Below, one piece after another: positions 1 to 64,000 of a stretch of 64,000 nt of DNA. The DNA is taken from the IMG/VR virus record IMGVR_UViG_2609460125_000009; one strand, 5' to 3'. The notes under the pieces are model-generated. The model made no database searches, was not told where the DNA came from, and was given only the letters and a program-made list of their open reading frames with translations. Source of the stretch: a virus. Lineage: Duplodnaviria; Heunggongvirae; Uroviricota; Caudoviricetes. How positions within the stretch are numbered: the first letter of the stretch is position 1; each line of letters begins with the position of its first letter. Position numbers and translations under genes: made by a program.

Positions 1-1
1 T

Positions 2-301
2 ATCGAACAGAAAACTCTCGAAACTCGTCAGGTTGTCGAGTTTGAATTGTCCAGTGTGTTCGATTTGATGGGGGTGCAACTGCCGTATCGTCAGATCATT
101 AAAAACACCTGCCCGTGGAAATACCGAGGGCCAGAATGCGGCTATACCGGTCCATATTTCGACAAAAATAACCAGCAGACGTCTATGTCTGGTGCGGATT
201 ACTGCACAAAACGTTATGACGCCTGTAATGCGCGTCGGAATTATTTTGCCGACGGTGTGATCCATTTTGGCGGATTTATTGGAGCTACGCGGTATGGGTA
301 A
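2..301 (+). CDS. minor tail protein L-like, C-terminal part (5' end lies outside the window)
   Basis: Frame is open from the window edge to TAA at 299-301. Cys-rich C-terminus (TCPWKYRGPECGY...C...C) is typical of lambda gpL-like tail-tip proteins, and it is followed by K-, I- and J-like genes. Confidence 0.7.
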   Translation: MEQKTLETRQVVEFELSSVFDLMGVQLPYRQIIKNTCPWKYRGPECGYTGPYFDKNNQQTSMSGADYCTKRYDACNARRNYFADGVIHFGGFIGATRYG

Positions 302-1091
302 TAAAGCAATCCCTGAGCTTGGCTCTGACGTTATGCAGCAAATCTATCTCTGCGCCATAAATCGCTACCCTAATGAAGCGTGTGGCTTTCTGGTTAGAAC
401 TAATGGCGACAAATATCGCTTTATGGAAGCGCGGAATGTTTCGGAGAACCCGCAGAACACTTTTGTAATGCACGTTGACGACATTATGGCGGCAGAGGAT
501 GCGGGTGATGTTATCGCAATCTGGCATTCACATACTGATGAATCAGCAGAAGCATCTGATGCCGATCGTGCAGGCTGCGAAGCGACGGAAGTTCCGTGGA
601 TGATTCTGGCTATTCGCAAGAATGTTGAGGGAGATGCCCCTTTCCATTTTAGCGAGATGAATGTGATCACACCTGATGGTTTCGAAATGCCATACCTGGG
701 CAGACCGTATGTATTTGGCGTATTCGATTGCTGGATGTTGTGTCGGGACTATTTGAAGCGTGAGTTTAACGTCGAACTAAACCCGAACGCACACCTGCAT
801 ATTCCATCGTGGTACACCGGCGATAACGACATTCTCGATCAGAACTACCGTAACGAGGGATTGGTGCGTCTTGCGCCCGGAACAGAGCCTCAACGTGGGG
901 ACATCTTCTTTATCCAATACGGGAAAATGCCTGACCACTGCGCGGTTTATATCGGCGATGGAATGATTCTTCATCACCAGATCGACCGCCTAAGTTGTCG
1001 TGCTTATTACGGCGGGATGTATCAGAAACATACGACGCATCACTTGCGTCACAGAGACTTGCTCAAGGGAGATGAGACGTGTCTGAGTTAG
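294..1091 (+). CDS. tail assembly protein K-like (MPN/JAMM metalloprotease domain plus NlpC/P60 domain)
   Basis: ATG at 294 overlaps the stop of the upstream gene (ATGGGTAA). N-terminal HSHTD metal-binding motif; C-terminal Cys/His region (DCW...HCAVYIG...H) consistent with NlpC/P60; position between L-like and I-like genes. Confidence 0.8.
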   Translation: MGNKAIPELGSDVMQQIYLCAINRYPNEACGFLVRTNGDKYRFMEARNVSENPQNTFVMHVDDIMAAEDAGDVIAIWHSHTDESAEASDADRAGCEATEVPWMILAIRKNVEGDAPFHFSEMNVITPDGFEMPYLGRPYVFGVFDCWMLCRDYLKREFNVELNPNAHLHIPSWYTGDNDILDQNYRNEGLVRLAPGTEPQRGDIFFIQYGKMPDHCAVYIGDGMILHHQIDRLSCRAYYGGMYQKHTTHHLRHRDLLKGDETCLS

Positions 1092-1669
1092 TTCATGTGC
1101 AGCTTGGCGGCCCTATGGCCAAACATTTTGGCCGCCACTGGCATCTAAAGGTGCGTAATACAAAACAGGCTCTGGATTTAATTGAGGCCAACAAGCCTGG
1201 GTTTAAAGCATGGATGAAGCGCAATATCAAAACCTATGACAGATACCACATCCAGATCACCAATAAACAGGGCCACAAGTGGTCTGTGGACGAGAGTGAA
1301 TATCAGATGATGGGGCAGTCTGACAATATTGCAAAAATCCGCATTACCCCTGTTCCGCGAGGAAGTGGTGGATCTGCTTTTGGATGGTTTCAGACGGTTG
1401 TTGGAGCAGTATTAATGGTTGCCTCGATATGGGTGCCCGCTCTTGCGCCTCTCGGTTTGTCACTGATGATGGGCGGTATAGCACAAATCATATCTCCGCA
1501 AGCCACTAACGAAAGTGTGAGGCAGGCGGATAACTCGAACTCTTATTACTTTGATGGACCTCAAAACACAACAAACCAGGGGAACCCTGTACAGCTTATC
1601 TATGGCGAGGAAATTTTAGTTGGCTCACAGGTCGTGAGTTCTTCTATCACCATCGACCAGCTTATGTAA
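1079..1669 (+). CDS. tail assembly protein I-like
   Basis: GTG start overlapping the end of the K-like gene; about 196 aa with a hydrophobic C-terminal half; synteny K-I-J as in lambda. Confidence 0.6.
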   Translation: MSELVHVQLGGPMAKHFGRHWHLKVRNTKQALDLIEANKPGFKAWMKRNIKTYDRYHIQITNKQGHKWSVDESEYQMMGQSDNIAKIRITPVPRGSGGSAFGWFQTVVGAVLMVASIWVPALAPLGLSLMMGGIAQIISPQATNESVRQADNSNSYYFDGPQNTTNQGNPVQLIYGEEILVGSQVVSSSITIDQLM

Positions 1670-1680
1670 TCAAGGATTTT

Positions 1681-4600
1681 TTGGACATGGAACAGTTCAA
1701 GAAGAAAAAATTACCGCTTCTTATTGCCGGTGCTGGTGGCAAGAAAAGTAAAAGCTCCAGCCGTACCCCGGTTGAAGCTGATGATACTGTCAATTCTCGT
1801 GCTATGGCAGCCATCCTCGACCTTCTTGGCGAGGGGGTTATCGGTGGCCTGGTAAATGGCGCAAAGTCGATCTTCATCGACGATTTACCGATCTTGAATG
1901 AAGATGGCTCTTCCAACTTCAGCGGTATTACATGGGATTTTCGTGACGGCTCACAAGATCAGACGCCAATGGCTGGTTTTGATTTTGTCGAAACGCCTAA
2001 GTCCGTAAATATTCAGCTTAAAAAAACACACGACGTTACGGTTTCAATCGATAACGATGAAGCTGATCGCGTTCGTGTCATCATGAAATTCCCCTCTTTA
2101 CGTAGCGTTGATAAAAGCTCTGGCGATACAAATGGCACTACGGTGAAGTACAAATTCCAGATCGCCAACGCAGACGCAACATTTTCTGATGTAGTGGCAG
2201 AAGGTGAGAAAAGCGTTGATATCACGCTAACGGCAAAGAAAACCGGCGTGTATTACCGTAGCTATGAGCTGAAACTGCCTAAGCCTGGTCGTGCATACAA
2301 GGTTAGGGTGATTCGTCTTACAGATGATAATAGTAGCCAGTACCTCTACAACGACACATGGGTTGATTCCATCGGTGAGATTGTCGACACGCCAATGAAC
2401 TACCCTAACTCTGCTCTTGTTGGCTTGAAGGTCAATTCAGAGCAGTTTGGTAGCACAATGCCTTCCCGTTCGTATTTGGTGCGCGGTATCAAAATCCGAG
2501 TACCGTCAAACTACAACGAATACACCAATACTTATGTCGGCGTATGGGACGGTACTTTTAAGCTGTTGTCTTCTTCAAACCCTGCGTGGATTCTCTACGA
2601 TTTGCTTACCAATACTCGGTATGGTCTTGGGCAATTTGTGTCGGAATCCATGATTGACCTCGGCCAGCTCTACCAGATTGGTCGATATTGTGACGAAGAG
2701 GTCGATGATGGCTTTGGGGGTAAAGAGAAACGCTTTGCAATCAATACGCAGATCACCAGTCGACAAGACGCATACCGATTAATTCAGGATATTGCCGGTG
2801 CATTCCGCGGCATGGTGTTTTGGGCTGGTGGCATGGTTAACATCATGCAGGATAGCCCATCAGATCCGGTAATGATGTTTACCAACTCCAACGTCAAAGA
2901 TGGACTGTTTACCTATAAAGGTTCTGCGCGTAAAGATCGCCCATCCGTTGCGCTCGTAACCTACAACAACAAGGAGGACGGTTATAAGCAAAACATCGAA
3001 TACGTTGAAGATCAGGACGCAATGCGCCGTTATGGTGAGCGTAAAACAGAAGTCGTAGCATTTGGATGTACAAGCCGAGGCCAGGCTCACCGAGTTGGTT
3101 TGTGGCTTTTGTATACCGCCAGAATGGAGTCGGATGTAATTACATTTACTGCCGGCTTAGACGCCTCATTTCTGATGCCTGGTGAAACCGTTCTGATTCA
3201 GAACAAATATCGTGCAGGTAAACGTAACTCCGGTCGAATTGTGGAGTTTACCAAAAACAGCATCACTCTCGATGCGCCTGTGTCGTTAGCTAAAAGTGGC
3301 AGCTTTATTCGGATATTGAATCAGGAAGGCAAAATCGTTGAACGCGATGTTCTTGAAACTGGCGAAAACATAACAAAGGTTACGTTTTCAAAAGCCCTGT
3401 CGTCAGCGGAAACGCCTGTTTTGAACGGTGTCTGGACAATTACAGAACCAGATCTCGAACCTATGCGCGTTCGCATCGTTAACATCGCGCAGGGGGAAAC
3501 GCCGGGTAGCTTTGACATCACCGCTGTTGAGAACAATCCGTCTAAATATGAGGCAATCGACAATGGCGCAACGCTGATCCCGCAGAATACGACGGTATTG
3601 GACCCAACTTACTCCAAGCCATCTAATCTGCAAATCACTGAAGGGACTTATCTCTCAAGCCCGGGCAACCTGTCAGTAAAACTGACTGCAACATGGGAAG
3701 GAAAATCTCCAGAGTATTGGATCAGTTGGCGACGTTCTGATGAAAACAATGTATCGAACTGGCAATCGGCGCGTGTAACCGAAGAGCAATACGAAATCGT
3801 TAATGTCGCGGAGAATGGACACTACGACTTCCAACTGTATGCGGTTTCATTCAACGGTAAAAAAACAGAGATTATCAGTACCGTTTATCAGGTGTTGGGC
3901 ACAATGACACCGCCGGATGCCCCAACGTCATTAACGGCCGTTGGAGACTATCGTAATGTGATACTGAATTGGGTTAATCCAGATTCGGTAGACCTTGATC
4001 ACATTAATGTTTACGCATCCCAGACCAACAATCTGGATACGGCGAAACTGATCGCAGAGTCTGCAAGCACCACCTTTACACATGCTGGTCTTGGGGATAG
4101 CGAAACGTGGTATTACTGGGTTCGAGCATCGAACAAGCGAGGTATGTTAAGCCCTCCGAACTCAAACTTGGGTACAGAGGCGACAACTCGCGATGTACTG
4201 TCGTTCCTGGCTGGCAAAATTACATCTTCCGAGCTTGGTCAGGCTCTGCTTGAGGACATCAACAGCAAAGCCTCTCAAGAAGCAGTTGACGAGTTAAATG
4301 AGCATATCAACCAGAGCGTCGAATCTTTGGAGGGGGCGGTAAACGACGTTAAGGAAGATATAGCTGAATTAGATAAGCAGTTCAGCGATAACCTCGCGGA
4401 TTTTGAAATAAAATTCAACGAGCGTAGCGATGCTTTGGAGAGCGCGCAAACCGAGCTTAAAGGTGAGGTTTCGGCAACGATCGACAAGGTCAATGAAGCG
4501 TTTGAAAAAATTGATGCTACTGATGCTGCAATTGTTGAAATCGAAAACACCGTATCTGAACACGATAAAGCTCTCGCTAATACAGTCGAGGCAATAAAGG

Positions 4601-6411
4601 CTGCAAGAGATGAAGCGGCGGCTCTTATTGCTAAGGAAAGCGAGGCTCGTGTTGAAGGCGATGCTGCAAACGCTAAACAACTGGAAGTGTTGCAGTCAAC
4701 GGTAGAGGAAAGCTCCGCTGCCGTTGAAGAAATGAAAAAGACGGTTGCAGAGGTCGATCGTGCCAGTGCAGAACTGACTACGAACATTGAGGCGTTAGCC
4801 AAAACAAATATTGACCTGGCTCTTCGTCAAGATGAAGACCAGCACAAGCAGATGGTCAATAACGCGAAGATCGCAACAACACAGAAAACCTTTGCTGATG
4901 ATATGTCTGCAATGGCCACGAAGGTTGAGGAAATTCGCGTAGAAATTGGCGAAGACATTAAGGCCAGTATTCTGGAAGAGTCCACCGCTCGTGCCGATGG
5001 CGATGAAGCGTTGGCAAAGCGTGTCACTCAGCTGCAATCTAAGTTTGAAGGAGATATCAGCGCGGCGATTAGTACAGAGCAGGAGGCTCGCACATCTGCC
5101 GATGAAGCTCTGACGACACAGATCACTCAGCTTGAGTCGAAAGTAAGCAACGATATCGTCGCAGCTATTAAGGAAGAGCAAGAAGCCCGAGCAACGGAAG
5201 ATTCGGCTCTGGCAAGCCAGATCACCCAACTTCAGGCAAAGGTTGATGATGATATTTCTGCTGCAATACGTAGTGAGCAGGAGGCCCGAGCAAGCGGGGA
5301 CTCTGCGTTAGCCAAACAAATAAACCAGCTTCAGTCAAAGGTTGACGGTGATATATCCGCGGCCATCACTCAGGAGCAGGAGGCCAGAGCAAGTGCTGAC
5401 CAGGCGCTCTCACGAGAAATTAACAGCCTGCGAGCACAAACCGGAACTGATATTGCCGCAGCGGTTGCTGTAGAGACAAAAGCAAGGACTGATGCCGATA
5501 GTGCATTGTCTACCCAGATTACGTCTCTTACAGCAAAAGCTAATGATCTCGAGGCGTCTCTTGCCAGAGAAACAACGGCTCGTGCAGATGGTGATACCGC
5601 TTTAACAAAAGAGGTTTCAAGTTTAAAAGCACAGACAGCGAAAGATATTAGTGCGGCCGTTGCAGTTGAAACGCAGGCTCGAACTGATGCTGACTCGGCG
5701 TTGTCGTCTCAGATCACCAAGCTGACCTCTCAATACAAAGAGGATATTAAAGCGGCTGTAGCAACCGAAACGAAAACGCGTACAGAGCAAGATGCTGCAT
5801 TGGCGACTCAAATCACAAACTTAGAGTCTCAAACGGCAGCCAACATTTCCGCGGCGGTAACAACTGAAACGACAGCGAGAACGCAGGCAGATAATGCTCT
5901 GAGTGGGCGAATCGATACTCTGAAAGCAGAGGTGGATGGAAATACCGCGACAATTCAACAGCAGGCAACAGCTATTGCTGATACCAACAAAAAAGTGTCA
6001 ACCGCGTGGACGTTGAAAATGGAAACTTCAACGAGCGGAGGGCAGAAGTATGTTGCCGGTATTGCGCTTGGTATTGACACCACTGGGCTATCTCAGTTTT
6101 TGGTTCAGGCGGACAGGTTTGGTTTGGTCAACTCTGTTAACGGGAAGATCACAACGCCATTTGTTATCGAAAACAGTATCGCCTATATGAATGGAGCGTA
6201 TATCAAGGATGGCACAATCACCAATGCAAAAGTAGGCGATCTGCAATCTACCAATTTTGTTAGCGGTAGATCTGGATGGCGGTTCGGCAAAAATGGAACG
6301 CTTGAGATCAACGGTAATAGCGGGGGTAATGGGCGACTGGTCATAAATGGTCAGCGGATTGACGTTTATGACGATAACAACGTCCTACGAGTAAGAATTG
6401 GCCTTCTGTAA
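1681..6411 (+). CDS. tail tip / central fibre protein, lambda gpJ-like host specificity protein with a long coiled-coil repeat insert
   Basis: 1576-aa ORF directly after the I-like gene; large N-terminal region, then about 1 kb of heptad-like tandem repeats, then a C-terminal distal domain. Confidence 0.85.
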   Translation: MDMEQFKKKKLPLLIAGAGGKKSKSSSRTPVEADDTVNSRAMAAILDLLGEGVIGGLVNGAKSIFIDDLPILNEDGSSNFSGITWDFRDGSQDQTPMAGFDFVETPKSVNIQLKKTHDVTVSIDNDEADRVRVIMKFPSLRSVDKSSGDTNGTTVKYKFQIANADATFSDVVAEGEKSVDITLTAKKTGVYYRSYELKLPKPGRAYKVRVIRLTDDNSSQYLYNDTWVDSIGEIVDTPMNYPNSALVGLKVNSEQFGSTMPSRSYLVRGIKIRVPSNYNEYTNTYVGVWDGTFKLLSSSNPAWILYDLLTNTRYGLGQFVSESMIDLGQLYQIGRYCDEEVDDGFGGKEKRFAINTQITSRQDAYRLIQDIAGAFRGMVFWAGGMVNIMQDSPSDPVMMFTNSNVKDGLFTYKGSARKDRPSVALVTYNNKEDGYKQNIEYVEDQDAMRRYGERKTEVVAFGCTSRGQAHRVGLWLLYTARMESDVITFTAGLDASFLMPGETVLIQNKYRAGKRNSGRIVEFTKNSITLDAPVSLAKSGSFIRILNQEGKIVERDVLETGENITKVTFSKALSSAETPVLNGVWTITEPDLEPMRVRIVNIAQGETPGSFDITAVENNPSKYEAIDNGATLIPQNTTVLDPTYSKPSNLQITEGTYLSSPGNLSVKLTATWEGKSPEYWISWRRSDENNVSNWQSARVTEEQYEIVNVAENGHYDFQLYAVSFNGKKTEIISTVYQVLGTMTPPDAPTSLTAVGDYRNVILNWVNPDSVDLDHINVYASQTNNLDTAKLIAESASTTFTHAGLGDSETWYYWVRASNKRGMLSPPNSNLGTEATTRDVLSFLAGKITSSELGQALLEDINSKASQEAVDELNEHINQSVESLEGAVNDVKEDIAELDKQFSDNLADFEIKFNERSDALESAQTELKGEVSATIDKVNEAFEKIDATDAAIVEIENTVSEHDKALANTVEAIKAARDEAAALIAKESEARVEGDAANAKQLEVLQSTVEESSAAVEEMKKTVAEVDRASAELTTNIEALAKTNIDLALRQDEDQHKQMVNNAKIATTQKTFADDMSAMATKVEEIRVEIGEDIKASILEESTARADGDEALAKRVTQLQSKFEGDISAAISTEQEARTSADEALTTQITQLESKVSNDIVAAIKEEQEARATEDSALASQITQLQAKVDDDISAAIRSEQEARASGDSALAKQINQLQSKVDGDISAAITQEQEARASADQALSREINSLRAQTGTDIAAAVAVETKARTDADSALSTQITSLTAKANDLEASLARETTARADGDTALTKEVSSLKAQTAKDISAAVAVETQARTDADSALSSQITKLTSQYKEDIKAAVATETKTRTEQDAALATQITNLESQTAANISAAVTTETTARTQADNALSGRIDTLKAEVDGNTATIQQQATAIADTNKKVSTAWTLKMETSTSGGQKYVAGIALGIDTTGLSQFLVQADRFGLVNSVNGKITTPFVIENSIAYMNGAYIKDGTITNAKVGDLQSTNFVSGRSGWRFGKNGTLEINGNSGGNGRLVINGQRIDVYDDNNVLRVRIGLL
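4981..5940 (+). repeat. in-frame tandem repeats of about 99 nt (33 aa) coding a coiled coil (EQEARxxADxALxxQIxxLxxKVxxDISAAI) inside the J-like gene
   Basis: Roughly ten recognisable repeat units are visible in the translation and in the nucleotide sequence. Confidence 0.7.
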
Positions 6412-6503
6412 TGTAGAAAAAAATATTTATATCGGTAAAAATAAGTAGGTACATACTTAGTGGTGGGCAAGGATAGCCCACCAAATCAAGGAGCATATTC
6501 AAC

Positions 6504-9500
6504 ATGTGGTACAGGGAAGGTACTATCACATTTACACAGGGCAGCAATACTCTGGTTGGGGCAGGGACAGCCTGGAACGTAACAGCTAATGGTGTGTTGC
6601 CGGGGATGATCGTCATTGGCCCCGACAATAAGCTGTATGAGATCAAGCGCGTAACCAGTGATACGAACATTGTTCTCTCAGAACCTTATACCGGCGAAAC
6701 TCAGTCTGAAGTTCCGTGCCGAATCATTACGACCTATGAAGGCGACTTAACACAGTTTAGCGCGCGCTTTACAGCACTAATGTCGCGTATGTCGGCTGAT
6801 TCCAAGTCCATGCGCAGTTGGTTGACTGCTCTGGATGAGGTGACAATCGAGCGTGAAGACGGTACAGAAGTGACCGTTAAGCCGCTAATGCAGATCGTCA
6901 ACGAGCACAACGAAAACGTTGAGTGGTATAAAAATAACACTGACGCGATTGATGCTGCTGGCGACAAAGCTCGTGAGGCGGCGGCCAGTGCTGCCGCAGC
7001 AGCAGAAAGCGCCAATATCGCTGGAGAAAAAGCCTCTCAAGCGTCTCAAAGTGCATCCGCTGCAGAGTCCTCAAAAAGCGCGGCGGCCACAAGTGCCGGT
7101 GCCGCGAAAACGTCTGAAACGAATGCTGCAGCGTCACAAAAATCTGCAGCCACTTCTGCATCCACCGCGACCACGAAGGCGTCAGAAGCTGCCACCTCAG
7201 CCCGGGATGCGGCGGCCTCAAAAGAGGCAGCGAAATCATCAGAAACGAGCGCAGCCTCGAGCGCCAGTAATGCCGCTTCCTCGGCAACGGCGGCAGGAAA
7301 TTCCGCGAAGGCGGCAAAAACGTCCGAGACGAACGCCAGGTCTTCTGAAACGGCAGCGGGACAGAGCGCCTCGGCTGCGGCAGGCTCAAAAACAGCGGCT
7401 GCGTCGTCTGCCAGTGCCGCGTCAACAAGTGCCGGGCAGGCCTCAGCCAGTGCCACCGCCGCCGGAAAATCGGCAGAAAGTGCCGCATCGTCTGCTTCAA
7501 CAGCCACAACGAAGGCTGGCGAAGCCACTGAACAGGCCAGCGCAGCAGCGAGGTCTGCTTCCGCAGCGAAGACATCCGAAACGAACGCGAAAGCGTCGGA
7601 AACCCGTGCAGAATCCTCAAAAACGGCAGCCGCATCGTCCGCCAGTTCGGCAGCGTCATCGGCATCATCTGCGTCTGCTTCAAAAGATGAGGCGACCAGA
7701 CAGGCGTCAGCAGCGAAGGGCAGCGCCACGACGGCATCCACGAAAGCAACAGAGGCGGCAGGCAGTGCGACGGCAGCATCTCAGAGCAAAACTGCTGCTG
7801 AATCCGCTGCGACCCGTGCGGAAGCTGCTGCTGATCGTGCTGAAGAGATTGCCGGTGCAGTTGCGATGGAAGACGCAAGCCTTACAACTAAAGGTGTTGT
7901 GAAACTTAGCAGTGCTGTCGACAGCACCAGTGAATCGCTGGCCGCAACGCCAAAAGCAGTTAAAGTAGTCAATGACAATGCGAACAGCAGGGTGCCATCT
8001 AACCGAAAAATTAACGGGAAAGCACTGACTGCGGATATCACATTAACGCCGAAAGATATTGGTACTTTAAATTCAATAACGATGTCTTTCTCTGGCGGGG
8101 CCGGGTGGTTCAAACTGGCTACTGTTACAATGCCACAAGCGAGTTCCATCGTTTACATCGCATTGATTGGTGGCGCTGGTTACAACGTCGGCTCCCCACA
8201 TCAGGCAGGCATTTCAGAACTGGTTCTACGAGCAGGCAATGGAAACCCCAAAGGGATTACAGGTGCTTTGTGGAAGCGTACAGCTGTCGGATTAACGAAT
8301 TTCGCCTGGATCAACACATCCGGCGATACATATGATATTTACGTTGAGATTGGCAATTATGCGACTCGTGTAAATATCCATTGGGATTGTACTGCAAATG
8401 CGACAGTTTCTATTTATACATCGCCAACATATTCAGCTAGTAAGCCTTCCAGCGTTACCGATGGTGTTGTTTATACGATGTATAGCACACATCAGAAACC
8501 GACGCCGTTAGATATTGGAGCACTGCCAACAACCGGAGGAACAGTTTCAGGTCCGTTGTCTGTTACTGGTGGGATCACCGGAACATTAAATGGTAATGCA
8601 AGTACAGCAACGAAATTGCAGACGGCAAGATCTATCGGTGGAGTTGGTTTCGACGGTTCTGCAAATATCAACCTTCCAGGTGTAAATACTACGGGTAATC
8701 AGAACACCACTGGTAATGCTGCAACTGCTACAAAACTTCAGACGGCAAGAACTATCGGCGGCGTGAGCTTTGATGGTACTGCGAATATTAATTTGCCAGG
8801 TGTTAATACGACTGGTAATCAGAATACAACGGGCAACGCGGCTACTGCTACGAAGTTGCAGACTGCGCGTACTATCAATGGGGTGTCGTTTGACGGCTCG
8901 GCAAATATTTCCTTGTCGCCAGCAAATATAGGTTGCCCGGCATCTCCTACTGGTTGGTTAACTACAGGAAGTAATGGCGGAGCAATAACAACAGCACAGT
9001 TAGTGACGTTATTGCAAAATAATGGAGCATTTAACACAAAGTCATGGATTGCTCGATGTGCTTGGGCCTATGCCAATAGTGCAACCATACCAAATAGTGA
9101 AACTGGTTGTGGCGTTATTCCATTGGCAGGAGCTGTTATAGAGGTATTTAATAACGGTAGTAGCTCAAACAATTATACGATCCGTATAACAACGGCCACA
9201 ACGACGAGTGTCTCTGGTGCTCTCACTAATGCGGAGTTTATCTATGTATTTAATGGCACAGATTATTCTCCGGGATGGCGAAGAGTATATAACACGAAAA
9301 ACAAACCAACAGCCTCTGATGTCGGTGCATTACCTCTTACCGGTGGTACATTATCTGGAGGTTTGACATCTTCTGGCGAGATCATTTCAAAATATGCAAA
9401 TGGTTTCCGCATTGCTTACGGTAGCTTTGGGTTCTTTATCCGTAATGATGGATCGAACACATATTTCATGCTAACAGCATCAGGAGACACATTAGGTTCA

Positions 9501-10661
9501 TGGAACGGTTTGCGACCAATTACAATTAATAATACCAGCGGTGCTGTATCAATTGGTAATGGACTAAATGTGACTGGTGGCGTAAATGGTAGTTTGAACG
9601 GTAATGCTTCAACAGCTACGAAGTTGCAAACAGCGAGAAACATCAATGGTGTTAAGTTTGATGGCTCAGGCGATATCAACATTAATACATTGGTATCTCG
9701 TGGCCGAGTTACGGCGTTAAGCGGCTCTACTCAAGGCACTGCTGGCATTCAAATGTACGAGGCGTACAACAATAGCTACCCGACCACGTATGGCAACGTA
9801 TTGCACATGAAAGGTGCGAGTGCTGCTGGTGAGGGCGAGTTGCTTATTGGCTGGAGTGGTACGAGCGGTGCACATGCGCCAGTTTTCATTCGCTCACGAA
9901 GAGATACCACAGATGCGGCATGGTCAGCGTGGGCGCAGGTATATACTGCTAAGGATTCAATCCCTGGTGTGAATACAACCGGTAATCAGAATACTACTGG
10001 TAATGCCGCAACAGCCACAAAATTGCAGACAGCAAGGAAAATTGCTGGTGTGGCGTTTGATGGCTCTGCCGATATTACTTTGACTGCGGCTAACCTTAAT
10101 GCTTATACGAAAACAGAGGTAACAAACCTTCTAAGTTCCTATGCAAGCAGATCATCACTGACAGGCTATAGTGGCAACCTGGATATTATTGCTGAAACAC
10201 TGGTTGTCAAATCAGGCGGTAGTGGAGGGTTTGCTATATGGGATATTGGCACAACTACTAGCGGTGCCAATATGTACATTGATCCAAACCCTGGTATCAA
10301 TACAGTTTGGCGTTCAACATCTTCAAGGCGCTATAAAAAGGATATTGAAACATTACAAGATCGATATGCTGATGAACTTTTGTCATTAAGACCTGTTTGG
10401 TATCGTTCAATTTGTCGAGGTGACCGAAAGGATTGGGGGTATTACGGCCTTATTGCTGAAGAGGTTGGTGAGATTGCCCCGCAATATGTCCATTGGCGTG
10501 AACCAACAAATAATGATTCTCCAGAAGATATTTCCTCAAATGGTATGGTCGCTGAAGGGGTGATGTATGAGCGTTTGGTTGTACCACTCATTCATCATAT
10601 TCAGCAATTGACCAAAAGGGTTGAGGAGCTTGAAACGAAGTTAAATTCACCTAAAGAATAA
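6504..10661 (+). CDS. side tail fibre protein with Ala/Ser-rich stalk, fibre repeats and C-terminal S74-type intramolecular chaperone domain
   Basis: 1385-aa ORF with RBS AAGGAG upstream; repeated GNASTATKLQTAR units (lambda Stf-like fibre repeat); C-terminal SSRRYKKDIETL...LRPVWYRS...GLIAEEV region resembles the self-cleaving chaperone of endosialidase-type fibres. Confidence 0.85.
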   Translation: MWYREGTITFTQGSNTLVGAGTAWNVTANGVLPGMIVIGPDNKLYEIKRVTSDTNIVLSEPYTGETQSEVPCRIITTYEGDLTQFSARFTALMSRMSADSKSMRSWLTALDEVTIEREDGTEVTVKPLMQIVNEHNENVEWYKNNTDAIDAAGDKAREAAASAAAAAESANIAGEKASQASQSASAAESSKSAAATSAGAAKTSETNAAASQKSAATSASTATTKASEAATSARDAAASKEAAKSSETSAASSASNAASSATAAGNSAKAAKTSETNARSSETAAGQSASAAAGSKTAAASSASAASTSAGQASASATAAGKSAESAASSASTATTKAGEATEQASAAARSASAAKTSETNAKASETRAESSKTAAASSASSAASSASSASASKDEATRQASAAKGSATTASTKATEAAGSATAASQSKTAAESAATRAEAAADRAEEIAGAVAMEDASLTTKGVVKLSSAVDSTSESLAATPKAVKVVNDNANSRVPSNRKINGKALTADITLTPKDIGTLNSITMSFSGGAGWFKLATVTMPQASSIVYIALIGGAGYNVGSPHQAGISELVLRAGNGNPKGITGALWKRTAVGLTNFAWINTSGDTYDIYVEIGNYATRVNIHWDCTANATVSIYTSPTYSASKPSSVTDGVVYTMYSTHQKPTPLDIGALPTTGGTVSGPLSVTGGITGTLNGNASTATKLQTARSIGGVGFDGSANINLPGVNTTGNQNTTGNAATATKLQTARTIGGVSFDGTANINLPGVNTTGNQNTTGNAATATKLQTARTINGVSFDGSANISLSPANIGCPASPTGWLTTGSNGGAITTAQLVTLLQNNGAFNTKSWIARCAWAYANSATIPNSETGCGVIPLAGAVIEVFNNGSSSNNYTIRITTATTTSVSGALTNAEFIYVFNGTDYSPGWRRVYNTKNKPTASDVGALPLTGGTLSGGLTSSGEIISKYANGFRIAYGSFGFFIRNDGSNTYFMLTASGDTLGSWNGLRPITINNTSGAVSIGNGLNVTGGVNGSLNGNASTATKLQTARNINGVKFDGSGDININTLVSRGRVTALSGSTQGTAGIQMYEAYNNSYPTTYGNVLHMKGASAAGEGELLIGWSGTSGAHAPVFIRSRRDTTDAAWSAWAQVYTAKDSIPGVNTTGNQNTTGNAATATKLQTARKIAGVAFDGSADITLTAANLNAYTKTEVTNLLSSYASRSSLTGYSGNLDIIAETLVVKSGGSGGFAIWDIGTTTSGANMYIDPNPGINTVWRSTSSRRYKKDIETLQDRYADELLSLRPVWYRSICRGDRKDWGYYGLIAEEVGEIAPQYVHWREPTNNDSPEDISSNGMVAEGVMYERLVVPLIHHIQQLTKRVEELETKLNSPKE
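6950..7830 (+). repeat. low-complexity Ala/Ser/Thr-rich coding region of the tail fibre gene
   Basis: Compositionally biased GC-rich stretch that creates long spurious ORFs in all other frames. Confidence 0.7.
8590..8925 (+). repeat. tandem 120-nt (40-aa) fibre repeats (PGVNTTGNQNTTGNAATATKLQTAR...)
   Basis: Near-identical units begin near 8677 and 8797; a further diverged copy lies near 9961-10080. Confidence 0.7.
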
Positions 10662-10721
10662 ACAACTTCAATCGGGGCTGGAACTAAACCAGCCCCTGCT
10701 TAAAAGTATAAGGATATATTT

Positions 10722-10976
10722 ATGAGCTATGGTGCACAGGTATGGTCGCCATCAAGACAGGAGATGGTCGATGCGTTGGCCCCTGTTTATTACCTCGATT
10801 ATTTTACTCCCTCTGGTTCTGGAAGTAGAACATATGAGGTTGAGGCGGGATTGGGAATCGACTATTACATAATGGACGTAACCAATGGGAAATACACAAG
10901 TCTTACGGTTTCTGGAAATACCATTTCATGGTCTGGAGCTAGTGGCAATTTAAACATATTGGTTTTTCAAAAATAA
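10722..10976 (+). CDS. hypothetical protein (tail-fibre-associated position)
   Basis: 84-aa ORF directly downstream of the fibre gene; stop overlaps the next start. Confidence 0.4.
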   Translation: MSYGAQVWSPSRQEMVDALAPVYYLDYFTPSGSGSRTYEVEAGLGIDYYIMDVTNGKYTSLTVSGNTISWSGASGNLNILVFQK

Positions 10977-11584
10977 TGTACGGAAGCAAGATATATCGAT
11001 CTGACGGGAAGGTCTGGATGTCTCCTTCTTTGTCTCCTATCGTCTTTCAGAGAAAGCAGGTTGTTTCTTTGTCTGGCGGGACAGAGTTTAACACCCAAAT
11101 ATCTCCAGATCGTTCACCGATGATTTTTGTTGCCTATTCGAAAGCTGTTTCATTAATAGCCAACAGAATAGTGCGTAACAACCAGGTGATTTACAGTTTC
11201 GGAGGTCAGGGTAGCGACTCTAGTGCCACGATATACGTATTTTCGAAAGGTATAGCCAAAAAAGAAACTTGGGGCATGAGTTTTTTCAATGCACAAGGGG
11301 AGGAAATCTATAATACGGCAAATATCCCACTTTCATTTACCTTTCTTAATAATACGGAGTGGAACAGCTCTGGAGGGCATGTTTTTGATTACCCACCAGC
11401 GATAATCCCAACATATGCGAATGTGTTCGCTGTTCCAGTACCGGGCGGAGCCATGACAATGGTTTATGGATATGCGGCATATGGAAATACTGTTAGCTCG
11501 ATATTCGTAAACCAACTTAATGGCGGCCATAGTTTTAGCGTAAATGGCAGAGTACCGGTAATAAATAGAAATCTGTATAACTGA
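10976..11584 (+). CDS. hypothetical protein, possibly fibre-associated or receptor-binding accessory
   Basis: 202-aa ORF translationally coupled to the preceding ORF; no recognisable motif. Confidence 0.45.
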   Translation: MYGSKIYRSDGKVWMSPSLSPIVFQRKQVVSLSGGTEFNTQISPDRSPMIFVAYSKAVSLIANRIVRNNQVIYSFGGQGSDSSATIYVFSKGIAKKETWGMSFFNAQGEEIYNTANIPLSFTFLNNTEWNSSGGHVFDYPPAIIPTYANVFAVPVPGGAMTMVYGYAAYGNTVSSIFVNQLNGGHSFSVNGRVPVINRNLYN

Positions 11585-11591
11585 TGAGTAA

Positions 11592-11825
11592 ATGATGAAA
11601 AGATTATTTCTAACAATAGCTGTTGTTCTCTCTCTTACTGGCTGCCAGAAATTGCCGACACCTATATGTTACGGTGAGGCTATCATTGGTGGACAGGAGA
11701 CAGTCATACCCATATATGCTGTTAAAAAAGTGAACGACTATACCTTATACAAAGCGGGTAGCATCTATAACTGGCGATGGGTAGGAGTAGGTGCTTTCTC
11801 ATCAGTCCGTTGCAATGTTGAATGA
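11592..11825 (+). CDS. small lipoprotein (candidate Cor/Llp-like superinfection exclusion protein)
   Basis: Signal peptide with lipobox LTGC (MMKRLFLTIAVVLSLTGC); 77 aa; sits between fibre genes and the lysis cassette. Confidence 0.5.
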   Translation: MMKRLFLTIAVVLSLTGCQKLPTPICYGEAIIGGQETVIPIYAVKKVNDYTLYKAGSIYNWRWVGVGAFSSVRCNVE

Positions 11826-11906
11826 TAAGTAAGTACACACCTACAACAAGAAGGTGAAATGTGATATAAATCCGCCATCCCGATTTGACTTTTCATGGAG
11901 GAAAAC

Positions 11907-12230
11907 ATGTCGAACGAGATGGCGGGCGTTACAACAGAGCAAGTTGAGCGTATTGCCGCGATCGTTGCTCGGGAGGTTGTTGGCAAATTAGGTAAAGAGC
12001 TACGTGAAGAAATTGGCCAGGAGGTCAATGATCAGCTGAAAACCTACTTTGGTGATATGACCCCGGCGCAACATAGTATTCAACACTCCAACCTGGACAA
12101 ACTCCTTAACCGGTTAGATTCCATCTCCAGTGGGTTCTTTGGCGGCATTGTTTCTAAAATAACGTCGTTCATTATTACTGCACTGCTTTTGGGGTTAGCC
12201 GCGTATGGCGTAAAAAATGGACTGCAATAA
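11907..12230 (+). CDS. membrane protein with single C-terminal transmembrane helix (holin-like position)
   Basis: ATG at 11907 preceded by GGAGGA; one C-terminal hydrophobic helix (ITSFIITALLLGLAAYGV); directly upstream of the endolysin-like gene. Confidence 0.4.
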   Translation: MSNEMAGVTTEQVERIAAIVAREVVGKLGKELREEIGQEVNDQLKTYFGDMTPAQHSIQHSNLDKLLNRLDSISSGFFGGIVSKITSFIITALLLGLAAYGVKNGLQ

Positions 12231-12243
12231 CAGGAGATCAAGG

Positions 12244-12936
12244 ATGAAGACTCCGAGAGGCATTCGTAATAATAACCCCGGTAATCTTGATAAAGGATCA
12301 CCGTGGCAAGGTCTGGTTGCGAATCCAGACGAACCGCGCTTTTGCACGTTTAAAGACCCTGTTTGGGGGATTCGTGCGCTGGCGGTGACTCTAATTACCT
12401 ACCACGACAAACGTCGCGCAAAAGACGGCTCAAGTATCGATACCATTCGTGAAGTTATTGAACGTTGGGCACCGCCGAATGAAAACAACACTGACGCCTA
12501 CATTAATGAGGTGTCTAAAGCCGTTGGTGTAACCGCAGACATGATCATCGATCTGCATGATTACGACATCCTTCGACCTTTGGTTGAGGCAATCATTCGC
12601 CACGAGAATGGTCGAGGTCCACTAAAAACGCTGAACACCTGGTATGCGGCAGAAGTTATTGAAGAAGGTCTGCGTCGAGCTGGCGTCGTTAAGCCGGTGA
12701 AAACCGTGAAGGCTGTTCCTGTAACTAAAGAAACCGCAGGCGCAACTGTCACAGCAGGTATTGGTCTGGCGCAGCTTGCCGATGTTATGCCGCAGGTTTC
12801 CGCTGCTATGGATAAAGCACAAGGTCATATCTCTAGCGGGGATACAGTACGCATCATCTTCGGTATTGCCACTATTTTTGTGGCCGGATTCATTGCCTGG
12901 TCGCAGGTAAGAAGACACCAGAAAGGGATGGTCTAA
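12244..12936 (+). CDS. putative endolysin / cell-wall hydrolase with C-terminal membrane anchor
   Basis: RBS AGGAG before the ATG; N-terminal GIRNNNPGNL motif; C-terminal hydrophobic helix (IIFGIATIFVAGFIAW); located between the holin-like ORF and the spanin-like ORFs. Enzymatic class not resolved. Confidence 0.4.
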   Translation: MKTPRGIRNNNPGNLDKGSPWQGLVANPDEPRFCTFKDPVWGIRALAVTLITYHDKRRAKDGSSIDTIREVIERWAPPNENNTDAYINEVSKAVGVTADMIIDLHDYDILRPLVEAIIRHENGRGPLKTLNTWYAAEVIEEGLRRAGVVKPVKTVKAVPVTKETAGATVTAGIGLAQLADVMPQVSAAMDKAQGHISSGDTVRIIFGIATIFVAGFIAWSQVRRHQKGMV

Positions 12937-12937
12937 T

Positions 12938-13189
12938 ATGCTAGGCAGCCTGATGACAAAGCTAAAAGTTGCTTTGATTACGCTGGCTGCCGTTCTTTTC
13001 GTTCTTGTCGGCGCTTACACGATGGGCGGAAATGCGGCGCGACGAGCAATGGAAGAGAAGGCAAAACAGGAAGACAGAAAACGACTTCAAAACACAGTGA
13101 AAGTGGTGAATGAGACGAGCAGTAAAATACGTCAGAAAGATGCTTCTGCCGTTCATCGTGAGTTGTATGATAAGTGGGTGCGTCATTAA
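12938..13189 (+). CDS. Rz-like inner-membrane spanin component
   Basis: N-terminal transmembrane helix followed by a charged coiled-coil region; overlapped by an out-of-frame lipoprotein ORF. Confidence 0.5.
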   Translation: MLGSLMTKLKVALITLAAVLFVLVGAYTMGGNAARRAMEEKAKQEDRKRLQNTVKVVNETSSKIRQKDASAVHRELYDKWVRH

Positions 13190-13325
13190 ACCACAAACAG
13201 CCAGCGTGTTGTTCTGCGATGGGGCTGAGCCTATCTATATCAGCAATAATGATGTAATGACTGAAGAAACCGAACGCCAAATCCTTTTTCACAATACGAT
13301 GGGAGAGAGGGTTTGTGGTTGGTGA
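13110..13325 (+). CDS. Rz1-like outer-membrane lipoprotein spanin component
   Basis: Begins inside the Rz-like gene in another frame; lipobox ISGC; small, with Pro and Cys residues in the mature part. Confidence 0.45.
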   Translation: MRRAVKYVRKMLLPFIVSCMISGCVIKPQTASVLFCDGAEPIYISNNDVMTEETERQILFHNTMGERVCGW

Positions 13326-13335
13326 TGTCGAAGTT

Positions 13336-13357
13336 CCCCTCAAATGAGGGGAACACA
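13336..13357. terminator. hairpin between convergent genes
   Basis: Perfect palindrome GTTCCCCTC-AAAT-GAGGGGAAC between the + strand spanin stop and the - strand toxin stop; no clean T tract. Confidence 0.35.
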
Positions 13358-13879
13358 TTATTCTTCGAACAATTTTTCGATAGATTTTGTAGGATAGAAC
13401 AAAGAACGCTCGTTGTTACCAACCAGCTGGATAAAGCCTAAACTTTTATAAAACGCCTTGGCTTTGTCATTTAACGCCTCAACGAAAAGTCCATGAATGC
13501 CTACAGCAAGAGATGCATTGTACACAACGCGCATTGCATGTGTTACAAGCATTGAGCCAAATCCTTGACCTTGAAGGGACTTGTCCAAAGCCAGCCTACC
13601 CAAAGTAACACTTGGAACATTCCGATAAGGAACCTTCTTTTGTTTGCTTCTTGAAGGTAAGGACTCCTTTTCAAAACAACTACCTGACAAAGTGTAATAT
13701 CCTAACACTTTTGGCCTTTCTTCTTGAGTGCAAAGCACATAAGCACGAAGAATTTTTCCCTCATGCTGCCTTTTTAAGTGGTTGGCTAAAAAGGCGTTTA
13801 GTGACTCTTCGCCGCAATCAAAACCGTTTAGATCATAATCTTTCTCTCCAGAGAAAATCTCTATCGTTGTATTGCTCAC
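13358..13879 (-). CDS. GNAT-family acetyltransferase toxin (TacT/KacT-like)
   Basis: 173 aa with GNAT acetyl-CoA fold motifs (QGQGFG...); immediately downstream of a DUF1778-type small ORF on the same strand. Confidence 0.75.
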   Translation of the reverse strand: MSNTTIEIFSGEKDYDLNGFDCGEESLNAFLANHLKRQHEGKILRAYVLCTQEERPKVLGYYTLSGSCFEKESLPSRSKQKKVPYRNVPSVTLGRLALDKSLQGQGFGSMLVTHAMRVVYNASLAVGIHGLFVEALNDKAKAFYKSLGFIQLVGNNERSLFYPTKSIEKLFEE

Positions 13880-13886
13880 GAGTAAA

Positions 13887-14156
13887 CTACTCCATGCTTT
13901 TCAGACGATCAGCAGCTCGTTTCAGCTTGTCGTTCGGTGCCGGAGGATTGCTTATAGCGTCCATAACCAGATTCCAGGATTCTTCATTCAGAACTAGTCT
14001 ACGGTGTTGCTCTATAACTTTCACGGCACGTTCAGATGCACTGCTAACCATAAACTGAGTAATGCTCTGGTTAGACATTGCGGCAGCTTCCTCGATGATG
14101 CTTTTATCGTCATCGGTTAATCTCAAATCGATGCGCTGCTTTTTTAGTGCTGACAT
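13887..14156 (-). CDS. DUF1778-family antitoxin (TacA/KacA-like)
   Basis: ATG at 14156 with AGGAGG upstream; product MSALKKQRIDLRLTDDDKSIIEEAA... is the typical N-terminus of DUF1778 antitoxins; ends 8 bp before the toxin start. Confidence 0.75.
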   Translation of the reverse strand: MSALKKQRIDLRLTDDDKSIIEEAAAMSNQSITQFMVSSASERAVKVIEQHRRLVLNEESWNLVMDAISNPPAPNDKLKRAADRLKSME

Positions 14157-14474
14157 GTATTCCTCCTGATGGCCGTGATGTAGGAAGGCCATCAATCTCC
14201 TCTGTTCAAACTGAGTTTTCGACTCAAAAATTACTTTAAAAGGCTATAGCCCATTACGTGTGCATTATCAAATTGTGTACGGCATAACACCGTACTTGTA
14301 ATATAGAGGTCATTGTTACTTTTTTCAACAGACAAATACAAGCTATGATTGCCAATTGTTAATCACAACCTACCATTTAACCTTTACACCGCAGCCGTAG
14401 GCATTTAGGCTATATCACATATAAGAAAACAAGTTGTTTCAGACGATAATTATATACGCAAAGGGAACTCTCCA

Positions 14475-15143
14475 ATGACCAAGATCTTTGTGGTTGGCGG
14501 CACAAAGGGCGGGCCTGGCAAATCCACCCTTGCCCAGCAAATTGCCGTTTGCCTTAAAGTCAAAAAGAAGAAGAAGGTTTATATCACTGATATAGATATT
14601 CAGCGCACGACAACAAGCTGGTGTGAAGACCGTCGACAGAACGAAGACCTTGAGCTGATTCCTTTTGCATACGTTCAGGATGACATCATTAAGCACCTAA
14701 AATCGCTTCAGGGTAGAGCTGAGTATGTAGTGGTAGATGCTGGTGGCTTCGACTCCGAAATTCAGCGACAAGCGATGCTGATGGCTGACGTTATCATTAT
14801 CCCGCTGCGTCCTAAGCGTCGTGATTTGAAATCTTTACGTGACATCGATCCTATTATCGACAATGTTCGCAATGTAAACGATAAAGTGAAGGTCCGCGCG
14901 GTCATGAACCAGTGCCCGGCTTTGCCATCACAAGTGTCTCGCATTCTGGCGGCTAAAGAGATTGTTGAGACGTTTGGAATCGAGTCTGCGCCAGTCAATC
15001 TGTATAACCGCAACGTCTATGATGATGCGGAAGAGTCTGGTCGTTCTATCTTTGAAATGACCGGTAGCGAGCGCGACAAAAAGGCGGAAGCCGAGTTTGA
15101 AGAATTTGTAGATTATCTGTTGAGTCTGGAGGAAGAAGAATAA
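14475..15143 (+). CDS. parA: ParA-family partition ATPase (small type Ib)
   Basis: Deviant Walker A GGTKGGPGKST near the N-terminus; 222 aa; followed by an overlapping small ORF. Confidence 0.85.
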   Translation: MTKIFVVGGTKGGPGKSTLAQQIAVCLKVKKKKKVYITDIDIQRTTTSWCEDRRQNEDLELIPFAYVQDDIIKHLKSLQGRAEYVVVDAGGFDSEIQRQAMLMADVIIIPLRPKRRDLKSLRDIDPIIDNVRNVNDKVKVRAVMNQCPALPSQVSRILAAKEIVETFGIESAPVNLYNRNVYDDAEESGRSIFEMTGSERDKKAEAEFEEFVDYLLSLEEEE

Positions 15144-15502
15144 TGTCCATGAAAATGGGTGACCTAGCAAAGCGCAAAGAGCCTGATGCACCGGCTAAGA
15201 ACACAACTCCTTTGCGCCAACCAGTCAGACCACAGGGACGCCCGACTCGTGGCAAAGAGAAAATTAAAAGCCGCACAATGTCACTGGAGGACGAATACTT
15301 CGAACTGCTGGAGATGATGAAGTTCATCCCTCGCTTCGAGAAGTTCACTCGTTCTGACGTGATTCGAGCAGCCATTTTCCATCTGGCAGAGAAGTCACCG
15401 CAGGAAATCGAGGACATCGTGAAATTGAATGAGGCGATCACCGCTGCCGATGTCACGATGCGTACCGATGAAATCAAACGAGAGTTGATGAAGAAAGGTT
15501 AA
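15143..15502 (+). CDS. ParG/ParB-like small centromere-binding protein (ribbon-helix-helix)
   Basis: Start overlaps the parA stop (TAATG); basic N-terminus and a C-terminal RHH-like segment. Confidence 0.55.
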   Translation: MSMKMGDLAKRKEPDAPAKNTTPLRQPVRPQGRPTRGKEKIKSRTMSLEDEYFELLEMMKFIPRFEKFTRSDVIRAAIFHLAEKSPQEIEDIVKLNEAITAADVTMRTDEIKRELMKKG

Positions 15503-15507
15503 AAATC

Positions 15508-15538
15508 ATGCATTGGCGCGTACATTGCGCCAATGCAT
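15508..15538. terminator. perfect 12-bp inverted repeat (ATGCATTGGCGC-N7-GCGCCAATGCAT) between convergent genes
   Basis: Lies between the parG-like stop and the - strand GIY-YIG gene stop; T-rich on the - strand side. Could also be a protein-binding site. Confidence 0.4.
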
Positions 15539-15554
15539 AACTACAGTGTCAGCT

Positions 15555-16322
15555 TTATGCCGCGCTAACACTATGTTCAGTCCTAACCACCCCAACCTTC
15601 ACAAAAGGGCTACCGTAGCTTGGTGGCTTCTTGATTAATTTGCCTACATACAGTTTTCTAATATGCTCATCGGCTATTCTGCCAACAAATTCATAACGTT
15701 TTGTGTCGGGGCCAAGAGCTATATCCCTTGTAAAGTACTGCTGAGAACCGGCTTTGACCCAGCATTCAATCTGATAAACTTCCATTATCAGCCCACCATA
15801 TGTAGCGTAGGCATATTTGAGATTCTCGTCTCTTGGAACCTTTGCCCATACGCCACGCGTAGCTTCATATAATGCCAGAGCGGACATTCCTGACTTGTAG
15901 GTGCTGTTTAGCAGGAAGGCAAGACCGGCGTGCTCAGGAGCAATTTCAGTTTCCTCTTGCAGCACTAAGTGATGGTAGGCGTCCAGTGATATTCTGCCCA
16001 TCATGGAACCACTTCCTCGTACCTTATTCGTAAGCTCTCCGACCCCCATAAGGTCGATGCATGTCGCCTCAACAAGTTTGGCTGTGGTTTCATCCATACC
16101 ATGACGAAGTATATCTATGCCTAATTTTTTATTAGCCAAAAGTTCTTTGATCCGCATGGATTTGGGAGAGTCATCGGGATACTTGATGTGATCGAGACAA
16201 CGAGTCGATTTGCCTTTTCCTATGTAAAACGGTCTTTTCATCTTGTCTTCTGTATCATAGAGACAGTAAACATAGTATTTAGCCTTATCCAATGATCTCG
16301 CGTATACCGATAAATCGTCCAT
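15555..16322 (-). CDS. GIY-YIG nuclease-domain protein (T5orf172-like) with uncharacterised C-terminal domain
   Basis: N-terminal YYVYCLYD...PFYIGKGK...R...H matches the GIY-YIG core; the remaining ~170 aa have no motif I recognise. Confidence 0.6.
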   Translation of the reverse strand: MDDLSVYARSLDKAKYYVYCLYDTEDKMKRPFYIGKGKSTRCLDHIKYPDDSPKSMRIKELLANKKLGIDILRHGMDETTAKLVEATCIDLMGVGELTNKVRGSGSMMGRISLDAYHHLVLQEETEIAPEHAGLAFLLNSTYKSGMSALALYEATRGVWAKVPRDENLKYAYATYGGLIMEVYQIECWVKAGSQQYFTRDIALGPDTKRYEFVGRIADEHIRKLYVGKLIKKPPSYGSPFVKVGVVRTEHSVSAA

Positions 16323-16432
16323 TATTGCATCTCTTTGCTACTGACTAATGCGTTCTATTTTACACATAAGTTTTTAATCAATTTAACAGGCTCAAAGTGT
16401 AGAGCTTCTGGGCGTCTAAGACGACAAGTTAT

Positions 16433-16489
16433 GCCTGCTTCTGTATATATAAATAATAAGTAACTTATTAAATATATACGGAAGCAGGT
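16433..16489. repeat. large palindromic element, copy 1 (GCCTGCTTCTGTATATAT-loop-ATATATACGGAAGCAGG)
   Basis: 18-bp arms with one wobble position flank an AT-rich palindromic loop; followed by TCTTTT. The same arms recur at 63797-63855. Confidence 0.6.
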
Positions 16490-16595
16490 CTTTTAAAAGA
16501 CACCACCAGAACAACTCCCTTCCGTTTCCACTTCCAAAAACTGCCACCAGTCGCTATCATCCGCTCATTGTGATAAGTAAGTAACTACCTACCAG

Positions 16596-17345
16596 GTGAG
16601 CCACATGAGCCAAATCTTTTTCGATACCATCGACAACGACCAGTACGACTTCATGACAGAGTGGAATACCGCTGTTATGGACAAGTGGGTCGCTGAAAAC
16701 ATTGGTTTGTCGCGCTGTAAAGACGAGGCTGAACTCTTCGAGACGAAGTGGTTTGATTACCGCGACATGCATCCTCTCATGGCCACCTGTCTTTTTACGG
16801 AGGCATACAAACGTCAGTACTCAAATATCATGCTGACGCACGGTCGCGAACACTTTGAAACAGCTCCGTTCACCACCGGGTTAAAACGCCTGCCTTATCA
16901 GGAGTTGTCGACTGCCAATAAAACGTCGCTATGGAAAGCACGCCAGTTTGCGGATCGCTATTGCTGCTCATACGACTACTTTATCTCCACCGTTCTTTCC
17001 GCAGCTGCACGACGGCTGTGGGACAAGCTGCCGCGCCCACAGCATTTGTGGCAGCCAGAGCTGATTGAGATATTCGAAGAGAAATTAGCCAGACGCGCAA
17101 CAACCCGTCTGGATGACTCTCTCGTTAGCTTTAAGCATATGGGAGACATGCAGTTCAACCCGATTCAGGAAAGCTATTTTGAGTGGATTCTGGAGCGTTT
17201 ACGCACCATCCCCCGCAGCAAGCGCATACGCGCAATTTTCTCCGCTATCTGGCTAATGGAAATCGTTCCAGAGCGCCTTATTTCCGCCCACTTTCCAGAA
17301 GAACTGGAAGAAGCACGGCGGTTTATTGATCCCCTATCTAATTAA
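16596..17345 (+). CDS. hypothetical protein
   Basis: 249-aa ORF in the replication-gene operon; no motif recognised. Confidence 0.5.
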   Translation: MSHMSQIFFDTIDNDQYDFMTEWNTAVMDKWVAENIGLSRCKDEAELFETKWFDYRDMHPLMATCLFTEAYKRQYSNIMLTHGREHFETAPFTTGLKRLPYQELSTANKTSLWKARQFADRYCCSYDYFISTVLSAAARRLWDKLPRPQHLWQPELIEIFEEKLARRATTRLDDSLVSFKHMGDMQFNPIQESYFEWILERLRTIPRSKRIRAIFSAIWLMEIVPERLISAHFPEELEEARRFIDPLSN

Positions 17346-17388
17346 CTAATACTAGAAAACAATTTGTTTAAAAAACAAAGGAAAGCAC

Positions 17389-18729
17389 ATGACCGAACTT
17401 TGCCATACAGGACGCGGGCTGTCCGAAGAGTTTGATGAAGATTTTCAGAACAGATTGACGGCCTATTTTTGTCGTGATCACGAGTTTCTTACTCGTGCTG
17501 GAGATCTGGTTGTACCTAGCCAATTTGCCAATGCGGCCAATGCCATATTGGTTAATATGGTTTCGGGCTATTACCGTATGTACAAGAGCGCGCCCTCTTC
17601 ATCTGCGATTCTGGATATGCTTAAGCGTGCGAAACGCGATAAGACTATCCGTGAGGAACTATTCGCCGATGTTGTTGCTGCGTTTAAGCGCATCCTTGCA
17701 GAAAAATTGTCTGATACCTCGTACATGGTTGACCAGGTATCAACCTTCGCAAAAAGCGTAGCGTTTGATGATGCTCTGATTAAGGCTGCTGAACTGAAAG
17801 AGAAGGGCGACTTTCAGGGGGCGATGGCAATCATGGCCAAGGTTCAGCAGATTGGATCGAACGAAGCGACCGGAATCTATGACTACTACACCTCCGCAAG
17901 TGAGCGATTGAAAGCGCGTGAATATGAGGCTTCAGAGGAGTATGTGCCAAACAGCATTACAACTGGACTCCCTCTGCTCGATAGGTTGCTGTACCAAAAA
18001 GGCTGGGCGAAGCGTGAAATGGTGCTCTTCATGGGGTTCGCTAAATCCGGTAAATCGACCGCAATGGGTGAGTTTTCCATAAACGCAACGCTTGCTGGCT
18101 ACAATGTTCTGTATCTCTCGCTGGAGGTTCACACCACCATTTTATCCGACCGTTTTGATGCAAGATTGTCGGAGACAGAAATGTCCAAGCTGGTGGAACG
18201 GCGCGATGAGGTTCATCGTAAGTTGGCAGAGTTGGGAGCCACGAAGGGGATTGGTAGTTTGTGGGTTGTTGAGCGTCCGTCAGGAAGTATGTCACCGGCA
18301 GATCTGGACCGTATGCTTAACAGCATGAAAGCCAATGGCATGGTGCCTGACATGGTTGTTGTCGACTACGCAGATTTGATGCGTGCCAGTTATGACCTTC
18401 GTGATGATCGCGCCAACATTCGTAGTATCTACACCGATTTACGTGCTCTTTATGACAAGCATAACGTTGCTGGGATCACGGCATCGCAGACAAACCGTGA
18501 AGGTGGCGCGTCAGAAGTTGCCACAATGATGCACGCTGCCGACAATATCGAAAAAGTACGTATTGCTGACCTGGTAATAACGATCAACAAAACCGAAGAA
18601 GAAGAAGCGAAAGGAGAGGCTCGTCTCTACTTTGCTGGTTCACGTAACCAGCAGGGAGGGATCAGCATTCGCGTTAAACAAAACCTCGAACAAATGCGCT
18701 TCATTGAGCGAATCTTAGACGTTACCTAA
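17389..18729 (+). CDS. DnaB-like replicative DNA helicase
   Basis: Conserved leader AAAGGAAAGCACATG; Walker A GFAKSGKST in a RecA-like C-terminal domain; LDRLL...GW motif typical of DnaB-family helicases. Confidence 0.8.
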   Translation: MTELCHTGRGLSEEFDEDFQNRLTAYFCRDHEFLTRAGDLVVPSQFANAANAILVNMVSGYYRMYKSAPSSSAILDMLKRAKRDKTIREELFADVVAAFKRILAEKLSDTSYMVDQVSTFAKSVAFDDALIKAAELKEKGDFQGAMAIMAKVQQIGSNEATGIYDYYTSASERLKAREYEASEEYVPNSITTGLPLLDRLLYQKGWAKREMVLFMGFAKSGKSTAMGEFSINATLAGYNVLYLSLEVHTTILSDRFDARLSETEMSKLVERRDEVHRKLAELGATKGIGSLWVVERPSGSMSPADLDRMLNSMKANGMVPDMVVVDYADLMRASYDLRDDRANIRSIYTDLRALYDKHNVAGITASQTNREGGASEVATMMHAADNIEKVRIADLVITINKTEEEEAKGEARLYFAGSRNQQGGISIRVKQNLEQMRFIERILDVT

Positions 18730-18810
18730 AAAATAAGCGTGGAGAACACCTCCACGCTTGATTCATTGGTGAAACAACTTTTCTTTTGCCAAACCACAAA
18801 AGAAAAACAC

Positions 18811-19992
18811 ATGAGCCTTTATGTTATATCAACATTTAGGTTGGTCACAATATTGCCTGTTAAAAGTGGAATTATCGTGAGCGAGCTGAAAGAGCTAATT
18901 ACCGAATTAGATTTTGAACAATGGTTGGATACTGAAGGTATCGTTTATCGACGTGGAGGCGTGAGTACTCGCGGTCGTGAAGTGAATATCAAGGAGTGTC
19001 CGGTATGTGGCAGCTCCAACTGGAAGGTATATTTCAATCTGACCAGTGGCGTCGGTAAATGCTTCGCTGGTGATCATCCCGAAGAGATTCAGTTCAATAA
19101 GCTGGTCTTCCTCAAGCACTACAGCGGCAAATCACGACGACAGTTCGAGGAATATGTGCAGAACGCCCTTCTTTCCCAGGGGTGGGCACCAAAGAAAGAA
19201 GAGATAGTGCTTGCAAGCACAGTCGAGTTAGAGGGACCACTTGCACTCCCTCGTCATTACGAACTTCCTATAGATGGCCGTCTTCCAGACTATCTGGTTG
19301 AACGAAACATATCGCCTGAAATGGCAAAGTATTTTGACCTACGATACTGCGTCGAAGGCAAGCACGCTTATGTAGATCCGTATACAGATCAGGTTAAAGG
19401 ACAGATATTCGATATGCGAATACTGATACCGGTTTACGATCTGGATGGGGTAATGAAGACATTTCAGGGGCGAGACATTACCGGTACAGCTGAACGTCGC
19501 TACCTCTTTCCTATGCAGCTTCCAGCTTCAGGTAAGTTTCTCTACAACGGCCATAATGCGGTCGGCAAACAGACTGTAGTTGTCTGTGAGGGGGCGTTCG
19601 ATGTTATGGGAGTTAAACGAGCTATTTTTGATGAAGAAACATTACGTGATTACGTGGAACCGATAGGAACGTTCGGGATGCATCTATCTGGTAACACCAC
19701 TCAGGATGCAGAAGATCAGTTGGGCGCGTTCCTGACGCTCAAGGCGCGTGGATTACGTAATGTGATCATGATGTGGGATAGTGAAAAGCAAGCTATACGC
19801 AACACTATGGCCGCAGCCAGGCGACTGACCAGTATTGGTCTTAATGTCAAAGTAGCATGTTTGGGCGAGGAAGGACTCGACCCAGGCGATGCAACGCCAG
19901 AACAAATTATCAAAGCCTATTATCGGGCAAAACCGTATACCAAACAGTTGGAGTTGCAAAGCAAGGTTTTGGGCATTAAGGCGCTATCGTAA
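18811..19992 (+). CDS. DNA primase (zinc ribbon plus TOPRIM)
   Basis: Start chosen at the ATG preceded by the conserved leader AAAGAAAAACACATG (the ORF is open from 18739); CPVCGSS...C..GDH zinc-binding region; TOPRIM-like VVVCEGAFDVMG and MMWDSE. Confidence 0.7.
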   Translation: MSLYVISTFRLVTILPVKSGIIVSELKELITELDFEQWLDTEGIVYRRGGVSTRGREVNIKECPVCGSSNWKVYFNLTSGVGKCFAGDHPEEIQFNKLVFLKHYSGKSRRQFEEYVQNALLSQGWAPKKEEIVLASTVELEGPLALPRHYELPIDGRLPDYLVERNISPEMAKYFDLRYCVEGKHAYVDPYTDQVKGQIFDMRILIPVYDLDGVMKTFQGRDITGTAERRYLFPMQLPASGKFLYNGHNAVGKQTVVVCEGAFDVMGVKRAIFDEETLRDYVEPIGTFGMHLSGNTTQDAEDQLGAFLTLKARGLRNVIMMWDSEKQAIRNTMAAARRLTSIGLNVKVACLGEEGLDPGDATPEQIIKAYYRAKPYTKQLELQSKVLGIKALS

Positions 19993-20067
19993 CAAGTGCC
20001 GCTAAAATAAGTAGATGATTACTTATCTTTCTGTAAGAATACTTTCATCTGTTAGCTAGGAGTTGGT

Positions 20068-28063: not shown

Positions 28064-30172
28064 ATGTCTAAAAAACGTTCCATCAAAGAGGTTCAGGACT
28101 TCCGTGACAGTGTAAAACGAGTAGTCGCTCTCCTTTCAGGTAAAAACATCCCTGTTGCAGAACGAGGGGACGACGCTTATGTACGCTATAACGATGATGG
28201 AGAGCCAATTCTCGTAAACATCCCATCAATCCCGGATAACGCAACACCGGCATTGATGAATGCTGTGCGCGGATTTCTCGATCATGAGGTTGCTCACATT
28301 TTGTTTACCGATATTCGTGTGTCCAACAAAATGAGAGAAAAAGGACGCGTTCCTTCCTGGTCGCTATGGAATGCCTTAGAAGACGTGTTCATCGAGCGAA
28401 AAATGGGTCAGGTCTTTAACGGAACAAGACGTAATCTGATGGCAACTCAGCGCCTTATAATCGAAAAAGTCTTTAAACCAAAGGCTTCAGAGGCTATTGC
28501 TTATTGTGGCAAAGATCAGCGCGCGCTTTTTCTAAACTTCTTTCTCTGTCCGGTTGTAAGAGCCTGGGATGGCCAAGCACCGTTCGTAGATTTCATGGAT
28601 GAATATTGGCCTGTCATTGAGAAACCAATTTCATTATTAAAAGAACATGGTATCGATGTGGCCGTGCGTAACATGTCTTGCACCGAGGATTGTGTAAAGG
28701 TGGCTGCGACCATAGCTAAGATCCTCAAAGACACTGAAAGTGAAAGCAAAGGTAAGGAGTCAGCTCCGGGAAAAACTTCCGATCCTTCAGACGCTGACCA
28801 GACGGATGCCTCTGGAGAAAACAATGAAGACAACGAAGATCATGAGACACCCTCAGCGTTAGATAATCACAAATCTATCAAATCAGAATCACACAGTAAG
28901 CACAAACATGATAATAACGACGGTGATGATTCAGATAATTCTGAATCATCAGAAACAATATTCGATGATACAGAAAATGATAAAGAGGTATCAGATTCTG
29001 ATGCTTCTGATAACGCGGTGTCAGAATCATTTACCGCTGACCACGAAAAAAGAAAAACGACAGAAGACGGCTCTTCAGATATCCCAACTCCGTCAAAAAT
29101 GAGTCTGGAAGAGGCTTTAGAGGAGCTGGATAGCATAGAAGATGAAGTCGGAGGCATGACAGAAGATGCTCTATCCGAAACGATTAAAAGCGAGTTAACA
29201 GAAACCTCGAAAAGCGAATACAGGCCATACAATCGCTCATACGACTTCATCGGCTCGATTGATCAGGCAGAAGCCCATATCAAACGGCTTATTAAAACAT
29301 TCTCCGATATTGATTTAGGAGGATATCCAATCAGCCGCTATCGCATCGTTCCTGAAGGCAACCAGCTCTTCGACAAATATATTGAAAAGCATCTTTCGTC
29401 AGGTGTTTCGTCGACGCTGGCAAAAGACCTGGAGCGAGCAATAGCAAGCAGAAACAGAGTTCAGTTTATACCGGGCCAGCGTCGGGGGCGCATTCATGGT
29501 TCTAGTATCTACAGATTAGCAATGAATGATGATCGCGTGTTTCGTAAAAAAGAAGAATCTAAAGCCGTTAACGCCTGTGTTCAGCAAGTGATTGATTTAT
29601 CAGGTTCAATGAGTGGTATAACGATACAATTGGCTCTTGCAAGTGCATATACCATCGCCGATGCCCTTGATCGAATAAATGTTCCCAACATTATCACCGG
29701 CTTCACTACATTTGGTAGTCATATGGCGGCAGGAGAACTTAAGGCTGTCAAGTATGAGTTCTCTCGCTTTGAATCTTTAATGCTACCTATCATCAAAAAT
29801 TGGAATGAAAAGGTAAATTCTCGCGAAGTTCGCTCACGTATGGGGTGCGTAGGCTACACATTCCCACTTCTTAATAACGTGGATGGTGAAAGCATAGCCA
29901 GCCTTGCATCGTTATTTTCCGGTCGCATGGAGGACAGGAAGATCATGCTTGTTCTGAGTGATGGCGCGCCGTGGGCTGTTGGGAGAGGTTTTGACGCTCA
30001 TTTGCGTTCGGTTGCGAAGCAAATTGAAACGCAGACTGACATTGATTTGATGGCAATTGGCATCATGACTGACGCACCGGAGAGATTATACTCAAATCAT
30101 GCCCTGGTAACGAGCGTTGATAGTCTTGGTTCATCTGTAGTTACTGAACTATCTCGTATCATTTTAAAGTGA
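28064..30172 (+). CDS. von Willebrand factor A domain protein (CobT-like), with acidic central region
   Basis: C-terminal MIDAS motif DLSGSMSG; very acidic Asp/Glu/Ser-rich middle; N-terminal DHEVAH motif; followed by a MoxR/CobS-like AAA+ gene. Confidence 0.75.
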   Translation: MSKKRSIKEVQDFRDSVKRVVALLSGKNIPVAERGDDAYVRYNDDGEPILVNIPSIPDNATPALMNAVRGFLDHEVAHILFTDIRVSNKMREKGRVPSWSLWNALEDVFIERKMGQVFNGTRRNLMATQRLIIEKVFKPKASEAIAYCGKDQRALFLNFFLCPVVRAWDGQAPFVDFMDEYWPVIEKPISLLKEHGIDVAVRNMSCTEDCVKVAATIAKILKDTESESKGKESAPGKTSDPSDADQTDASGENNEDNEDHETPSALDNHKSIKSESHSKHKHDNNDGDDSDNSESSETIFDDTENDKEVSDSDASDNAVSESFTADHEKRKTTEDGSSDIPTPSKMSLEEALEELDSIEDEVGGMTEDALSETIKSELTETSKSEYRPYNRSYDFIGSIDQAEAHIKRLIKTFSDIDLGGYPISRYRIVPEGNQLFDKYIEKHLSSGVSSTLAKDLERAIASRNRVQFIPGQRRGRIHGSSIYRLAMNDDRVFRKKEESKAVNACVQQVIDLSGSMSGITIQLALASAYTIADALDRINVPNIITGFTTFGSHMAAGELKAVKYEFSRFESLMLPIIKNWNEKVNSREVRSRMGCVGYTFPLLNNVDGESIASLASLFSGRMEDRKIMLVLSDGAPWAVGRGFDAHLRSVAKQIETQTDIDLMAIGIMTDAPERLYSNHALVTSVDSLGSSVVTELSRIILK

Positions 30173-30267
30173 ACAAAACAGCCTTAACGATAAGTAACCA
30201 CTTACGATAGATAATGATATATTTATATAAGAAGTTGAACGCTCATTAGAAAACAAAGGAAAAACGC

Positions 30268-31503
30268 ATGACTACTACTGCACTGCAAAATGAAAACAAT
30301 CCTTCTGATTACCTTGTTTGCAAGTGGTGCGGAAAATCATTTCACTATTTTAAGTCCCATGTTGCCAATGGTAATTGCGAGGGCATTCCTGAGTCAGTAA
30401 AAGATGCCGATCCTGACACCGTACTGAAAATGTACACAACACAGTTTCCAGATGAGCCAACGCTATCGAAAAAGGCACTTGATGCAATTCAAGCTAAACG
30501 TGCCGAGCAAAAAAGCGAAATGGCCAAATCATCTGGCGTGACCAGTAGCCCAGGCTACACAGGCACAGTTGAGTACAAGACAGATCTGGTCGCAGCTCAC
30601 GAACTGCTAAATGTAACGGTGAAAGAACTCGGAACAAAACGTGGGACGCCGCTCATGGTTAGCGTCAACGTCAATACGCCGTTTCCAGAGTTCGTTCCAG
30701 AAGTGAAGAAGGGATACGTATATGGCGACTTCGAACTGATCAAAGACATTTTCATGATGCTTGAACTTGGCATACCTGGCTATTTGTGGGGTCATGCAGG
30801 AACAGGCAAATCGTCATTGCCTACACAACTATGTGCTTTGCTCAATCGTCCGTTGATCCGTGCCCAACATACAGCATCAATGGAAGAGGCACATGTTACG
30901 GGGCAAATTCTGGCGCGTGATGGCTCTACGTATTTCGAGCCTGGCTTGCTTGCGCTCGCAATGAAGCATGGCTGGGTTTACCTCGCGGATGAATACGACT
31001 TTGCGTTTCCACAAATTCTTGGCGTGTATCAGCCAGTGCTGGAAGGTGAAGCGTTAGTCATCAAAGAGGCGACTCCAGAATGGCGTCGCATTACTCCGCA
31101 TGAACGGTTTGCTTTCATTGGCACTGGCAACACGAACGGATCTGGTGATGAAACCGGCTTGTACCAGGGTACAAACATCCAGAACGCCGCGAACTTTTCG
31201 CGTTTTGGCATCGTTTCGAATGTGAAATACATGAGCAAAGAGGCAGAGATCAACATGTTGATAAATGCCGGTATCGTGGATGAATACGCAGAAAAGATGG
31301 TTAAGTTTGCCGGTATCGTTCGCGATGGATACGAAGAACACCTTATCAGTCAGCCAATTGGCCCTCGTGAACTTTTGTTGTCGGCCAAGATTGGAATGAT
31401 GCGAGGCGACTTTGTGACAGGTATTGAGCGTTCTTTCATTAACAAACTCCCTTCAGCTTCTGCACAAGCGGCTCGTGAAGTTGTTCAAAAAATATTTGGT
31501 TGA
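30268..31503 (+). CDS. AAA+ ATPase of the MoxR/CobS type with N-terminal Cys-rich extension
   Basis: Conserved leader AAAGGAAAAACGCATG; Walker A GHAGTGKSS, Walker B LADEYD; N-terminal CKWCG...H...C cluster. Confidence 0.8.
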   Translation: MTTTALQNENNPSDYLVCKWCGKSFHYFKSHVANGNCEGIPESVKDADPDTVLKMYTTQFPDEPTLSKKALDAIQAKRAEQKSEMAKSSGVTSSPGYTGTVEYKTDLVAAHELLNVTVKELGTKRGTPLMVSVNVNTPFPEFVPEVKKGYVYGDFELIKDIFMMLELGIPGYLWGHAGTGKSSLPTQLCALLNRPLIRAQHTASMEEAHVTGQILARDGSTYFEPGLLALAMKHGWVYLADEYDFAFPQILGVYQPVLEGEALVIKEATPEWRRITPHERFAFIGTGNTNGSGDETGLYQGTNIQNAANFSRFGIVSNVKYMSKEAEINMLINAGIVDEYAEKMVKFAGIVRDGYEEHLISQPIGPRELLLSAKIGMMRGDFVTGIERSFINKLPSASAQAAREVVQKIFG

Positions 31504-31709
31504 TCGTGCGTAAAGGATGTTTCGGCTCTCTTATCGCTGCTTCTGAAACTGGTAAGGCTTGTCTGGTGTGTCCAGACAAGCCCGATTGTCACCAATCAGC
31601 AAAAGAAGTTGCGATTTCGATGCATGGGAAGTTCGTAGGCTTCCCAAATGACAAAATCAAAAAAACCAGAAAGGTAAAAACACATGAAGGCACTGATGGT
31701 TCGAACTGA
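31500..31709 (+). CDS. hypothetical small Cys-rich protein
   Basis: 69-aa ORF overlapping the end of the AAA+ gene and the start of the polymerase gene; coding status uncertain. Confidence 0.25.
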   Translation: MIVRKGCFGSLIAASETGKACLVCPDKPDCHQSAKEVAISMHGKFVGFPNDKIKKTRKVKTHEGTDGSN

Positions 31710-34700
31710 CTTCTCACTTGGGGAGTCGGCTTTAAAAGCAGAAAACGCGGTGAAGATTGCCAGAGAAGCTGGCTACACCGCTGTAATTTCAGCAGATAGC
31801 ATGAATATTGCGAGCGTTATTCCACTACAACGTGCCGCTGGTGACGACATGGCGGTTATTTGTGGTGTGAAACTAAACATCGTTGATGATCCCACATACG
31901 AGCACCGGGCTAAACTTGCTAAAGAGTCTAAGGGATGTATGGAATCATTGGAGCGAGGACGTAACTACTCGTTTACCGCTCTAATTAAAAATGAGAAAGG
32001 ATATCGCGACATCTGCGAACTAATGACGGCGGCCAACACACGAGAACAGTTCTACTTTGTACCGCGTCTCTCGCTCGAACAGTTGGTTTCTACATATGCC
32101 AAAGGCAACATCATCCTGCTTACTTCCGACATCGGTAGCGTGTTCCAACGCAACGATTTTGCAAAAATCATAAGCACACTGATTACAGCGGGTGGAAAAG
32201 ACAACTTCTATAGTGTGGTTTATCCGCACCCTACCCCATTCTACGACCAGATTAACGTCCGGGCGATGAAAGTCGCCAGCGCATTGAAAATAGAGCCAGT
32301 GGCGTTCTATCCCGCTTATTACGAATCGATCGACGATGCAGACATTAAAGACATTGCGCACATGGTTACGAACAACATAAAAATCGACCAGCCGCATCGT
32401 CTGCGTATCCCCCACCAGCGAGATAACGCCATCAATGGTCGTCGCCATCTCCTTGAGGCGCTTAAAGCCTTCTCCGTTCGCATGGATGTGCCGGTAACAG
32501 CTGCAATGGCCTCAACAACGCAGGACTCCATTATCGATGCCTGCACATGGCGCTGGCATGAATTGCCACCAGCACTGCCCAAGATGGCAGACGACGAACC
32601 TGCAACGCTGATGAAACTGGCTGTTGCAGGGCTGCGTAAACGTCTTACCACAAAAGAGTTTGGATACACACCACCTGCTTCTGAGAACAGGGTTTATGTT
32701 GAGCGGCTAAAGTACGAAATGGACACGCTGACTCGCCTGGGATTCTGTGGTTACTTCCTGATGGTACGCGATCTGATGAATCACAGCCGTGAAACTGGCA
32801 TTCCTGTCGGGCCTGGTCGTGGTTCCTCTGCCGGTTCTCTGGTGGCGTGGTGCATAGGCATAACCAACGTCGACCCAATCCGTCACGGTCTTCTGTTTGA
32901 GCGTTTCATCAACCCTGAGCGTCTCGACTTGCCGGATGCTGACTTGGACTTCAGCCAGGCACGTCGCCATGAGGTGATCGAGTATCTGAATGAACGCTAC
33001 GGCGAAGATTACGTTGCAGGCATTCCGAACTTCACCTATCTGGGCGCGGCATCTGCGCTGCGTGACACTGCACGTATTTACGGTGTCGATGCTGCGGATA
33101 TGGCGGTATCCAAAGAGTTCAAGAATATGGAGGACGACAGCCTGTCTCTGGAAGAGCTGCGCGAGCAACTGGCCAGCCTGGACAAATACGCCACGAAAAA
33201 CCCGGAAGCGTTCAAAGCGGCGTGTAAGCTGCAAAGCCTGATGCGTGGTTTTGGTCGTCACGCTGCGGGGATGATCGTCGCTGGCGTTCCATTAGTAGAG
33301 CGCACGCCCGTCGAGCTGCGTGGCAATGCTCGATGTATTGCGTTCGATAAACGTTACTGCGAGGCGATGGGGCTGATTAAGTTGGACGTTCTCGGTCTGG
33401 CAACACTCGATCTTCTGGATAGCGCGAAACGCTACATCAAAGAGAGTACCGGTGAAGACATCAATCTCGACGCTATCCCACTGGACGATCGCAAGGTTCT
33501 GGATGGGTTCGCTGCAGGGTACACGCAGGGCGTATTCCAGCTGGAGTCCGGCCCCATGCGTAAGCTGCTTAAAGATCTGGGCGGTGGCATCGAGCCAATG
33601 AGTTTCAAAACCGTTGTCGCAACTACCGCCCTCTTCCGACCGGGACCGATTCAATCCGGCATGTTGGATGACTATGTTTCCGTTGCGAAAGGATTTATGA
33701 CGCCTACATCACTACATCCTGTCTTGGATGAACTGACCTCTGAAACAAATGGAGTGATTCTCTATCAGGAACAAACGATGAACGCAACAAGGCTTCTTGC
33801 TGGTTTCACAATGGCCGAGGCGGATGGTGTGCGTTCAGCAATCGGTAAGAAGAACATGGAAAAGATGAGGAGCATGGGTGAGAAATTTGTCATTCAGGCT
33901 CAAGCTGGGTGGATCGACGTAGAGCTTGAAAATGGCGCAATACAACGGATTCATCGCGCAGAACATTTTAAATGCGAGGACGGTACTCTGAGGACAGTTG
34001 AAGAGGCGTTGGAGCATGGAGTGAAGCTGCCAATGCCAGTTGTGCGCGTTACAACGTCACATCCAGGTCTGTCTGAGACGAAGGCAAAAGAGATATGGAC
34101 TGCATTTGAGAAAAACGGAGCCTATCAGTTCAATAAATCACACTCCGTTGCTTATTCTTTAATCAGTTATCAGTCTATGTGGCTAAAGACGCACTACCCT
34201 GCTGAGTTCTTCGCAGCTGCGCTCACCATTCTGGGCGAGGATAAGCATCAGGGGCTGGTGAAGGATGCGCTGACCTATGGCATTCGCGTATTGCCACCAG
34301 ACGTTAATGTGTCATCTAACCGAATTGAGATCCGCACACTCGAAGACGGCAGTCAGGCACTGTATGCGCCATTCTCTGCTGTGAAAGGCTGTTCTGAAAA
34401 TGGTTGTCAGGCAATTATGCGTGCGCGTGAGAAAGTTGGTGGCAAATTCGAGTCAGTGGCACAATTCGATGAAGCGGTCGAGAAGCGTGCATGTAACAGT
34501 CGTGTACGCGAGTCGCTTCATAAAGTAGGGGCTTTTGCGTCAATTGAGCCAGGCAGTCTGCCAGCAACTGATCCTGAACGACTGCGCGACCAGGCTGAGC
34601 TGATGGGCAATCTCATCATTGACGCTGTTAAAGCATCACGTCCGTTCGAAATGAATCCTAAGCGTTCTGCCGAAATCAACGTACTCATGACACGTATGGC

Positions 34701-35202
34701 GGCTGAAATGGGCTTGGGTGAGGAGTTGATACGCCCGACTATTGGTATTAAACCCAAAATCATGATCATTCTGGACAATGCGAACGGCAATGACGCTCGT
34801 ACCGGCTACTTCATGGAGAACGGATACGACGACTTTAAGGCAAAACTACTGACAGTTGGAGATCTGCGCATGGGCGATCTTTATGTCACGGGTGTTTGTA
34901 AGAAGGTTAAGGACAAAGAGAAAGACTATACCAAAGACGAGATAGGCCAGTTCACAGACTTTATGCGGGAAGAAATTAATCTTGTACGACCAACCTACAT
35001 TTTGACGTGTGGTAGTCGTTCAACCGCACTATTTAACAATAAGAGTAAACCATCAGATCTGATTGGTCGTAAGGAGTACTTCCCAGAGCTTGATGCAACC
35101 GTCTTCTACGGATTTAACCCGAATATCCTGTACTTCCGACCGGAAGAAGGAGAGCGACTGGAGGCCATTCTGGCTGATATCGCGGAGACAATAAATAAGT
35201 AA
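31684..35202 (+). CDS. dnaE: DNA polymerase III alpha-subunit-like replicative polymerase (DnaE family)
   Basis: Conserved leader AAAGGTAAAAACACATG; polymerase core motifs GRGSSAGSLVAWCIGIT and LPDADLDF; N-terminal PHP-like region with the usual histidines substituted (VRTDFS). Confidence 0.9.
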   Translation: MKALMVRTDFSLGESALKAENAVKIAREAGYTAVISADSMNIASVIPLQRAAGDDMAVICGVKLNIVDDPTYEHRAKLAKESKGCMESLERGRNYSFTALIKNEKGYRDICELMTAANTREQFYFVPRLSLEQLVSTYAKGNIILLTSDIGSVFQRNDFAKIISTLITAGGKDNFYSVVYPHPTPFYDQINVRAMKVASALKIEPVAFYPAYYESIDDADIKDIAHMVTNNIKIDQPHRLRIPHQRDNAINGRRHLLEALKAFSVRMDVPVTAAMASTTQDSIIDACTWRWHELPPALPKMADDEPATLMKLAVAGLRKRLTTKEFGYTPPASENRVYVERLKYEMDTLTRLGFCGYFLMVRDLMNHSRETGIPVGPGRGSSAGSLVAWCIGITNVDPIRHGLLFERFINPERLDLPDADLDFSQARRHEVIEYLNERYGEDYVAGIPNFTYLGAASALRDTARIYGVDAADMAVSKEFKNMEDDSLSLEELREQLASLDKYATKNPEAFKAACKLQSLMRGFGRHAAGMIVAGVPLVERTPVELRGNARCIAFDKRYCEAMGLIKLDVLGLATLDLLDSAKRYIKESTGEDINLDAIPLDDRKVLDGFAAGYTQGVFQLESGPMRKLLKDLGGGIEPMSFKTVVATTALFRPGPIQSGMLDDYVSVAKGFMTPTSLHPVLDELTSETNGVILYQEQTMNATRLLAGFTMAEADGVRSAIGKKNMEKMRSMGEKFVIQAQAGWIDVELENGAIQRIHRAEHFKCEDGTLRTVEEALEHGVKLPMPVVRVTTSHPGLSETKAKEIWTAFEKNGAYQFNKSHSVAYSLISYQSMWLKTHYPAEFFAAALTILGEDKHQGLVKDALTYGIRVLPPDVNVSSNRIEIRTLEDGSQALYAPFSAVKGCSENGCQAIMRAREKVGGKFESVAQFDEAVEKRACNSRVRESLHKVGAFASIEPGSLPATDPERLRDQAELMGNLIIDAVKASRPFEMNPKRSAEINVLMTRMAAEMGLGEELIRPTIGIKPKIMIILDNANGNDARTGYFMENGYDDFKAKLLTVGDLRMGDLYVTGVCKKVKDKEKDYTKDEIGQFTDFMREEINLVRPTYILTCGSRSTALFNNKSKPSDLIGRKEYFPELDATVFYGFNPNILYFRPEEGERLEAILADIAETINK

Positions 35203-35208
35203 TAAAGA

Positions 35209-35235
35209 AAACCCGCCTGTTGGCGGGTTTATAAA
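35209..35235. terminator. bidirectional rho-independent terminator
   Basis: ACCCGCC-TGTT-GGCGGGT flanked by A-rich sequence upstream and T-rich sequence downstream; sits between dnaE (+) and cspA (-). Confidence 0.75.
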
Positions 35236-35505
35236 GAATTATGGCGCTTGTTGAGGAAGTCACTCCTCTTACGCACTTTGTTTTGCCATGCCGGCAGTTA
35301 GCTTCTGCCTTTGACTATTCATGCGGCAACCCCGCATTTCGCCACAATGGGCAATTCACTTTTATGGAATAAACTGGCCGTTGTGTCGATTTAATTAGCA
35401 TGGCCTTACCATGCTAATTTATTCAACTTGTACAATCCTACAAATCTATCCACTCAGGCTTACACCGTCTTCGTTATTGTAGAAATGAGGATCATCAGCG
35501 TTGAA

Positions 35506-35721
35506 TCAGCTTAGAGCAACGACATTTGCTGCTGCTGGGCCTTTAGCCCCATTCTCGATAGAGAATTCGACCTGCTGGCCTTCTTCCAAAGTGCGGAAAT
35601 TATTACTCTGAATTGCCGAAAAATGTACAAAAACATCTTTACTGCCATCAGCAGGAGAAATAAAGCCAAAGCCTTTATCAGAGTTAAACCATTTTACTAA
35701 ACCAGTCATTTTATTAGACAT
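35506..35721 (-). CDS. cspA: cold-shock protein, CspA family
   Basis: [21 protein letters not shown]...DVFVHFSAI matches the cold-shock domain RNP motifs; ATG at 35721 has an AAGGT RBS, although the ORF is open further upstream. Confidence 0.85.
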
Positions 35722-36050
35722 AGATATTACCTTCTTAATTTTGTGAGCCACATAGTGCGGCGAGAATTTGATCTGTATAGATTGGGACTTACTTAGGCAC
35801 TTAAGGAGGAGACTCACGAAGAAGGGAAATCAGAAGATAACACTGAACTGAGACTGCTTTACTAAAACTGCTTACATAAGGTCTGTCTTGCAAACCAACG
35901 ATGCTATTAACGCATACCCCTTCTTTTCATGCAACCTTTATTTTTCAAAGATAACTAATTTTTGTCACCATTGGTTTAGTAAACGTTAACGAACCAGACG
36001 ATGCCAGACACCTTTACAGAGAACAGATGCCCGCCAATTGGCGGGCATCA

Positions 36051-36650
36051 TTATGCGCATTTCGCAATATCTTTGCGGCGTTTAATCAGTTTCTCCGCAA
36101 TTTGCTCTATTTCGTTGAAATCTTTCGAGACGCTGTTTCGAAGCGCCAGATTCCATTTACTCAAAGTTCGGGCATTTTGGACAATTTGATCGCCCTCTTT
36201 AAGTCGTCCGTTATTCATGAGCCATTCAGCCACATCAGCCCAATCCCAGAGAGGAGACTGGCCTTTTATGCGTTGTACAGGGCAAGGGAAGTCGCCGCTT
36301 CCGCGCTTACCGTCTTTGAGCAACGCCACTGCCTGGCGAGACAGGTCTGTCAGTTCCGCGATATCGCTTAAGCCCACAAGAGCCGAGTCGACGGATTCAA
36401 CAATTGCACCGATACCGGCTGATTCAATATTGTCGACCGCAGATGCGATAGCTGCATCAAGTGATTGTGCTTCGCGGTCAAATTCTACATAGACGGAGTT
36501 TCCATATGCGCAAATTAGCGCATCGTCACAGCCGTTTTGGTACAGCGCGTCTTCCAGTCCTTCCGTCTCATACGATACGCCTGAGAGCGTCAGAGTGAAG
36601 TTATAAAGCGCCATAGTTTTCCTTTGAAGATAGTTGGACAGTTTCTGCAA
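36051..36650 (-). CDS. putative DNA-binding protein with C-terminal AlpA/excisionase-like HTH
   Basis: C-terminal LSRQAVALL...FPCP...WDWADVAEWL resembles the AlpA/Xis-type HTH; N-terminal domain unassigned; start may instead be the internal Met at 36614. Confidence 0.45.
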   Translation of the reverse strand: MQKLSNYLQRKTMALYNFTLTLSGVSYETEGLEDALYQNGCDDALICAYGNSVYVEFDREAQSLDAAIASAVDNIESAGIGAIVESVDSALVGLSDIAELTDLSRQAVALLKDGKRGSGDFPCPVQRIKGQSPLWDWADVAEWLMNNGRLKEGDQIVQNARTLSKWNLALRNSVSKDFNEIEQIAEKLIKRRKDIAKCA

Positions 36651-36674
36651 AAGGCGGCTAATGCCGCCTTGAAA

Positions 36675-36899
36675 TCATTTACAACGATCAACCATTCGTT
36701 TGATCTGTTTGGCATGGTTTTCGGGATTACCCGGAGTCGACCATACGCTCATTTGGTGAGTTTTGTGTTCACCTTCTGGATTACCGCATCGCAGTCTGCA
36801 AAAACAATGTGCAGCACCACCAGCAGCTACCCAGATCCAGCCTTTACTTAATGCATAGTCAATGGCTGCTTGAATATGCTTATTCGGATGTTGCTTCAT
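36675..36899 (-). CDS. hypothetical small Cys/His-containing protein
   Basis: 74-aa ORF immediately upstream of, and co-oriented with, the HTH protein. Confidence 0.4.
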   Translation of the reverse strand: MKQHPNKHIQAAIDYALSKGWIWVAAGGAAHCFCRLRCGNPEGEHKTHQMSVWSTPGNPENHAKQIKRMVDRCK

Positions 36900-37153
36900 T
36901 CGCCTCCGATAATAGTATTCTATTCACAGTGTTGACATCTGTCAACGGCGACTGAATTTCATCCGTTCATGCCACACCACCATCCATCTCATGTATGTGA
37001 CCTAAAGATGGTCAGCACAGCTTACCAAAATAAGACAACTAATTATCTTCGGTGATCTCAATATCTTCCCCTGAACAAAGTTGACATGACGCCATAAACC
37101 CGTTCTCTGTTTGATATAATTGATACAGATTTTATAAGTAGGAACCTATTAGA

Positions 37154-37585
37154 GTGAACACTGATATTTTTTCTAAAATCATGGCCGATCTGGAGTTCGA
37201 CCGCGACAACCTTGAGGAAGTATGGCGTAAACAGCCACGGCTTTTAATGGAGTATGGGTCAAAACTAGCGCAGGCAGATCGAGATGTCGCAGAGGCAAAA
37301 CTTAACCTTGAAGCTGTTGAAGCAAAGCTATACGACACAGAGCGTAAGAACTTGAGTATGAACGGCATTAAGTTCAACGAGTCTGTACTGGACGCTAAGG
37401 TTAAAACAAACCCACAGTATCTGTCTAAACGGCAGAAGTTGGATGAAGCACGGCACATCGCAGACATATACAAACATGCTGTCGCCGCCTTTTCGCATCG
37501 CCGAGACATGATCGTTCAGGCGTCAAAGATGGCCATCGTTGAATTAGAGCGATTAGGCTCTGAACGCTTTATTACTCCCCGTTGA
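37154..37585 (+). CDS. hypothetical coiled-coil protein (recombination/replication accessory position)
   Basis: 143-aa ORF with GTG start after a TTGATA...TATAAG promoter-like sequence; directly upstream of the SSB-like gene. Confidence 0.45.
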   Translation: MNTDIFSKIMADLEFDRDNLEEVWRKQPRLLMEYGSKLAQADRDVAEAKLNLEAVEAKLYDTERKNLSMNGIKFNESVLDAKVKTNPQYLSKRQKLDEARHIADIYKHAVAAFSHRRDMIVQASKMAIVELERLGSERFITPR

Positions 37586-37702
37586 TTTTTGATAGATAAT
37601 AAGTAAGTACTGATCTATCATTTAACAGCTCGAAAGAGCCACGAATGAACGAAAGCCCAACGCGCATAGCGCCATCGGCCAAATCACAACAAGGAGAAAC
37701 AC

Positions 37703-38731
37703 ATGTCTAAGACATTACTTGATTTGCTTAACAAAACTCGTGAAGACATTGCCGCCAAACGTGGCAACAACGTTGATCTGACTCGCTTAAAAGACGGCGT
37801 CAACTATATCCGCATCTTCCCGAATAAAGACGACCCAAACGGTAAGTTCTTCCAGACTTTCGGTATGCACTACGTTAAGTATCAGAACGAGGAAGGTAAA
37901 GAAGCAACCAACGCTTATATTTGTGAGCAACATACTCACGGTCGCGCTTGTCAGCTATGCGAAATGGTGATGGAAGGTCGCGCTCGTCACAAGGGTAACA
38001 AAGCAATGGAAGAACGCATCGGTCAAATGCGTGCCACTCCTCGCTACCTGGTCAACGGCATTCTTTCTGCTCGTGAGGATTTCGCAGATGCTGAGAAATG
38101 CCAGTTAATCGAGCTGCCGTCTACTGTATTCGATGATATCTGCAAAGCAATCACCGAAGACATCGCTGATGATATCGGCAATCCACTGAGCAAAGAGGAA
38201 GGCTACGCATTCCTGATTAAACGTACTGGCTCTGGTCGCGATACCAAATATGACGTCTCGCCTAAGCGTAAAGTCTACAAAGGCGATATCGAAGATAAAT
38301 TCTGGAACACCCAGCATGATCTGATCGCATACGCAAATCAGGCTGATGAAACTCGTCTTCTGTCGACAGTTCGCACTATGGGTCGTCTGATTGGCATCGC
38401 TGCACCAACTGCCGCAGCATCTGCACCAGCAATTTCCTCAACCGCGAAAACATCGGCTGCGGCACTACCTGGATTTGGCTCTGTCACTGGTCATACAGAA
38501 GGAGCGACGGCTGTAGCAACCGCGCACACACCGGCTTCTGAACCAACCAGTCTGGTTGATGAAGAAATCCTCCGTGCCGTTGAAACTGAATTTAAACCAG
38601 AGGCAAGTTCCGCTGCCGTTGCCGTATCAGTCAAAGAGTCTGAAGCAGTCGCAGCGACATCTGTAGCAACCGCATCTGCGACGGAAGATGAAGGTCTGGA
38701 TGACCTACTGAGAGAGCTGGACTCTCTGTAA
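37703..38731 (+). CDS. single-stranded DNA-binding protein (phage gp32-like), with acidic C-terminal tail
   Basis: Conserved leader AAGGAGAAACACATG; Cys/His cluster CEQHTHGRACQLCEM compatible with a zinc-binding ssDNA-binding core; Ala/Ser-rich linker and acidic terminus EDEGLDDLLRELDSL. Confidence 0.55.
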   Translation: MSKTLLDLLNKTREDIAAKRGNNVDLTRLKDGVNYIRIFPNKDDPNGKFFQTFGMHYVKYQNEEGKEATNAYICEQHTHGRACQLCEMVMEGRARHKGNKAMEERIGQMRATPRYLVNGILSAREDFADAEKCQLIELPSTVFDDICKAITEDIADDIGNPLSKEEGYAFLIKRTGSGRDTKYDVSPKRKVYKGDIEDKFWNTQHDLIAYANQADETRLLSTVRTMGRLIGIAAPTAAASAPAISSTAKTSAAALPGFGSVTGHTEGATAVATAHTPASEPTSLVDEEILRAVETEFKPEASSAAVAVSVKESEAVAATSVATASATEDEGLDDLLRELDSL

Positions 38732-38740
38732 TCCCATTAC

Positions 38741-39736
38741 GTGACCAGTAAGGCGTCTACGGACGCCTTACTTTTTGGAAGGAATGTACCGGTGAATTAT
38801 CTCTTCGTAGATGGCAATAGCCTGGGTTATTACCACCAACAATCTGACAAATTGCACAACGGCGAAATGGAAGTACAGGCTGCTTTCGGCTTTGTTAAGA
38901 ACGTCCGTCGTTATGCCTCCATCCTCCATGCCCGACCTATGATTCTTTGGGATGGATTTAGTGACAAGCGTCGCGACTTTTACCCGGACTACAAAGCAAA
39001 TCGCGACGACGATCCTGATATGAAAAAGATGAAGGAAGGCTTTGCTATCCAGAAGCCATACATCCTCAAAATGATGACCGCGCTTGGAGTTACCCAACTC
39101 ATTGCAAAAGATGCAGAAGCGGATGATCTGGCCGGGCTGCTGGTATCCCGCATGGCACCGCAGCCAACCGTTGAACACATCTATCTGTTAACAGGCGATA
39201 GCGACTGGCTTCAGTTAGTTCGTGAAAACGTAAGCTGGGTAAGCCTGCGTGAAGACGCCAAAAACAAGCAGGTTAATTTTGAGCAATTTGCGGAGCTGAC
39301 AGGATTCGCTACTCCTCGCGCATTTTTGGAAGCAAAAGCATTACAAGGCGATAAATCGGACAACATTAGCGGTGTTGGTGGCATTGGTGCTGGCGGTGCG
39401 AAAGAGCTGCTGCATGAATGGGGAAGTGTCGCAACGATGGTACGCGGCATCAACGACGGCTCAATCGTGGTTGACAAAGGACGCCATAAGACCGCCTTCA
39501 ACAAACTAGCGAAGAATGCCTTCAACGAGAAAACAGGCTGTCGAATGCTCGAAGCGTTCAAGAGAAACATCACGCTAATGAACCTGATTGAGACGAAGTT
39601 TCCGCCTACCGAAATCGAAACAATCAAAGGCAATCGTGACGTGAAAGCATTCGAGCAACTGTGCTACGAGCTGAATTTCCGTTCGTTCCTTGAAGACCTT
39701 GAAGTGTTTGTTCTTCCATTCGAAAGGTATTGCTAA
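38741..39736 (+). CDS. 5'-3' exonuclease / flap endonuclease (FEN family)
   Basis: Motifs FVDGNSL, AEADDLAG, LLTGDSDWLQLV and helix-3-turn-helix GVGGIGAGGAKELL. Confidence 0.85.
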   Translation: MTSKASTDALLFGRNVPVNYLFVDGNSLGYYHQQSDKLHNGEMEVQAAFGFVKNVRRYASILHARPMILWDGFSDKRRDFYPDYKANRDDDPDMKKMKEGFAIQKPYILKMMTALGVTQLIAKDAEADDLAGLLVSRMAPQPTVEHIYLLTGDSDWLQLVRENVSWVSLREDAKNKQVNFEQFAELTGFATPRAFLEAKALQGDKSDNISGVGGIGAGGAKELLHEWGSVATMVRGINDGSIVVDKGRHKTAFNKLAKNAFNEKTGCRMLEAFKRNITLMNLIETKFPPTEIETIKGNRDVKAFEQLCYELNFRSFLEDLEVFVLPFERYC

Positions 39737-40002
39737 TGCTTAAATCGATTATTAATGGCGCTACAACCACCCCCACCCAACTGGCAAAAGAGATTGTCTT
39801 TTATCACGGTGAGTACGCTGTCATCGCACTGCCGTCAATTCTAGGCGCTGCCGGAATGAAAGCGACAGATCGCGAGTTTGGATTAGTCAGCGAGCAGGTC
39901 GTAAAAATCCTCGCTCGTGTATCCAGACTCCTTAACCACGATGCGATTGTATTCGACGAATCCGCCGCTTTAAAACGAATCAACGAAACAAAAGGAGCCT
40001 GA
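39736..40002 (+). CDS. hypothetical protein
   Basis: ATG overlaps the FEN stop (TAATG); 88 aa. Confidence 0.4.
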   Translation: MLKSIINGATTTPTQLAKEIVFYHGEYAVIALPSILGAAGMKATDREFGLVSEQVVKILARVSRLLNHDAIVFDESAALKRINETKGA

Positions 40003-40004
40003 TC

Positions 40005-42344
40005 ATGGCAAAAGGAAAATCCGCACTGGCACTTGCTCTGAAAAAGAAAATCGGTAGCAACGACGAAATTCAGAAAGTAACTCATTGGATTGACACAGGC
40101 TTTCCTCCGTTAAACAAAGCTATTTCCGGTCGTTACGATGGCGGTTTCCCATGTGGTCGTATCGTAGAAGTATTCGGGCCACCAAGCGCGGGGAAATGTG
40201 TTACCGCAGACACCATGCTGCTGACGGAGCGTGGAATGGTAACAGTGAAAGAGTTGTTTGAGATTGAAGGGTACAAAGCGACATGCACTACTCGCGATGT
40301 AGAGCATAACGTTGGACTCATCAATGAAAATGGCGTGATAGAGAAGACCTCACACCTGACATGGAACAACCGTCGCAAATTCAAGCGTATTAAGCTGGCA
40401 TCAGGCGGTTATATCGAGGCTACGTTCCGTCACCCAATCCGTGTGGTTGACGACTTAGGTAATGTCGTCTGGCGACATGCTGAAAAAATCAGTGTAGGCG
40501 ACACGATTCCTTCAATGGTTGGCACACATCAATTCGGCGATCAGCACCTGGATGCCAATATCGCAAAACTGATGGGCTATTTAATTGCTGACGGATACGT
40601 GGCCTCTGAAAATTCAGTGAATTTTTCTAACACAGATCCTTTCATCAAGGATGAGTACTACCGCCTCATTTCGCTGGTATCAGACAAGATGCCAGTTACG
40701 AGAAAACATAACGGCTCGGAAGACCATGTGCTGTTTAGCAAAGAGGTGCGTTCGCTGCTTTTTAAAGAATATGGTCTGGAGTATGAGAAAGCTGCTGGCA
40801 AGCAGGTTCCGTTGAGTGTGCGTCGCGCCAATAGCGAGGCTCAAATTGCATTCCTTCGCGGCTACTTTGAGCTGGAATGCCACGTCAATGATGGTCGCTG
40901 CATTGAGGTTGTGAGCGCGAGTGGGCTGCTGCTACAGCAAATTCGCCTCATGCTCCTGAATCTGGGGATTACGTCAACTATCTCTGAAAAACACGTCGCG
41001 GGTTATGAAAATACATATTACCGGCTGTCATTCAGTGGCTCTAATTACGACCTTTTTCTGTCAACGATTGGTTTCGAATCTCCGGCACGTTTATCAGTGG
41101 CAACCAAACGGGACATTGGTTTTGACCGCACTTACTCAGGCTATGTTCCGCACATCAGCGGCTTAGTGAAATCACTCTACGAGTCGCTCACCAAGACCAC
41201 CCGTGAAGACTACGCTCTGGTAGACCACGTTATTGGCCGCGGCGATCGTGTCGGAATAGACAAACTGCGAGAAATCTATGTCTCCTTCATTGGCAGAAAG
41301 AATCGTTTTAACGAGCATCTGTTTGCACAACTGGCAGCGGTAATTGGCTCTAACTTGTTCTACGACGAAGTCGTGGCTATTGAGGAAGGTGAAGCACCAA
41401 CGTTCGACGTAGCGATGCCGGAAACACACTCTTTCTGGTCTAACGGGATTATCAGCCACAACACATTCCTTGCAACAGCAGCGATGATCTCCGCTCAAAA
41501 ACAAGATGGTCTGGCGGTATTCCTCGATCATGAAAACAGTTTTGACGTTGGCCTGGCTGTAGCCAATGGCCTGAACGCAGATGAGGATGACGGTCAGTGG
41601 GTATACAAGCAGCCAGATACCTTCGAAGACTCTGTAGAGTTGATCGGCACAATACTTAAATTGGTTCGTGATGAAGAGCTTATCCCCGAATCAGCACCTA
41701 TCTGTATCGTGGCTGACTCTCTTGCGTCTATGGTTCCGAACTCCAAAGCCGAGAAGTTCGAAAAGATGGCTGAAGGCACAGCCAAAGACAAAGATCAGCT
41801 AAACATGAACGACAATACGGCACTGGCTCGTGCGACGAGTGCGAACTTCCCTACTCTGGCTTTGTGGGCACGCAAATACAACGCCTGCATCATCTTCTTG
41901 AATCAGGTTCGCACAAAAATCGGTGTAATGTTTGGCGACCCTACTACGTCGCCAGGTGGAGATTCACCGAAGTTCTACGCTTCTGTACGTATCCGTCTTG
42001 GTGCATCGGTGATGAAGGATGGTAAAGAGAAGATCGGCCAGGACGTAGGCGCAGAATGCATCAAAAACAAAGTTGCACCACCGTATGGCAAATGCACCTG
42101 GAAATTCTACTTCGATCCTACTCGTGGCCTCGACGTTATCGAGTCGCTCGTCGAGTACATGCTGGAAGAAGGATACCTGCCAAAGAACGCCAGCGGTCGA
42201 GTAGAAATTGGTGACAAGAAATACACCAAATCACAGATCGTCGAGATGTATCGGGAGAAGCCACTAGCTGAAATCATTGCGGCTTTACAGGCAATCGACG
42301 ACCGGAGATCAAAAGACAATCCCACCGAGTCAGTAGAAGAGTAA
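40005..42344 (+). CDS. RecA-family recombinase precursor containing an intein in the Walker A motif
   Basis: N-extein ends GPPSAGK, C-extein begins TFLATAA, so splicing restores GPPSAGKTFLA; the C-extein carries RecA-like core motifs. Confidence 0.85.
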   Translation: MAKGKSALALALKKKIGSNDEIQKVTHWIDTGFPPLNKAISGRYDGGFPCGRIVEVFGPPSAGKCVTADTMLLTERGMVTVKELFEIEGYKATCTTRDVEHNVGLINENGVIEKTSHLTWNNRRKFKRIKLASGGYIEATFRHPIRVVDDLGNVVWRHAEKISVGDTIPSMVGTHQFGDQHLDANIAKLMGYLIADGYVASENSVNFSNTDPFIKDEYYRLISLVSDKMPVTRKHNGSEDHVLFSKEVRSLLFKEYGLEYEKAAGKQVPLSVRRANSEAQIAFLRGYFELECHVNDGRCIEVVSASGLLLQQIRLMLLNLGITSTISEKHVAGYENTYYRLSFSGSNYDLFLSTIGFESPARLSVATKRDIGFDRTYSGYVPHISGLVKSLYESLTKTTREDYALVDHVIGRGDRVGIDKLREIYVSFIGRKNRFNEHLFAQLAAVIGSNLFYDEVVAIEEGEAPTFDVAMPETHSFWSNGIISHNTFLATAAMISAQKQDGLAVFLDHENSFDVGLAVANGLNADEDDGQWVYKQPDTFEDSVELIGTILKLVRDEELIPESAPICIVADSLASMVPNSKAEKFEKMAEGTAKDKDQLNMNDNTALARATSANFPTLALWARKYNACIIFLNQVRTKIGVMFGDPTTSPGGDSPKFYASVRIRLGASVMKDGKEKIGQDVGAECIKNKVAPPYGKCTWKFYFDPTRGLDVIESLVEYMLEEGYLPKNASGRVEIGDKKYTKSQIVEMYREKPLAEIIAALQAIDDRRSKDNPTESVEE
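40197..41462 (+). mobile_element. intein with LAGLIDADG homing-endonuclease domain (422 aa) inside the recombinase gene
   Basis: Begins with Cys (CVTADTMLL, intein block A), ends with His-Asn before the extein Thr; internal LMGYLIADGY and FLRGYFELE motifs. Confidence 0.8.
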
Positions 42345-42348
42345 ACAC

Positions 42349-42374
42349 AAGGCGTCCACAGGACGCCTTTTTTA
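42349..42374 (+). terminator. rho-independent terminator
   Basis: GGCGTCC-ACA-GGACGCC followed by TTTTTT after the recombinase stop. Confidence 0.8.
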
Positions 42375-42437
42375 TCTCTTGAAAATATATAAGTGCTTAC
42401 TTATCATTTTTCACATAACAACCACATAGGAAAACAC

Positions 42438-42638
42438 ATGATCAAAATCTATCTATTGGCAGTAGCCACAGGCCTTTCAGTGGCTCTCATCTACGGATTA
42501 CTGGTTCCGTCGCTGATTTCTGCAAAGAGTGATTTGGCCGTCATGCTTGGAGTTCTCGTTGGTTTTGGCGCTCCAGTAATCGGTCTTATTGGTGGTCGTA
42601 AGTTTATTAACTCATTAATCAAAGCAAAGGGGAAATAA
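42438..42638 (+). CDS. small membrane protein (two predicted transmembrane helices)
   Basis: Conserved leader GGAAAACACATG; 66 aa, hydrophobic; directly upstream of the SPFH gene. Confidence 0.45.
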   Translation: MIKIYLLAVATGLSVALIYGLLVPSLISAKSDLAVMLGVLVGFGAPVIGLIGGRKFINSLIKAKGK

Positions 42639-42641
42639 GTA

Positions 42642-43472
42642 ATGAAGAAAGGTTTACTTGCAGTTGCTCTGGCGGCTATTTGCACAATGGGTCTTACTGG
42701 CTGTGATCGCGTGGAGCCTGGATACGTTGGCATCAAAGTAAACAAATTAGGTGAAGACAAAGGGATTGGTGAAGTGGTTGGCGTTGGTCGCCAATGGACA
42801 GGTCTTAACACCGAACTTTACGTATTCCCGACCTTCAAACAAATGAAGACCTACGACGAACCGTTCACATTCCAGATGAGTGACGGTACTGCTATTGGTC
42901 ACAAAATTGGCGTTGCGTATCTGGTTAATCGTGACAAGGTAACGACGGTGTTCCAGACCTATCGCAAAGGCGTAGACGATATCACCGAATCAGATCTGCG
43001 TCAGAAAATTGCCGACTCTCTAAACCGTTTGGCCAGCCGTATGACCACTGACTCATTTATCGACGGTGGTAAGGCACAATTGCTGGACAACGCACTGAAA
43101 GATATTCAGAAAGAGATGTCTCCGGTTGGTATTGAGGTACTGAGCCTGTCATGGGTTGGAAAGCCTGATTACCCAAAAACCGTCATTGAATCTATTAACG
43201 CCAAAGTAACGGCTAACCAGCGTACTCTGCAACGTCAGCAGGAAGTTGAACAGCGTAAAGCTGAGGCGAATATGCTACGTGAACAGGCTAATGGTGAAGC
43301 TGATGCTATCCGTGCTCGTGCGCAAGCAGAAGCAGACGCCATTCGTCTGCGCGGTGAAGCTCTGCGTCAAAACCCGAACGTTATGGAACTGGAAGCCATC
43401 AATAAATGGAATGGCCAGTTACCGCAGTACATGACTCAAGGGGCTAACACTCCTTTCATTACAGTGAAATAA
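42642..43472 (+). CDS. SPFH / band-7 (stomatin-prohibitin-like) lipoprotein
   Basis: Signal peptide with lipobox LTGC; SPFH-like core followed by an Ala/Glu/Arg-rich coiled coil (EADAIRARAQAEADAIRLRGEAL). Confidence 0.7.
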   Translation: MKKGLLAVALAAICTMGLTGCDRVEPGYVGIKVNKLGEDKGIGEVVGVGRQWTGLNTELYVFPTFKQMKTYDEPFTFQMSDGTAIGHKIGVAYLVNRDKVTTVFQTYRKGVDDITESDLRQKIADSLNRLASRMTTDSFIDGGKAQLLDNALKDIQKEMSPVGIEVLSLSWVGKPDYPKTVIESINAKVTANQRTLQRQQEVEQRKAEANMLREQANGEADAIRARAQAEADAIRLRGEALRQNPNVMELEAINKWNGQLPQYMTQGANTPFITVK

Positions 43473-43487
43473 CTCCCCTAAAAAGTT

Positions 43488-43514
43488 CAGGCGTCCAGTT
43501 GGACGCCTTTTTTA
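43488..43514 (+). terminator. rho-independent terminator
   Basis: GGCGTCC-AGTT-GGACGCC followed by TTTTTT; same stem sequence as the terminator at 42349. Confidence 0.8.
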
Positions 43515-43563
43515 TCGCAATTATCTTATTAAGAAAACAATTTGTTTAAAAGGATAAGAAAAC

Positions 43564-43989
43564 ATGACAGCTATTAAGAAACTCTACGATGCCGCAAACG
43601 TGGCTCTGGATGTTATTGATGATGAAGTAGCAAAAGGCTTTCCTGAACCTGATTGGGCGCATCAGCTACGAAACGCTATCGCAGAAATGACCCCACCAGA
43701 TCCAACCCCCGACGAGACAGACTGGCAGCGATTCATCCGTATGTACGCTCAGGAAATAGGTCCAACGCCAACGGCAGAGCAAGCAATGCTGCTGAAATAC
43801 TTCAAAGAGGCGGGGGAGGATTTACCAATTGATGACTCAGCATATTGGTTCCACTGCGCATGGCGTAAGTATGACGTGATATTCACACAAGGCATGGGGA
43901 GCAAAGATATGGTTGTGTGGCATCTACTCCATATAGACACAGCCGTTGACAGAGTTATTGAACAGTTTTTCCCTAAACAAGAAGATTGA
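43564..43989 (+). CDS. hypothetical protein
   Basis: Conserved leader AAAACAATTTGTTTAAAAGGATAAGAAAACATG; 141 aa. Confidence 0.5.
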   Translation: MTAIKKLYDAANVALDVIDDEVAKGFPEPDWAHQLRNAIAEMTPPDPTPDETDWQRFIRMYAQEIGPTPTAEQAMLLKYFKEAGEDLPIDDSAYWFHCAWRKYDVIFTQGMGSKDMVVWHLLHIDTAVDRVIEQFFPKQED

Positions 43990-44044
43990 TCGCCTATTCA
44001 TAACTACCAAAATAAGTAAACACTAACCACAAAAGGAAAAACAC

Positions 44045-44320
44045 ATGAGAGTTTTAGTTCGAATCGTTACCAGCACTGTCTATGACGCATTTCCGCTTTT
44101 TATCGTCAAAGCCGATGGCCTTAACGACGAAGAAACTGACGCGCTGATCCAGCGTACTCTTGTTGAATATACAGGTCATGACGCTGATTCAGTGATGGTT
44201 GATGATGATGGTGTTTGTTGGCATAACGGCAACTGTTGGTACGTAGAAGAGACTCAACAAATCAGTGATGAAGATGCCGCACATCTTGAGCGTATTTTAA
44301 GCATCAGCACTTTTGAGTGA
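44045..44320 (+). CDS. hypothetical acidic protein
   Basis: Conserved leader AAAGGAAAAACACATG; 91 aa. Confidence 0.5.
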   Translation: MRVLVRIVTSTVYDAFPLFIVKADGLNDEETDALIQRTLVEYTGHDADSVMVDDDGVCWHNGNCWYVEETQQISDEDAAHLERILSISTFE

Positions 44321-44360
44321 GTTTACAGTAAAATTTATATAAGTTAGTATCTACCTATCA

Positions 44361-44540
44361 TGAAGATTTTTATTGAATACTTGTTACTCATCGTTTCAAT
44401 AGCTTTTGTCATCGACTGCATTTTCACCGGTGTCATTCGTAAAGTCTTTTCCCCGGTGAACGACGTAGTCATAAACGCTTTGGCTATCGTGCTCGTATTT
44501 AATTCAGCATTTGATGTAATCAAAGAGGTGGCAGCATGAA
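44361..44540 (+). CDS. small membrane protein (59 aa)
   Basis: ATG follows a copy of the dispersed palindromic motif; hydrophobic; stop overlaps the next start (ATGA); below the ORF-track length cut-off. Confidence 0.3.
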
Positions 44541-44871
44541 GGCCATCCCATTCACTCTGTTGTTCCTTTCCTCGATCGTTGTGGCCGACACCACTGTTTA
44601 TCAGTGTGAAATGTCTGTAGCCGACGTTAAGAATGGCGCTCTTACCGACGTCATAAAAGCACCATATGGAGCGATGGTCGTAGACAGCGGCGACCAGTTC
44701 TATGTTGTGCGTGACGATCGAGTGTTGTCATCCCCATATCTCACAAACCGTAATGGCAAATTAACCGGCGTCGGAGAAGACCACTTCGTATACAACAAAT
44801 ACAAGGGCTTCTATGGCGTTCACGCTTCTCAGCAAAGCTACCTTTTCGATGACTGCAAGGAGGTTGGATAA
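44536..44871 (+). CDS. hypothetical secreted protein
   Basis: N-terminal signal-peptide-like segment MKAIPFTLLFLSSIVVA; 111 aa. Confidence 0.45.
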   Translation: MKAIPFTLLFLSSIVVADTTVYQCEMSVADVKNGALTDVIKAPYGAMVVDSGDQFYVVRDDRVLSSPYLTNRNGKLTGVGEDHFVYNKYKGFYGVHASQQSYLFDDCKEVG

Positions 44872-45083
44872 TGGCATTAACACTGGCAGGTCTGGAAATC
44901 GAGAAAACAAGCGGCTACTGGCGTGCTAAGGGTTTCAAGCAGCCTGGCATTCTTGAGCGTCTGGAACGTGAAGATGGGTATATCGTCCACCAGCGGCGTG
45001 AATGGCGTATGTACGATCCAGAAACAGGAAAACTGACTACAAAAGCCGGAACACTTTGGGGCCTGTTGAAGAAAATACACTAA
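44871..45083 (+). CDS. hypothetical protein
   Basis: 70-aa ORF whose start overlaps the previous stop. Confidence 0.4.
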   Translation: MALTLAGLEIEKTSGYWRAKGFKQPGILERLEREDGYIVHQRREWRMYDPETGKLTTKAGTLWGLLKKIH

Positions 45084-45093
45084 TAGCACCAAC

Positions 45094-45573
45094 CACTGCG
45101 GTGAGTAGCCAGCTCACCGCATTCGTATCAGCTCATTATCCACTGTGGTCTGCAGTCCTCTCTTCCTACATATCTGCTAACCACTGTAGCGAGTAGACAG
45201 CCTTTCATTCGCATCAAACAACCACTATGGTGAGTATTGGAGTGAGATGTACAGCGGGTATCCACTATGGTGAGTAAGCCTTTGCTGTTTTCAGTGGATA
45301 TCCACTCGCCACAGTGGATACGCTCAAAGATGAGGGCGACAACAACCACTATAGACAGTAAATTTTCCAAGATACCCAGTGACCACTAACCTCGCAGCCC
45401 TTGTTTCATCAGTGTTAGTGATCACTAACATTTGATTCAGTATTTGCATTCTACTGCCTACAGTGGTTATCAACAGATAACGATACTCACTATAGTGGAT
45501 AGCGAATTACAGATATAAGTAAGGCTCACTACAGTGGATAGTGAGCCTTACTACTAACTACAGTGGTTGGGCT
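45094..45573. repeat. iteron-like repeat cluster (about 12 copies of CCACTrTGG / CTAyAGTGG cores in both orientations)
   Basis: Examples: ccactgtggtctg 45140, aaccactatggtgagta 45221 and 45261, cactatagtggatagcg 45488, ctacagtggata 45528; lies at the 3' side of the initiator gene. Confidence 0.6.
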
Positions 45574-46627
45574 ATTTGCGAGTCTTTGCCTTGCGCAACT
45601 CTTCGAGAAGCGCCAGTTCTTCTTTACTCAACATGACCATTTTGCCTTCTTTTTCGTCAGGCACAACGTCGATAATGTCATCTTGATTCTCATCTGGGAG
45701 GCTATATTCCGTCTCATCATTATCGATTTTTGTTGATATTTGTGCCTGGCGTAACTTTGGCCGCCTATAGTGGATGACGAAGTAGACCGAGTTTCCGCGC
45801 TTAACTTCCGTGTAATCGAGATATCCTATCTCTCGCAGCTGTTCCATAGCCTTTCTTACCGTCGCATTCTGAGTAATAGTGCGACTTGTCAGATTAAGTC
45901 TGGCGCGTAAACGGGCTAGTGATATTGGTGCCGGATCAGGCGGCAAACTTTCAATAAAAGTATAAAGCGCCTGAGCGGATTCTTTTCTTGAGAGTTCGTT
46001 TATAGCCCGGAGTTGCAGAAGAACCTTTTTGTCGAACTGGTAGAGTTCGAAAATCTTGGGATCTGCTTTCAGTTCGACCGTATCGTGCTTGACACTATAT
46101 TTTGCCGTTTGCACAAGATGCGTTACGTAAAACTCATCAGAGCCTTTGCTACGGAACGAGATGGTATTTGTGGCAATACGGCTTAGCGAACTGTCCAGGC
46201 GTTTGCGTAACTTCGCTGATGACCTGGCGGTCGGAATGCCACACAGCCTTACAAACTCAACGAACGGCAACGTGACAGTATCGCCAACGACCTTGTGTTT
46301 GGCAAACGCGTGGATTATTCCCACCCACGTTTTAAAGTCGTTATCCATATCAAGCCGAAGGCCAGAGATCCTTATGTCTTCGTACCCTTCGGCTTTTGCC
46401 AGAGACAGCTGTTTGAGTTCAGCAGAGGCATCCATAGAGACCATTTGCCCCTTTCTTCCTCTGGATGTCGATTTCAGCGTCGGAACGAAGAGGCCCAGAC
46501 GCATCAAAGCAACAGGCTGAACAGTGTTATTAGTGTTAGGAACCAACGTAACAACTTCGCCTGTCTTTTTATCTGTTTCTGAAAATGCTTCAACGATCGC
46601 TATGTTTTTATTGCCGTTTTCGCTCAT
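45572..46627 (-). CDS. replication initiator protein (RepA/Rep_3-like, iteron-binding)
   Basis: 351-aa minus-strand ORF flanked on both sides by 21-bp-spaced direct repeats; charged C-terminus; assignment rests mainly on context and overall resemblance to plasmid RepA-type initiators. Confidence 0.55.
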
Positions 46628-46672
46628 TCCAAATGTCTCTTGTTATTCGACGGCTTTGGTGGCCTTTGCTGA

Positions 46673-47300
46673 TTACAGTGGATAGTAGCACTCATCACAG
46701 CGGTTATCCTACCGTCTATAGTGGTTTTTCTCCTCTCTATAGTGGTTGCTTTGCTCCCTATAGTGGATTATTCGCTCTCTATAGTGGATATCGATCATGT
46801 CTGAAGGCAGATGGCGCAACGGTTTGAGGTGGGCGGGGATCTTATTGGGTCTTTATGGGTCTCTTTGGTTCTCTTTGTGATCTGAATTACTGGATCGGGC
46901 CTGTGGATAAAAATCAGAGGATTTCAAGAACAGGTAACTCTACTCTTCTGTGGATATTTAAGGACATAAGAATCATGACTAAGAGTAGAGTTTAAAATAT
47001 ATCTATGTATATCAGTATGTTAATGAAGAATTAAGTCATTAAGTTATCCATAAAAGACAATGTGCTCTACTCTCTACAGTGGATATATACAGCTCTCCAG
47101 AGTGGTTGTTTTACTCTTCATAGCGGTTATTCAGCTCTCTACAGAGGTTTCTTTGCTCTCCATAGTGGATGGCAACACCCTTTCAGACCAGTAACCGCAA
47201 CGGCTAGAGGCGATCGGGGATCTCTTTGGATCTTCTATTTGATCTTACTTGGGATCTCTTATTTGGATCTATCCAGTGGATAACTGGGATAAGTAAAACA
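46673..47300. promoter_or_regulatory. candidate origin of replication: two iteron arrays, DnaA boxes, AT-rich block and GATC clusters
   Basis: Direct repeats CTCTATAGTGGwT at 46714, 46735, 46756, 46777 and at 47072, 47095, 47116, 47137, 47158 (21-22 bp spacing); perfect DnaA box TGTGGATAA at 46902-46910 and 8/9 matches near 46950 and 47044; AT-rich 46920-47060; five GATC in 47216-47270. Confidence 0.6.
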
Positions 47301-47370
47301 GGCAAATGCAGATTAAGGTATGCCTAATGAGTTATCGTAGCATCGGCCAATAACTACTGAAAAAACGATT

Positions 47371-48015
47371 ATGGATCTAAAACGCACGCGCTGGGTTCGT
47401 CGTCTTGAGGACGGCTCCTACACTATCGAATCAAATTCCAACCTGAATAAGCAGAAGTTACTTTGTGATATCTGCGGTATAGCGGCGAAGTGCCCGATCT
47501 ACGAAACCAGAATTAAACTTGATAAGGCTGGTGTGAACTTTCATTTGAATAGTTGTATCAGGTACGTTCCATTGCTCGCATTTCGTAAACCGATCATCGG
47601 ATTGGATGCGCCCTACTTCAACACACTCCGTTCAGGAGTAACGTGGCGAGATCGTTTATCACCAGACAAACTGATTTGCCTTGTATCCGCAGATACAGGA
47701 AAAATCATTCGTTTTGGGAAAGTAGACAAGGTTTACTCAGGCCCAGTTGACGAGATGTTGCGGAAACACAGCCGGTTTAATCACCTCTGCATGGGTGGTG
47801 AGAAAATAGAGAAGGTTGAAGAAGTGATCCGCAAATCCTACGGACACTTCCTGACCAAAGATAGCCTGCTCACTGCAATCTACATCAGACATGTAAAACG
47901 TGAGTTCGACCTTGAATACCATAGCGAAGAAGAACTGAACCTTGTCGATCCACGTCCTAAAGCTGGCGTCATAAGCATAAATGCAGCGCGTAAAAAGCCC
48001 ACTGACGCGCTGTAA
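47371..48015 (+). CDS. hypothetical protein adjacent to the origin
   Basis: 214-aa ORF; no motif recognised. Confidence 0.5.
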   Translation: MDLKRTRWVRRLEDGSYTIESNSNLNKQKLLCDICGIAAKCPIYETRIKLDKAGVNFHLNSCIRYVPLLAFRKPIIGLDAPYFNTLRSGVTWRDRLSPDKLICLVSADTGKIIRFGKVDKVYSGPVDEMLRKHSRFNHLCMGGEKIEKVEEVIRKSYGHFLTKDSLLTAIYIRHVKREFDLEYHSEEELNLVDPRPKAGVISINAARKKPTDAL

Positions 48016-48269
48016 CCCTCCAGATCGTATATTGGCGTAGATAGAATCTACGCCCCCTCAAAATAGCTCTCATAGCGTTCTACAGTGATCCAGTCTTATT
48101 TTTAGTCATACAGACAAGCAAAGTTGCGCCACGATAAATAGGTATATACTTACTTATAAATTTTGTATATTAAGGCGCTCGTTTCATTCCTAACATACCG
48201 TTATGCATAGTTGTTTACCTCCTCATTGCTCTTAGAATTTGTATCAAAATAACCACAAAGGAAAAACAC

Positions 48270-49355
48270 ATGACTTTGCCATACGGCGTCATTTCTGACT
48301 GCCACTACCACAAATGGGATGCGTTCTCCACGACGAACGCTGAGGGGCTTAACTCCAGACTTGAAATACAGTTGGAAGCAACGAAAGAAGCAGCCATCGC
48401 CATGAAGAAGGCCGGTTGTACGTACATGTTGGTTGCCGGTGATACATTTCACGTCCGAGGAACTGTGTCCCCTTCTGTTTTGCATTACGTAACTGAAACG
48501 TACAAGTGGATTATCAACGAGCTTGATCTGACAGTAGTAATGCTGGCCGGTAATCACGATCTTGAAACCAACGATTCAGTATATAGCGCCAACGCAGCAG
48601 CATCGCTGAGTTCTATCGGCGTGGTAATCGTATGTGGCAAGTGCCCACACTCAATAAAAATTGGTGATGTGACTGTCCACCTGATTAGCTGGCGTAACAA
48701 TCATGCGGAGCTTATCAGCGATCTGAAAGCATTACGTAAGAGCGTAGAAGGTGACAATCATGACGTTGTTATCCATACATCCATTAACAAAGCCATTCCA
48801 ACAATGCCTGACGTCGGTATCGATGCGCAGGAGTTAAAGGATATCGGCTTTCGTCTCGTGCTTAGTGGGCATTACCACAACCACAAAGAGGTCATTCCTG
48901 GAGTTATCAGTGTCGGTGCACTGACTCATCAAAATTGGGGAGATGTTGGATCTCTGGCTGGCTACATGATCGTAAACCCGGACGGCAGTTTCAGTCACTA
49001 CGAAACCAGTGCGCCTAAATTCATTAACCTGGAAGATGATGTTGCTGATGACCAAATTCGCGGCAACTACGTGCGTTTCCGCGCCGTAATTGAGAACGAT
49101 GAAGAAGGCATTAAGTACCAGAACATCCTCAAAACAATGGGTGCAAAAGGTGTCGTGTGCAACTTCATCCGTAAGTCATCAATGATGGAAGGGACAGCCA
49201 GCACAACTGAAACCAGCAAAATCGATAGCCTGGGAGAGTCGGTATCTGCTTATTGCAAGATTGTCCACGATACTGACGGCGGATTTGATCTGAGCAAATT
49301 GGATATTTTGTGTCAGGAAATCCTCACCGAAGCGGAGAGTTCGGAGGCTGTGTGA
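48270..49355 (+). CDS. sbcD: SbcD/Mre11-like nuclease subunit (calcineurin-like phosphoesterase)
   Basis: Conserved leader AAAGGAAAAACACATG; phosphoesterase motifs DCHYH, GDTFH, GNHD, GHYH. Confidence 0.85.
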   Translation: MTLPYGVISDCHYHKWDAFSTTNAEGLNSRLEIQLEATKEAAIAMKKAGCTYMLVAGDTFHVRGTVSPSVLHYVTETYKWIINELDLTVVMLAGNHDLETNDSVYSANAAASLSSIGVVIVCGKCPHSIKIGDVTVHLISWRNNHAELISDLKALRKSVEGDNHDVVIHTSINKAIPTMPDVGIDAQELKDIGFRLVLSGHYHNHKEVIPGVISVGALTHQNWGDVGSLAGYMIVNPDGSFSHYETSAPKFINLEDDVADDQIRGNYVRFRAVIENDEEGIKYQNILKTMGAKGVVCNFIRKSSMMEGTASTTETSKIDSLGESVSAYCKIVHDTDGGFDLSKLDILCQEILTEAESSEAV

Positions 49356-49584
49356 AGCAAAGTCGTTATGGGAGCTTTCGAGACTTTGCCATCACGATGA
49401 AAAGACTTGAACGAGGCCAGACGGTGATGTTTCACAAGCCCTACCCGCCACAAGGAAATCCCGTAGCGTTTTATCTTGGAAGGTTAACAAGAAAAGGCGT
49501 ATTGAGACGCAGATCCTTCCCGGCGCATACGGAGTTCAGATTGAAAGAAGGCCAAAAGCTAACACACGGTATCAGAGGTGTTAT

Positions 49585-51501
49585 ATGAAGTTTTTAAAGC
49601 TCCAGGTTGAGAATTTTATGGCTATCGCCAGCGCGGAGGTCGAGTTAGATCAGCGTGGTTTAGTGCTCATTCAGGGTGTTAATAGTGATGATAGTTCCGC
49701 ATCAAGTAATGGCTCTGGAAAGTCAACTCTAATGAATAGCCTGATGTGGTGTCTTTATGGCGAAACAGCTCATGGTGTGAAGGGTGACGATGTGTTGTCT
49801 ACCGACCATGAAAAGAACTGTCGTGTTGCAGTAACCATCGAGGATGAAGGCAAGAGATACGCAATCATTCGTCACCGTAAACACAAAGAGTTCAAAAATC
49901 GTCTTATCGTTCGTGGTGAAGATGGCGATATGACGAAAGGCAAAGATGCGCTGACGCAGGAGTTCGTCGAGCGTCTGATCGGTGCATCTAAAGAGGTTTT
50001 CATGGCTTCCATCTATGCGAGCCAAGAAGCTATGCCAGATTTACCTGGAATGTCCGACAAAAACCTCAAAACCATCGTAGAAGAAGCCGCTGGCGTTGAC
50101 AGACTGACACGCGCCTACGCTATTGCTCGTGAGCGAGCTAATGCAGCTGCCGCACGTATGGATGTGGTTAAAACCAAATTGGAGTCGACAATCTCGACCA
50201 TTGAGGCAACACAGTCAGAAATTGAGTCAGCGAAAGCCTCCTCTGAATCATGGGAGCAAGAGCGTTCTAAACGTTATGACGATGCCCTGGCTGGGCTGGC
50301 CAGTGCCGAAGTTGAGTTAACGGAAGTTGAACTTGAGATCCGCACTCTTCCCGAACAGATACGTGATACCGAGAAGGCAATCGAAAGTGAGCGCAAAAAG
50401 TTAGCCTCAAAAGAAGAACATGACGCCAAGTTGCTCAAAGTTCGTGGTGCGATAACTGATATTCGGGCAAGCATCAAAGCTACAGAAAATAGTCAGGCTG
50501 ATGCAATGAACCGCGCGCGTAATTTTAAGACCAAAGCAGAAGAGGTTGGTACTAAAGTGGGATCACCATGCCCTACTTGTGGCAAAGCCTACTGCGAAGA
50601 AGATCTATCAACGGTGAAGGAGAATTTCATTGAACAAGCACGTCAGGAAATTGGTCAGGCGAAGACACTTGCAGAGGCAATGGCTAAACACAAAACGAAT
50701 CTTGAGAAAGCGTTAAGCATTGAGTCTGCCCTTGTTAAAACGACACCTGATGTAACGGCTATCATTGCCCGGATTGAAGAGCTTACGAAACAACTCTCAT
50801 CTTTGCGTCATCGTGAGAAGGAGGTTGTTGCTATTGAGTCTCTTGTGACTCGTGCTCGTACTGAGGTCGATCGTATATCAAAAGAGATTAATCCGTTTAT
50901 TGCTCTTATCGCCAGACACGAAGATAACCTGGTATCCAGTAAGTCTACCTTCAAGTCCTTAAAAGATGAGTTGAAGGCTATTCAGGAACAAACGTTGCTA
51001 TTGGAAAAAGCTCGTCAGGTCTACTCTCCTGCCGGGGTGCGTTCTCATATTTTGACGTCTGTTACGCCTTTCCTGAATACACGCACTGCCGAGTATCTCA
51101 ATACGTTGTCTGACGGGAATATTACTGCTGAGTGGTCGACGATGGATGTCACTAAAAAAGGTGAGTATCGCGACAAATTCAACATTAGTGTGCAGAAGAA
51201 AGGTTCAAGTAAGTCGTTCCAAACCCTCTCTGGTGGTGAGAAGCGGAAGGTTCGCATTGCGTGTTCTTTGGCATTGCAGGATCTGGTTAGTAACCGGGCG
51301 AGTAAAAACATCGATTTGTTTATCGGCGACGAAATTGACGATGCACTCGATACAGCCGGTCTTGAACGCCTCATGGGTATTCTGGAGTCCAAAGCTCGCG
51401 AGCGAGGTACTGTGCTGATTATCTCCCATAAAGAGATGAAGTCGTGGTTCCGGGAAACTATTACGCTGGAAGTTAAAGAGGGGCGCAGCTATGTCGTTTA
51501 A
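49585..51501 (+). CDS. sbcC: SbcC/Rad50-like ATPase
   Basis: Walker A NGSGKST, long coiled coil with central zinc hook CPTCG, ABC signature LSGGEKRK, Walker B LFIGDEID. Confidence 0.85.
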   Translation: MKFLKLQVENFMAIASAEVELDQRGLVLIQGVNSDDSSASSNGSGKSTLMNSLMWCLYGETAHGVKGDDVLSTDHEKNCRVAVTIEDEGKRYAIIRHRKHKEFKNRLIVRGEDGDMTKGKDALTQEFVERLIGASKEVFMASIYASQEAMPDLPGMSDKNLKTIVEEAAGVDRLTRAYAIARERANAAAARMDVVKTKLESTISTIEATQSEIESAKASSESWEQERSKRYDDALAGLASAEVELTEVELEIRTLPEQIRDTEKAIESERKKLASKEEHDAKLLKVRGAITDIRASIKATENSQADAMNRARNFKTKAEEVGTKVGSPCPTCGKAYCEEDLSTVKENFIEQARQEIGQAKTLAEAMAKHKTNLEKALSIESALVKTTPDVTAIIARIEELTKQLSSLRHREKEVVAIESLVTRARTEVDRISKEINPFIALIARHEDNLVSSKSTFKSLKDELKAIQEQTLLLEKARQVYSPAGVRSHILTSVTPFLNTRTAEYLNTLSDGNITAEWSTMDVTKKGEYRDKFNISVQKKGSSKSFQTLSGGEKRKVRIACSLALQDLVSNRASKNIDLFIGDEIDDALDTAGLERLMGILESKARERGTVLIISHKEMKSWFRETITLEVKEGRSYVV

Positions 51502-52234
51502 ATTAAGCCGCTCGCAGTTTTTGCAGGTATTTGCAGTGATGCAGTCGATAAAACTGATCAATGGGCATACTTCCAATGGTGCGGCTCCACGTATTCTGTG
51601 GGGCAGCAACAATATTGACGGAGTACAATTCGCCGCGTTGCTTGGTCTAATATCCGAGACGCCATTGATGCAAAGTTTGAAATCACTACCACCTGGATGT
51701 ATTGCGCCGATCCTGATTAATCCTTTTGTTGAGGGGGGATATCTTCCCAACGTCGGGCCTGGGTTTATCGCAACCCATGAAACTGAAGATCTTAACATTG
51801 ATAGCGAAGGGTTCTTTGGGGCAATGGATGCGCATCTCTGTATGGCTTTCACGAACCTTATTCGACTTGCCAATAAGCGGGTGGATAGTTTGGCATCGCC
51901 AGGTGATGCTTTTACTGGTTTCCTTATCCAAAGGAGGGATAAAAAGTACAGTGCGGACAAACTACAGTTTGTTGGTAAGTATGGAGAAATGGTAGAAATC
52001 GAACTTCAGCTCCCTCATGTTTTAGCAAACGATAGTGCAGACAGTCGGAGGCTGTTGGGCATCATGCGTCATTTCATAGCAAGTGGCGTTAAACATGCCG
52101 TAGATAAACGTGTCACGCAGGAAAATGAGTATTCAGACTTTGCAAACTATCCCCAACCAACGTTGCAAACGGCAATAGTAGCCAATTCGTTGGAGGCGAG
52201 ATTATTGGAAAACCCTCTATGGGGAACATGGTAA
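51491..52234 (+). CDS. hypothetical protein (possible sliding-clamp-like accessory, speculative)
   Basis: 247-aa ORF overlapping the sbcC stop; N-terminus MSFKLSRSQFLQVFAVMQSIKL loosely recalls the T4 gp45 N-terminus, and it sits beside the gp46/47-like pair. Confidence 0.5.
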   Translation: MSFKLSRSQFLQVFAVMQSIKLINGHTSNGAAPRILWGSNNIDGVQFAALLGLISETPLMQSLKSLPPGCIAPILINPFVEGGYLPNVGPGFIATHETEDLNIDSEGFFGAMDAHLCMAFTNLIRLANKRVDSLASPGDAFTGFLIQRRDKKYSADKLQFVGKYGEMVEIELQLPHVLANDSADSRRLLGIMRHFIASGVKHAVDKRVTQENEYSDFANYPQPTLQTAIVANSLEARLLENPLWGTW

Positions 52235-52243
52235 GGAGACTAT

Positions 52244-52813
52244 ATGAGTAAAAAAATCAGCGTAGTTGGTGTTGATCCCTCTATGAGCAACTTTGGGCTT
52301 GCTGTGGGCACTTTAGACCTTGAAACGGACGAACTTGAGATTCACGGCCTTACTCTTGTTGAGACTAAAGCGGGGAGTAACAAAAAGACCGTTCGTGTGA
52401 ACAGTGACGATCTGCGCCGTGCCAGTGAAATATGGCGTGTTGCGAAGCCAATCATTGATAAGGCGAATATGGTTTTTTGTGAACTACCGGTTGGGAGCCA
52501 AAACTCTCGTTCGCAGACGTCTTACGGTATTTGTATCGGTGTACTTGCGTGTGTGGATAAGCCATTGATCCAGGTCACTCCAAACGAAATCAAGCATTTT
52601 GTTGGCAATAAACTTACTACATCGAAAGAAGAGATTATCCAGTGGGCTACGAAAAAACACCCTAAAGCACCGTGGCTGCGTCGTAAGCAATCTGGACAGG
52701 ATGTTCTCGTGAACAAAAACGAACATTTGGCTGATGCGGTGGCTGCCATCCATACCGGTATGCAAACAGATCAGTTTCGCCAGGTGCGCGATGTTCTCAA
52801 GTCTCTCATTTGA
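52244..52813 (+). CDS. RuvC-like Holliday junction resolvase
   Basis: N-terminal VVGVDPS...FGLAV and C-terminal HLADAVA motifs consistent with the RuvC catalytic acidic residues. Confidence 0.7.
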   Translation: MSKKISVVGVDPSMSNFGLAVGTLDLETDELEIHGLTLVETKAGSNKKTVRVNSDDLRRASEIWRVAKPIIDKANMVFCELPVGSQNSRSQTSYGICIGVLACVDKPLIQVTPNEIKHFVGNKLTTSKEEIIQWATKKHPKAPWLRRKQSGQDVLVNKNEHLADAVAAIHTGMQTDQFRQVRDVLKSLI

Positions 52814-52886
52814 TCTCATTGATAGGTAAGTGCTTATCTATTAACATGGGCCACTAAATATAGTGGCCCTCTTTATTTGGTGATAC

Positions 52887-55202
52887 ATGATAAGCATCGT
52901 AAAACGTAACGGCCAAACAGAGCCGTTATCCGAAGAAAAATACAACCGCGTCGTAATGTATGGCGTAGAAGGCATTCGTGGTGTAAGCGCATCCGCTGTA
53001 GCAATGGGAGCTGCGACCAGCATTTTTGATGGGATTACCACCAGCCAGTTGCATGAGGCTTTGGTTAAATCTGCCGCTGATTTGATCTCACCAGATGCAC
53101 CAAATTACTCGCAGGTGGCTGCCCGCCTGAACATTTTTAAAATCCGCAAAGATGCCTTCGGTCGTTACGACTATCCGAACTTCTACCAACACATTGTCAA
53201 GAACGTTAACAAGGGCGTTTATGACAAGGATTTGCTGACACATTATTCATTTGAAGAGATCGAAGAACTCGGCAATTACATTAAGCCTAAACGTGACGAT
53301 CTTTTTGGCTATGCAGCTACGGTGCAGTTGCAAAGCAAATACCTCGTTCAAAACCGTGTTACTGGTGAGATTCACGAAGGCCCGCAACATATCTATATGC
53401 TGGTGGGCATGTGTCTGTTCCAGAATTGGGAAGACGACTGCGCGGGCAAAACACGTATGGAGATGGTCAAAGGTTTCTATGACGTTACAAGTACGTTCAA
53501 GCTGTCTCTGCCCACACCAATCATGGCCGGCGTCCGTACTCCAACCCGTCAGTTCTCCAGTTGTGTGCTGATTGAGTCTGGCGATAGTCTGAAAGGGATT
53601 AGTGCAGCTTCAGCCGCAATTATCGACTACGTTTCACGTCGTGCTGGAATTGGTATTGGTTTTGGCCGTATCCGTGCGCTGGGCAGCGAGATCCGCAATG
53701 GTGAAGCCACCCATACCGGAGTTATTCCATTCCTGAAGCATTTCCAGACGGCTGTTAAATCTTGTTCGCAAGGTGGTGTTCGTGGTGGCGCAGCAACAGC
53801 GTTTTACCCGATCTGGCATCTTGAAGTTGAAAGTCTGCTGGTGGTGAAAAATAACCGTGGTATTGATGAAAACCGCGTTCGCCATCTTGATTACGGCGTC
53901 ATGAGTAACCGTCTAATGTACCGTCGACTCGTCAGAAGCGAGAACATCACTCTGTTCAGCCCGCATGATGTGCCTGATATGTACGAAGCCTTCTTCACAG
54001 ACCAGGATCTGTTTGAAAAGCTGTACCATAAATACGAAGCCGATGATTCAATTCGCAAGAAGTCAGTACCTGCCATTGAGCTGTTCTCATCTCTGATGCA
54101 GGAACGAGCGTCCACGGGCCGAATTTATATTGCGAACGTCGATCATATTAACGAGCATGGCGCTTTCATTCCTGCTCTTGCACCTGTTCGCCAGTCAAAC
54201 CTGTGCATGGAGATCACTCTACCCACTCGTCCACTGGCATTTACCGACGACCCGAACGGTGAGATCGCGCTATGCACTTTATCCGCTTTTAACCTCGGAG
54301 CCATCCGTTCACTGGAGTCCCTTAAAGAGGTGGCGTTCTATGCCGTTGCTGCACTGGATTCGTTACTGGATTATCAAGACTATCCGATGGAGGCAGCCGA
54401 AGTGCCTGCCAAAGCTCGTCGTAGCTTGGGAATTGGTGTAACCAACTTTGCTTATTACCTGGCAAAGAATGGCGTTCGTTATTCTGATACCGCTGGCAAT
54501 AAACTGGTGCATGAAACGTTCGAAGCTATCCAGTATTACCTTCTTGATGCCAGCTGCCGACTTGCTGAAGCAAAAGGTGAGTGTGACTGGTTTGAGCAGA
54601 CCAAGTACGCAATTGGTCAGTTGCCGATCGACCATTACCGTTCTTCATTAGACGAAAGTGGCGAAACCAACTTTGAGTTAAAGATGCCGTGGGAAGAACT
54701 GCGTGAACGTATTGCAAAATACGGCCTTCGCAACTCCACACTGACGGCACAAATGCCATGCGAGACTTCCAGCCAGATCACTAATTCCACCAACGGCATC
54801 GAACCGCCTCGTGGCCCGGTGTCGGTGAAATCTTCTAAGGACGGCATCGTTAAGATGGTCGTGCCTGAGTTTGAAAAACTGAAGGAACAGTATGAATACC
54901 TGTGGGATATGCCGGACAACCGCGGCTATCTGACAAAGGTGGCGATCATCCAGAAGTTCTTTGACCAGGCTATTTCAGCCAATACCAACTATGACCCTTC
55001 TCGCTTTGAAGGCGATAAAGTCCCAATGATGACGCTACTGTCAGATTTGCTTCTCGCCTACAAGATGGGAGTTAAAACGCTTTACTACCACAACACCAGA
55101 GATGGTGCAGGAAAGCGTGATGACGACGAAGCGCAGAATCCACTTACGCAAGCTGTAGCCGTCGAGCCAGAAGATGAGTGCGACGGAGCCTGCAAAATCT
55201 GA
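52887..55202 (+). CDS. nrdA: ribonucleoside-diphosphate reductase class Ia alpha subunit
   Basis: ATP-cone N-terminus; active-site region SNLCMEI; C-terminal Cys pair (ECDGACKI); collinear with E. coli NrdA as I recall it, with very high similarity. Confidence 0.95.
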   Translation: MISIVKRNGQTEPLSEEKYNRVVMYGVEGIRGVSASAVAMGAATSIFDGITTSQLHEALVKSAADLISPDAPNYSQVAARLNIFKIRKDAFGRYDYPNFYQHIVKNVNKGVYDKDLLTHYSFEEIEELGNYIKPKRDDLFGYAATVQLQSKYLVQNRVTGEIHEGPQHIYMLVGMCLFQNWEDDCAGKTRMEMVKGFYDVTSTFKLSLPTPIMAGVRTPTRQFSSCVLIESGDSLKGISAASAAIIDYVSRRAGIGIGFGRIRALGSEIRNGEATHTGVIPFLKHFQTAVKSCSQGGVRGGAATAFYPIWHLEVESLLVVKNNRGIDENRVRHLDYGVMSNRLMYRRLVRSENITLFSPHDVPDMYEAFFTDQDLFEKLYHKYEADDSIRKKSVPAIELFSSLMQERASTGRIYIANVDHINEHGAFIPALAPVRQSNLCMEITLPTRPLAFTDDPNGEIALCTLSAFNLGAIRSLESLKEVAFYAVAALDSLLDYQDYPMEAAEVPAKARRSLGIGVTNFAYYLAKNGVRYSDTAGNKLVHETFEAIQYYLLDASCRLAEAKGECDWFEQTKYAIGQLPIDHYRSSLDESGETNFELKMPWEELRERIAKYGLRNSTLTAQMPCETSSQITNSTNGIEPPRGPVSVKSSKDGIVKMVVPEFEKLKEQYEYLWDMPDNRGYLTKVAIIQKFFDQAISANTNYDPSRFEGDKVPMMTLLSDLLLAYKMGVKTLYYHNTRDGAGKRDDDEAQNPLTQAVAVEPEDECDGACKI

Positions 55203-55207
55203 CATAT

Positions 55208-55235
55208 GGTGGGGTATATCCCCACCTTATCTTTG
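55208..55235 (+). terminator. rho-independent terminator
   Basis: GGTGGGG-TATAT-CCCCACC followed by TTATCTTT after the nrdA stop. Confidence 0.65.
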
Positions 55236-55302
55236 ATTTGTAAGCCTTGTTTAAACACATAAGATAACAACTTGTTTAAACACATCAAAAAAGGAAAAAC
55301 AC

Positions 55303-56445
55303 ATGTCATATTCAACGTTCCGTTTGGGTGCTAATGATGCAACCAAAGAGCCTATGTTCCTCGGACAATCTGTCAACGTGGCACGTTACGATCAGCAAAA
55401 ATACCGTGATTTTGAAAAGTTGATTGAACGTCAATTGTCTTTCTTCTGGCGGCCGGAAGAAGTTGATATTTCGAGTGATCGTATCGACTTCAACACGAAG
55501 CTGCGGGACCACGAACGTCACATTTTTCTGAGCAATCTCCGTTATCAAACGTTACTCGATTCAGTTCAGGGACGTAGCCCAAATGCAACGCTTCTGCCGC
55601 TTATCTCTATTCCTGAACTGGAAACGTGGGTTGAAACATGGTCTTTCTCTGAGACTATCCATAGCCGCAGCTACACCCACATTATTCGTGGCATGGTGGA
55701 CGATCCGAGTATTGTTTTTGACGGTATTGTTACGGATGAAGAAATCATCAACCGAGCGATCAGTATCTCTGCTGAATATGACAGGCTTTATGGGATGACC
55801 TGCGAGCGCCAGTCGTTAGGTGAGAAAGAGTTTGAACGTCTGTACGTAAATGAATATGGCTGGGAGCCATACCCTTTGCACCGTCAGCTTTTCCGCACGT
55901 TGGTGTCCATTAATGCGCTTGAGGCGATCCGTTTCTATGTAAGTTTTGCATGTACGTTTGCCTTTGGCGAACGGAAGTTGCTTGAGGGTAACACCAAAAT
56001 TATGCGCTTTATTGCCCGTGATGAAGCTCTGCATTGCGAAGGAACTGAACGCATGATCCGCTTCATGCGTACCGGTCGCGAAGGCTTATTGTGGAAAGAG
56101 ATTGCTGCTGATGAAGAAAACGTCATTTACGACACCATGAAATCAGTCGCCGAACAAGAAATGAACTGGGCAGACTATCTCTTCAAAGACGGTTCGATGA
56201 TTGGTTTAAACGCGGATATTCTGAAGACCTATGTAAAATACCGCACCAATCTGGCTATGAATCGTCTTGGCCTGAAGGCTTTATTTCCAGAAGTTACCAC
56301 AGATCCGCTGGTCTGGATGAACAAGTGGTTGTTAACCGACACACTGCAAATTGCACCACAAGAGGCAGAGCAAAGCACATATCTGGTAGGTCAGATCGAT
56401 TCTACCGTGGATAAGGCTTCTCTAAGCCAGTTTGCAGACCTGTAA
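55303..56445 (+). CDS. nrdB: ribonucleoside-diphosphate reductase class Ia beta subunit
   Basis: Conserved leader AAAGGAAAAACACATG; collinear with E. coli NrdB as I recall it ([30 protein letters not shown] motifs). Confidence 0.9.
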
Positions 56446-56522
56446 ACCGATACAAAGCATTATGTGGCCTGGCAACGCTGGGCCACAATGGATCACAAGA
56501 ATTAAGAAGGAACAAAACTAGC

Positions 56523-57392
56523 ATGAACTTTACCAAACTGACTGACCACCTGAAACTTGCCACCGATCGTCTCATTGGATTTAAGCCAGAACCATATGAG
56601 TTGCATGAAGGTCATGGTGTAGCTACTGAAAGTATTTACAAGATGGTCGATCAGTTTCATGAACTCTTCCAGCATCCGAGACGCGTTATGCCGACACCAG
56701 AGCTGCTTCGTCTCCGTGCAAGCCTGATTCATGAAGAAGCTGTAGTGGAAGGTATTCCAGCCGCAATGAATGGGGATATTGAGCAACTGCTGGATGCAAT
56801 GGCCGACTTTTTATACGTTGGTGTTGGTACGATGGTCGCCATCAAAGGTGGTATTTCTACCGGCATGACCTATTACACGCAGGAACAGAGCATTGATCGC
56901 TTTATGCAGACAATTTTTGTGCCCGGTAACACTGTTTTCGATGATATGGCAATGCCATTTCAGGAAGCTCGTGAGGCGTCATGTATGCTCGAAGAGCTGG
57001 CAGATAAACTTGAGAAGAAGACTGTTAAGGATTCTGAGCTGATTCAGGAACTGCGCCGTGTAATGAACAAAATCTATGTGGCGTGCATGATGACTTATCG
57101 ACTGGCTGATTTCCTCGGTATCAATGTCGTCGAGCTGGTTGGCGAAATTCATCGGTCTAACATGACAAAATTATGGCCTGCTGATGTTGAGGAACGTCGC
57201 CAGGCTGTGGCCAACTGCAAATACGACTCTTCAGATCTGGGATTCCGCCATGCTGATGGCACCGATAAGATGATCGGTTTTCGAATTTCCGATGGAAAGA
57301 TTATGAAGTCTCCAACCTATAGTGATGTCGATTTATCCTCCTTTGTTGAGCAAGCTAAAGCCTCAGCAATGTACGGAATGATCAAAAAATAA
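56523..57392 (+). CDS. hypothetical protein, possibly an all-alpha NTP pyrophosphohydrolase (MazG / dimeric dUTPase-like)
   Basis: RBS AAGGAA; EExxE...D..E-type acidic motifs (LIHEEAVVEG...DIEQLLDAMADF); assignment tentative. Confidence 0.4.
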   Translation: MNFTKLTDHLKLATDRLIGFKPEPYELHEGHGVATESIYKMVDQFHELFQHPRRVMPTPELLRLRASLIHEEAVVEGIPAAMNGDIEQLLDAMADFLYVGVGTMVAIKGGISTGMTYYTQEQSIDRFMQTIFVPGNTVFDDMAMPFQEAREASCMLEELADKLEKKTVKDSELIQELRRVMNKIYVACMMTYRLADFLGINVVELVGEIHRSNMTKLWPADVEERRQAVANCKYDSSDLGFRHADGTDKMIGFRISDGKIMKSPTYSDVDLSSFVEQAKASAMYGMIKK

Positions 57393-57447
57393 TTGTAGGT
57401 AGTTATCTATCTGTGTATATTTAACATGCGTAATAAAACTCTGGAAT

Positions 57448-57476
57448 GACTATTCGTTTTGGTGGCCTATGGCCGC
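57448..57476 (+). terminator. rho-independent terminator
   Basis: TGGTGGCC-TAT-GGCCGCCA followed by TTTTTTT. Confidence 0.7.
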
Positions 57477-57562
57477 CATTTTTTTATCTGTCTGGTCTTG
57501 TTCTCTCAATGAATGTAAACTCACACGATGAATAAGTAATTACTTATCTTTGTGAGGTTTTT

Positions 57563-58666
57563 GTGTCACTCCTTTTGAATCGAGAGCATACGAACGGTCA
57601 GGTAACAAACGCATCGTATGCAAAAGTTATTGAGACGGTGCTTAAAAGCGGCGTGCAGGCTGATGATCGCACAGGCACTGGTACTTTAAGCACCTGCTAC
57701 GTTCCCTCTTACTACATGCTTACTGGTGGGACTGTGCCGCTTATTTCTGGAAAGGCGGTAAATCTTAAGCCACTGCTTGTCGAACTTGAGTGGTATCTGA
57801 AAGGCACGGGCAACATCCAATTTCTCAAGGATAACGGCGTTAAGATTTGGGATGCATGGGCCGATGAGAATGGCGATTTGGGGCCGGTTTACGGTAAGCA
57901 GTGGCGTCGATGGGAAGATACCCGCATCGTGAGCCATAGTGAATATCTGAGCAAGATCGATACTTTCCGTGAACGCGGGTACAAAGTCGAGGGATACCTG
58001 GGTATCAGTGAAGATCGCGTAGTGCTGTCCCGTGAAATCGATCAGCTACAGCGTATTGTCGATACACTGCGCACGAACCCCACCGATCGTCGCATCATGC
58101 TTAACGCATGGAACGTAGGCGAGCTTGAGGATATGAAACTGCCACCTTGCCACTTTGTCTTCTCTTTGTGGAGTCGTGAGCTTGATTTTGAAACCCGTTT
58201 AACGATGGCAACTGACATTGGTCTTCAACACAGTCGCCTCGGTTATGAGTCTATCTACACCAAGATGCTATACGATCTGGAGATGGACGGCAGTGTTACT
58301 GAAACTGAACTGGATGAACTTGGAATCCCCAAACGCATCCTCAACTCCTGCCTCGTACAGCGTAGCGTAGACACTTTTGTTGGTATGCCATTCAATATTG
58401 CTGGCTATGGCATTCTCACTCATTTTCTCGCGAAGATTACGGGTCACATGGCCGGTGCATTTGTACATTTTGGCTTTGACGTGCATTTGTACAACAACCA
58501 CATGGAAGGTGTGTGTGAGCTAATGAAACGACAGGCTCCAGAGCATTCAGATCCGGTCGTTATTTTCCCTCATGAATGGTCTGAGCTGGATGATTTCAAA
58601 TGGGACGATATTCTGATTCTTGGCTATGACCCTCTACCGTGGATCAAGGTTCCAGTGGCGGTGTGA
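57563..58666 (+). CDS. thyA: thymidylate synthase (ThyA-type) with two insertions
   Basis: GTG start after GAGG; motifs DRTGTGT, DLGPVYGKQWR, RRIMLNAWNVGEL, LPPCH, QRSVD...GMPFNIAGY, HLYNNH; about 100 aa longer than the E. coli enzyme because of two inserted segments. Confidence 0.85.
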   Translation: MSLLLNREHTNGQVTNASYAKVIETVLKSGVQADDRTGTGTLSTCYVPSYYMLTGGTVPLISGKAVNLKPLLVELEWYLKGTGNIQFLKDNGVKIWDAWADENGDLGPVYGKQWRRWEDTRIVSHSEYLSKIDTFRERGYKVEGYLGISEDRVVLSREIDQLQRIVDTLRTNPTDRRIMLNAWNVGELEDMKLPPCHFVFSLWSRELDFETRLTMATDIGLQHSRLGYESIYTKMLYDLEMDGSVTETELDELGIPKRILNSCLVQRSVDTFVGMPFNIAGYGILTHFLAKITGHMAGAFVHFGFDVHLYNNHMEGVCELMKRQAPEHSDPVVIFPHEWSELDDFKWDDILILGYDPLPWIKVPVAV

Positions 58667-58667
58667 T

Positions 58668-59081
58668 ATGGCAATAGGTATGTATGTCTTATGCGAAATT
58701 GAAGGTGTGCTGGCAAATACCAGCCATCGTAAATCTGTATCTGACGCGGATGCAGGCCAGCTCATTGCCGGTGATGAACTCATTTTCCCCACCAGCCGTA
58801 TGTTGCGTGGTTTTGCTCGCTCAGGGGCTGAAGTGGTGCTTATCAGTAGCCGCTCTGAAACTCTTGAAGCGCCCACTAAACGATGGTTGAAAGATTTTGG
58901 TGTTGATTACGACTGGCTTCATCTCGTACCGAATGGCGTCAGTTATGAGAAGCATATTAAGCGCACATTAGCGGAGCATAAAGGCGATCTGCTTATCGCT
59001 GCGCTGGTGCACGATCCTCGACTCCGTGCCGCTTTAGCTGACTCTCATCATAGACCGGTCATCTATGAGGTGAGCAAATGA
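58668..59081 (+). CDS. hypothetical protein (possibly a HAD-like small hydrolase)
   Basis: ATG directly after the thyA stop; weak resemblance to HAD motifs; stop overlaps the DHFR start. Confidence 0.35.
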   Translation: MAIGMYVLCEIEGVLANTSHRKSVSDADAGQLIAGDELIFPTSRMLRGFARSGAEVVLISSRSETLEAPTKRWLKDFGVDYDWLHLVPNGVSYEKHIKRTLAEHKGDLLIAALVHDPRLRAALADSHHRPVIYEVSK

Positions 59082-59554
59082 AGATGATAGCTGCTGTTGG
59101 CCGTAACTATGAGATCGGCATAGCGAACGAACTGCCCTGGCGTTGTTCTACCGATCTGAAGCTATTTAAGAGACTCACCAAAAACGCCACTGTCGTTATG
59201 GGGCGTAAAACGATGGAAAGTCTCAAACGCCCTCTTCCAGAGCGTCATAACCTCGTTTTGACGCGCTCTCATGGCTTTGTACCAAATGGATTCTACCCTG
59301 CTGGTGTGGATGATGTGTTGCGATTACCAGAGCCTGTGTGGGTGATTGGCGGGGAACAAATTTACTCGCTATTCATGCCGCATGTTGAAGAGATTTGGCT
59401 CTCCCACATCGGCGTTGATGTGCCAAACGCCGATGCATTCTTCCCGGCAAGCATGATGCGTAATTTAGGCTTTGTGCCTGTTGAAACAGTTTTTACCCAA
59501 CGAGCCAGCGAGGAAGAGCTTGGCTTTTCGCAGATCGTATACAGAAGGTCGTAA
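59078..59554 (+). CDS. folA: dihydrofolate reductase
   Basis: Motifs IAAVGRNYEIGIANELPW, VVMGRKTMESL and VIGGEQIY. Confidence 0.85.
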   Translation: MKMIAAVGRNYEIGIANELPWRCSTDLKLFKRLTKNATVVMGRKTMESLKRPLPERHNLVLTRSHGFVPNGFYPAGVDDVLRLPEPVWVIGGEQIYSLFMPHVEEIWLSHIGVDVPNADAFFPASMMRNLGFVPVETVFTQRASEEELGFSQIVYRRS

Positions 59555-60198
59555 TGGATTACCGGATTGGGATCACTGGTGCTCAGGGCAGTGGGAAAAC
59601 AACCCTGGCAAAATATATCGACAAACATTACGGAATCCCTTACGTGGATGCTGGTGTCGGAAGTTTGATGAGCCGACTCGGTGTTCGAGTAGGTGAGTCT
59701 ATGCCTCTATATGAGCGGCTTCAGATTCAAATGGAAATAGCAAAGCATATAGAGCTACTTACGCGTGGTGTTGAAGGCTTTGTTATCGATCGCACACCTG
59801 CTGATGTTATGGCCTACACGTTGGATTTGGTCGGCCATACCAATGAAGATCGATGTATTGAGTTAGCCCTCGATATCGAAAAGTTTTGCCACAAAACTGC
59901 TATTTCAAACTTTAACGCCATTGCTGGCTTACGCCCGGGAGTCGCTCTCTCAGAGCGAGATTACTTGCGATCACAACGAGCATCATTAGACCGTCTGTAT
60001 GTCGCTCGTATTGATGCGTTGATGTGCGGGGAACTGACAAAAATTCACCTGCATCCGCAAAGGGGGGATCTGCAAACCTTCGTCGTTTCCAACCGATATC
60101 GCACGGTTGAAGCAAGAGCCAGATCAGTGATGAGAATGCTAGATAACGCTGTAGAAAAGATAGAAAACCGGTTCTGTGGCCGAGTGACCGTTCATTAG
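59554..60198 (+). CDS. P-loop nucleotide kinase (dNMP kinase-like)
   Basis: Walker A GAQGSGKTT at the N-terminus; 214 aa; embedded in the nucleotide-metabolism operon. Confidence 0.55.
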   Translation: MDYRIGITGAQGSGKTTLAKYIDKHYGIPYVDAGVGSLMSRLGVRVGESMPLYERLQIQMEIAKHIELLTRGVEGFVIDRTPADVMAYTLDLVGHTNEDRCIELALDIEKFCHKTAISNFNAIAGLRPGVALSERDYLRSQRASLDRLYVARIDALMCGELTKIHLHPQRGDLQTFVVSNRYRTVEARARSVMRMLDNAVEKIENRFCGRVTVH

Positions 60199-60259
60199 AA
60201 ATTGTTCGCCTCTTCGACATTGCGACAATAAAACTCTCAAAATGGGTTAAGGATAAAAA

Positions 60260-60679
60260 ATGTTTAGTGAAATGTTGCTTGAAGATGAACTGGATCGGAA
60301 AACAACAGAGGCTTTGATTCGTGTAGCGGACGAACATTCCCGGTCTCTTATGAGCGATCGAGAGGCTCGTCTGGCTATTCGTGCCATATTCGAAACTGCG
60401 CAGGGGCTTGTTGGCGCACAAGTAGGTGAAGCCATTAACATCGCCATGTCTCAGTTCAGTGAAGGCAGTAAAAAGCCTCTGTTTCCTATGCATTTGATGC
60501 TGGCTGGTGGCACGGTGCTTTACGTCTCTGTTTGTCTGGATAGCAACCAAATCAACATTCTCAACACGGCGTCAGGTAAGTGGAAAGATCCGGTTGTCTG
60601 TGAAACCAGTGAAGAAACTTTGAAAAAAGCGGCTCAATTTGTACGTAGCGCACTACTTAAGGGCGCTAAGAAGTTGTAA
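60260..60679 (+). CDS. hypothetical protein
   Basis: 139-aa ORF with RBS AAGGA. Confidence 0.45.
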   Translation: MFSEMLLEDELDRKTTEALIRVADEHSRSLMSDREARLAIRAIFETAQGLVGAQVGEAINIAMSQFSEGSKKPLFPMHLMLAGGTVLYVSVCLDSNQINILNTASGKWKDPVVCETSEETLKKAAQFVRSALLKGAKKL

Positions 60680-60688
60680 GGAGTAGTA

Positions 60689-61483
60689 ATGGGACAACCG
60701 GTAGACATAACAGGTAAACGTTTTGGAAAGTTGGTTGCACTTAAATATTCCGGTATTTCAAACAAACAAGGGCGACTTTGGGATTGCATCTGCGATTGCG
60801 GCAACACCTGCCTGGTTAGTTACGGGAAGCTAAATCACGGGGCGACAATATCGTGTGGCTGTGTCTACAACGCACATCGCCGTAGCGTAAAGCCTCATGG
60901 TATGAGTAAAACGCCAATTTATCGTATATGGCTGGGTATGCGGGAACGATGTGAAAAACCAATCCATCACGCCTATAAGTGGTATGGCGGCCGAGGTATC
61001 AAAGTCTGCGAGCGGTGGCAAATATTTGAAAACTTTTATGCTGACATGGGAGAGCGACCAGAGGGGATGTCTCTTGATCGCAAAGATGTGAATGGTGACT
61101 ACGAACCTGAAAATTGCAGATGGGCGACTTTTGAAGAACAGGCCAATAACACGCGTTCAAACTTAATTTTGGAGCATAAGGGGGAAAAGCTGACTCTCTC
61201 ACAATGGGCTAAAAGAGCCGGGATTCAGACATCAACTCTTCACTATCGAATCAAGAAAGGGTGGCCATTAGATCGCGCGCTTAACGCCAGCGTCGACACG
61301 TATGCCAACCGAGATAGTAAGCGTCTGATCGAGTGTCGCGGCAGAACTCAGCGAATTACCGAATGGGCTAGAGAGGTTGGCTTGACTGCGACCATTATCT
61401 CGCAGCGAATTTTGAGGGGGTGGGATGTTGAAGCTGCCATCTTCACACCGTCCAAACGACCAGTAAAAGGAGATAAAAAGTGA
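60689..61483 (+). CDS. putative HNH-family endonuclease-like DNA-binding protein
   Basis: RBS AGGAG; Cys cluster CICDCGN...CGC and the segment YRIWLGMRERC...YGGRGIKVCERW...LDRKDVNGDYEPENCRWAT typical of phage free-standing HNH-type endonucleases. Confidence 0.45.
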   Translation: MGQPVDITGKRFGKLVALKYSGISNKQGRLWDCICDCGNTCLVSYGKLNHGATISCGCVYNAHRRSVKPHGMSKTPIYRIWLGMRERCEKPIHHAYKWYGGRGIKVCERWQIFENFYADMGERPEGMSLDRKDVNGDYEPENCRWATFEEQANNTRSNLILEHKGEKLTLSQWAKRAGIQTSTLHYRIKKGWPLDRALNASVDTYANRDSKRLIECRGRTQRITEWAREVGLTATIISQRILRGWDVEAAIFTPSKRPVKGDKK

Positions 61484-62028
61484 TTGCTACAGGGGTGGAC
61501 ATCGAATCAACAGGTCTTGATTTCCTCTCAGGCCATAAAATCATTGAAATCGCAATGGTGAAGTACGAAATTGAGACACAGACAATGGTTGATAGTTTTG
61601 TAATGCGGTTCAACCCGCGTCGCAGTATCGATCCGAAAGCGCAAGCGGTACACGGCATCAGTCTTGAAGATTTAGCCGCCGAGCCGTTACTAGCCGATCA
61701 CGCTTCATCTGTCGCTTCGTATCTCTCTTCTTCCGATATTTGGATAGCCCACAACGGCGAAGCGTTCGATATTCCGTTTATTAGGCATGAGCTGAAAAGT
61801 TACGGTTTTTCGCTTCCAGACATCCCATTGATTGACACTCTATTTTCCCTGTGGGCCACAGAAGACGGTAAACGTCCTCGCCTTGAAGAATTGGCCTTCT
61901 CTCTTGGCTTTATATACGATCATGCCAAAGCACATAGTGCCTTATATGACACAAACTTAATGATGCAATGCTTCTTTAAGGCACGTAATAAATACGGATT
62001 TTTTAAATTACCCTCTGAAATTGTGTAA
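61480..62028 (+). CDS. DnaQ-like 3'-5' exonuclease (DEDDh proofreading subunit)
   Basis: GTG start after AAGGAG; Exo I DIESTGL, Exo II HNGEAFDIPF, Exo III HSALYDT. Confidence 0.85.
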   Translation: MIATGVDIESTGLDFLSGHKIIEIAMVKYEIETQTMVDSFVMRFNPRRSIDPKAQAVHGISLEDLAAEPLLADHASSVASYLSSSDIWIAHNGEAFDIPFIRHELKSYGFSLPDIPLIDTLFSLWATEDGKRPRLEELAFSLGFIYDHAKAHSALYDTNLMMQCFFKARNKYGFFKLPSEIV

Positions 62029-62033
62029 AACAA

Positions 62034-62072
62034 AAGCCTGCTTTAAAGAGAGTTTGAAGCAGGCTTTCTTTT
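62034..62072 (+). terminator. rho-independent terminator
   Basis: AAGCCTGCTT-loop-AAGCAGGCTT followed by TCTTTT after the exonuclease stop. Confidence 0.65.
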
Positions 62073-62188
62073 AAAGAACAGTCGCCTTTCAATCATTTCC
62101 TGCCTGTATTTAATACTTTTCCGCCTGATAGGTTTAGTCAAAATGTAGCCATCGAAACGCAAATGTAACCAAGCAGAAGGAGACTTAC

Positions 62189-62998
62189 ATGAGTTCGGTT
62201 GAAAATGTAATGACAAATGATGATCTGGACGAGCTGACAGCCATGTTGCAATCACTTGATGAACCAGTAAAAAAAGCCGCACAGGTTGAAAATACTGATG
62301 ATATTGACGATCTGCTGCTCGGCCTCGATGCTGGCGTAGCCATGAGTTCTGATGATGTTGCCGAAGAACTGTTCAATGAAGAAAAAGCAGGTGATTTCAG
62401 CTCTGCTTTAAATGAGTTGGAGTTAGCGCATGAGCCTATAAACGTAATTAACGCTGAAAGTGTTGAAGCTGCCGAAAACGAGCCAGAACAATTGGGATTT
62501 ATTGAGGTTGAAGAGTATGTTGAGGTTAATGACGAATTAAAAGTTCAACAGTCAAATGATAGCAACACAAATAAAAAAGCGCGTACTGCAAGAGGTCCTC
62601 GTTTTACTTTAAGTGATAAAGATGATTCGTTTTTCAATAAAGCAGGCTTAGAAACAGATATTTTCTTAGACGCTTACGAAAACGCGCCTGTCAAAGCAAA
62701 GGATAAGATATTAAACCTTCTTAATTGGTTTAGCGGAGGTCCAGATATTAGTGTTTACACGGTAATTTCCATGAGACACCTTCTCACAGAAAAGAAGGCT
62801 ACAAGTAATAGTATTAAGATTGCTTTAATGAGCAATCCAGAAAAACCGTATCCGCTTAACACTGCGTCAACTCAGGCTGGGCAAATGATGGCTGTATTTC
62901 CAGCGACAGGAATTGCCGTTAGAGACGGTGGAAATCTAACATTGAACGAAGAATCACCGATCGTTAAGAAGTTTGTAGCGGAGTACACTATTGGATGA
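62189..62998 (+). CDS. hypothetical highly acidic protein
   Basis: RBS AGGAG; N-terminal 120 aa very rich in Asp/Glu. Confidence 0.5.
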   Translation: MSSVENVMTNDDLDELTAMLQSLDEPVKKAAQVENTDDIDDLLLGLDAGVAMSSDDVAEELFNEEKAGDFSSALNELELAHEPINVINAESVEAAENEPEQLGFIEVEEYVEVNDELKVQQSNDSNTNKKARTARGPRFTLSDKDDSFFNKAGLETDIFLDAYENAPVKAKDKILNLLNWFSGGPDISVYTVISMRHLLTEKKATSNSIKIALMSNPEKPYPLNTASTQAGQMMAVFPATGIAVRDGGNLTLNEESPIVKKFVAEYTIG

Positions 62999-63073
62999 CG
63001 TCCCCCTACTGAAAATAAAGCCCATAGAGAGCTTTATAGTGCTGGGTAAGCCAATCACATACCCAGCACCACA

Positions 63074-63122
63074 AAAACGCGCCAGAGAGCTTCTCGTTTG
63101 CATTTCTGGCGCGTTTTATTTG
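63074..63122 (+). terminator. rho-independent terminator
   Basis: AACGCGCCAGA-loop-TCTGGCGCGTT followed by TTATTT. Confidence 0.7.
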
Positions 63123-63181
63123 ATTGCCAGACATAAAATCAAATGCAAAAATAGGTAATCACTTACCTATCGAGAAAGAAG

Positions 63182-63775
63182 ATGATTGCAGCCGAAAAAA
63201 TCAAACAGCGAAAGCGCGACAACTCTCTTCGTGACCTCTGGAGAACACCTGACTGGCTGTTTTCTGCCATTCAACGTTATCTTGGAGTGACATTTGATGT
63301 TGACGTTGCCTGCAACAAGGACAATGCAAAGCTGCCTAATTTCATAGGCGTTGAGCGTGATGCTTTGAAATCTGAATGGGGACAGCCAGGTACAATTGCC
63401 TTCCTCAATCCACCCTACTCCAAAATCTCCCCCTGGATTGATGCGGCTATACGTGAGCAGGCTCGCGGAGTTACAACAGTGATGCTAATTCCTCAATCCC
63501 TCGATACAAAGTGGTATGAGCGTGCAACAGAGTGTGCGAATGAGACGATTATTCTGTCTGGTGGCCGCGTAGCGTTTGTCGAGCCTGACGTCAATTTGGG
63601 TCAGGTAGAAGTAAACATCAACCCCGGTGGCAGTATGCTCGTTGTTTTTCGAGGATTTTGTCAGGACGCTGGGCACTCTATAAGCAAGATCCCTTTGGAC
63701 GTCATGAAAAGTCTGGGAGGGTATGATCCTGCGAATGTGATCAGGAAAAAAAGACCATCAAAGAAGGCTGCTTAG
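63182..63775 (+). CDS. DNA N6-adenine methyltransferase (phage Dam-like family)
   Basis: Catalytic motif FLNPPYS (NPPY); 197 aa, consistent with small phage Dam-type methyltransferases. Confidence 0.8.
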   Translation: MIAAEKIKQRKRDNSLRDLWRTPDWLFSAIQRYLGVTFDVDVACNKDNAKLPNFIGVERDALKSEWGQPGTIAFLNPPYSKISPWIDAAIREQARGVTTVMLIPQSLDTKWYERATECANETIILSGGRVAFVEPDVNLGQVEVNINPGGSMLVVFRGFCQDAGHSISKIPLDVMKSLGGYDPANVIRKKRPSKKAA

Positions 63776-63796
63776 TTTGTTCTGGAGTCTGTAATT

Positions 63797-63855
63797 AGCC
63801 TGCTTCTGTATATATAAATAACTACATATTAATTATTAATATACGGAAGCAGGCT
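63797..63855. repeat. large palindromic element, copy 2 (same arms as 16433-16489)
   Basis: AGCCTGCTTCTGTATATAT-loop-ATACGGAAGCAGGCT followed by GTTTT; arms identical to copy 1, loop different. Confidence 0.6.
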
Positions 63856-63961
63856 GTTTTATATCAGAGACTCCCAGACCTGAACACCACTACAGAATCC
63901 ACTAGAACCCCTTCCCAGACGCTTTAAAATCGATTTTATGAACCACTTTAAGGAAACCAAC

Positions 63962-64000
63962 ATGTCATACCCGACTAATGTCGTTGCGCTCGTAGAGAGC
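63962..64000 (+). CDS. start of a further ORF running out of the window
   Basis: ATG preceded by AAGGAAACCAAC; only 13 codons visible. Confidence 0.3.
   Translation, partial: MSYPTNVVALVES

Follow-up and report, generated by a model that had tools for sequence, protein, structure and literature searches.

The 64,000-nucleotide stretch of DNA analysed here (hereafter the window) is very probably a contiguous ~64-kb piece, about 60%, of an Escherichia phage-plasmid of the SSU5_pHCM2 group, a temperate siphovirus with a low-copy circular plasmid prophage. The initial annotation had proposed a phage-plasmid of the SSU5/pHCM2 type from gene content, and this proposal is fully supported by near-identical plasmids and phages, by collinearity, by the lack of a chromosomal copy in 5426 E. 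coli genomes and by the data for phage Cyrano. The components that it had named (virion and lysis genes, a partition pair, a RepA/iteron origin, a toxin-antitoxin pair, a self-encoded replisome, a nucleotide-metabolism set and a CobS/CobT-like pair) were all located and are listed below. The assignment is correct but already known; the element is ordinary and well described, and elements of this type are carried by ~4% of fully sequenced E. coli.

At the nucleotide level, the window is 97-99% identical to ~110-kb non-mobilizable IncFIB plasmids from E. coli, E. marmotae, E. albertii and Shigella. Over 87-89% of window positions 1-25000, the window also matches two Escherichia phages, Cyrano (pLF82) and CMS-2020a, at 96.9-97.1% identity. 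At least 80% of the same segment is covered in 136 complete E. coli genomes, and all 15 matches listed for it in complete E. coli are records of 108-115 kb. For positions 25001-50000, at least 58 plasmids of ~95-125 kb match at 97-99% identity over 92-100% of the segment, and 871 of the 924 matching plasmid records are typed as non-mobilizable. The close relatives, in which identity is 97-99% and gene order is alike, are Cyrano (pLF82, OV696614), pECOH89, NZ_CP023851.1 and the E. marmotae plasmid NZ_CP146383.1. As a plasmid, Cyrano is present at ~5.5 copies per cell; it is induced by ciprofloxacin and makes virions (32-fold over background), as qPCR and TEM revealed (PMC9928086).

Cyrano and the E. 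coli SSU5-like plasmids share with the window the KacT/TacT-like toxin-antitoxin, the ParA pair, the recombinase-repressor module, the RecA intein and the RepA/iterons. The window differs from them in having no 163-184-aa cargo ORF (CYRAN_43) beside the palindrome described below, an additional HNH gene ahead of the exonuclease gene, a fourth tRNA (Tyr) and a different tail fibre tip. In place of CYRAN_30 of Cyrano it has a PD-T4-3-like gene.

The SSU5 supergroup and its SSU5_pHCM2 group were defined by Pfeifer et al. 2021 (PMC7969092). The window has the gene repertoire and synteny of the latter group (PMC7969092), together with its plasmid replication and partition functions (RepA/iterons and a ParA ATPase pair). 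Comparison with both namesakes revealed strict collinearity: SSU5 (NC_018843) shares 50 of the 58 window genes, with order kept and a median amino acid identity of 83%, and pHCM2 (NC_003385) shares 51 of the 58, again in order (medians of 83-84% for the two). The type virion-isolated member, SSU5 from Salmonella, is collinear with the window over its 16.3-78.3 kb, and its DNA is 80.5% identical across 58% of window positions 1-25000. The two have in common the CobT/CobS pair, DnaE, NrdAB, ThyA, DHFR, RepA and ParA. Missing from SSU5, in contrast, are the palindrome, the module of gp49, Grx, recombinase and HTH regulator, the toxin-antitoxin genes (GNAT/TacA), the intein in RecA, and the csp and HNH genes; SSU5 has a single tRNA where the window has four. 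In the Salmonella Typhi plasmid pHCM2 the same gene order is inverted; it resembles the window in its recombinase (84%), Grx (77%), identical palindrome arms and LexA box, whereas GNAT/TacA (at the matching position), the intein and two membrane proteins that follow the fibre gene are missing. Yersinia pestis pMT1/pFra also possesses the recombinase (86%), palindrome and LexA box, but the cargo side of its palindrome is occupied by the caf1 capsule locus.

The virion and lysis content of the window comprises tail and lysis genes, all on the + strand:

1-10661, +, tail module
1-301, +, end of minor tail protein L
267-1091, +, K/C40 peptidase
1079-1669, +, tail assembly protein I
1681-6411, +, J-like tip protein, 1576 aa
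6504-10661, +, tail fibre, 1385 aa
10722-11584, +, two small membrane proteins, homologues of SSU5_023 and SSU5_024, not in pHCM2
11895-13325, +, lysis cassette
11895-12230, +, holin-like protein
12217-12936, +, endolysin
12938-13189, +, Rz i-spanin
13110/13206-13325, +, Rz1-like lipoprotein

Amino acid identity to SSU5 is 91-95% for K and I and 79% for J. Within the fibre, the segment 7028-8764 matches a lambdoid side tail fibre at 95% identity. The tail (L, K, I, J and fibre) and lysis genes are full-length. The 64 kb do not include the head, portal and terminase genes, which the near-identical relatives carry, or the remainder of the immunity region.

The replication and recombination genes are distributed over several blocks, again on the + strand:

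17389-18729, +, DnaB-like helicase (block 17389-22707)
18739-19992, +, DnaG/Toprim-like primase, followed by two conserved genes of no assigned function
21385-22707, +, ATP-dependent DNA ligase
28064-30172, +, CobT-like VWA protein (PF06213/PF11775)
30268-31503, +, CobS-like AAA_5 ATPase
31684-35202, +, DnaE-type DNA polymerase III alpha subunit, 94% identical to SSU5 and pHCM2
37154-37585, +, UvsY-like protein (block 37154-42344)
37703-38731, +, gp32-type SSB
38741-39736, +, 5'-3' flap exonuclease (FEN)
40005-42344, +, RecA/UvsX-like recombinase with a 421-aa LAGLIDADG intein in the P-loop
48270-49355, +, SbcD-like protein (block 48270-52813)
49585-51501, +, SbcC-like protein, followed by one gene of no assigned function
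52244-52813, +, RuvC-like resolvase
61480-62028, +, DnaQ-like 3'-5' exonuclease (RNase_T family)
63182-63775, +, Dam-like N6-adenine DNA methyltransferase

Among these conserved genes the window bears several inserts and a tRNA cluster:

15555-16322, -, GIY-YIG protein matching the single-gene anti-phage defence PD-T4-3, in a variable slot; missing from SSU5, pHCM2 and Cyrano
24295-24992, +, tRNAs Asn(GTT), Tyr(GTA), Thr(TGT) and Ser(TGA)
35481-35899, -, cspG-like cold-shock gene, 83% amino acid identity to K-12 CspG
60689-61483, +, free-standing HNH homing-endonuclease gene inserted directly upstream of the exonuclease gene; missing from SSU5, pHCM2 and the E. marmotae plasmid

The cspG-like gene, which is preceded by a full-length cspA-type thermoregulator 5'UTR (thermosensor leader), is accessory cargo that is found in neither SSU5 nor pHCM2.

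This inventory bears on the possibility that the element is a degenerate SSU5-derived phage-like plasmid, which has kept plasmid replication and lost infectious virions. Loss of virion production has reportedly been proposed for Y. pestis pMT1 and some Klebsiella SSU5-like plasmids. The pMT1 group has the backbone and recombinase in common with the window, whose head and packaging genes fall outside its limits and which harbors selfish inserts (the RecA intein and the HNH gene); non-inducible SSU5-like plasmids have also been reported (PMC8969562). We nonetheless consider degeneration unlikely: the tail, lysis, replication and recombination ORFs are full-length compared with SSU5 and pHCM2, the 97%-identical Cyrano makes virions, and the intein junctions are canonical (Cys1 ... 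His-Asn|Thr), so that RecA is expected to be restored by splicing.

The plasmid side of the phage-plasmid is represented by a replicon, a partition pair and a type II toxin-antitoxin pair:

13358-14195, -, GNAT/TacA type II toxin-antitoxin pair, by domain matches
13358-13879, -, GNAT acetyltransferase toxin, 172 aa (Acetyltransf_1/7/10)
13887-14195, -, TacA/DUF1778 antitoxin, 101 aa (TacA1 PF08681, E 8e-26)
14475-15502, +, partition pair
14475-15143, +, ParA, 222 aa, Walker-type, without N-terminal HTH (AAA_31, MipZ, CbiA and ParA families from residue 2-3)
15143-15502, +, conserved 119-aa ParA partner, N-terminus basic and disordered, C-terminus helical
45138-47290, -, plasmid replicon, RepA plus iterons; relatives typed IncFIB
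45138-45568, both orientations, cluster of ten iterons downstream of repA
45572-46627, -, repA, Rep3-type (WH1/WH2: PF01051 and PF21205)
46673-46789 and 47074-47170, iteron clusters upstream of repA, 21-bp phasing
46902-46910, DnaA box TGTGGATAA, among the DnaA boxes of the replicon region
47212-47269, GATC cluster, six sites in 58 bp

The iteron CTAYAGTGGWT has 23 matches in the window, 19 of them within 45138-47170, compared to 2.5 expected window-wide. With its initiator, flanking iterons and DnaA boxes, the replicon is of the iteron-type Rep3/RepA class (IncFIB, P1-like organisation), and its predicted layout resembles P1 oriR-repA-incA. The 222-aa ParA displays the type Ib trait of a small (~200-230 aa) Walker-type ATPase without an N-terminal HTH; its match to NCBIfam ParA_partition (E 2e-33) falls under the curated cut-off. 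The 119-aa partner is conserved and syntenic in the relatives and has no Pfam, PDB-sequence or fold match; the RelE/ParE label that it bears in the Cyrano record is unsupported as well. A search for a repeat centromere was negative. The GNAT toxin lies immediately 3' of the TacA antitoxin across a 7-bp gap, an arrangement of the GNAT-RHH (TacAT/KacAT) type; the pair occurs in neither SSU5 nor pHCM2 and is annotated as KacT in Cyrano.

A tyrosine recombinase and its surroundings form a separate module:

25214-25564, +, Gp49-family protein (block 25214-25806)
25561-25806, +, glutaredoxin, GrxA-family
25886-25918, no strand, putative recombinase core site, AATGATTCCATAC-CTACTAT-GTATGGAATCATT, a 33-bp 13-7-13 palindrome, unique in the window
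25971-25990, +, perfect LexA (SOS) box TACTGTTTACTTATACAGTA, 27 bp ahead of the recombinase start codon
26017-27120, +, tyrosine recombinase, 367 aa, Phage_integrase domain
27115-27501, -, HTH transcriptional regulator, 'putative repressor' in the Cyrano annotation

The recombinase module is present in pHCM2 (84% identity) and missing from SSU5. In relatives whose recombinases are 59% and 48% identical, the palindrome arms are invariant or symmetrically changed, and the 7-bp spacer varies freely. The putative site thus has the build of a simple Cre/loxP-type site, with inverted arms of ~13 bp on either side of a 6-8-bp spacer, present once per replicon and apparently co-evolving with its recombinase. 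The earlier description of a recombinase with a lox-like site stands for the enzyme and the 13-7-13 palindrome, with "lox-like" as a functional analogy only. Membership of the Cre lineage was rejected: against PDB sequences the recombinase matched neither Cre nor any solved structure at E<=0.01, its domain is the generic Phage_integrase only, and its identity to other phage integrases is <30%. The LexA box, from which SOS induction of the recombinase is predicted, is kept in pHCM2, pMT1 and the Klebsiella and Enterobacter relatives. No sigma-70 promoter upstream of the recombinase passed the scan. Three further copies of the palindrome arm, isolated and conserved, are spread across ~9 kb.

A Phage_integrase-family protein with an adjoining HTH regulator, together with a PHROG 'excisionase and transcriptional regulator' match at 36051-36650, might be taken for the signature of an integrative temperate prophage of the chromosome, the recombinase being its integrase and the palindrome part of attP. 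This reading is already contradicted by the data, and its probability is close to nil. The 33-bp site was found in 252 of the 5426 complete E. coli genomes, at 504 plasmid places and no chromosomal one, with one site per plasmid; element-type nrdAB is likewise on none of the chromosomes, and the near-full-length matches are all plasmid-sized records. Moreover, the window carries a complete RepA/iteron/par/toxin-antitoxin plasmid kit, the plain symmetric palindrome resembles lox, FRT and dif, unlike an att site with its arm-type sites, and homologous recombinase-palindrome pairs occur on non-phage Pantoea megaplasmids. In the relatives, the site and high-identity nrdAB are on plasmids only, which fits the extrachromosomal prophage state of a phage-plasmid.

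In the slot beside the palindrome, which is empty here, Cyrano and pHCM2 have a strongly expressed moron, Klebsiella/Enterobacter have YafO and colicin-immunity genes, and Y. pestis pMT1 has the F1-capsule locus caf1. Because the module (LexA box, palindrome and arm copies) sits at the main cargo hot spot of the element, it may be conceived as a platform, triggered by SOS, for the capture or exchange of accessory genes in phage-plasmids of the SSU5 type, beyond a Cre-like dimer resolvase, but we regard such a role as very improbable.

The nucleotide-supply block (52887-60198) is composed of six genes:

52887-55202, +, NrdA
55303-56445, +, NrdB
56523-57392, +, MazG-like NTP pyrophosphohydrolase
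57563-58666, +, ThyA
59078-59554, +, DHFR
59554-60198, +, P-loop kinase-like protein

In the initial annotation, NrdA, NrdB and glutaredoxin had been regarded as almost host-identical and as recently captured from an enterobacterial host. Both claims fail. Amino acid identity to E. coli K-12 is 63% for NrdA, 60% for NrdB and 49% for Grx (versus GrxA). At the DNA level, nrdAB aligns to each of the 5426 E. coli chromosomes at ~68% identity over 56-65% of its length, and these 5426 chromosomal places represent one host nrdAB per genome. Matches of at least 95% amount to 201 records, all consistent with plasmid records. The three proteins are 86-88% identical to those of SSU5/pHCM2, versus the backbone median of 83-84%; being as conserved as the backbone, they are ancestral to the group. 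The NrdA relatives listed, from 99% down to 66% identity, occur in Salmonella, Klebsiella, Enterobacter, Citrobacter, Xenorhabdus and Morganellaceae, with the longest contigs mostly ~100-112 kb, a pattern that fits a phage-plasmid-specific clade. The nucleotide-metabolism genes date back to the ancestor of the entire SSU5 supergroup, and the ribonucleotide-reductase genes are old and vertically inherited.

Judging from the families of these proteins, RepA would bind the iterons flanking repA and host DnaA the DnaA boxes, thereby firing a P1-oriR-like origin, and the downstream iterons would handcuff origins and so limit copy number. Segregation of the plasmid copies would fall to the small ParA together with the 119-aa protein, the GNAT/TacA pair would kill plasmid-losing cells, and the recombinase, presumably SOS-induced via its LexA box, would most likely resolve plasmid multimers at the single palindrome. 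Lytic replication would depend on the element's own replisome (DnaE, DnaQ-like proofreader, DnaB-like helicase, DnaG-like primase, gp32-type SSB, FEN and ligase), a T4-style recombination set (RecA/UvsX-like, UvsY-like, SbcCD and RuvC-like) and a dNTP factory (NrdAB, Grx, ThyA, DHFR and MazG), with the tRNAs, tail genes and holin/endolysin/spanin cassette probably serving the same phase.

The working logic is like that of P1: in both, iterons flank repA, the origin bears DnaA boxes and clustered GATC sites, a tyrosine recombinase gene adjoins one symmetric recombination site with 13-bp arms (Cre/loxP in P1), and active partition (ParAB in P1) is combined with an addiction module. The differences are also clear: the window recombinase has no detectable sequence kinship to Cre, the spacer is 7 bp as opposed to 8 bp in loxP, ParA is small and type Ib-like as opposed to the large type Ia protein of P1, and the element is a siphovirus with a large self-encoded replisome, whereas P1 is a myovirus without one.

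Since SSU5/pHCM2-type phage-plasmids are a defined group, the classification adds no novelty; elements 97-99% identical are already public and partly characterised by experiment. The recombinase/palindrome/LexA-box module represents a compact, uncharacterised recombinase/site pair that is easy to test. The correction regarding the Nrd proteins matters where NrdAB-type genes serve as markers for recent host-to-phage transfer. The practical value lies in correct annotation, as a phage-plasmid and neither a conjugative plasmid nor an integrated prophage, with cargo for defence (the PD-T4-3-like gene), addiction (the GNAT/TacA pair) and stress (the csp gene).

Over window positions 1-25000, the phages CMS-2020a and Cyrano (Escherichia phage pLF82, OV696614) matched at 96.9-97.1% identity with 87-89% coverage in a megablast search of phage records, and Salmonella phage SSU5 (NC_018843) at 80.5% identity over 58%. 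No record identical to the window was found among the database matches, the best over this part being NZ_CP023851.1 (coverage 100%, identity 98.1%). Positions 25001-50000 were covered to at least 80%, at 97-99% identity, by 58 plasmid records from E. coli, E. marmotae, E. albertii and Shigella, mostly 95-125 kb in size; among the 924 plasmid records matching this part, 871 are typed as non-mobilizable. For comparison of gene order, 58 curated window proteins were searched by tblastn against the complete sequences of SSU5 and the Salmonella Typhi plasmid pHCM2 (NC_003385). Homologues were found for 50 of the 58 in SSU5 and for 51 in pHCM2, with a median amino acid identity of 83-84%. The order is strictly collinear with SSU5 from 16.3 to 78.3 kb, and it is kept in pHCM2 too, but inverted and crossing the pHCM2 coordinate origin. 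These plasmid and phage matches, together with the collinearity, bear out the initial annotation, which had placed the DNA in a phage-plasmid of the SSU5/pHCM2 type. That reading is right in the main, and the classification, also correct, is already known, the SSU5_pHCM2 group having been defined inside the SSU5 supergroup (PMC7969092).

SSU5 differs from the window in lacking the GNAT/TacA pair, the 15555-16322 gene, the free-standing HNH gene and the gp49/Grx/recombinase/regulator module. Comparison of SSU5 41776-42761 with window 24400-28060 shows that this module, including the HTH "putative repressor" gene, is lacking as a whole; it is kept in the E. coli, pHCM2, Yersinia pestis pMT1 and Klebsiella relatives. 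SSU5 has been described as virulent. In pHCM2 the recombinase module is present, but the toxin-antitoxin pair, two post-fibre membrane proteins and the 36051-36650 gene are missing.

The distribution in complete genomes is that of an extrachromosomal element. Window 1-25000 is covered to at least 80% in 136 of 5426 complete E. coli genomes, and among the matches listed all 15 lie on records of 108-115 kb. A 33-bp palindrome (25886-25918) and its flanks occur in 252 of the 5426 genomes (4.6%), at 504 places; every one of these is on a plasmid, with no chromosomal copy among them. There are two places per record because both strands of one palindrome match. Cyrano is a siphovirus with a tail of ~259 nm, maintained at 5.5 copies per cell and induced by ciprofloxacin, with a virion yield 32-fold over background (PMC9928086).

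Each of the gene classes listed in the initial annotation was identified in the window, including toxin-antitoxin, ParA, replicon and recombinase genes and the following:

Tail proteins K, I, J and fibre
Lysis cassette: holin-like protein, transglycosylase-type endolysin, Rz spanin and Rz1-like lipoprotein with an ISGC lipobox
CobT (both Pfam CobT domains) and CobS-like AAA_5 ATPase
Replisome: DnaE, DnaB-like helicase, ATP-dependent ligase, gp32-type SSB and FEN; also DHFR
DnaG/Toprim-like primase
DnaQ-like exonuclease of the RNase_T family
Nucleotide genes: ThyA, NrdA and NrdB
24295-24992, tRNA genes Asn, Tyr, Thr and Ser

The window thus carries four tRNA genes, compared to three in Cyrano and one in SSU5; tRNA-Ser (87 nt, 24906-24992) is an ARAGORN call which lies below the Rfam gathering score. 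In the N-terminal third of the tail fibre gene (1385 aa), the segment 7028-8764 shares 95% identity with the side tail fibre of lambdoid phage phi458 and 88-90% with many further lambdoid phages and prophages, which indicates that host-range modules have been swapped by mosaic exchange. Most chromosomal matches of window 1-25000 in E. coli are due to this lambdoid-like segment.

The proposal that NrdA, NrdB and glutaredoxin (Grx) are almost host-identical, and hence recently captured from an enterobacterial host, proved wrong. Identity to the E. coli K-12 proteins is just 63% for NrdA, 60% for NrdB and 49% for Grx, and each of the 5426 E. coli chromosomes aligns to nrdAB DNA with an identity of only about 68%, over 56-65% of the gene length. 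Matches of at least 95% number 201 records, consistent with the 204 plasmid places found. NrdA is 86% and NrdB 88-89% identical to the SSU5 and pHCM2 proteins, slightly above the backbone median. An exact-peptide NrdA search of genome contigs returned three loci only (phage-plasmid-sized Kluyvera contigs and one fragment); being too narrow to sample chromosomal NrdA, it was superseded by a search of 5.8 billion proteins, in which NrdA relatives span 99% to 66% identity, are named from Salmonella, Klebsiella, Enterobacter, Citrobacter, Raoultella, Xenorhabdus, Morganella and Moellerella, and have longest contigs of mostly about 100-112 kb. In view of the low host identity, the backbone-like identity to SSU5 and pHCM2 and the contig sizes of the relatives, the NrdA and NrdB genes have been resident in the SSU5 supergroup for a long time.

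The window gene that really looks host-derived, as accessory cargo, is a cspG-like cold-shock gene (35481-35899, - strand). Its product shares 83% amino acid identity with K-12 CspG, its leader is a full-length cspA thermoregulator 5'UTR (Rfam RF01766, 185.7 bits), and it is absent in SSU5 and pHCM2. The RecA/UvsX-like recombinase (40005-42344, 779 aa) contains a 421-aa LAGLIDADG intein in its P-loop/Walker A motif (GPPSAGK/C...SHN/T), whereas the RecA proteins of SSU5 and pHCM2 (358 aa) are intein-free; PGAP wrongly annotates the entire gene as a homing endonuclease. Between a conserved gene of unknown function and the DnaQ-like exonuclease gene lies a free-standing HNH homing-endonuclease gene (60689-61483, 264 aa), which SSU5, pHCM2 and the E. 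marmotae plasmid NZ_CP146383.1 do not have. The GIY-YIG protein encoded at 15555-16322 (- strand) matches PD-T4-3, a single-gene anti-phage defence system, in PADLOC (E 1.5e-23); its gene occupies a variable slot adjoining the par genes, which holds other genes in relatives. For 36051-36899 (- strand), the HicB/HicA labels of the Cyrano record found no support in Pfam, NCBIfam or PDB searches; a 199-aa protein of this region carries the PHROGs label "excisionase and transcriptional regulator".

The plasmid maintenance functions center on a RepA with Rep3 WH1 and WH2 domains, for which a PDB sequence search gave no significant match. Matches to the iteron core CTAYAGTGGWT number 23 in the window (2.5 expected), 19 of them inside 45138-47170; iterons upstream of repA form two clusters with 21-bp phasing, and ten copies in both orientations lie downstream. 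A perfect DnaA box occupies 46902-46910, and GATC occurs six times within 58 bp (47212-47269). The origin region consists of two similar modules (46665-46914 and 47066-47290) about 381 bp apart, each with five iterons, short repeats containing GATC and a DnaA or DnaA-like box, the distal one having the tighter GATC cluster. The layout is oriR-repA-incA, as in P1-type and IncFIB replicons. ParA (222 aa) is accompanied by a conserved 119-aa partner (15143-15502, + strand) with a basic disordered N-terminus and a helical C-terminus, which has no family, PDB-sequence or fold match in Pfam, PDB sequence and Foldseek (versus PDB) searches. Since its AlphaFold model, built from 12 sequences, reaches a pLDDT of 63 only and gives no Foldseek match in the PDB, an RHH fold is a mere guess from the sequence pattern. 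The RelE/ParE label of this protein in the Cyrano record is unsupported by Pfam, NCBIfam and PDB searches, and a search of the surroundings of parA revealed no repeat centromere. The toxin-antitoxin pair comprises GNAT domains and TacA1 (E 8e-26), and is annotated as KacT in Cyrano.

Between grx and the palindrome (25807-25885) lies a cargo hot spot, empty in the window and variable in content among relatives. Cyrano, the E. marmotae plasmid and pHCM2 carry an ORF of 163-184 aa there (40% identical between the latter two), with a reported expression of 723 times the local background (PMC9928086). Klebsiella has YafO toxin and colicin-immunity genes in this slot, Enterobacter has a YafO toxin gene, and Y. 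pestis pMT1 has caf1, the F1-capsule gene. The window and the E. marmotae plasmid cease to be homologous exactly at the palindrome edge, but we rejected this as proof of a cassette junction: the break is not clean, because three relatives share a conserved TTCAAAAA motif that lies about 15 bp to the left of it, and the difference is an indel rather than different cassettes, because pHCM2 and E. marmotae have homologous versions of the missing ORF.

The adjacent tyrosine recombinase (26017-27120, + strand; 367 aa) has a Phage_integrase domain, shares less than 30% identity with ordinary phage integrases, and has no solved-structure relative in a PDB sequence search. At least 80% of it is covered in about 940 plasmid records, at 86% identity in Y. 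pestis pMT1 and 46-52% in Pantoea megaplasmids. The palindrome, AATGATTCCATAC-CTACTAT-GTATGGAATCATT, is present once in the window, about 100 bp 5' of the recombinase gene. Seven relatives were aligned at this site. Among the close ones the arms are unchanged; where the recombinase is 59% identical they shift symmetrically to TGTGATTCCATAC / GTATGGAATCACA, and at 48% identity they read TGTGACTCCAGAC / GTCTGGAGTCATA, again symmetric except for one outermost base. The sequence of the 7-bp spacer changes freely. Such a pattern is the hallmark of a protein-binding inverted repeat in co-evolution with the recombinase. The palindrome might instead be an operator of the neighbouring HTH regulator (27115-27501, - strand), a reading disfavoured because Pantoea plasmids retain the recombinase and palindrome without the regulator. 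For the recombinase acting at the palindrome, multimer resolution analogous to Cre/loxP is the most likely function, and we hold it to be somewhat probable.

The exact 12-mer arm, in the extended form ATGATTCCATACATC, recurs at three isolated positions, against a chance expectation of about 0.008 in the window:

23079-23093, + strand, arm copy at the start codon of a 50-aa ORF
24091-24105, + strand, arm copy in the intergenic region 5' of the tRNAs
31934-31948 (arm at 31937), - strand, arm copy within dnaE

Cyrano, the E. marmotae plasmid, pHCM2 and SSU5 have all three at the corresponding places, with divergent flanks; one SSU5 copy has a single mismatch, and the complete SSU5 genome contains no further copies. 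An additional copy in pHCM2, with one mismatch, lies within the int (recombinase) gene. In a Klebsiella relative whose palindrome has GTG-type arms, the isolated copy likewise reads GTGATTCCATACATC, with the same A-to-G change as the arms; a Pantoea plasmid has no isolated copy within 20 kb on either side. The isolated copies may be accessory recombinase sites.

A perfect LexA box, TACTGTTTACTTATACAGTA (TACTGT-N8-ACAGTA, 25971-25990), lies 27 bp 5' of the recombinase start codon. It is the sole match with up to two mismatches in the 64-kb window, and is conserved in pHCM2, Y. pestis pMT1 and the Klebsiella and Enterobacter relatives. A consensus scan flagged no promoter 5' of the gene; TTGATC-17-TAATAT, which overlaps the box, matches at merely 8 of 12 positions. 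Given a box both perfect and conserved, the recombinase gene is predicted to be under SOS control, of which we found no mention in the literature searched. Only this SOS-boxed recombinase/palindrome module, together with the isolated arm copies, is worth an experiment.

Follow-up and report, generated by a model that had tools for sequence, protein, structure and literature searches.

Dispersed 20-bp palindromes in an SSU5-like phage-plasmid are probable operators of its own Cro/CI-type repressor

The window, the whole 64,000-nt stretch of viral DNA analysed here, belongs to an SSU5-like (SSU5-type) phage-plasmid with ca. 98% identity to the E. coli phage Cyrano/pLF82. A 20-bp palindrome is dispersed over this element, preceding nearly all of its lytic gene blocks, and we consider it probable, at roughly 0.6, that its copies are operators of the element's own Cro/CI-type (XRE) repressor, encoded on the minus strand at 27115–27501. 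An autoregulated global repressor with dispersed operators, as put forward in the original prediction, is supported by comparison, and the dyad symmetry of the motif, its overlap with promoters, the copy at the XRE promoter, expression in the lysogen, and co-variation among relatives all fit it. No account of a dispersed-operator system in SSU5-type phage-plasmids was found in the searchable literature.

The motif consensus is a perfect 20-bp palindrome composed of the halves ATAAGTAAGT and ACTTACTTAT, with TA steps spaced 4 bp apart. The sequence GATAAGTA occurs nine times in the window against 1.46 expected, and ATAAGTAA occurs 17 times against 1.8 expected, which ranks second in over-representation among 8-mers, behind Chi. 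Allowing up to three mismatches, the 20-mer has six matches against 0.00 expected. With up to four and up to five mismatches, there are 13 and 18 matches, compared with 0.01 and 0.21, respectively, in 200 dinucleotide shuffles. Scanning with a weight matrix built from SSU5 and Klebsiella sites alone yields 18 matches of at least 10 bits in the window against 0.22 expected. Nearly all 20-mer matches fall in the intergenic 9.5% of the window. The motif is present at all 14 predicted locations, with a few starts shifted by 1–8 nt. The predicted position just 5′ of genes also holds, as the sites lie 1–112 nt from the start codons of downstream plus-strand genes, except for the site at 23529, which heads a non-coding and tRNA region. 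The 14 strong sites in their best 20-mer registers, followed by two weaker candidates, are given below; all are strand-neutral.

6441–6460: candidate operator ATAAGTAGGTACATACTTAG, 43 nt 5′ of the tail-fibre gene (6504); 3 mismatches; 20.9 bits; Cyrano, SSU5, and pMT1 carry orthologues
11825–11844: candidate operator 5′ of the holin/lysis operon (11895); 22.1 bits; extended −10 TGATATAAA ca. 17 nt 3′ of the motif
16573–16592: candidate operator immediately 5′ of the gene at ca. 16596–16605 (Shine-Dalgarno sequence and start), the head of the helicase/primase block; 21.0 bits
20007–20026: candidate operator 5′ of gene 20068; 24.5 bits; conserved extended −10-like TGTAAGAAT 5 nt downstream, placing the motif at about −40 to −21
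20884–20903: candidate operator directly against the 5′ end of gene 20906 (ligase operon); 17.6 bits
23529–23548: candidate operator, best match in the window (2 mismatches); 26.8 bits; heads a long conserved non-coding region and tRNA cluster; TATAAGAT 8 nt downstream; hypervariable patch of 5–6 nt directly 5′
30190–30209: candidate operator with a weaker right half, 5′ of the CobS-like AAA gene (30268); 10.3 bits; orthologous in four genomes
37599–37618: candidate operator 5′ of the gp32-like SSB gene (37703); 31.0 bits; TAGATA-17-TATCAT places the motif at −29 to −10
42385–42404: candidate operator within TTGAAA-17-TATCAT (42379–42407), just past a terminator (42349–42369); heads the small membrane protein/SPFH operon; 28.8 bits
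44339–44358: candidate operator overlapping TTTACA-17-TAGTAT, motif at −18 to +1; ATG 1 nt past the motif; TTTACA kept in four genomes; 24.2 bits
48138–48157: candidate operator 5′ of sbcD (48270); 28.0 bits; extended −10 TGnCATAAT 6 nt downstream in relatives
52822–52841: candidate operator within TTGATA-17-TAACAT (52819–52847), 5′ of nrdA; terminator-like hairpin (52848–52869) directly 3′; 28.2 bits
57528–57547: candidate operator 6 nt 5′ of the thyX Shine-Dalgarno sequence (GTG at 57563); 21.6 bits
63151–63170: candidate operator 11 nt 5′ of the adenine methylase gene (63182); 26.8 bits
57391–57410: weaker candidate AATTGTAGGTAGTTATCTAT; 12.9 bits; weak SSU5 orthologue at 72357
44012–44031: weak candidate, left half only, 5′ of gene 44045; 11.0 bits; the orthologous SSU5 position (57746) carries a better site

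We then inspected the symmetry of the motif. At all ten pairs of mirror positions, Watson-Crick complementarity equals the expectation for independence. The two halves thus vary independently, which points to a protein dimer reading duplex DNA rather than to a hairpin. One way to parse the 20-mer is as two TAAG-N6-CTTA units of 14 bp that interdigitate with an offset of 4 bp, and such a unit has the 4-6-4 layout typical for Cro/CI-type dimers. Outside the XRE-promoter site, the outer ATA/TAT are the best-conserved positions.

The sites are associated with promoters directed at the downstream genes. Only 20 plus-strand sigma-70-like matches exist in the whole window, and they overlap five of its 14 sites; in four further site sets, the overlaps are 8/20, 11/22, 10/23, and 8/15. 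The corresponding minus-strand overlaps in the five sets are 0, 0, 3, 1, and 1. Hence, ca. 40% of the sites overlap sigma-70-like promoters pointed at downstream genes. Relative to these promoters, the motif occupies −32 to −13, −29 to −10, −18 to +1, or −8 to +11. This variation of register within the RNA polymerase footprint fits occlusion rather than activation. A promoter was sought at several sites (thyX, dam, and terL–portal) and none was identified there, which counts against the repressor reading.

The proposed binder and its control region comprise three features.

27115–27501, minus strand: XRE/Cro-CI-type HTH protein of 128 aa (CYRAN_45), weak Pfam match to HTH_19
27548–27575, minus strand: promoter-like TTTACA-16-TAATAT for the XRE gene, the sole sigma-70-like match in 27300–28100
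27530–27549, strand-neutral: weak, core-only candidate operator TCTGGTAAGTGCTTACCGAT covering the start site predicted for the XRE promoter; 9.5 bits

The protein has the five-helix HTH fold of the Cro/CI type. In its AlphaFold2 model the recognition helix spans residues 41–47, and Foldseek matches include C.BclI, C.AhdI, HigA, SinR, 434, and P22 c2. Pfam detects no S24 autocleavage domain. The palindrome predicted beside the XRE gene, GGTAAGTGCTTACC, is present at 27533–27546, one position from where it had been placed, and matches only the inner 12–14 bp of the motif. It lacks the outer ATA/TAT, and its TAAG/CTTA spacing is N2 instead of N6, which counts against the repressor reading. This core block is kept in Klebsiella pJN2-26 amid an otherwise diverged spacer, and is also present in pMT1 and in the P0032 variant. 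XRE occurs in 865 plasmid records, whose taxon spread equals that of a core gene found in 758, and the XRE-integrase module belongs to the core of SSU5-type plasmids. In the Cyrano lysogen, XRE is expressed 10-fold above background, and the motif-headed genes are absent from the list of expressed genes (PMC9928086).

Comparison with relatives demonstrates that the sites are orthologous across Cyrano, SSU5, Klebsiella pJN2-26, and Y. pestis pMT1 despite DNA identity of only ca. 75%. The 5′ flank of a site can be entirely swapped while the site and the downstream sequence stay unchanged; in 34 IMG/VR loci with the 20007 site, the 5′ flank is wholly diverged and the motif with everything downstream is kept. 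In two lineages, the dispersed motif switches type in concert with the XRE control-region sites and with the beginning of the XRE recognition helix. Sites of the form ATCAGTCAGTACTGACTGAT number 31 in an Acinetobacter element, whose XRE control region has three TCAG-type copies and whose helix begins K-R-P-N-V compared with K-N-A-N-N here (N39 to R). The metagenomic relative L103 has the helix start E-R-P-N-V and four TCAG-N6-CTGA sites against 0.26 expected. Conversely, the XRE of Klebsiella strain 148 plasmid unnamed3 (NZ_CP125183.1) is only 48% identical and thereby as diverged as those of the TCAG-type relatives, yet N-A-N-N and the TAAG motif are both kept. Against the repressor reading stands the P0032 variant with helix K-Y-Q-N-Q, in which the left halves of the dispersed sites drift towards GTATGTATGT while the XRE-promoter site is still of TAAG type. 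Photorhabdus also speaks against it: Lys at XRE position 39 occurs there together with a motif of TAAG type, so that this residue by itself does not determine specificity. The R-type lineages possibly share one ancestor, in which case the co-variation represents few independent events. SSU5 has the full site set but no XRE homologue was found in it, which counts against the repressor reading; we infer that SSU5 is a lytic deletion variant.

Binding by another regulator of the element, with the XRE promoter merely one of its targets, is possible but unlikely. Candidate binders are a winged-helix protein of 88 aa whose gene immediately precedes terS, or some small protein that has escaped recognition, and the role of such a binder might be that of a lytic-cycle switch, Cro-like or dual in function, instead of the lysogeny repressor. 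Retention of all sites in SSU5 without XRE and the atypical XRE-promoter site favour this explanation, as does the conservation of the 88-aa protein, whose operon is headed by a site, in SSU5, Klebsiella, pMT1, and Acinetobacter. However, this protein has no Pfam family, and its putative recognition helix (KQxxQFSIRxLIK) is kept in Acinetobacter and hardly differs between elements of the TAAG and TCAG types, in contrast to the start of the XRE helix, which changes. A 71-aa candidate is absent from Acinetobacter, and it is XRE whose transcription in the lysogen is known (PMC9928086). A smaller chance still is given to a positive-control element that replaces the −35 hexamer and lets a phage activator recruit RNA polymerase. 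The T4 MotA box, the P1 Lpa late-promoter repeat, and Mu C sites are precedents, and the sites of g34, g91, sbcD, and holin have only a −10 or extended −10, 5–20 nt downstream, without −35, the motif being centred near −30 or −41. An absent activator would equally explain why motif-headed genes are unexpressed in the lysogen (PMC9928086). Elsewhere, however, the motif is flanked by a good −35 and −10 (TTGAAA-17-TATCAT) or spans the −10 and start (TTTACA-17-TAGTAT), where no activator could operate. The distance from motif to −10 also differs between orthologues (8 vs 14 nt and 20 vs 9 nt), and the XRE promoter has a copy over its start site.

It is very improbable that the motif serves DNA metabolism, be it as a site for ParB_N proteins (clamp loading as in KorB/ParB), a recombination hot spot at module boundaries, or a replication/packaging cruciform. 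Two ParB_N proteins are encoded in a site-headed operon, RK2 KorB provides the precedent of a ParB-family protein with dispersed palindromic sites, and sites coincide with mosaic junctions and the hypervariable patch. But Pfam shows no HTH domain in the ParB_N proteins, the sites are linked to promoters that point at genes, and the complementarity of the arms is not maintained, making a cruciform or hairpin unlikely. We give least credence to a family-specific sigma-70 consensus that needs no dedicated protein and uses TATcAT (positions 18–23) as −10. Positions 18–23 do resemble TATCAT, the 3 nt upstream are A-rich, and many sites overlap promoter-like matches. Nevertheless, conservation is mirror-symmetric and includes the half without a promoter role, the switch from TAAG to TCAG affects both halves in Acinetobacter, which is beyond sigma-70 recognition, and some sites lie too near for a leader carrying the conserved Shine-Dalgarno sequence. 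The half-site TATAAGTA, originally suggested as a reiterated −10 element, is not enriched in the window (4 against 1.3 expected, with 4 reached in 3 of 100 shuffles), and that suggestion is not upheld.

Among known systems, P1 is a plasmid prophage whose single immunity repressor C1 has many unlinked operators at operon heads and at its own gene. The present element shares the plasmid prophage state, one proposed repressor, and sites at separate operon heads and at the repressor's own gene. P1 operators are 17-bp and asymmetric and C1 is not of the XRE type, whereas the present element has perfect palindromes of 20 bp and a candidate protein with the Cro/CI-type fold. P1 controls its structural and lysis operons indirectly via Lpa, whereas sites here also precede such operons. 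As neither protein nor operator is homologous, the predicted likeness to P1 C1 is one of mechanism, not of family. The lambdoid, 434, and P22 CI/Cro systems share the Cro/CI-type HTH, dyad-symmetric operators with the unit T(A/C)AG-N6-CT(T/G)A (434 operators have the 4-6-4 layout), and a repressor gene divergent from lytic genes with a site at its own promoter. Their operators are clustered in one immunity region, whereas those proposed here are dispersed over ca. 85 kb, XRE has no S24 domain, and each site appears to hold two interdigitated units. KorB of IncP RK2 (with KorA) likewise uses palindromic operators dispersed over a large plasmid to silence many operons together. KorB is a ParB-family protein with an HTH and a 13-bp site, whereas the ParB_N proteins here have no detectable HTH, nor is the motif related. 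Cluster A mycobacteriophages (L5, Bxb1), some of them extrachromosomal, have 20–30 dispersed repressor sites, many of which occupy short gaps between genes; promoter operators are found among them alongside sites without promoter association, and motif and repressor co-vary by lineage, defining immunity groups (PMC6550527). Site number and dispersal, short gaps, partial promoter association, and motif-repressor co-variation are all alike here. The Cluster A stoperators are 13–14 bp, without dyad symmetry, and oriented with transcription (PMC6550527), whereas the present sites are symmetric, ca. 40% or more lie over recognisable promoters, and the proteins are unrelated.

Under the repressor reading, we infer that XRE dimers, two per site, would occupy ca. 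20 sites per genome in the plasmid (lysogenic) state, including the 14 strong ones in the window, each being the head of a lytic transcription unit or a short gap within a long operon. Where a site covers a sigma-70 promoter (spacer, −10, start site, or −35 region), bound repressor would exclude RNA polymerase; directly before a ribosome-binding site, it may act as a roadblock to read-through. The weaker core-only copy over the start site of the repressor promoter would confer negative autoregulation. One small repressor would thereby silence the whole virus during its plasmid life.

The dispersed palindromic motif of the original prediction exists: it was found at all 14 positions listed there, and its copies are almost all intergenic, precede genes, and are far more numerous than expected. 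GATAAGTA occurs 9 times in the window with 1.46 expected, and ATAAGTAA occurs 17 times with 1.8 expected, an over-representation among 8-mers second only to that of Chi. The half-site TATAAGTA, offered in the prediction as a -10-like element, shows no enrichment (4 vs 1.3). A de novo EM motif search of the window's intergenic DNA had these same sites as its best seeds. Early unconstrained EM runs drifted to T-rich low-complexity solutions; stricter runs and an independently trained matrix were used. Refinement led to TGATAAGTAAGTACTTACTTATTT, of which the core halves ATAAGTAAGT and ACTTACTTAT form a perfect 20-bp palindrome with a TA step each 4 bp. With up to 3, 4, and 5 mismatches, this 20-mer occurs 6, 13, and 18 times in the window, compared with 0.00, 0.01, and 0.21 expected. 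A weight matrix trained on SSU5 and Klebsiella sites only and then applied to the window recovers 14 of the 14 predicted sites, and gives 18 matches of at least 10 bits (0.22 expected). Nearly all of the matches fall in intergenic DNA, which is 9.5% of the window. As predicted, the sites lie 5' of genes, 1–112 nt before a + strand start codon. The one exception is site 23529 (sites are named by the start coordinate of the 20-mer copy), which stands at the head of a conserved non-coding/tRNA region.

The palindrome is unlikely to act as a folded structure. Among 58 distinct sites from three genomes, complementarity of mirror positions equals the expectation for independence at 10 of 10 pairs. 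Positions 4 and 17, for example, have 24 complementary pairs vs 25.6 expected, and a purine at position 4 and a pyrimidine at position 17 are each tolerated without the other. This lack of co-variation between mirror positions led to the rejection of a hairpin, a cruciform, and an RNA stem; independent variation of half-sites is the manner in which a protein dimer reads duplex DNA. The conservation profile is mirror-symmetric, and the flanks are A/T-rich. Arm pairs are enriched at spacings 2, 6, and 10, because the 20-mer consists of two TAAG-N6-CTTA units interdigitated at a 4-bp offset. The unit is itself enriched (5 vs 0.84), and the single N6 unit is the sole form present in a distant relative. 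T(A/C)AG-N6-CT(T/G)A units are enriched too, and they have the inverted-repeat form of an operator of a Cro/CI-type repressor. It is very likely that the sites are operators for a dedicated dimeric regulator.

The window has ~98% identity to Escherichia phage Cyrano, which is the phage-plasmid pLF82 of E. coli LF82, and ~77% identity to Salmonella phage SSU5. According to the Cyrano annotation, the gene order from 5' to 3' is tail genes, lysis, partition, replication, the tRNA/integrase/XRE region, and cobT/cobS/dnaE, followed by recombination genes, repA with iterons, sbcCD, nrdAB, thyX, and adenine methylase. Almost every lytic gene lies on the + strand. About 20 copies of the iterons CTATAGTGGAT / ACAGTGGATA at 45137-47290 lie on both sides of repA (45572-46627, minus strand), and this region is the plasmid replication origin. 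Chi (GCTGGTGG) has 15 copies in the window, split 8 and 7 between the + and minus strands (e.g., 1732, 2824, 14739, 18189, 22394, and 53399), vs ~1.4 expected under a first-order model, and it is likewise strongly enriched in Klebsiella pJN2-26 (27 copies). At 35481-35899 on the minus strand, the cspA thermoregulator 5'UTR (Rfam RF01766) is matched over its full length with 185.7 bits, which indicates a putative cold-shock protein moron with an RNA thermosensor. ARAGORN predicts four tRNAs at 24295-24992 (Asn, Tyr, Thr, and Ser), compared with three in the Cyrano record (Asn, Thr, and Ser). The translation-initiation context (A)GGAAAAACACATG is strongly reiterated at many start codons (e.g., 17375-17391, 30255-30270, 42425-42440, and 55290-55305), and GAAAACACAT is the top-enriched 10-mer in a Klebsiella relative (9 vs 0.11).

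Complete genomes of five elements, including Cyrano, SSU5, pJN2-26, and Y. pestis pMT1, have 19–31 sites each, and 14 strong sites fall in the window. In pJN2-26, GTACTTAC is the top-enriched 8-mer (26 vs 1.3). The sites are orthologous between genomes, including those of the structural cluster in the terL-portal gap, at the 3' end of the portal gene, and before tail genes; one orthologous site precedes a parB-like operon. The accessory region at ~85-105 kb has no site. At gene 20068, the DNA 5' of the site takes three unrelated forms among 34 IMG/VR relatives, while the site and everything 3' of it are conserved. The 5-6 nt directly 5' of site 23529 (23523-23528) are hypervariable, with at least 17 variants among 33 loci (L005-L037) and an almost invariant surrounding 160 bp; site 20007 has a similar variable stretch on its 5' side. 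The variability at 23523-23528 may stem from promoter tuning, from a mutational hot spot, or from a recombination junction.

We then compared the sites with sigma-70-like matches, which were called by a re-implementation of the scan tool's promoter rule (the tool's own output covered 41.5-53.5 kb). The whole 64-kb window has 20 + strand matches, and they overlap 5 of the 14 sites. The corresponding + strand overlaps are 8 of 20 sites in Cyrano, 11 of 22 in SSU5, 10 of 23 in pJN2-26, and 8 of 15 in pMT1, whereas the minus strand has none in the window or Cyrano, three in SSU5, and one each in pJN2-26 and pMT1. At least 36–53% of the sites overlap promoter-like matches. A palindrome alone cannot give this strand asymmetry, and hence the sites coincide with promoters aimed at the downstream genes. 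The registers of motif and promoter are listed below.

Registers of the motif at promoter-like matches
42379-42407, + strand: TTGAAA-17-TATCAT; the motif occupies the spacer and the first half of the -10
37593-37621, + strand: TAGATA-17-TATCAT; same register as at 42379-42407
nrdA, + strand: promoter-like TTGATA-17-TAACAT; the motif is at -32 to -13
44339, + strand: TTTACA-17-TAGTAT; the motif is at -18 to +1, and the -35 is conserved in four genomes
20007, 48138, and their relatives: the motif is at about -40 to -21, upstream of extended -10 elements

The distance from motif to -10 differs between orthologues (8 vs 14 nt, and 20 vs 9 nt), and all observed registers place the bound protein inside the RNA polymerase footprint. 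An activator could not act from the spacer or across the start site; the sites probably exert negative control. Promoter-sized room between the motif and the conserved Shine-Dalgarno is absent at thyX (57528), dam (63151), 16573, and, in the relatives, terL-portal. At these sites, the bound protein may serve as a roadblock, or there may be an unrecognised promoter. The gaps at the terL-portal, dam, thyX, and g31 sites are ~30 nt, with the Shine-Dalgarno immediately 3'. A hairpin directly follows the site at nrdA, tail L, the gene of a tail Ig-like protein, and the tail-fibre gene, and the hairpins after sites before tail genes show compensatory changes between genomes. The nrdA hairpin is a full terminator-like one (52848-52869, GGGCCACTA...TAGTGGCCC plus a T-run). 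Its 5' arm contains the predicted start site, so it would stop upstream read-through and spare transcripts started at the site.

Aside from this motif, the window has another dispersed palindrome, AAAACAAnTTGTTTA, with ACTAG or ATAAG in front of most copies, which occurs 5 times vs 0.75 expected (14426-14440, 17356-17370, 28031-28045, 43534-43548, and 55264-55278). They are 20-40 nt upstream of the start codons of parA, helicase, cobT, gene 43564, and nrdB, and a palindrome of this type is also enriched in a Klebsiella relative (AACAAGTTGT). A role as a second operator, or as a translational operator, is possible. An inverted repeat of ~58 bp, CCTGCTTCTGTATATATAAATA...TATATACGGAAGCAGG, followed by a T-rich tail, is present at 16434-16492 and 63799-63853, with further copies in Cyrano (~31.2, 78.1, and 108.3 kb), SSU5, and pJN2-26. 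Its ends are GC-clamped and its centre is AT-rich and operator-motif-like; possible roles are a bidirectional terminator and a cis site of some other kind.

The candidate binder is XRE, a 128-aa protein encoded at 27115-27501 on the minus strand (CYRAN_45). Its Pfam HTH_19 match is weak (E = 7.8e-4, under the curated cut-off). The AlphaFold2 model has a pLDDT of 83-88 for residues 11-80, and contains helices 12-23, 28-35, 41-47 (the recognition helix), 55-65, 69-80, 82-91, 98-111, and 117-127. The top Foldseek matches are the restriction-modification controllers C.BclI and C.AhdI, HigA, SinR, 434 repressor, and P22 c2. The DNA-binding domain, as modelled, has the five-helix Cro/CI (HTH_3/HTH_19) fold. 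Pfam found no Peptidase_S24 in the protein, i.e., no autocleavage domain like that of lambda CI. The XRE promoter, TTTACA-16-TAATAT (27575..27548, minus strand), is the only sigma-70-like match in 27300-28100. The related palindrome predicted at the 5' end of the XRE gene, GGTAAGTGCTTACC, is indeed present (27533-27546), but its similarity to the motif is limited to the inner part, with a score of 9.5 bits. It begins one base past the -10, which places it over the predicted XRE start site. The block is kept in Klebsiella amid an otherwise diverged spacer, and is kept too in pMT1 and another variant; such a partial, low-scoring match would be in keeping with low-affinity autoregulation. Transcription of CYRAN_45 in the Cyrano lysogen is 10-fold over background, and the genes expressed there include no motif-headed one (PMC9928086).

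No XRE homologue was found in phage SSU5. We dropped this as evidence against XRE binding, since the XRE-integrase pair turned up in 865 plasmid records. Its genus distribution is the same as that of a core gene (758 records), and SSU5 is thus the exception. SSU5 (NC_018843.1 42597-42760) lacks the whole block of window ~24990-28060, which comprises glutaredoxin, CYRAN_43, integrase, XRE, and a 70-aa ORF, and is present in Cyrano, pMT1, and the relatives from Klebsiella and Acinetobacter. SSU5 was isolated through its plaques and is plausibly a repressor-less lytic deletion derivative.

The A. baumannii relative NZ_CP035046.1 has the same gene order and a different palindrome with 31 sites, ATCAGTCAGTACTGACTGAT; here TCAG replaces TAAG in both tetramers of both halves. 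The placement of these sites is of the same kinds as before, the terL-portal gap included; three of the TCAG type lie between the XRE gene and a divergent small ORF, and a fourth lies before cobT. The start of the XRE recognition helix changes along with the motif.

Start of the XRE recognition helix and motif type
E. coli (window): G-Y-K-N-A-N-N-L-S-L; TAAG motif
Acinetobacter NZ_CP035046.1: G-F-K-R-P-N-V-L-S-M; TCAG motif
L103, a metagenomic relative (36% identity, same synteny): G-Y-E-R-P-N-V-L-T-M; TCAG-N6-CTGA
Klebsiella strain 148 plasmid unnamed3, NZ_CP125183.1 (48% identity): N-A-N-N retained; TAAG motif

In L103, TCAG-N6-CTGA has 4 sites vs 0.26 expected, all intergenic. As the 48%-identical Klebsiella XRE retains both N-A-N-N and the TAAG motif, the motif type tracks the helix rather than overall divergence. 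The proposal that XRE physically binds and represses the sites rests on this co-variation of helix start and motif type. The test is weakened by Photorhabdus, which has K at position 39 and yet a TAAG-type motif, by the mixed pattern of P0032, and by the R-type lineages, which may be one clade. In the 20 kb examined of P0032 (helix K-Y-Q-N-Q), half-sites drift to GTATGTATGT while the XRE-promoter site is still of the TAAG type, and this helix variant, considered as a decisive test, gave an ambiguous result.

Other proteins were considered as binders. The 88-aa winged-helix protein encoded before terS, the other conserved DNA-binding candidate, has a putative recognition helix, KQxxQFSIRxLIK, that is almost unchanged in Acinetobacter. 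The 71-aa CYRAN_37 (22867-23082) was rejected, since no homologue exists in the Acinetobacter element, where the same system is present. The two ParB_N proteins, considered as KorB-like binders, match PF02195 only, with no HTH found. CYRAN_114/SSU5_121, annotated as 'transcriptional regulator', is by Pfam an FljA-like flagellin repressor and not relevant, and CYRAN_98, encoded elsewhere in Cyrano, is a UmuD-like S24 peptidase lacking a DNA-binding domain. Three further sequences were set aside as well: a Thauera plasmid match is conjugative and no relative, L105 is a defence island, and L086, which has similar palindromes close to the terminase gene, belongs to an unrelated phage.

Our main reading, with a probability of about 0.6, is that XRE, bound at ~20 dispersed operators, would keep the lytic genome silent in the plasmid state, and would regulate its own synthesis through the weak site on its promoter. 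A wider reading that joins all of the following is doubtful. A single XRE repressor would silence the whole SSU5 supercommunity (SSU5/pHCM2, pKpn, pMT1, and Acinetobacter AB elements), binding as two dimers per site on interdigitated 14-bp operators at a 4-bp offset and acting both as promoter occluder and as elongation roadblock. The one-residue change of N39 to R at the helix start, coupled to a TAAG-to-TCAG switch in all operators, would define separate immunity groups, and the hypervariable 5-6 nt by site 23529 would reflect ongoing selection on operator-flanking promoter strength.

The classic P1 C1 operator consensus is asymmetric and 17 bp long. The analogy to P1 C1 drawn in the original prediction holds for the mode of working, i.e., multiple unlinked operators (14 strong ones in the window) under one putative immunity repressor, but not for operator form or protein family: the 20-bp operator here is symmetric and the candidate has an XRE fold. 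The protein type and the 4-6-4 operator unit resemble those of Cro/CI (434-like) repressors, whereas lambdoid operators are clustered rather than dispersed, and XRE lacks an S24 domain. KorB of RK2 is a functional analogue with an unrelated protein. In site number, short-gap placement, and repressor-motif co-variation, the system is similar to the operator/stoperator system of Cluster A mycobacteriophages; Cluster A stoperators are 13-14 bp, without dyad symmetry, and oriented with transcription, unlike the symmetric sites here (PMC6550527).

No description of the motif was found in the searchable literature, and it may have been described earlier; nor does that literature describe the mode of silencing of this family. 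SSU5-type phage-plasmids, which include Y. pestis pMT1 and S. Typhi pHCM2, are among the commonest large plasmids of clinical Klebsiella, E. coli, Enterobacter, and Salmonella. The wider reading, if true, would make their system a symmetric enterobacterial counterpart of the mycobacteriophage stoperators. With an operator, a candidate repressor, and a predicted regulon of ~20 sites, the question of the inducer becomes directly testable, as do mutual immunity between elements of defined operator type (TAAG vs TCAG) and the reason for the lytic behaviour of SSU5, which has kept the operators and lacks the repressor. The motif also provides a simple sequence marker by which these elements could be typed and non-lysogenic derivatives engineered.

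Follow-up and report, generated by a model that had tools for sequence, protein, structure and literature searches.

In phage T5 the receptor-blocking lipoprotein Llp has Cys1 plus a Cys11-Cys58 disulfide by which its two ends are linked, and it binds the periplasmic face of FhuA (PMC9586334). The Cor lipoproteins of other phages share the fold of Llp despite an identity of 18-25% (preprint 10.64898/2026.03.26.714494; PMC13164509), and Cor is reported to inactivate FhuA function (preprint 10.64898/2026.03.26.714494). The phages T1, N15 and HK022 are all FhuA-dependent, and in the BASEL collection the full cor cassette is found only in FhuA-dependent phages, ten out of ten (PMC13164509). [quoted passage not shown] Maffei et al. 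(2021) describe such loci as "bona fide RBP loci" that contain receptor-binding proteins (RBPs) and cognate exclusion proteins (PMC8594841). Rtp45, a lipoprotein from an LptD-targeting phage, displaces LptD loops physically, with no long-range allostery. In the case of Salmonella phage SSU5, the published receptor is the LPS core, which is bound by the fibre adhesin gp22; the parts of the SSU5 literature that were accessible report no protein receptor. No paper was found in the literature that names Cor together with SSU5 phage-plasmids.

The gene described here is located in a phage-plasmid of the SSU5-like type from E. coli. The whole stretch of DNA that was analysed, 64,000 nucleotides, is called the window below. 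A sequence-only reading of the window had proposed a small lipobox-protein gene of 77 aa at 11592-11825, and both the open reading frame and the LTGC signal are confirmed. The gene and its parts are as follows.

11592..11825, plus strand: cor, gene for the precursor of the Cor phage-exclusion lipoprotein (ORF; PHROG 1119; NCBIfam NF047972; RefSeq 'cor' in pSTEC409_1)
11592..11642, plus strand: lipoprotein signal peptide of cor, residues 1-17, as read from the sequence
11634..11645, plus strand: lipobox L-T-G-C of cor, as read from the sequence
11643..11822, plus strand: mature Cor, 60 aa, with Cys1 as the predicted lipidated residue and a small beta-barrel in the model

The frame on the plus strand runs from ATG 11592 to TGA 11823-11825 and encodes MMKRLFLTIAVVLSLTGCQKLPTPICYGEAIIGGQETVIPIYAVKKVNDYTLYKAGSIYNWRWVGVGAFSSVRCNVE, a protein that begins with MMKRLFLTIAVVLSLTGC and continues with QKLPTP. 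RefSeq begins the gene one codon later, at a second ATG (11595), for a product of 76 aa. The sole purine-rich stretch 5' of cor is GAG at 11585-11587, and its spacing is better for ATG 11595. The N-terminus is short and basic (KR) and is followed by a hydrophobic core and the lipobox L15-T16-G17-C18; the Pfam model LPAM_1 scores 17.3 bits against the protein, under its cut-off of 20. In E. coli, a residue other than Asp at position +2 directs a lipoprotein to the outer membrane. Cor has Gln at this position, not Asp, so outer-membrane sorting is predicted by the E. coli rule, and Cor would be located there.

Judged by its sequence, the ORF clearly belongs to the Cor family. NCBIfam NF047972 ("phage exclusion lipoprotein Cor"), an equivalog family with a curated cut-off of 31 bits, matches residues 2-75 of 77 with 80.5 bits (E = 6.7e-23), and PHROG 1119 ("Cor superinfection exclusion protein") matches with E = 3.8e-30. 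Using tblastn, matches to Cor were found in 169 phage records and 145 plasmid records. A homologue search with the single sequence gave only 4 proteins; when it was repeated with an alignment, 209 database proteins matched the Cor profile at E <= 0.001. Since PHROG, NCBIfam, tblastn and the profile all give matches, the ORF is real, far beyond chance. The local identity of Cor (tblastn) is 59% to SSU5_025, 58% to the cor product of Stx2 phage 86, 47% to HK022, 42% to N15 and about 33% to T1-like phages, while global identities over the full precursor are 55% for SSU5, 47% for HK022, 42% for N15 and 28% for T1. The T1 Cor is only 36% identical to the Cor of HK022 or N15, which means that it is further apart from these two than the window Cor is from either. 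Among relatives the length of Cor is 75-78 aa, with a lipobox and three invariant cysteines.

That the gene encodes a receptor-blocking lipoprotein of the Cor/Llp type had been argued from size, lipobox and position. This proposal is now supported by homology above the equivalog cut-off, by the RefSeq name cor, and by the 47% and 42% identity to HK022 and N15. We put the probability that the product is a Cor-family receptor-blocking exclusion lipoprotein at roughly 85%, and exclusion activity of the window Cor is predicted from its sequence. The gene is already known, since RefSeq labels it cor in near-identical plasmids; the original reading is thus correct but ordinary.

In an alignment of 80 homologues the columns C18, C26, I41 and C74 are invariant, and all four residues are kept in the window Cor. 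The near-invariant residues G34, Y42, T51, A55, G56, W61, W63, V64 and F69 are also kept. The window Cor deviates at I58 and Y59, where at least 90% of the 80 homologues have P and F; the Pro at position 58 is also absent from the Cors of SSU5 and the Stx phage. In mature numbering C18 is Cys1, C26 of the precursor is Cys9 and C74 is Cys57, and mature Cor probably has a Cys9-Cys57 disulfide. An AlphaFold2 model built on the homologue alignment has a mean pLDDT of 86.5, reaching 93-94 at residues 21-70. Searching this model against the PDB with Foldseek gave no match at E <= 0.001. The hits listed include many Tudor- and SH3-like barrels, although Llp (8a60_B) ranks first by TM-score (0.50 and 0.61). 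The Cor model is closest to T5 Llp as seen in the complex with FhuA (14-15% identity in the structural alignment), and it has the small beta-barrel of the Llp fold, with termini that the probable disulfide would tie. Rtp45 is absent among the 60 structural matches listed. When the Cor profile was compared with PDB sequences, 8a60_B was reached only at E = 0.18 with an alignment that is mostly signal peptide, so this link to Llp is not significant, and membership of the T5 Llp sequence family was rejected. Going by the model, the window Cor is expected to work like Llp.

The gene had been placed between the tail fibre genes and the lysis cassette. This is right in outline, except that the immediate upstream neighbours are two small genes and not a fibre gene. 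The neighbourhood contains the following features.

1681..6411, plus strand: J-like tail tip protein, 1576 aa (NCBIfam lambda_TipJ, E = 3e-160)
6504..10661, plus strand: side tail fibre, 1385 aa (Pfam Gp34_trimer and Peptidase_S74)
10674..10696, plus strand: G+C-rich hairpin GGGGCTGG-N7-CCAGCCCC with an 8-bp stem, between the fibre stop and ORF84
10722..10976, plus strand: ORF84, opening gene of the extended cor cassette (match to PHROG 557, 'outer membrane protein', with E = 1.3e-24)
10976..11584, plus strand: ORF202, probably the RBP of the cassette (match to PHROG 425, 'membrane associated protein', with E = 4.5e-49)
11907..12230, plus strand: holin (PHROG matches; annotation of Cyrano and SSU5)
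12244..12936, plus strand: endolysin (PHROG matches; annotation of Cyrano and SSU5)
12938..13189, plus strand: Rz (PHROG matches; annotation of Cyrano and SSU5)
13110..13325, plus strand: Rz1 (PHROG matches; annotation of Cyrano and SSU5)
13333..13354, plus strand: strong terminator after the lysis cassette (terminator scan)

The gene order ORF84-ORF202-cor is the same as gp22-gp23-Cor in N15 and ST32-ST31-Cor in T1, and is also found in a T1-like phage and in SSU5. ORF84 is homologous to N15 gp22, T1 ST32 and SSU5_023. Protein identity of ORF84 and ORF202 to their counterparts in N15, T1 and the T1-like phage is only 23-31%, whereas these counterparts share 54-63% among themselves. Reading of the two proteins revealed no signal peptide or transmembrane stretch, and the membrane labels of PHROG 557 and 425 are therefore historical. 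No family in Pfam or NCBIfam matches ORF84 or ORF202, sequence searches of both against solved structures gave nothing meaningful, and a profile of ORF202 made from 66 homologues did not reach any RBP when compared with PDB sequences. The predicted fold of ORF202, on the other hand, matches that of a solved siphophage RBP, the best structural match being an RBP that binds LptD. Based on this model, ORF202 is the probable receptor-binding protein of the cassette, and ORF84 is perhaps its adaptor or partner. Given the RBP-like fold of ORF202, cor would stand immediately behind an RBP gene, an arrangement known from pb5-llp in T5 and rtp44-rtp45 in Rtp. The likeness to known receptor blockers in size and position that had been seen in the sequence alone also holds up, with 76-77 aa and a place directly 3' of the RBP-like gene. 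The link between PHROG 425 and an RBP fold supports the view that the genes 5' of cor are real receptor binders, and makes the label 'membrane associated protein' misleading.

The start of ORF202 at 10976 overlaps the stop of ORF84 (TAATG). In RefSeq and in the SSU5 record ORF202 is called as 188 aa (start at 11018), whereas it has 202 aa from 10976. With the start at 10976 the protein regains the N-terminus MYG..G..SP, which N15, the T1-like phage, the Stx phage and SSU5 have in common, and for this reason the 188-aa calls are probably too short. The cassette can also be split. In the Stx2-converting phage 86 (our record L006), which is short-tailed, cor is at 4986..5213 after a fibre adhesin gene and is 52-58% identical to the window cor in global and local alignments; the PHROG 557/425 pair is at 8441..9345, about 3 kb further, after another fibre gene and before lom.

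Further upstream, the J-like protein is 98% identical to J of Cyrano (pLF82), and its C-terminal ~200 aa are 32% identical to N15 gp21. The side fibre is 91% identical to the Cyrano fibre as far as about residue 1219, and has Peptidase_S74 at residues 1273-1329. It also has a long Ala/Ser-rich low-complexity stretch at about residues 150-450, and its gene contains internal repeats with a 120-nt offset at 8591-8909. The hairpin that follows the fibre gene has a folding energy of -19.1 kcal/mol (z = -4.24 against shuffles) and no proper T-run. In T1 there is an annotated terminator at the equivalent place, between the gene for the J-like tail protein and the first cassette gene. The hairpin in the window is possibly a weak terminator, an attenuator or an RNA-stability element.

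The gap between ORF202 and cor is 7-10 nt, and cor ends 81 nt upstream of the holin gene. A promoter scan found no convincing promoter for cor, and promoter-like sites were fewer than in shuffled sequence. From the fibre gene to the lysis genes, including the gap between cor and the holin gene, the scan detected neither promoter nor terminator, and as a consequence co-transcription of cor with the late genes for tail and lysis is the simplest reading. Such co-transcription would favour a role like that of Llp in lytic growth, shielding the infected cell and the progeny, over constitutive lysogenic conversion. Since no promoter of its own was detected, expression of cor in the plasmid-prophage state is uncertain.

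Several observations were made in the lysis region itself. The endolysin matches PHROG 873 and no Pfam family, and is named 'membrane protein' in RefSeq. It ends in the hydrophobic segment IIFGIATIFVAGFIAW; C-terminal anchoring is unusual for an endolysin. Rz1, the o-spanin, uses the +1 frame across the 3' end of Rz, continues beyond it, and is a second lipobox protein nearby (...MISGC...), distinct from cor. Between the lysis cassette and parA there is a toxin-antitoxin pair on the minus strand (13358..13879 and 13887..14195). It consists of a GNAT acetyltransferase toxin (Pfam Acetyltransf_7/1) and a TacA-like antitoxin (TacA1, E = 8.6e-26), and is called KacT in the Cyrano annotation.

Positions 10600..11900 of the window are 99.9% identical to plasmid pSTEC409_1, with 99.9-100% over the stretches compared. 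Of 5,426 complete E. coli genomes, 66 contain the whole of this region, in every case on a plasmid, and in all 15 of the full-length matches listed (out of the 66) the gene is annotated "cor: phage exclusion lipoprotein Cor". An intact cor with at least 90% identity is found in 73 plasmid records, 71 of which have at least 95%. The block is carried by about a third of E. coli SSU5-like plasmids, 66 of 205 when counted among complete genomes with any match and 73 of 191 when counted among plasmid records. What is exchanged can be seen by comparison with phage Cyrano, the closest relative, using blastn.

10144..11823, plus strand: block swapped with respect to Cyrano, containing the fibre tip (Peptidase_S74), ORF84, ORF202 and cor (blastn)

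The alignment of the window with Cyrano covers 1-9685 and 9930-10143, and resumes at 11824, in the stop codon of cor. In Cyrano the fibre gene is followed straight by the holin gene, with about 500 nt in place of the fibre tip and cassette, while the lysis region is 98.7-98.8% identical to that of the window and J 98%. The C-terminal Peptidase_S74 self-chaperone of the side fibre sits inside this block. Cyrano produces virions although it lacks the cassette, so particles can form without these genes. The idea that the C-terminus of J varies together with the cassette was considered as well and rejected, as the Cyrano J remains 98% identical in spite of the missing cassette. PhiR41_1 has a third version of the locus; no descriptive paper on PhiR41_1 was found in the literature. 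Many SSU5-like plasmids start matching the window at 11823-11829, which indicates that recombination has repeatedly joined sequences at the end of cor. In SSU5 the cassette stands behind a different fibre and an adhesin, so it can be combined with more than one fibre tip.

Between the window and SSU5, dN/dS is not computable as the synonymous sites are saturated, and pN and pS are given instead. The three cassette genes have a pN of 0.17-0.29 with a saturated pS of 0.77-0.84, and the adjacent holin and endolysin genes a pN of 0.02-0.04. The cassette genes are under purifying selection yet fast-evolving, as expected for host-range genes. The gain and loss of the block with J unchanged amounts to a natural experiment on the role of the cassette proteins.

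In the mechanism that we propose, the Cor precursor would be exported, lipidated on Cys18 and cut by signal peptidase II. The resulting 60-residue beta-barrel, its termini joined by the Cys9-Cys57 disulfide, would bind the periplasmic face of the outer-membrane protein that serves as terminal receptor, and hold it in a conformation that the phage RBP cannot bind. Infected or lysogenic cells would in this way be guarded against their own phage and against others using the same receptor, and progeny would not be wasted on the debris of lysed cells. Viewed like this, cor would be the third gene of a portable unit, ORF84-ORF202 (RBP-like)-cor, that combines a receptor binder with the matching blocker. 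Among candidate receptors the TonB-dependent transporter FhuA is the most likely one. It is the best guess because the cassette is complete, because Cor is close to the Cors of HK022 and N15, and because the model best matches FhuA-bound Llp; for FhuA as the specific target of the window Cor, we consider the odds somewhat better than even.

A different outer-membrane protein is the alternative that survives best. The low identity of ORF84 and ORF202 to the N15, T1 and T1-like versions suggests that the receptor specificity of the window allele may differ, and a Cor-type exclusion lipoprotein could then be aimed at a non-FhuA protein, for example the TonB-dependent BtuB, recognised by the diverged ORF202. 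An identity of 23-31%, against 54-63% among the N15, T1 and T1-like versions, fits such a change of target, as does a cassette pN far above that of holin and endolysin. Cor-like proteins also occur in BtuB-dependent phages (PMC13164509), the RBP fold is not tied to one receptor given that the best structural match of ORF202 binds LptD, and the window Cor differs at the near-invariant positions 58 and 59. Weighing against this, the full cassette went together with FhuA in all ten BASEL phages and in T1, N15, HK022, ES18 and phi80 (PMC13164509), the window Cor is within the sequence range of Cors from FhuA-dependent phages, and the best structural match of its model is Llp bound to FhuA. A non-FhuA target is a minority possibility, to be kept in mind. 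A related and equally tentative idea is that the SSU5-type cassette forms a separate specificity class of the binder-blocker unit, which could bind and block a non-FhuA outer-membrane protein and be added or removed without a change in J. If this is true, the choice of terminal receptor in widespread E. coli phage-plasmids would be optional and exchangeable, and Cor would have co-evolved to block the new target.

It is also conceivable that Cor excludes by way of several abundant outer-membrane proteins, or by a block after adsorption such as one at DNA entry, instead of by an allosteric closure like that of Llp. According to a 2026 preprint, it has yet to be worked out how Cor exclusion operates at the molecular level (10.64898/2026.03.26.714494), which leaves room for such a mode of action. 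The predicted fold and cysteine pattern nevertheless agree with those of Llp, a protein with a solved mode of periplasmic binding to FhuA, and in the KanT1 paper an AlphaFold3 model docks a T1-like Cor on the periplasmic face of FhuA with an ipTM of 0.84 (PMC13164509). The reported inactivation of FhuA function by Cor speaks in the same direction, and we regard this explanation as improbable. Less probable again is that cor is a remnant, silent or in decay, that no longer serves a function. Such a remnant would agree with the lack of a detected promoter for cor itself and with the block being missing from many related plasmids, but the frame is intact with its invariant residues kept, cor is at least 90% identical in 73 plasmid records, its pN is well below its pS in the comparison with SSU5, and it is tightly packed behind ORF202. 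An accessory role in lysis, as a spanin-like lipoprotein or lysis regulator, was rejected as next to impossible: cor does lie 81 nt 5' of the holin gene, and the scan detected no terminator in this gap, but the window already has its full Rz/Rz1 spanin pair (12938..13325), the protein matches Cor only and no lysis family, the lysis cassette (93-99% identical) works without cor in Cyrano and PhiR41_1, and the Cor homologues of N15, HK022 and T1 are found away from lysis genes.

The reading as a Cor-type receptor blocker has consequences for the bacteria that carry these plasmids. For hosts of block-carrying plasmids, resistance is predicted against phages using the same receptor, which would be T1, T5 and phi80 if it is FhuA, and the normal function of the transporter may be impaired in such hosts.

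When compared with known systems, the window Cor falls into the same HMM family as the Cors of HK022, N15, phi80, mEp167 and T1, above the curated cut-off. T5 Llp (lytic conversion lipoprotein; PDB 8A60, 7QJF) is without significant sequence similarity to it. Rtp45/Rtp44 and the Oekolampad RBP with its SE lipoprotein are the corresponding systems of LptD-targeting small siphophages, and there is no sequence link between ORF202 and the solved RBP of this type. As in N15 and T1, cor is the end of a two-gene-plus-cor cassette downstream of the tail-tip genes. The differences from the N15/T1 type are in the setting: the host element is an SSU5-like phage-plasmid of ~110 kb, and the cassette follows a long side-fibre gene and runs into the lysis genes with no detected terminator, whereas the N15/T1 cassette comes directly after J. 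N15 has a terminator after cor and T1 carries the gene on the opposite strand, neither of which is the case in the window. The partner genes are a deeply diverged allele (23-31% identity) compared with N15 and T1, and Cor is off the consensus P and F at positions 58 and 59. A counterpart in orthologous position is SSU5_025, the 'Cor-like protein' of Salmonella phage SSU5, with the order fibre-ORF84-ORF202-cor-holin-endolysin-Rz/Rz1. This region is collinear with the window at 75% nucleotide identity, while the Cor protein itself is only 55-59% identical, depending on the method. SSU5 has a separate fibre adhesin, gp22, before the cassette, where the window has a fibre with a Peptidase_S74 self-chaperone. 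The same gene order is found in SSU5-like plasmids of Enterobacter, Citrobacter and Salmonella, in which the gene is labelled 'lipoprotein'.

Follow-up and report, generated by a model that had tools for sequence, protein, structure and literature searches.

The window analysed here, a 64,000-nucleotide stretch of DNA, belongs to an SSU5-like phage-plasmid of E. coli. Its positions 1-25000 share 98% identity with E. coli plasmids of ~110 kb, and the region of interest is 98.9% identical in nucleotide sequence to Escherichia phage Cyrano, which releases virions (PMC9928086), and 82% identical to SSU5. Four co-oriented genes occupy positions 11907-13325 and are followed by a hairpin (Table 1); Cyrano and SSU5 annotate the same four as holin, endolysin, Rz, and Rz1. 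The hairpin sits between the end of Rz1 and a convergent toxin gene and is the probable terminator of the late/lysis transcript. Because every one of the four proteins matches a phage family (E values of 1e-24 to 1e-88) and hundreds of plasmids and phages carry the genes in this order, the arrangement cannot be put down to chance, and the lysis cassette proposed in an earlier note on this DNA is borne out gene for gene. The locus is probably an intact four-gene cassette that closes the late (tail) operon and combines an Enc34/M4Lys-type endolysin and Chi-type spanins with a first gene whose product is proposed to act as an XhlA-like holin partner of the endolysin membrane module. Overall, it is a known kind of lysis system with one uncharacterised component, the product of that first gene (gene 1).

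Table 1. Features of the lysis cassette, in window coordinates.
Feature	Coordinates	Strand	Basis
Shine-Dalgarno sequence GGAGG of the first lysis gene	11897..11901	+	direct reading; 5 nt before ATG 11907
Gene 1, holin-position protein, 107 aa, phrog_5093	11907..12230	+	phrog_5093, E=8e-69
Conserved core motif FGDMTPAQHSIQH of the phrog_5093 family (residues 48-60)	12048..12086	+	family alignment
C-terminal TM helix of gene 1 (residues ~81-102)	12147..12212	+	hydrophobicity scan
Gene 2, endolysin, 230 aa, N-terminal PHA02564 glycosidase domain and C-terminal membrane module	12244..12936	+	phmmer, Foldseek, phrog_873
NNPGN motif (residues 10-14), N-terminal signature of the PHA02564 domain	12271..12285	+	alignment of 37 sequences
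Codon of predicted catalytic glutamate E121 (= Enc34 Glu131)	12604..12606	+	pairwise alignment to 7Q47
Helix H1 of the endolysin C-terminal module (residues ~164-189)	12733..12810	+	hydrophobicity scan; AF2 helix at low confidence
Helix H2 of the endolysin (residues ~201-222), strong TM, followed by basic tail RRHQKGMV	12844..12909	+	hydrophobicity scan
i-spanin (Rz-like), 83 aa, N-terminal TM at residues 9-31, no cysteine	12938..13189	+	phrog_1026 'Rz-like spanin', E=7e-25; TM scan
o-spanin (Rz1-like), 71-aa precursor, lipobox ISG|C24 (nt 13170-13181)	13110..13325	+	phrog_1275, E=1.3e-24
Hairpin, perfect 9 bp, GTTCCCCTC-AAAT-GAGGGGAAC	13333..13354	.	terminator scan and direct reading

The second gene settles one of the puzzles raised by the earlier note, which could place its NNPGN-bearing product in no hydrolase class. 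As judged from sequence and modelled fold, gene 2 is a PHA02564 glycosidase endolysin of the Enc34/M4Lys type, a class for which a structure has been solved (7Q47) and muralytic activity demonstrated. The protein matches 7Q47 over residues 10-160 by phmmer (E=1.5e-54), and 7Q47 is also the top Foldseek match of its AF2 model (E=3.8e-16, TM-score 0.82, 59% identity). It belongs to phrog_873, 'endolysin' (E=4.5e-88), and shares ~55% full-length identity with the endolysins of Chi-like phages. In an alignment of 37 sequences, N11, P12, G13, and N14 of the NNPGN signature are invariant and N10 is at least 90% conserved, and the signature aligns with the same motif in Enc34 and E1004 Gp29. The catalytic residues are likewise kept. 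Glu131 is the catalytic residue of Enc34, supported by Trp79 and Tyr95 (PMC8943055); alignment to 7Q47 equates the latter two with W75 and Y86 here, and these, together with E121, are invariant in the 37 homologues. A longer open reading frame begins at 12217, but this start is probably not used, since an AGGAG stands just before 12244 and the gene annotated in Cyrano and SSU5 has 693 nt.

The N-terminus of the endolysin, MKTPRGIRNNNPGN, is hydrophilic and carries neither a signal nor a SAR sequence. Its membrane segments lie at the other end of the chain, in a two-helix module that is strongly conserved in sequence across the family. The first helix, H1, is weakly hydrophobic (Kyte-Doolittle ~1.05, summed Hessa scale 8-11, hydrophobic moment 0.27, mean hydrophobicity 0.38), too weakly for a confident TM call, and is composed to 52% of Gly, Ala, Thr, and Ser, with conserved Q, D/E, and P. 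The second helix, H2, is a far clearer membrane span (Kyte-Doolittle 2.0, summed Hessa scale ~1.2) and is modelled by AF2 as a helix over residues 199-226. The loop before H2 is net-acidic and the segment after it holds on average 2.4 K/R, a charge bias that places the C-terminus in the cytoplasm. The description of an endolysin-position protein that carries NNPGN and ends in a TM helix was therefore accurate, and such a C-terminal TM domain, a hallmark of the class, has been described for Siskin, M4Lys, and Enc34 (PMC8943055, PMC7143992). In Enc34 and M4Lys, lysis from within depends on the TM domain and needs neither ORF37 nor azide-sensitive Sec. For gene 2, the muralytic activity and the TM-dependent, holin- and Sec-independent lysis shown for M4Lys and Enc34 ORF39 are predicted. 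Searches of the module against stand-alone holin families returned no homology.

The resemblance to the Enc34 ORF39, BSPM4 M4Lys, and Siskin-type endolysins extends over the whole catalytic domain, the NNPGN signature, the catalytic Glu/Trp/Tyr, and the two-helix C-terminal module with its basic tail, as well as the placement of the endolysin between a holin-position gene and overlapped spanins. The elements themselves differ, the Chi-like phages being virulent flagellotropic siphoviruses of ~60 kb and the present element a temperate phage-plasmid of ~110 kb. They differ also in the upstream partner, an ORF37-type protein with an N-terminal TM in Chi-like phages and an unrelated phrog_5093 protein with a C-terminal TM here. 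LysAP of Acidovorax phage AP1 offers a second comparison, as it too lacks an N-terminal signal and has a C-terminal TM followed by basic residues, the TM being needed in LysAP for localisation and lysis. Unlike gene 2, however, LysAP has an unrelated GH24 fold, is accompanied by a Holin_2-3-type holin with a near-N-terminal TM, and is exported in a manner reported to be Sec-dependent. The pinholin/SAR-endolysin systems of phage 21 and P1 Lyz also tether the endolysin to the membrane before lysis, and the Gly/Ala-rich, weakly hydrophobic H1 resembles a SAR domain in composition. Nevertheless, the hydrophobic segments are C-terminal here and not N-terminal, so Sec-mediated signal-anchor export cannot apply. 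Assignment of gene 2 as a SAR endolysin was rejected, its N-terminus being hydrophilic and devoid of a weakly hydrophobic signal-anchor-release domain.

The last two genes are an ordinary overlapped two-component spanin pair, of a class whose spanin function has been demonstrated experimentally in relatives. The i-spanin continues beyond its TM helix into a charged C-terminal part of 52 aa. Rz1 is read in the +1 frame, shares 80 nt with Rz, and runs 136 nt beyond the Rz stop codon; the lipobox of its signal peptide fits the consensus [LVI][ASTVI][GAS]C, and the mature product is a 48-aa lipoprotein with two further cysteines (C36 and C69). The short Rz with an out-of-frame Rz1 extending past it, which had seemed atypical, is thus confirmed in its coordinates and corresponds to the commonest of three spanin architectures, found in 228 of 528 systems (PMC6139136). 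Periplasmic cysteines in the o-spanin only, with none in the i-spanin, are the commonest combination in the spanin survey. The pair shares with the Chi o-spanin family (Kongari et al. 2018) an N-terminal-TM i-spanin without Cys and a +1-frame lipoprotein o-spanin that overlaps it, extends past it, and has two periplasmic Cys. The o-spanin has a homologue in the o-spanin of iEPS5 (40% identity, E=1e-14), whereas the i-spanin has no BLAST-detectable relation to the Chi-like one. The same survey places the SSU5 o-spanin in the 'Chi' family and its i-spanin in a singleton family, beside entries of overlapped architecture (PMC6139136).

The suggestion that this may be a "non-canonical" lysis system consequently holds in part. 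The cassette does differ from the lambda paradigm, but two of the three oddities, the endolysin and the spanins, are explained in the literature. Both the membrane-anchored endolysin and the spanin types are already known from Chi-like phages, leaving the gene 1 family as the only unstudied part.

Gene 1 encodes an acidic helical N-domain of ~85 aa, which includes a G49/H56/H60 motif, followed by a C-terminal TM helix. This agrees with the earlier description of a long soluble N-terminus and a single C-terminal helix: residues ~81-102 are the sole strongly hydrophobic stretch (Kyte-Doolittle ~2.0, summed Hessa scale ~1.3), and only the 5-residue tail KNGLQ follows, in place of the highly charged hydrophilic C-terminal tail typical of holins. 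The protein is 100% identical to the Cyrano 'Holin' and 96% identical to the SSU5 'putative holin'. Its sole family match is phrog_5093, of 'unknown function' in PHROGs; no Pfam family matches even at E<=10, and gene 1 is a member of no curated holin family in Pfam or among the PHROGs 'holin' entries. Across 34 phrog_5093 sequences, down to 23% identity, G49, H56, and H60 are invariant, and all 34 end in a C-terminal TM with a mean tail of ~9 aa containing 1.2 K/R. An AF2 model from a 10-sequence alignment is all-helical, with four helices, and at a pLDDT of 47 is unusable for fold search. The N-domain is most likely cytoplasmic, although the charges flanking the TM make the positive-inside rule uninformative on topology. 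An in-frame ATG at 11895 is an unlikely start because the Shine-Dalgarno sequence at 11897-11901 overlaps it. A lambda-like dual-start motif at MEENMSNEM was likewise rejected, the Shine-Dalgarno sequence overlapping the first ATG and being too distant from the third. The name holin for gene 1 is an annotation by position, which the evidence neither proves nor excludes.

The genomic distribution of the family provides further insight. The holin-position family occurs in 746 PLSDB plasmids, and in divergent SSU5-like elements, too, gene 1 directly adjoins the TM-endolysin. Distant phrog_5093 members stand first in lysis cassettes that carry other kinds of endolysin, of which there are two: a phrog_669 endolysin at one locus (L011) and Peptidase_M15_3 endolysins at three (L103, L106, and L107). 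A separate small holin-like gene with 2-3 TMs is present in all six informative non-SSU5 contexts; at one of these loci, L108, its product matches Pfam Holin_2-3 at 35.6 bits and phrog_1528 'holin' at 1.7e-12. These contexts derive from seven recovered loci, several of them on short contigs. Scans of IMG/VR and GTDB for distant loci returned nearly exclusively SSU5-like elements, a metagenome scan gave one short contig, and among cultured phages the distant members had tblastn matches in the 12 SSU5-like records only. Relatives of gene 1 lie directly after tail-fibre or DUF4376 genes in several contexts. The window contains no separate XhlB-like 2-TM gene, and the endolysin-fused H1-H2 module is the sole candidate partner of gene 1. 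Chi-type, Holin_3_3, and other holin-like queries detected no second holin in the 64-kb window of the ~110-kb element, ~46 kb of which lies outside the window.

Known holin components were compared with gene 1 in turn. Its identification as a Chi-type holin (BSPM4 ORF37/iEPS5 lysis protein B) was rejected, given a BLASTP E value of 5.9 and an opposite architecture, and the Chi-type holin has no tblastn match anywhere in the window. The closest parallels in architecture are XhlA of PBSX and gp24.1 of SPP1, which similarly comprise ~90-110 aa with a helical/coiled soluble N-domain, an extreme C-terminal TM, and a very short tail, and which are likewise encoded by the first gene of a lysis cassette. 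In these two systems, neither the C-terminal-TM protein nor its 2-TM holin does harm by itself, but the combination is lethal (PMC6316719). The layouts around distant phrog_5093 members (partner-endolysin-2-TM holin and partner-holin-endolysin) equal SPP1 24.1-25-26 and PBSX xhlA-xhlB-xlyA, respectively. The parallel stops short of the hosts, which are Bacillus for those phages and Gram-negative bacteria here, and of the separate XhlB-like 2-TM gene, which is missing from the window. Homology of gene 1 to XhlA/gp24.1 was rejected: hhalign of the family alignment against gp24.1 gave a probability of 0.9%, and none of 34 phrog_5093 members matches PF10779 (XhlA) at E<=10, a model that SPP1 gp24.1 matches at 1.2e-14. 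An XhlA-like role for gene 1 is accordingly an analogy, suggested by architecture and gene order.

These comparisons lead to a mechanism in which the catalytic domain of gene 2 would be made without an export signal and the endolysin held at the inner membrane by H1, H2, and the basic tail. Gene 1, as a tail-anchored small membrane protein like XhlA or gp24.1, would supply the single-C-terminal-TM subunit of a two-part holin, the multi-helix partner being the membrane module fused to the endolysin rather than the product of a separate gene. Together, gene 1 and the module would form a timed inner-membrane lesion that would let the tethered catalytic domain reach the murein, and Rz/Rz1 would fuse or disrupt the outer membrane after murein degradation. 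We infer the role of gene 1, its topology, and its partnership with the module. In its general form, the proposal is a tentative one with perhaps a minority chance of being right: SSU5-type and Chi-type cassettes may encode a split holin, one half of which is fused to the endolysin. The H1-H2-basic-tail module would form a hairpin like that of class II holins (N-in, C-in) and hold the folded catalytic domain on the cytoplasmic side, phrog_5093 would be its XhlA-like single-TM partner, and the two would co-assemble to open a lesion, with the tethered enzyme reaching murein at its rim. If this is correct, phages of Gram-negative bacteria would have their first recognised binary holin of the XhlA/XhlB type, and the model would explain the Sec-less membrane crossing of C-terminally anchored endolysins, a question that the Enc34 and M4Lys papers leave open.

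Other readings of gene 1 draw on much of the same evidence. It might suffice on its own as a holin of a single-TM class not yet described, the reverse of T4 T in having its TM at the C-terminus, and make the timed lesion unaided, the endolysin TM then being a mere tether from which the enzyme is released or activated on depolarisation, as for a pinholin with a SAR endolysin. The position of the gene, first in the cassette and directly upstream of the endolysin, the annotation in SSU5 and Cyrano, and the status of gene 1 as the only small non-spanin membrane protein of the SSU5-type cassette all fit this scheme, and the Enc34 authors speculate on a pinholin-like one. The missing match to any curated holin family and the absence of a charged hydrophilic tail from the five residues after the TM speak against it, as does the ability of over-expressed M4Lys-type relatives of the endolysin to lyse without any holin or Sec. 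Moreover, the separate 2-3-TM holin-like gene in six of six informative non-SSU5 contexts, in one case from a recognised holin family, suggests that phrog_5093 proteins normally do not act alone. A solitary holin is on balance a doubtful, if conceivable, identity for gene 1. That the family always co-occurs with another holin-like element would equally suit an antiholin or lysis-timing regulator, which would bind the endolysin module via its TM and juxtamembrane region and delay lysis until enough virions have been made, the module itself forming the lesion. M4Lys and Enc34 ORF39 are toxic or lytic alone and therefore need restraint during infection. In BSPM4, the co-expressed, unrelated holin-position protein ORF37 slightly delayed M4Lys lysis and did not speed it, and this phage group does have separate antiholins that are membrane proteins, BSPM4 ORF52 being an example. 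Given the ORF37 delay, a braking role for gene 1 is as plausible as a cooperating one. A further point in its favour is a weak similarity between the juxtamembrane-plus-TM segment of gene 1 and the endolysin C-terminus. Here hhalign returned a score of 22.3, whereas 30 column shuffles reached no more than 18.1 and reversed sequences 13.8; 'ISSG' also stands exactly 35 residues from the C-termini of both proteins. With a probability of only 19.7%, this similarity is suggestive, not established, and homology is not claimed. Against an inhibitory function, a gene at the head of the cassette, translated ahead of the endolysin, is more often a holin than an antiholin, and the XhlA/gp24.1 precedent is a co-operating component and not an inhibitor. 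An antiholin is possible but unlikely, to much the same degree as a solitary holin.

A function outside lysis is much harder to sustain. Gene 1 could be a membrane moron, such as a superinfection-exclusion or tail-fibre-associated factor, lodged between the tail-fibre module and the lysis genes. The moron-like genes phrog_557, phrog_425, and Cor immediately upstream, the relatives positioned after tail-fibre or DUF4376 genes, and the PHROGs entry without a function are compatible with this. These morons, however, vary in presence and place, whereas gene 1 always stands directly before the endolysin; across three unrelated endolysin types, the family keeps an endolysin or holin as its neighbour, and a gap of only 13 nt, with no terminator in it, separates this small one-TM gene from gene 2. 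A moron is very improbable. The two-part holin, with the endolysin module as the partner of gene 1, is the reading preferred here.

SSU5-like phage-plasmids are very common in Enterobacterales, some with resistance genes, so this lysis machinery is at work in many clinical isolates. Enzybiotics are being developed from the endolysin class. To the question of how its catalytic domain reaches the cell wall, gene 1 would supply the missing piece either as an XhlA-like holin subunit or as a brake on a self-exporting endolysin, and the two-component-holin idea would extend from Bacillus to Gram-negative phages. Should gene 1 instead be one more single-TM holin, the region would be an ordinary, already annotated lysis cassette. 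The membrane and lipoprotein genes of moron type that immediately precede the cassette vary among related elements: Cyrano lacks them, and in Xenorhabdus and Providencia elements they lie elsewhere.

The lysis region, four tightly packed genes in one shared orientation at 11907-13325, is 98.9% identical in nucleotide sequence to that of Escherichia phage Cyrano (pLF82 of E. coli LF82) and 82% identical to that of Salmonella phage SSU5, and in both phages the four genes are annotated as holin, endolysin, Rz, and Rz1. Together with the 98% identity of the window's first 25 kb to ~110 kb E. coli plasmids, these matches identify the window, on sequence comparison, as an SSU5-like phage-plasmid. 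Cyrano can be induced and yields virions (PMC9928086), which places the near-identical cassette in working use. A ParA/MipZ-type partition ATPase (222 aa) encoded just downstream fits plasmid maintenance of the prophage. The earlier note's descriptive observations are borne out in every detail. Its suggestion of a non-canonical lysis system holds in that the cassette is not lambda-like, but its endolysin class and spanin architecture are already in the literature, and annotations of the cassette exist for SSU5 and Cyrano.

Features of the lysis cassette and its surroundings
Feature	Coordinates	Strand	Details
Tail fiber, 1385 aa	6504-10661		
Three small genes, tail fiber to lysis cassette	10722-11825		
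phrog_557 'outer membrane protein', 84 aa	within 10722-11825		
phrog_425 'membrane associated protein', 202 aa	within 10722-11825		
Cor-like superinfection-exclusion lipoprotein, 77 aa	within 10722-11825		phrog_1119, 3.8e-30
Holin-position gene, 107 aa	11907-12230	+	ATG 5 nt after GGAGG
H56/H60 pair	12072-12086		
ISSG, holin-position protein	12123-12134		
Endolysin gene, 230 aa	12244-12936	+	AGGAG precedes start
ISSG, endolysin	12829-12840		
Rz gene, 83 aa	12938-13189	+	
Rz1 gene, 71 aa	13110-13325	+	+1 frame; 80-nt overlap with Rz; ends 136 nt beyond Rz stop
Perfect 9-bp hairpin	13333-13354		closes lysis unit against convergent toxin gene
Type II toxin-antitoxin pair	13358-14195	-	
Partition ATPase, 222 aa	14475-15143		

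The NNPGN protein, which the earlier note could not assign to a hydrolase class, is placed by a PDB sequence search: it matches the Enc34 structure 7Q47, which covers the catalytic domain of that Hafnia phage's endolysin, at E=1.5e-54. An AF2 model with pLDDT ~90 across the catalytic domain superposes on 7Q47 with a TM-score of 0.82 at 59% identity. The catalytically important Enc34 residues reported by Cernooka et al., Glu131, Trp79, and Tyr95 (PMC8943055), correspond to E121, W75, and Y86, all invariant in an alignment of 37 homologues; in the NNPGN signature, the NPGN core is likewise invariant and the first Asn nearly so. This class, PHA02564, is all-helical and remotely related to the lysozyme-fold GH73 and GH23 enzymes. 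Enc34 ORF39 and M4Lys of phage BSPM4 are both muralytic, with N-acetylglucosaminidase-type cleavage by M4Lys, and in E. coli the full-length proteins are toxic or lytic without a holin, also under azide. These effects are lost upon TM deletion, the TM by itself is bacteriostatic, and the route of the catalytic domain across the membrane was left unexplained (PMC8943055, PMC7143992). LysAP of phage AP1 is also a C-terminally anchored endolysin but belongs to GH24 and is unrelated to the window protein.

The membrane module of the endolysin consists of a weakly hydrophobic helix (H1, residues ~164-189; 52% Gly/Ala/Thr/Ser, with conserved Q, D/E, and P) and a strong TM helix (H2, residues 201-222) followed by the tail RRHQKGMV. 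Across the family, the post-TM tail averages 2.4 K/R and the loop ahead of the TM is net acidic, a charge distribution by which the C-terminus should be cytoplasmic. Two topologies are left: either the module forms a hairpin and the catalytic domain is cytoplasmic, or the protein is N-out without a signal. Metagenomic contigs L009 and L010 (1107-3447) carry a 59%-identical endolysin of the Enc34 type, TM included, in an unrelated prophage-like context. There it is accompanied not by phrog_5093 or a Chi-type holin but by a LysC-like lipoprotein and a Phage_holin_3_3 protein, so this class is found with no fewer than three different partners at the holin position.

The spanin part of the cassette is ordinary. 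The 83-aa i-spanin (phrog_1026, 7e-25) carries its TM at the N-terminus (residues 9-31), the rest being charged and helical, and the 71-aa o-spanin (phrog_1275, 1.3e-24) combines a basic n-region with the lipobox ISG|C24 and a further pair of cysteines. The short Rz with an out-of-frame, overrunning Rz1 is laid out as the earlier note described but is not atypical, since this "overlapped" architecture is the commonest of three two-component types (228/528) in the census of Kongari et al. The pair's combined periplasmic length of ~100 residues compares with 62 to 300 in that census, and its Cys pattern, two in the o-spanin against none in the i-spanin, is more frequent there than any other. The census also names SSU5 within its "Chi" o-spanin family, and the window o-spanin is 40% identical to that of the Chi-like phage iEPS5. 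The Chi-like holin-position protein, with its TM near the N-terminus, is unrelated to that of the window; what the SSU5 lineage has in common with Chi-like phages is therefore the endolysin and the o-spanin, not gene 1.

The holin-position protein is the sole unexplored component of the cassette. Its only match is phrog_5093 ("unknown function"), no Pfam family is found even at E<=10, and RefSeq plasmids label it "hypothetical protein." A profile search of 1.8 billion representatives retrieved 62 relatives, 94-143 aa long; within cultured phages, only 12 SSU5-like genomes have the family, and in PLSDB it occurs on 746 plasmids. The long soluble N-terminus and single C-terminal helix noticed earlier recur in 34 of the 62, down to 23% identity. 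These share a helical, net-acidic N-domain of ~87 aa with the core [YH]FG[DE]M..xxH...H.R[LI]..LL...D (G49, H56, and H60 invariant), an aromatic juxtamembrane segment, and one TM at the extreme C-terminus followed by ~9 residues. Apart from that glycine and the HxxxH pair, no residue is invariant across the family; the histidines lie in the soluble domain, ~20 residues ahead of the TM, and might bind a metal, sense pH, or contact another protein.

In divergent SSU5-like elements, including 64%-identical metagenomic contigs and elements of Xenorhabdus, Providencia, and Kluyvera, the phrog_5093 gene always lies directly upstream of the TM-bearing endolysin, even where other parts of the cassette have gained moron-like genes. 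Extra unclassified genes lie between endolysin and Rz in the Xenorhabdus and Providencia elements (L007, L008). Seven distant, non-SSU5 contexts were also found. In L011, phrog_5093 precedes a 3-TM 101-aa protein (weak phrog_8226 holin), a phrog_669 endolysin, and i- and o-spanins; in L103, L106, and L107, it precedes a Peptidase_M15_3 endolysin and a small 1-2-TM protein, followed in the latter two by an i-spanin-like protein. The next gene encodes a protein above threshold for Pfam Holin_2-3 (phrog_1528 "holin," 1.7e-12) in L108 and a 2-TM 102-aa protein in L102; in L105, phrog_5093 follows a tail fiber at the contig end. Judged by these neighborhoods, phrog_5093 is a lysis-cassette family tied to three unrelated endolysin types, and a non-lysis role for gene 1 is very improbable. 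Outside the SSU5 group, a separate classical-looking holin always stands beside it (the L105 contig ends at phrog_5093), so the family is probably not a stand-alone holin.

Both this architecture and the gene orders have their counterpart in the two-component holins of Bacillus phages. There, a ~90-aa protein whose only TM is C-terminal (XhlA in PBSX, gp24.1 in SPP1) works with a 2-TM holin (XhlB, gp26); either component is harmless singly, but together they kill and lyse, and their genes are ordered xhlA-xhlB-xlyA and 24.1-25(endolysin)-26 (PMC6316719). No sequence homology links phrog_5093 to XhlA or gp24.1, so the likeness is one of analogy, not membership. The SSU5-type cassette has no separate multi-TM partner gene, and the one candidate partner of gene 1 is the endolysin's own fused module, the conserved H1-H2 pair with its basic tail; in M4Lys, the membrane module is necessary and, over-expressed, sufficient for murein access. 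The model we prefer, by analogy and at somewhat less than even confidence, has gene 1 tail-anchored with a cytoplasmic N-domain; it would co-assemble with the endolysin module to form a timed lesion, and the spanins would then finish the envelope. Two other roles are less likely than co-assembly and about as likely as each other: gene 1 might be a holin sufficient by itself, of a new class with one TM, or it might act as an antiholin, a brake on an endolysin that exports itself, which is compatible with the holin-independent lysis by Enc34 ORF39 and M4Lys. The new element is the family of the "holin," which is unstudied and XhlA-like in architecture and whose distant members always lie beside a separate holin; this points to a two-part membrane-lesion system, one part endolysin-fused, in SSU5-like and perhaps Chi-like phages. 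An hhalign comparison of the juxtamembrane-plus-TM segments of gene 1 and endolysin scores 22.3 (shuffles <=18.1; probability 20%), a tentative sign of relationship on which the model does not lean. In both proteins, an ISSG tetrapeptide lies directly ahead of the TM helix, exactly 35 residues from the C-terminus.

SSU5-like contigs with this cassette also appear in GTDB MAGs labelled Bacillota/'Candidatus Fimivivens' (L094, L098); the L098 cassette is typically enterobacterial SSU5-type, and L098 is therefore most likely a mis-binned phage-plasmid contig. The toxin-antitoxin pair is convergent with the lysis cassette, the hairpin being common to both. It comprises a 173-aa GNAT acetyltransferase (Acetyltransf_1/7; KacT in the Cyrano annotation) and a 102-aa TacA-like antitoxin (PF08681, 8.6e-26); LF82 expresses both genes as morons while the phage is a prophage (PMC9928086). 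The three small genes upstream of the cassette, present in SSU5 and absent from Cyrano, appear to be a mobile, moron-like block. The tail fiber, a P1 protein S homologue per the Cyrano annotation, has a long, low-complexity, Ala/Ser/Thr-rich N-terminal third, a T4 gp34-like trimerization domain (PF21446), several recurrences of the unit 'GVNTTGNQNTTGNAATATKLQTAR.I.GV.FDG.A.I', and a C-terminal Peptidase_S74 intramolecular chaperone domain.
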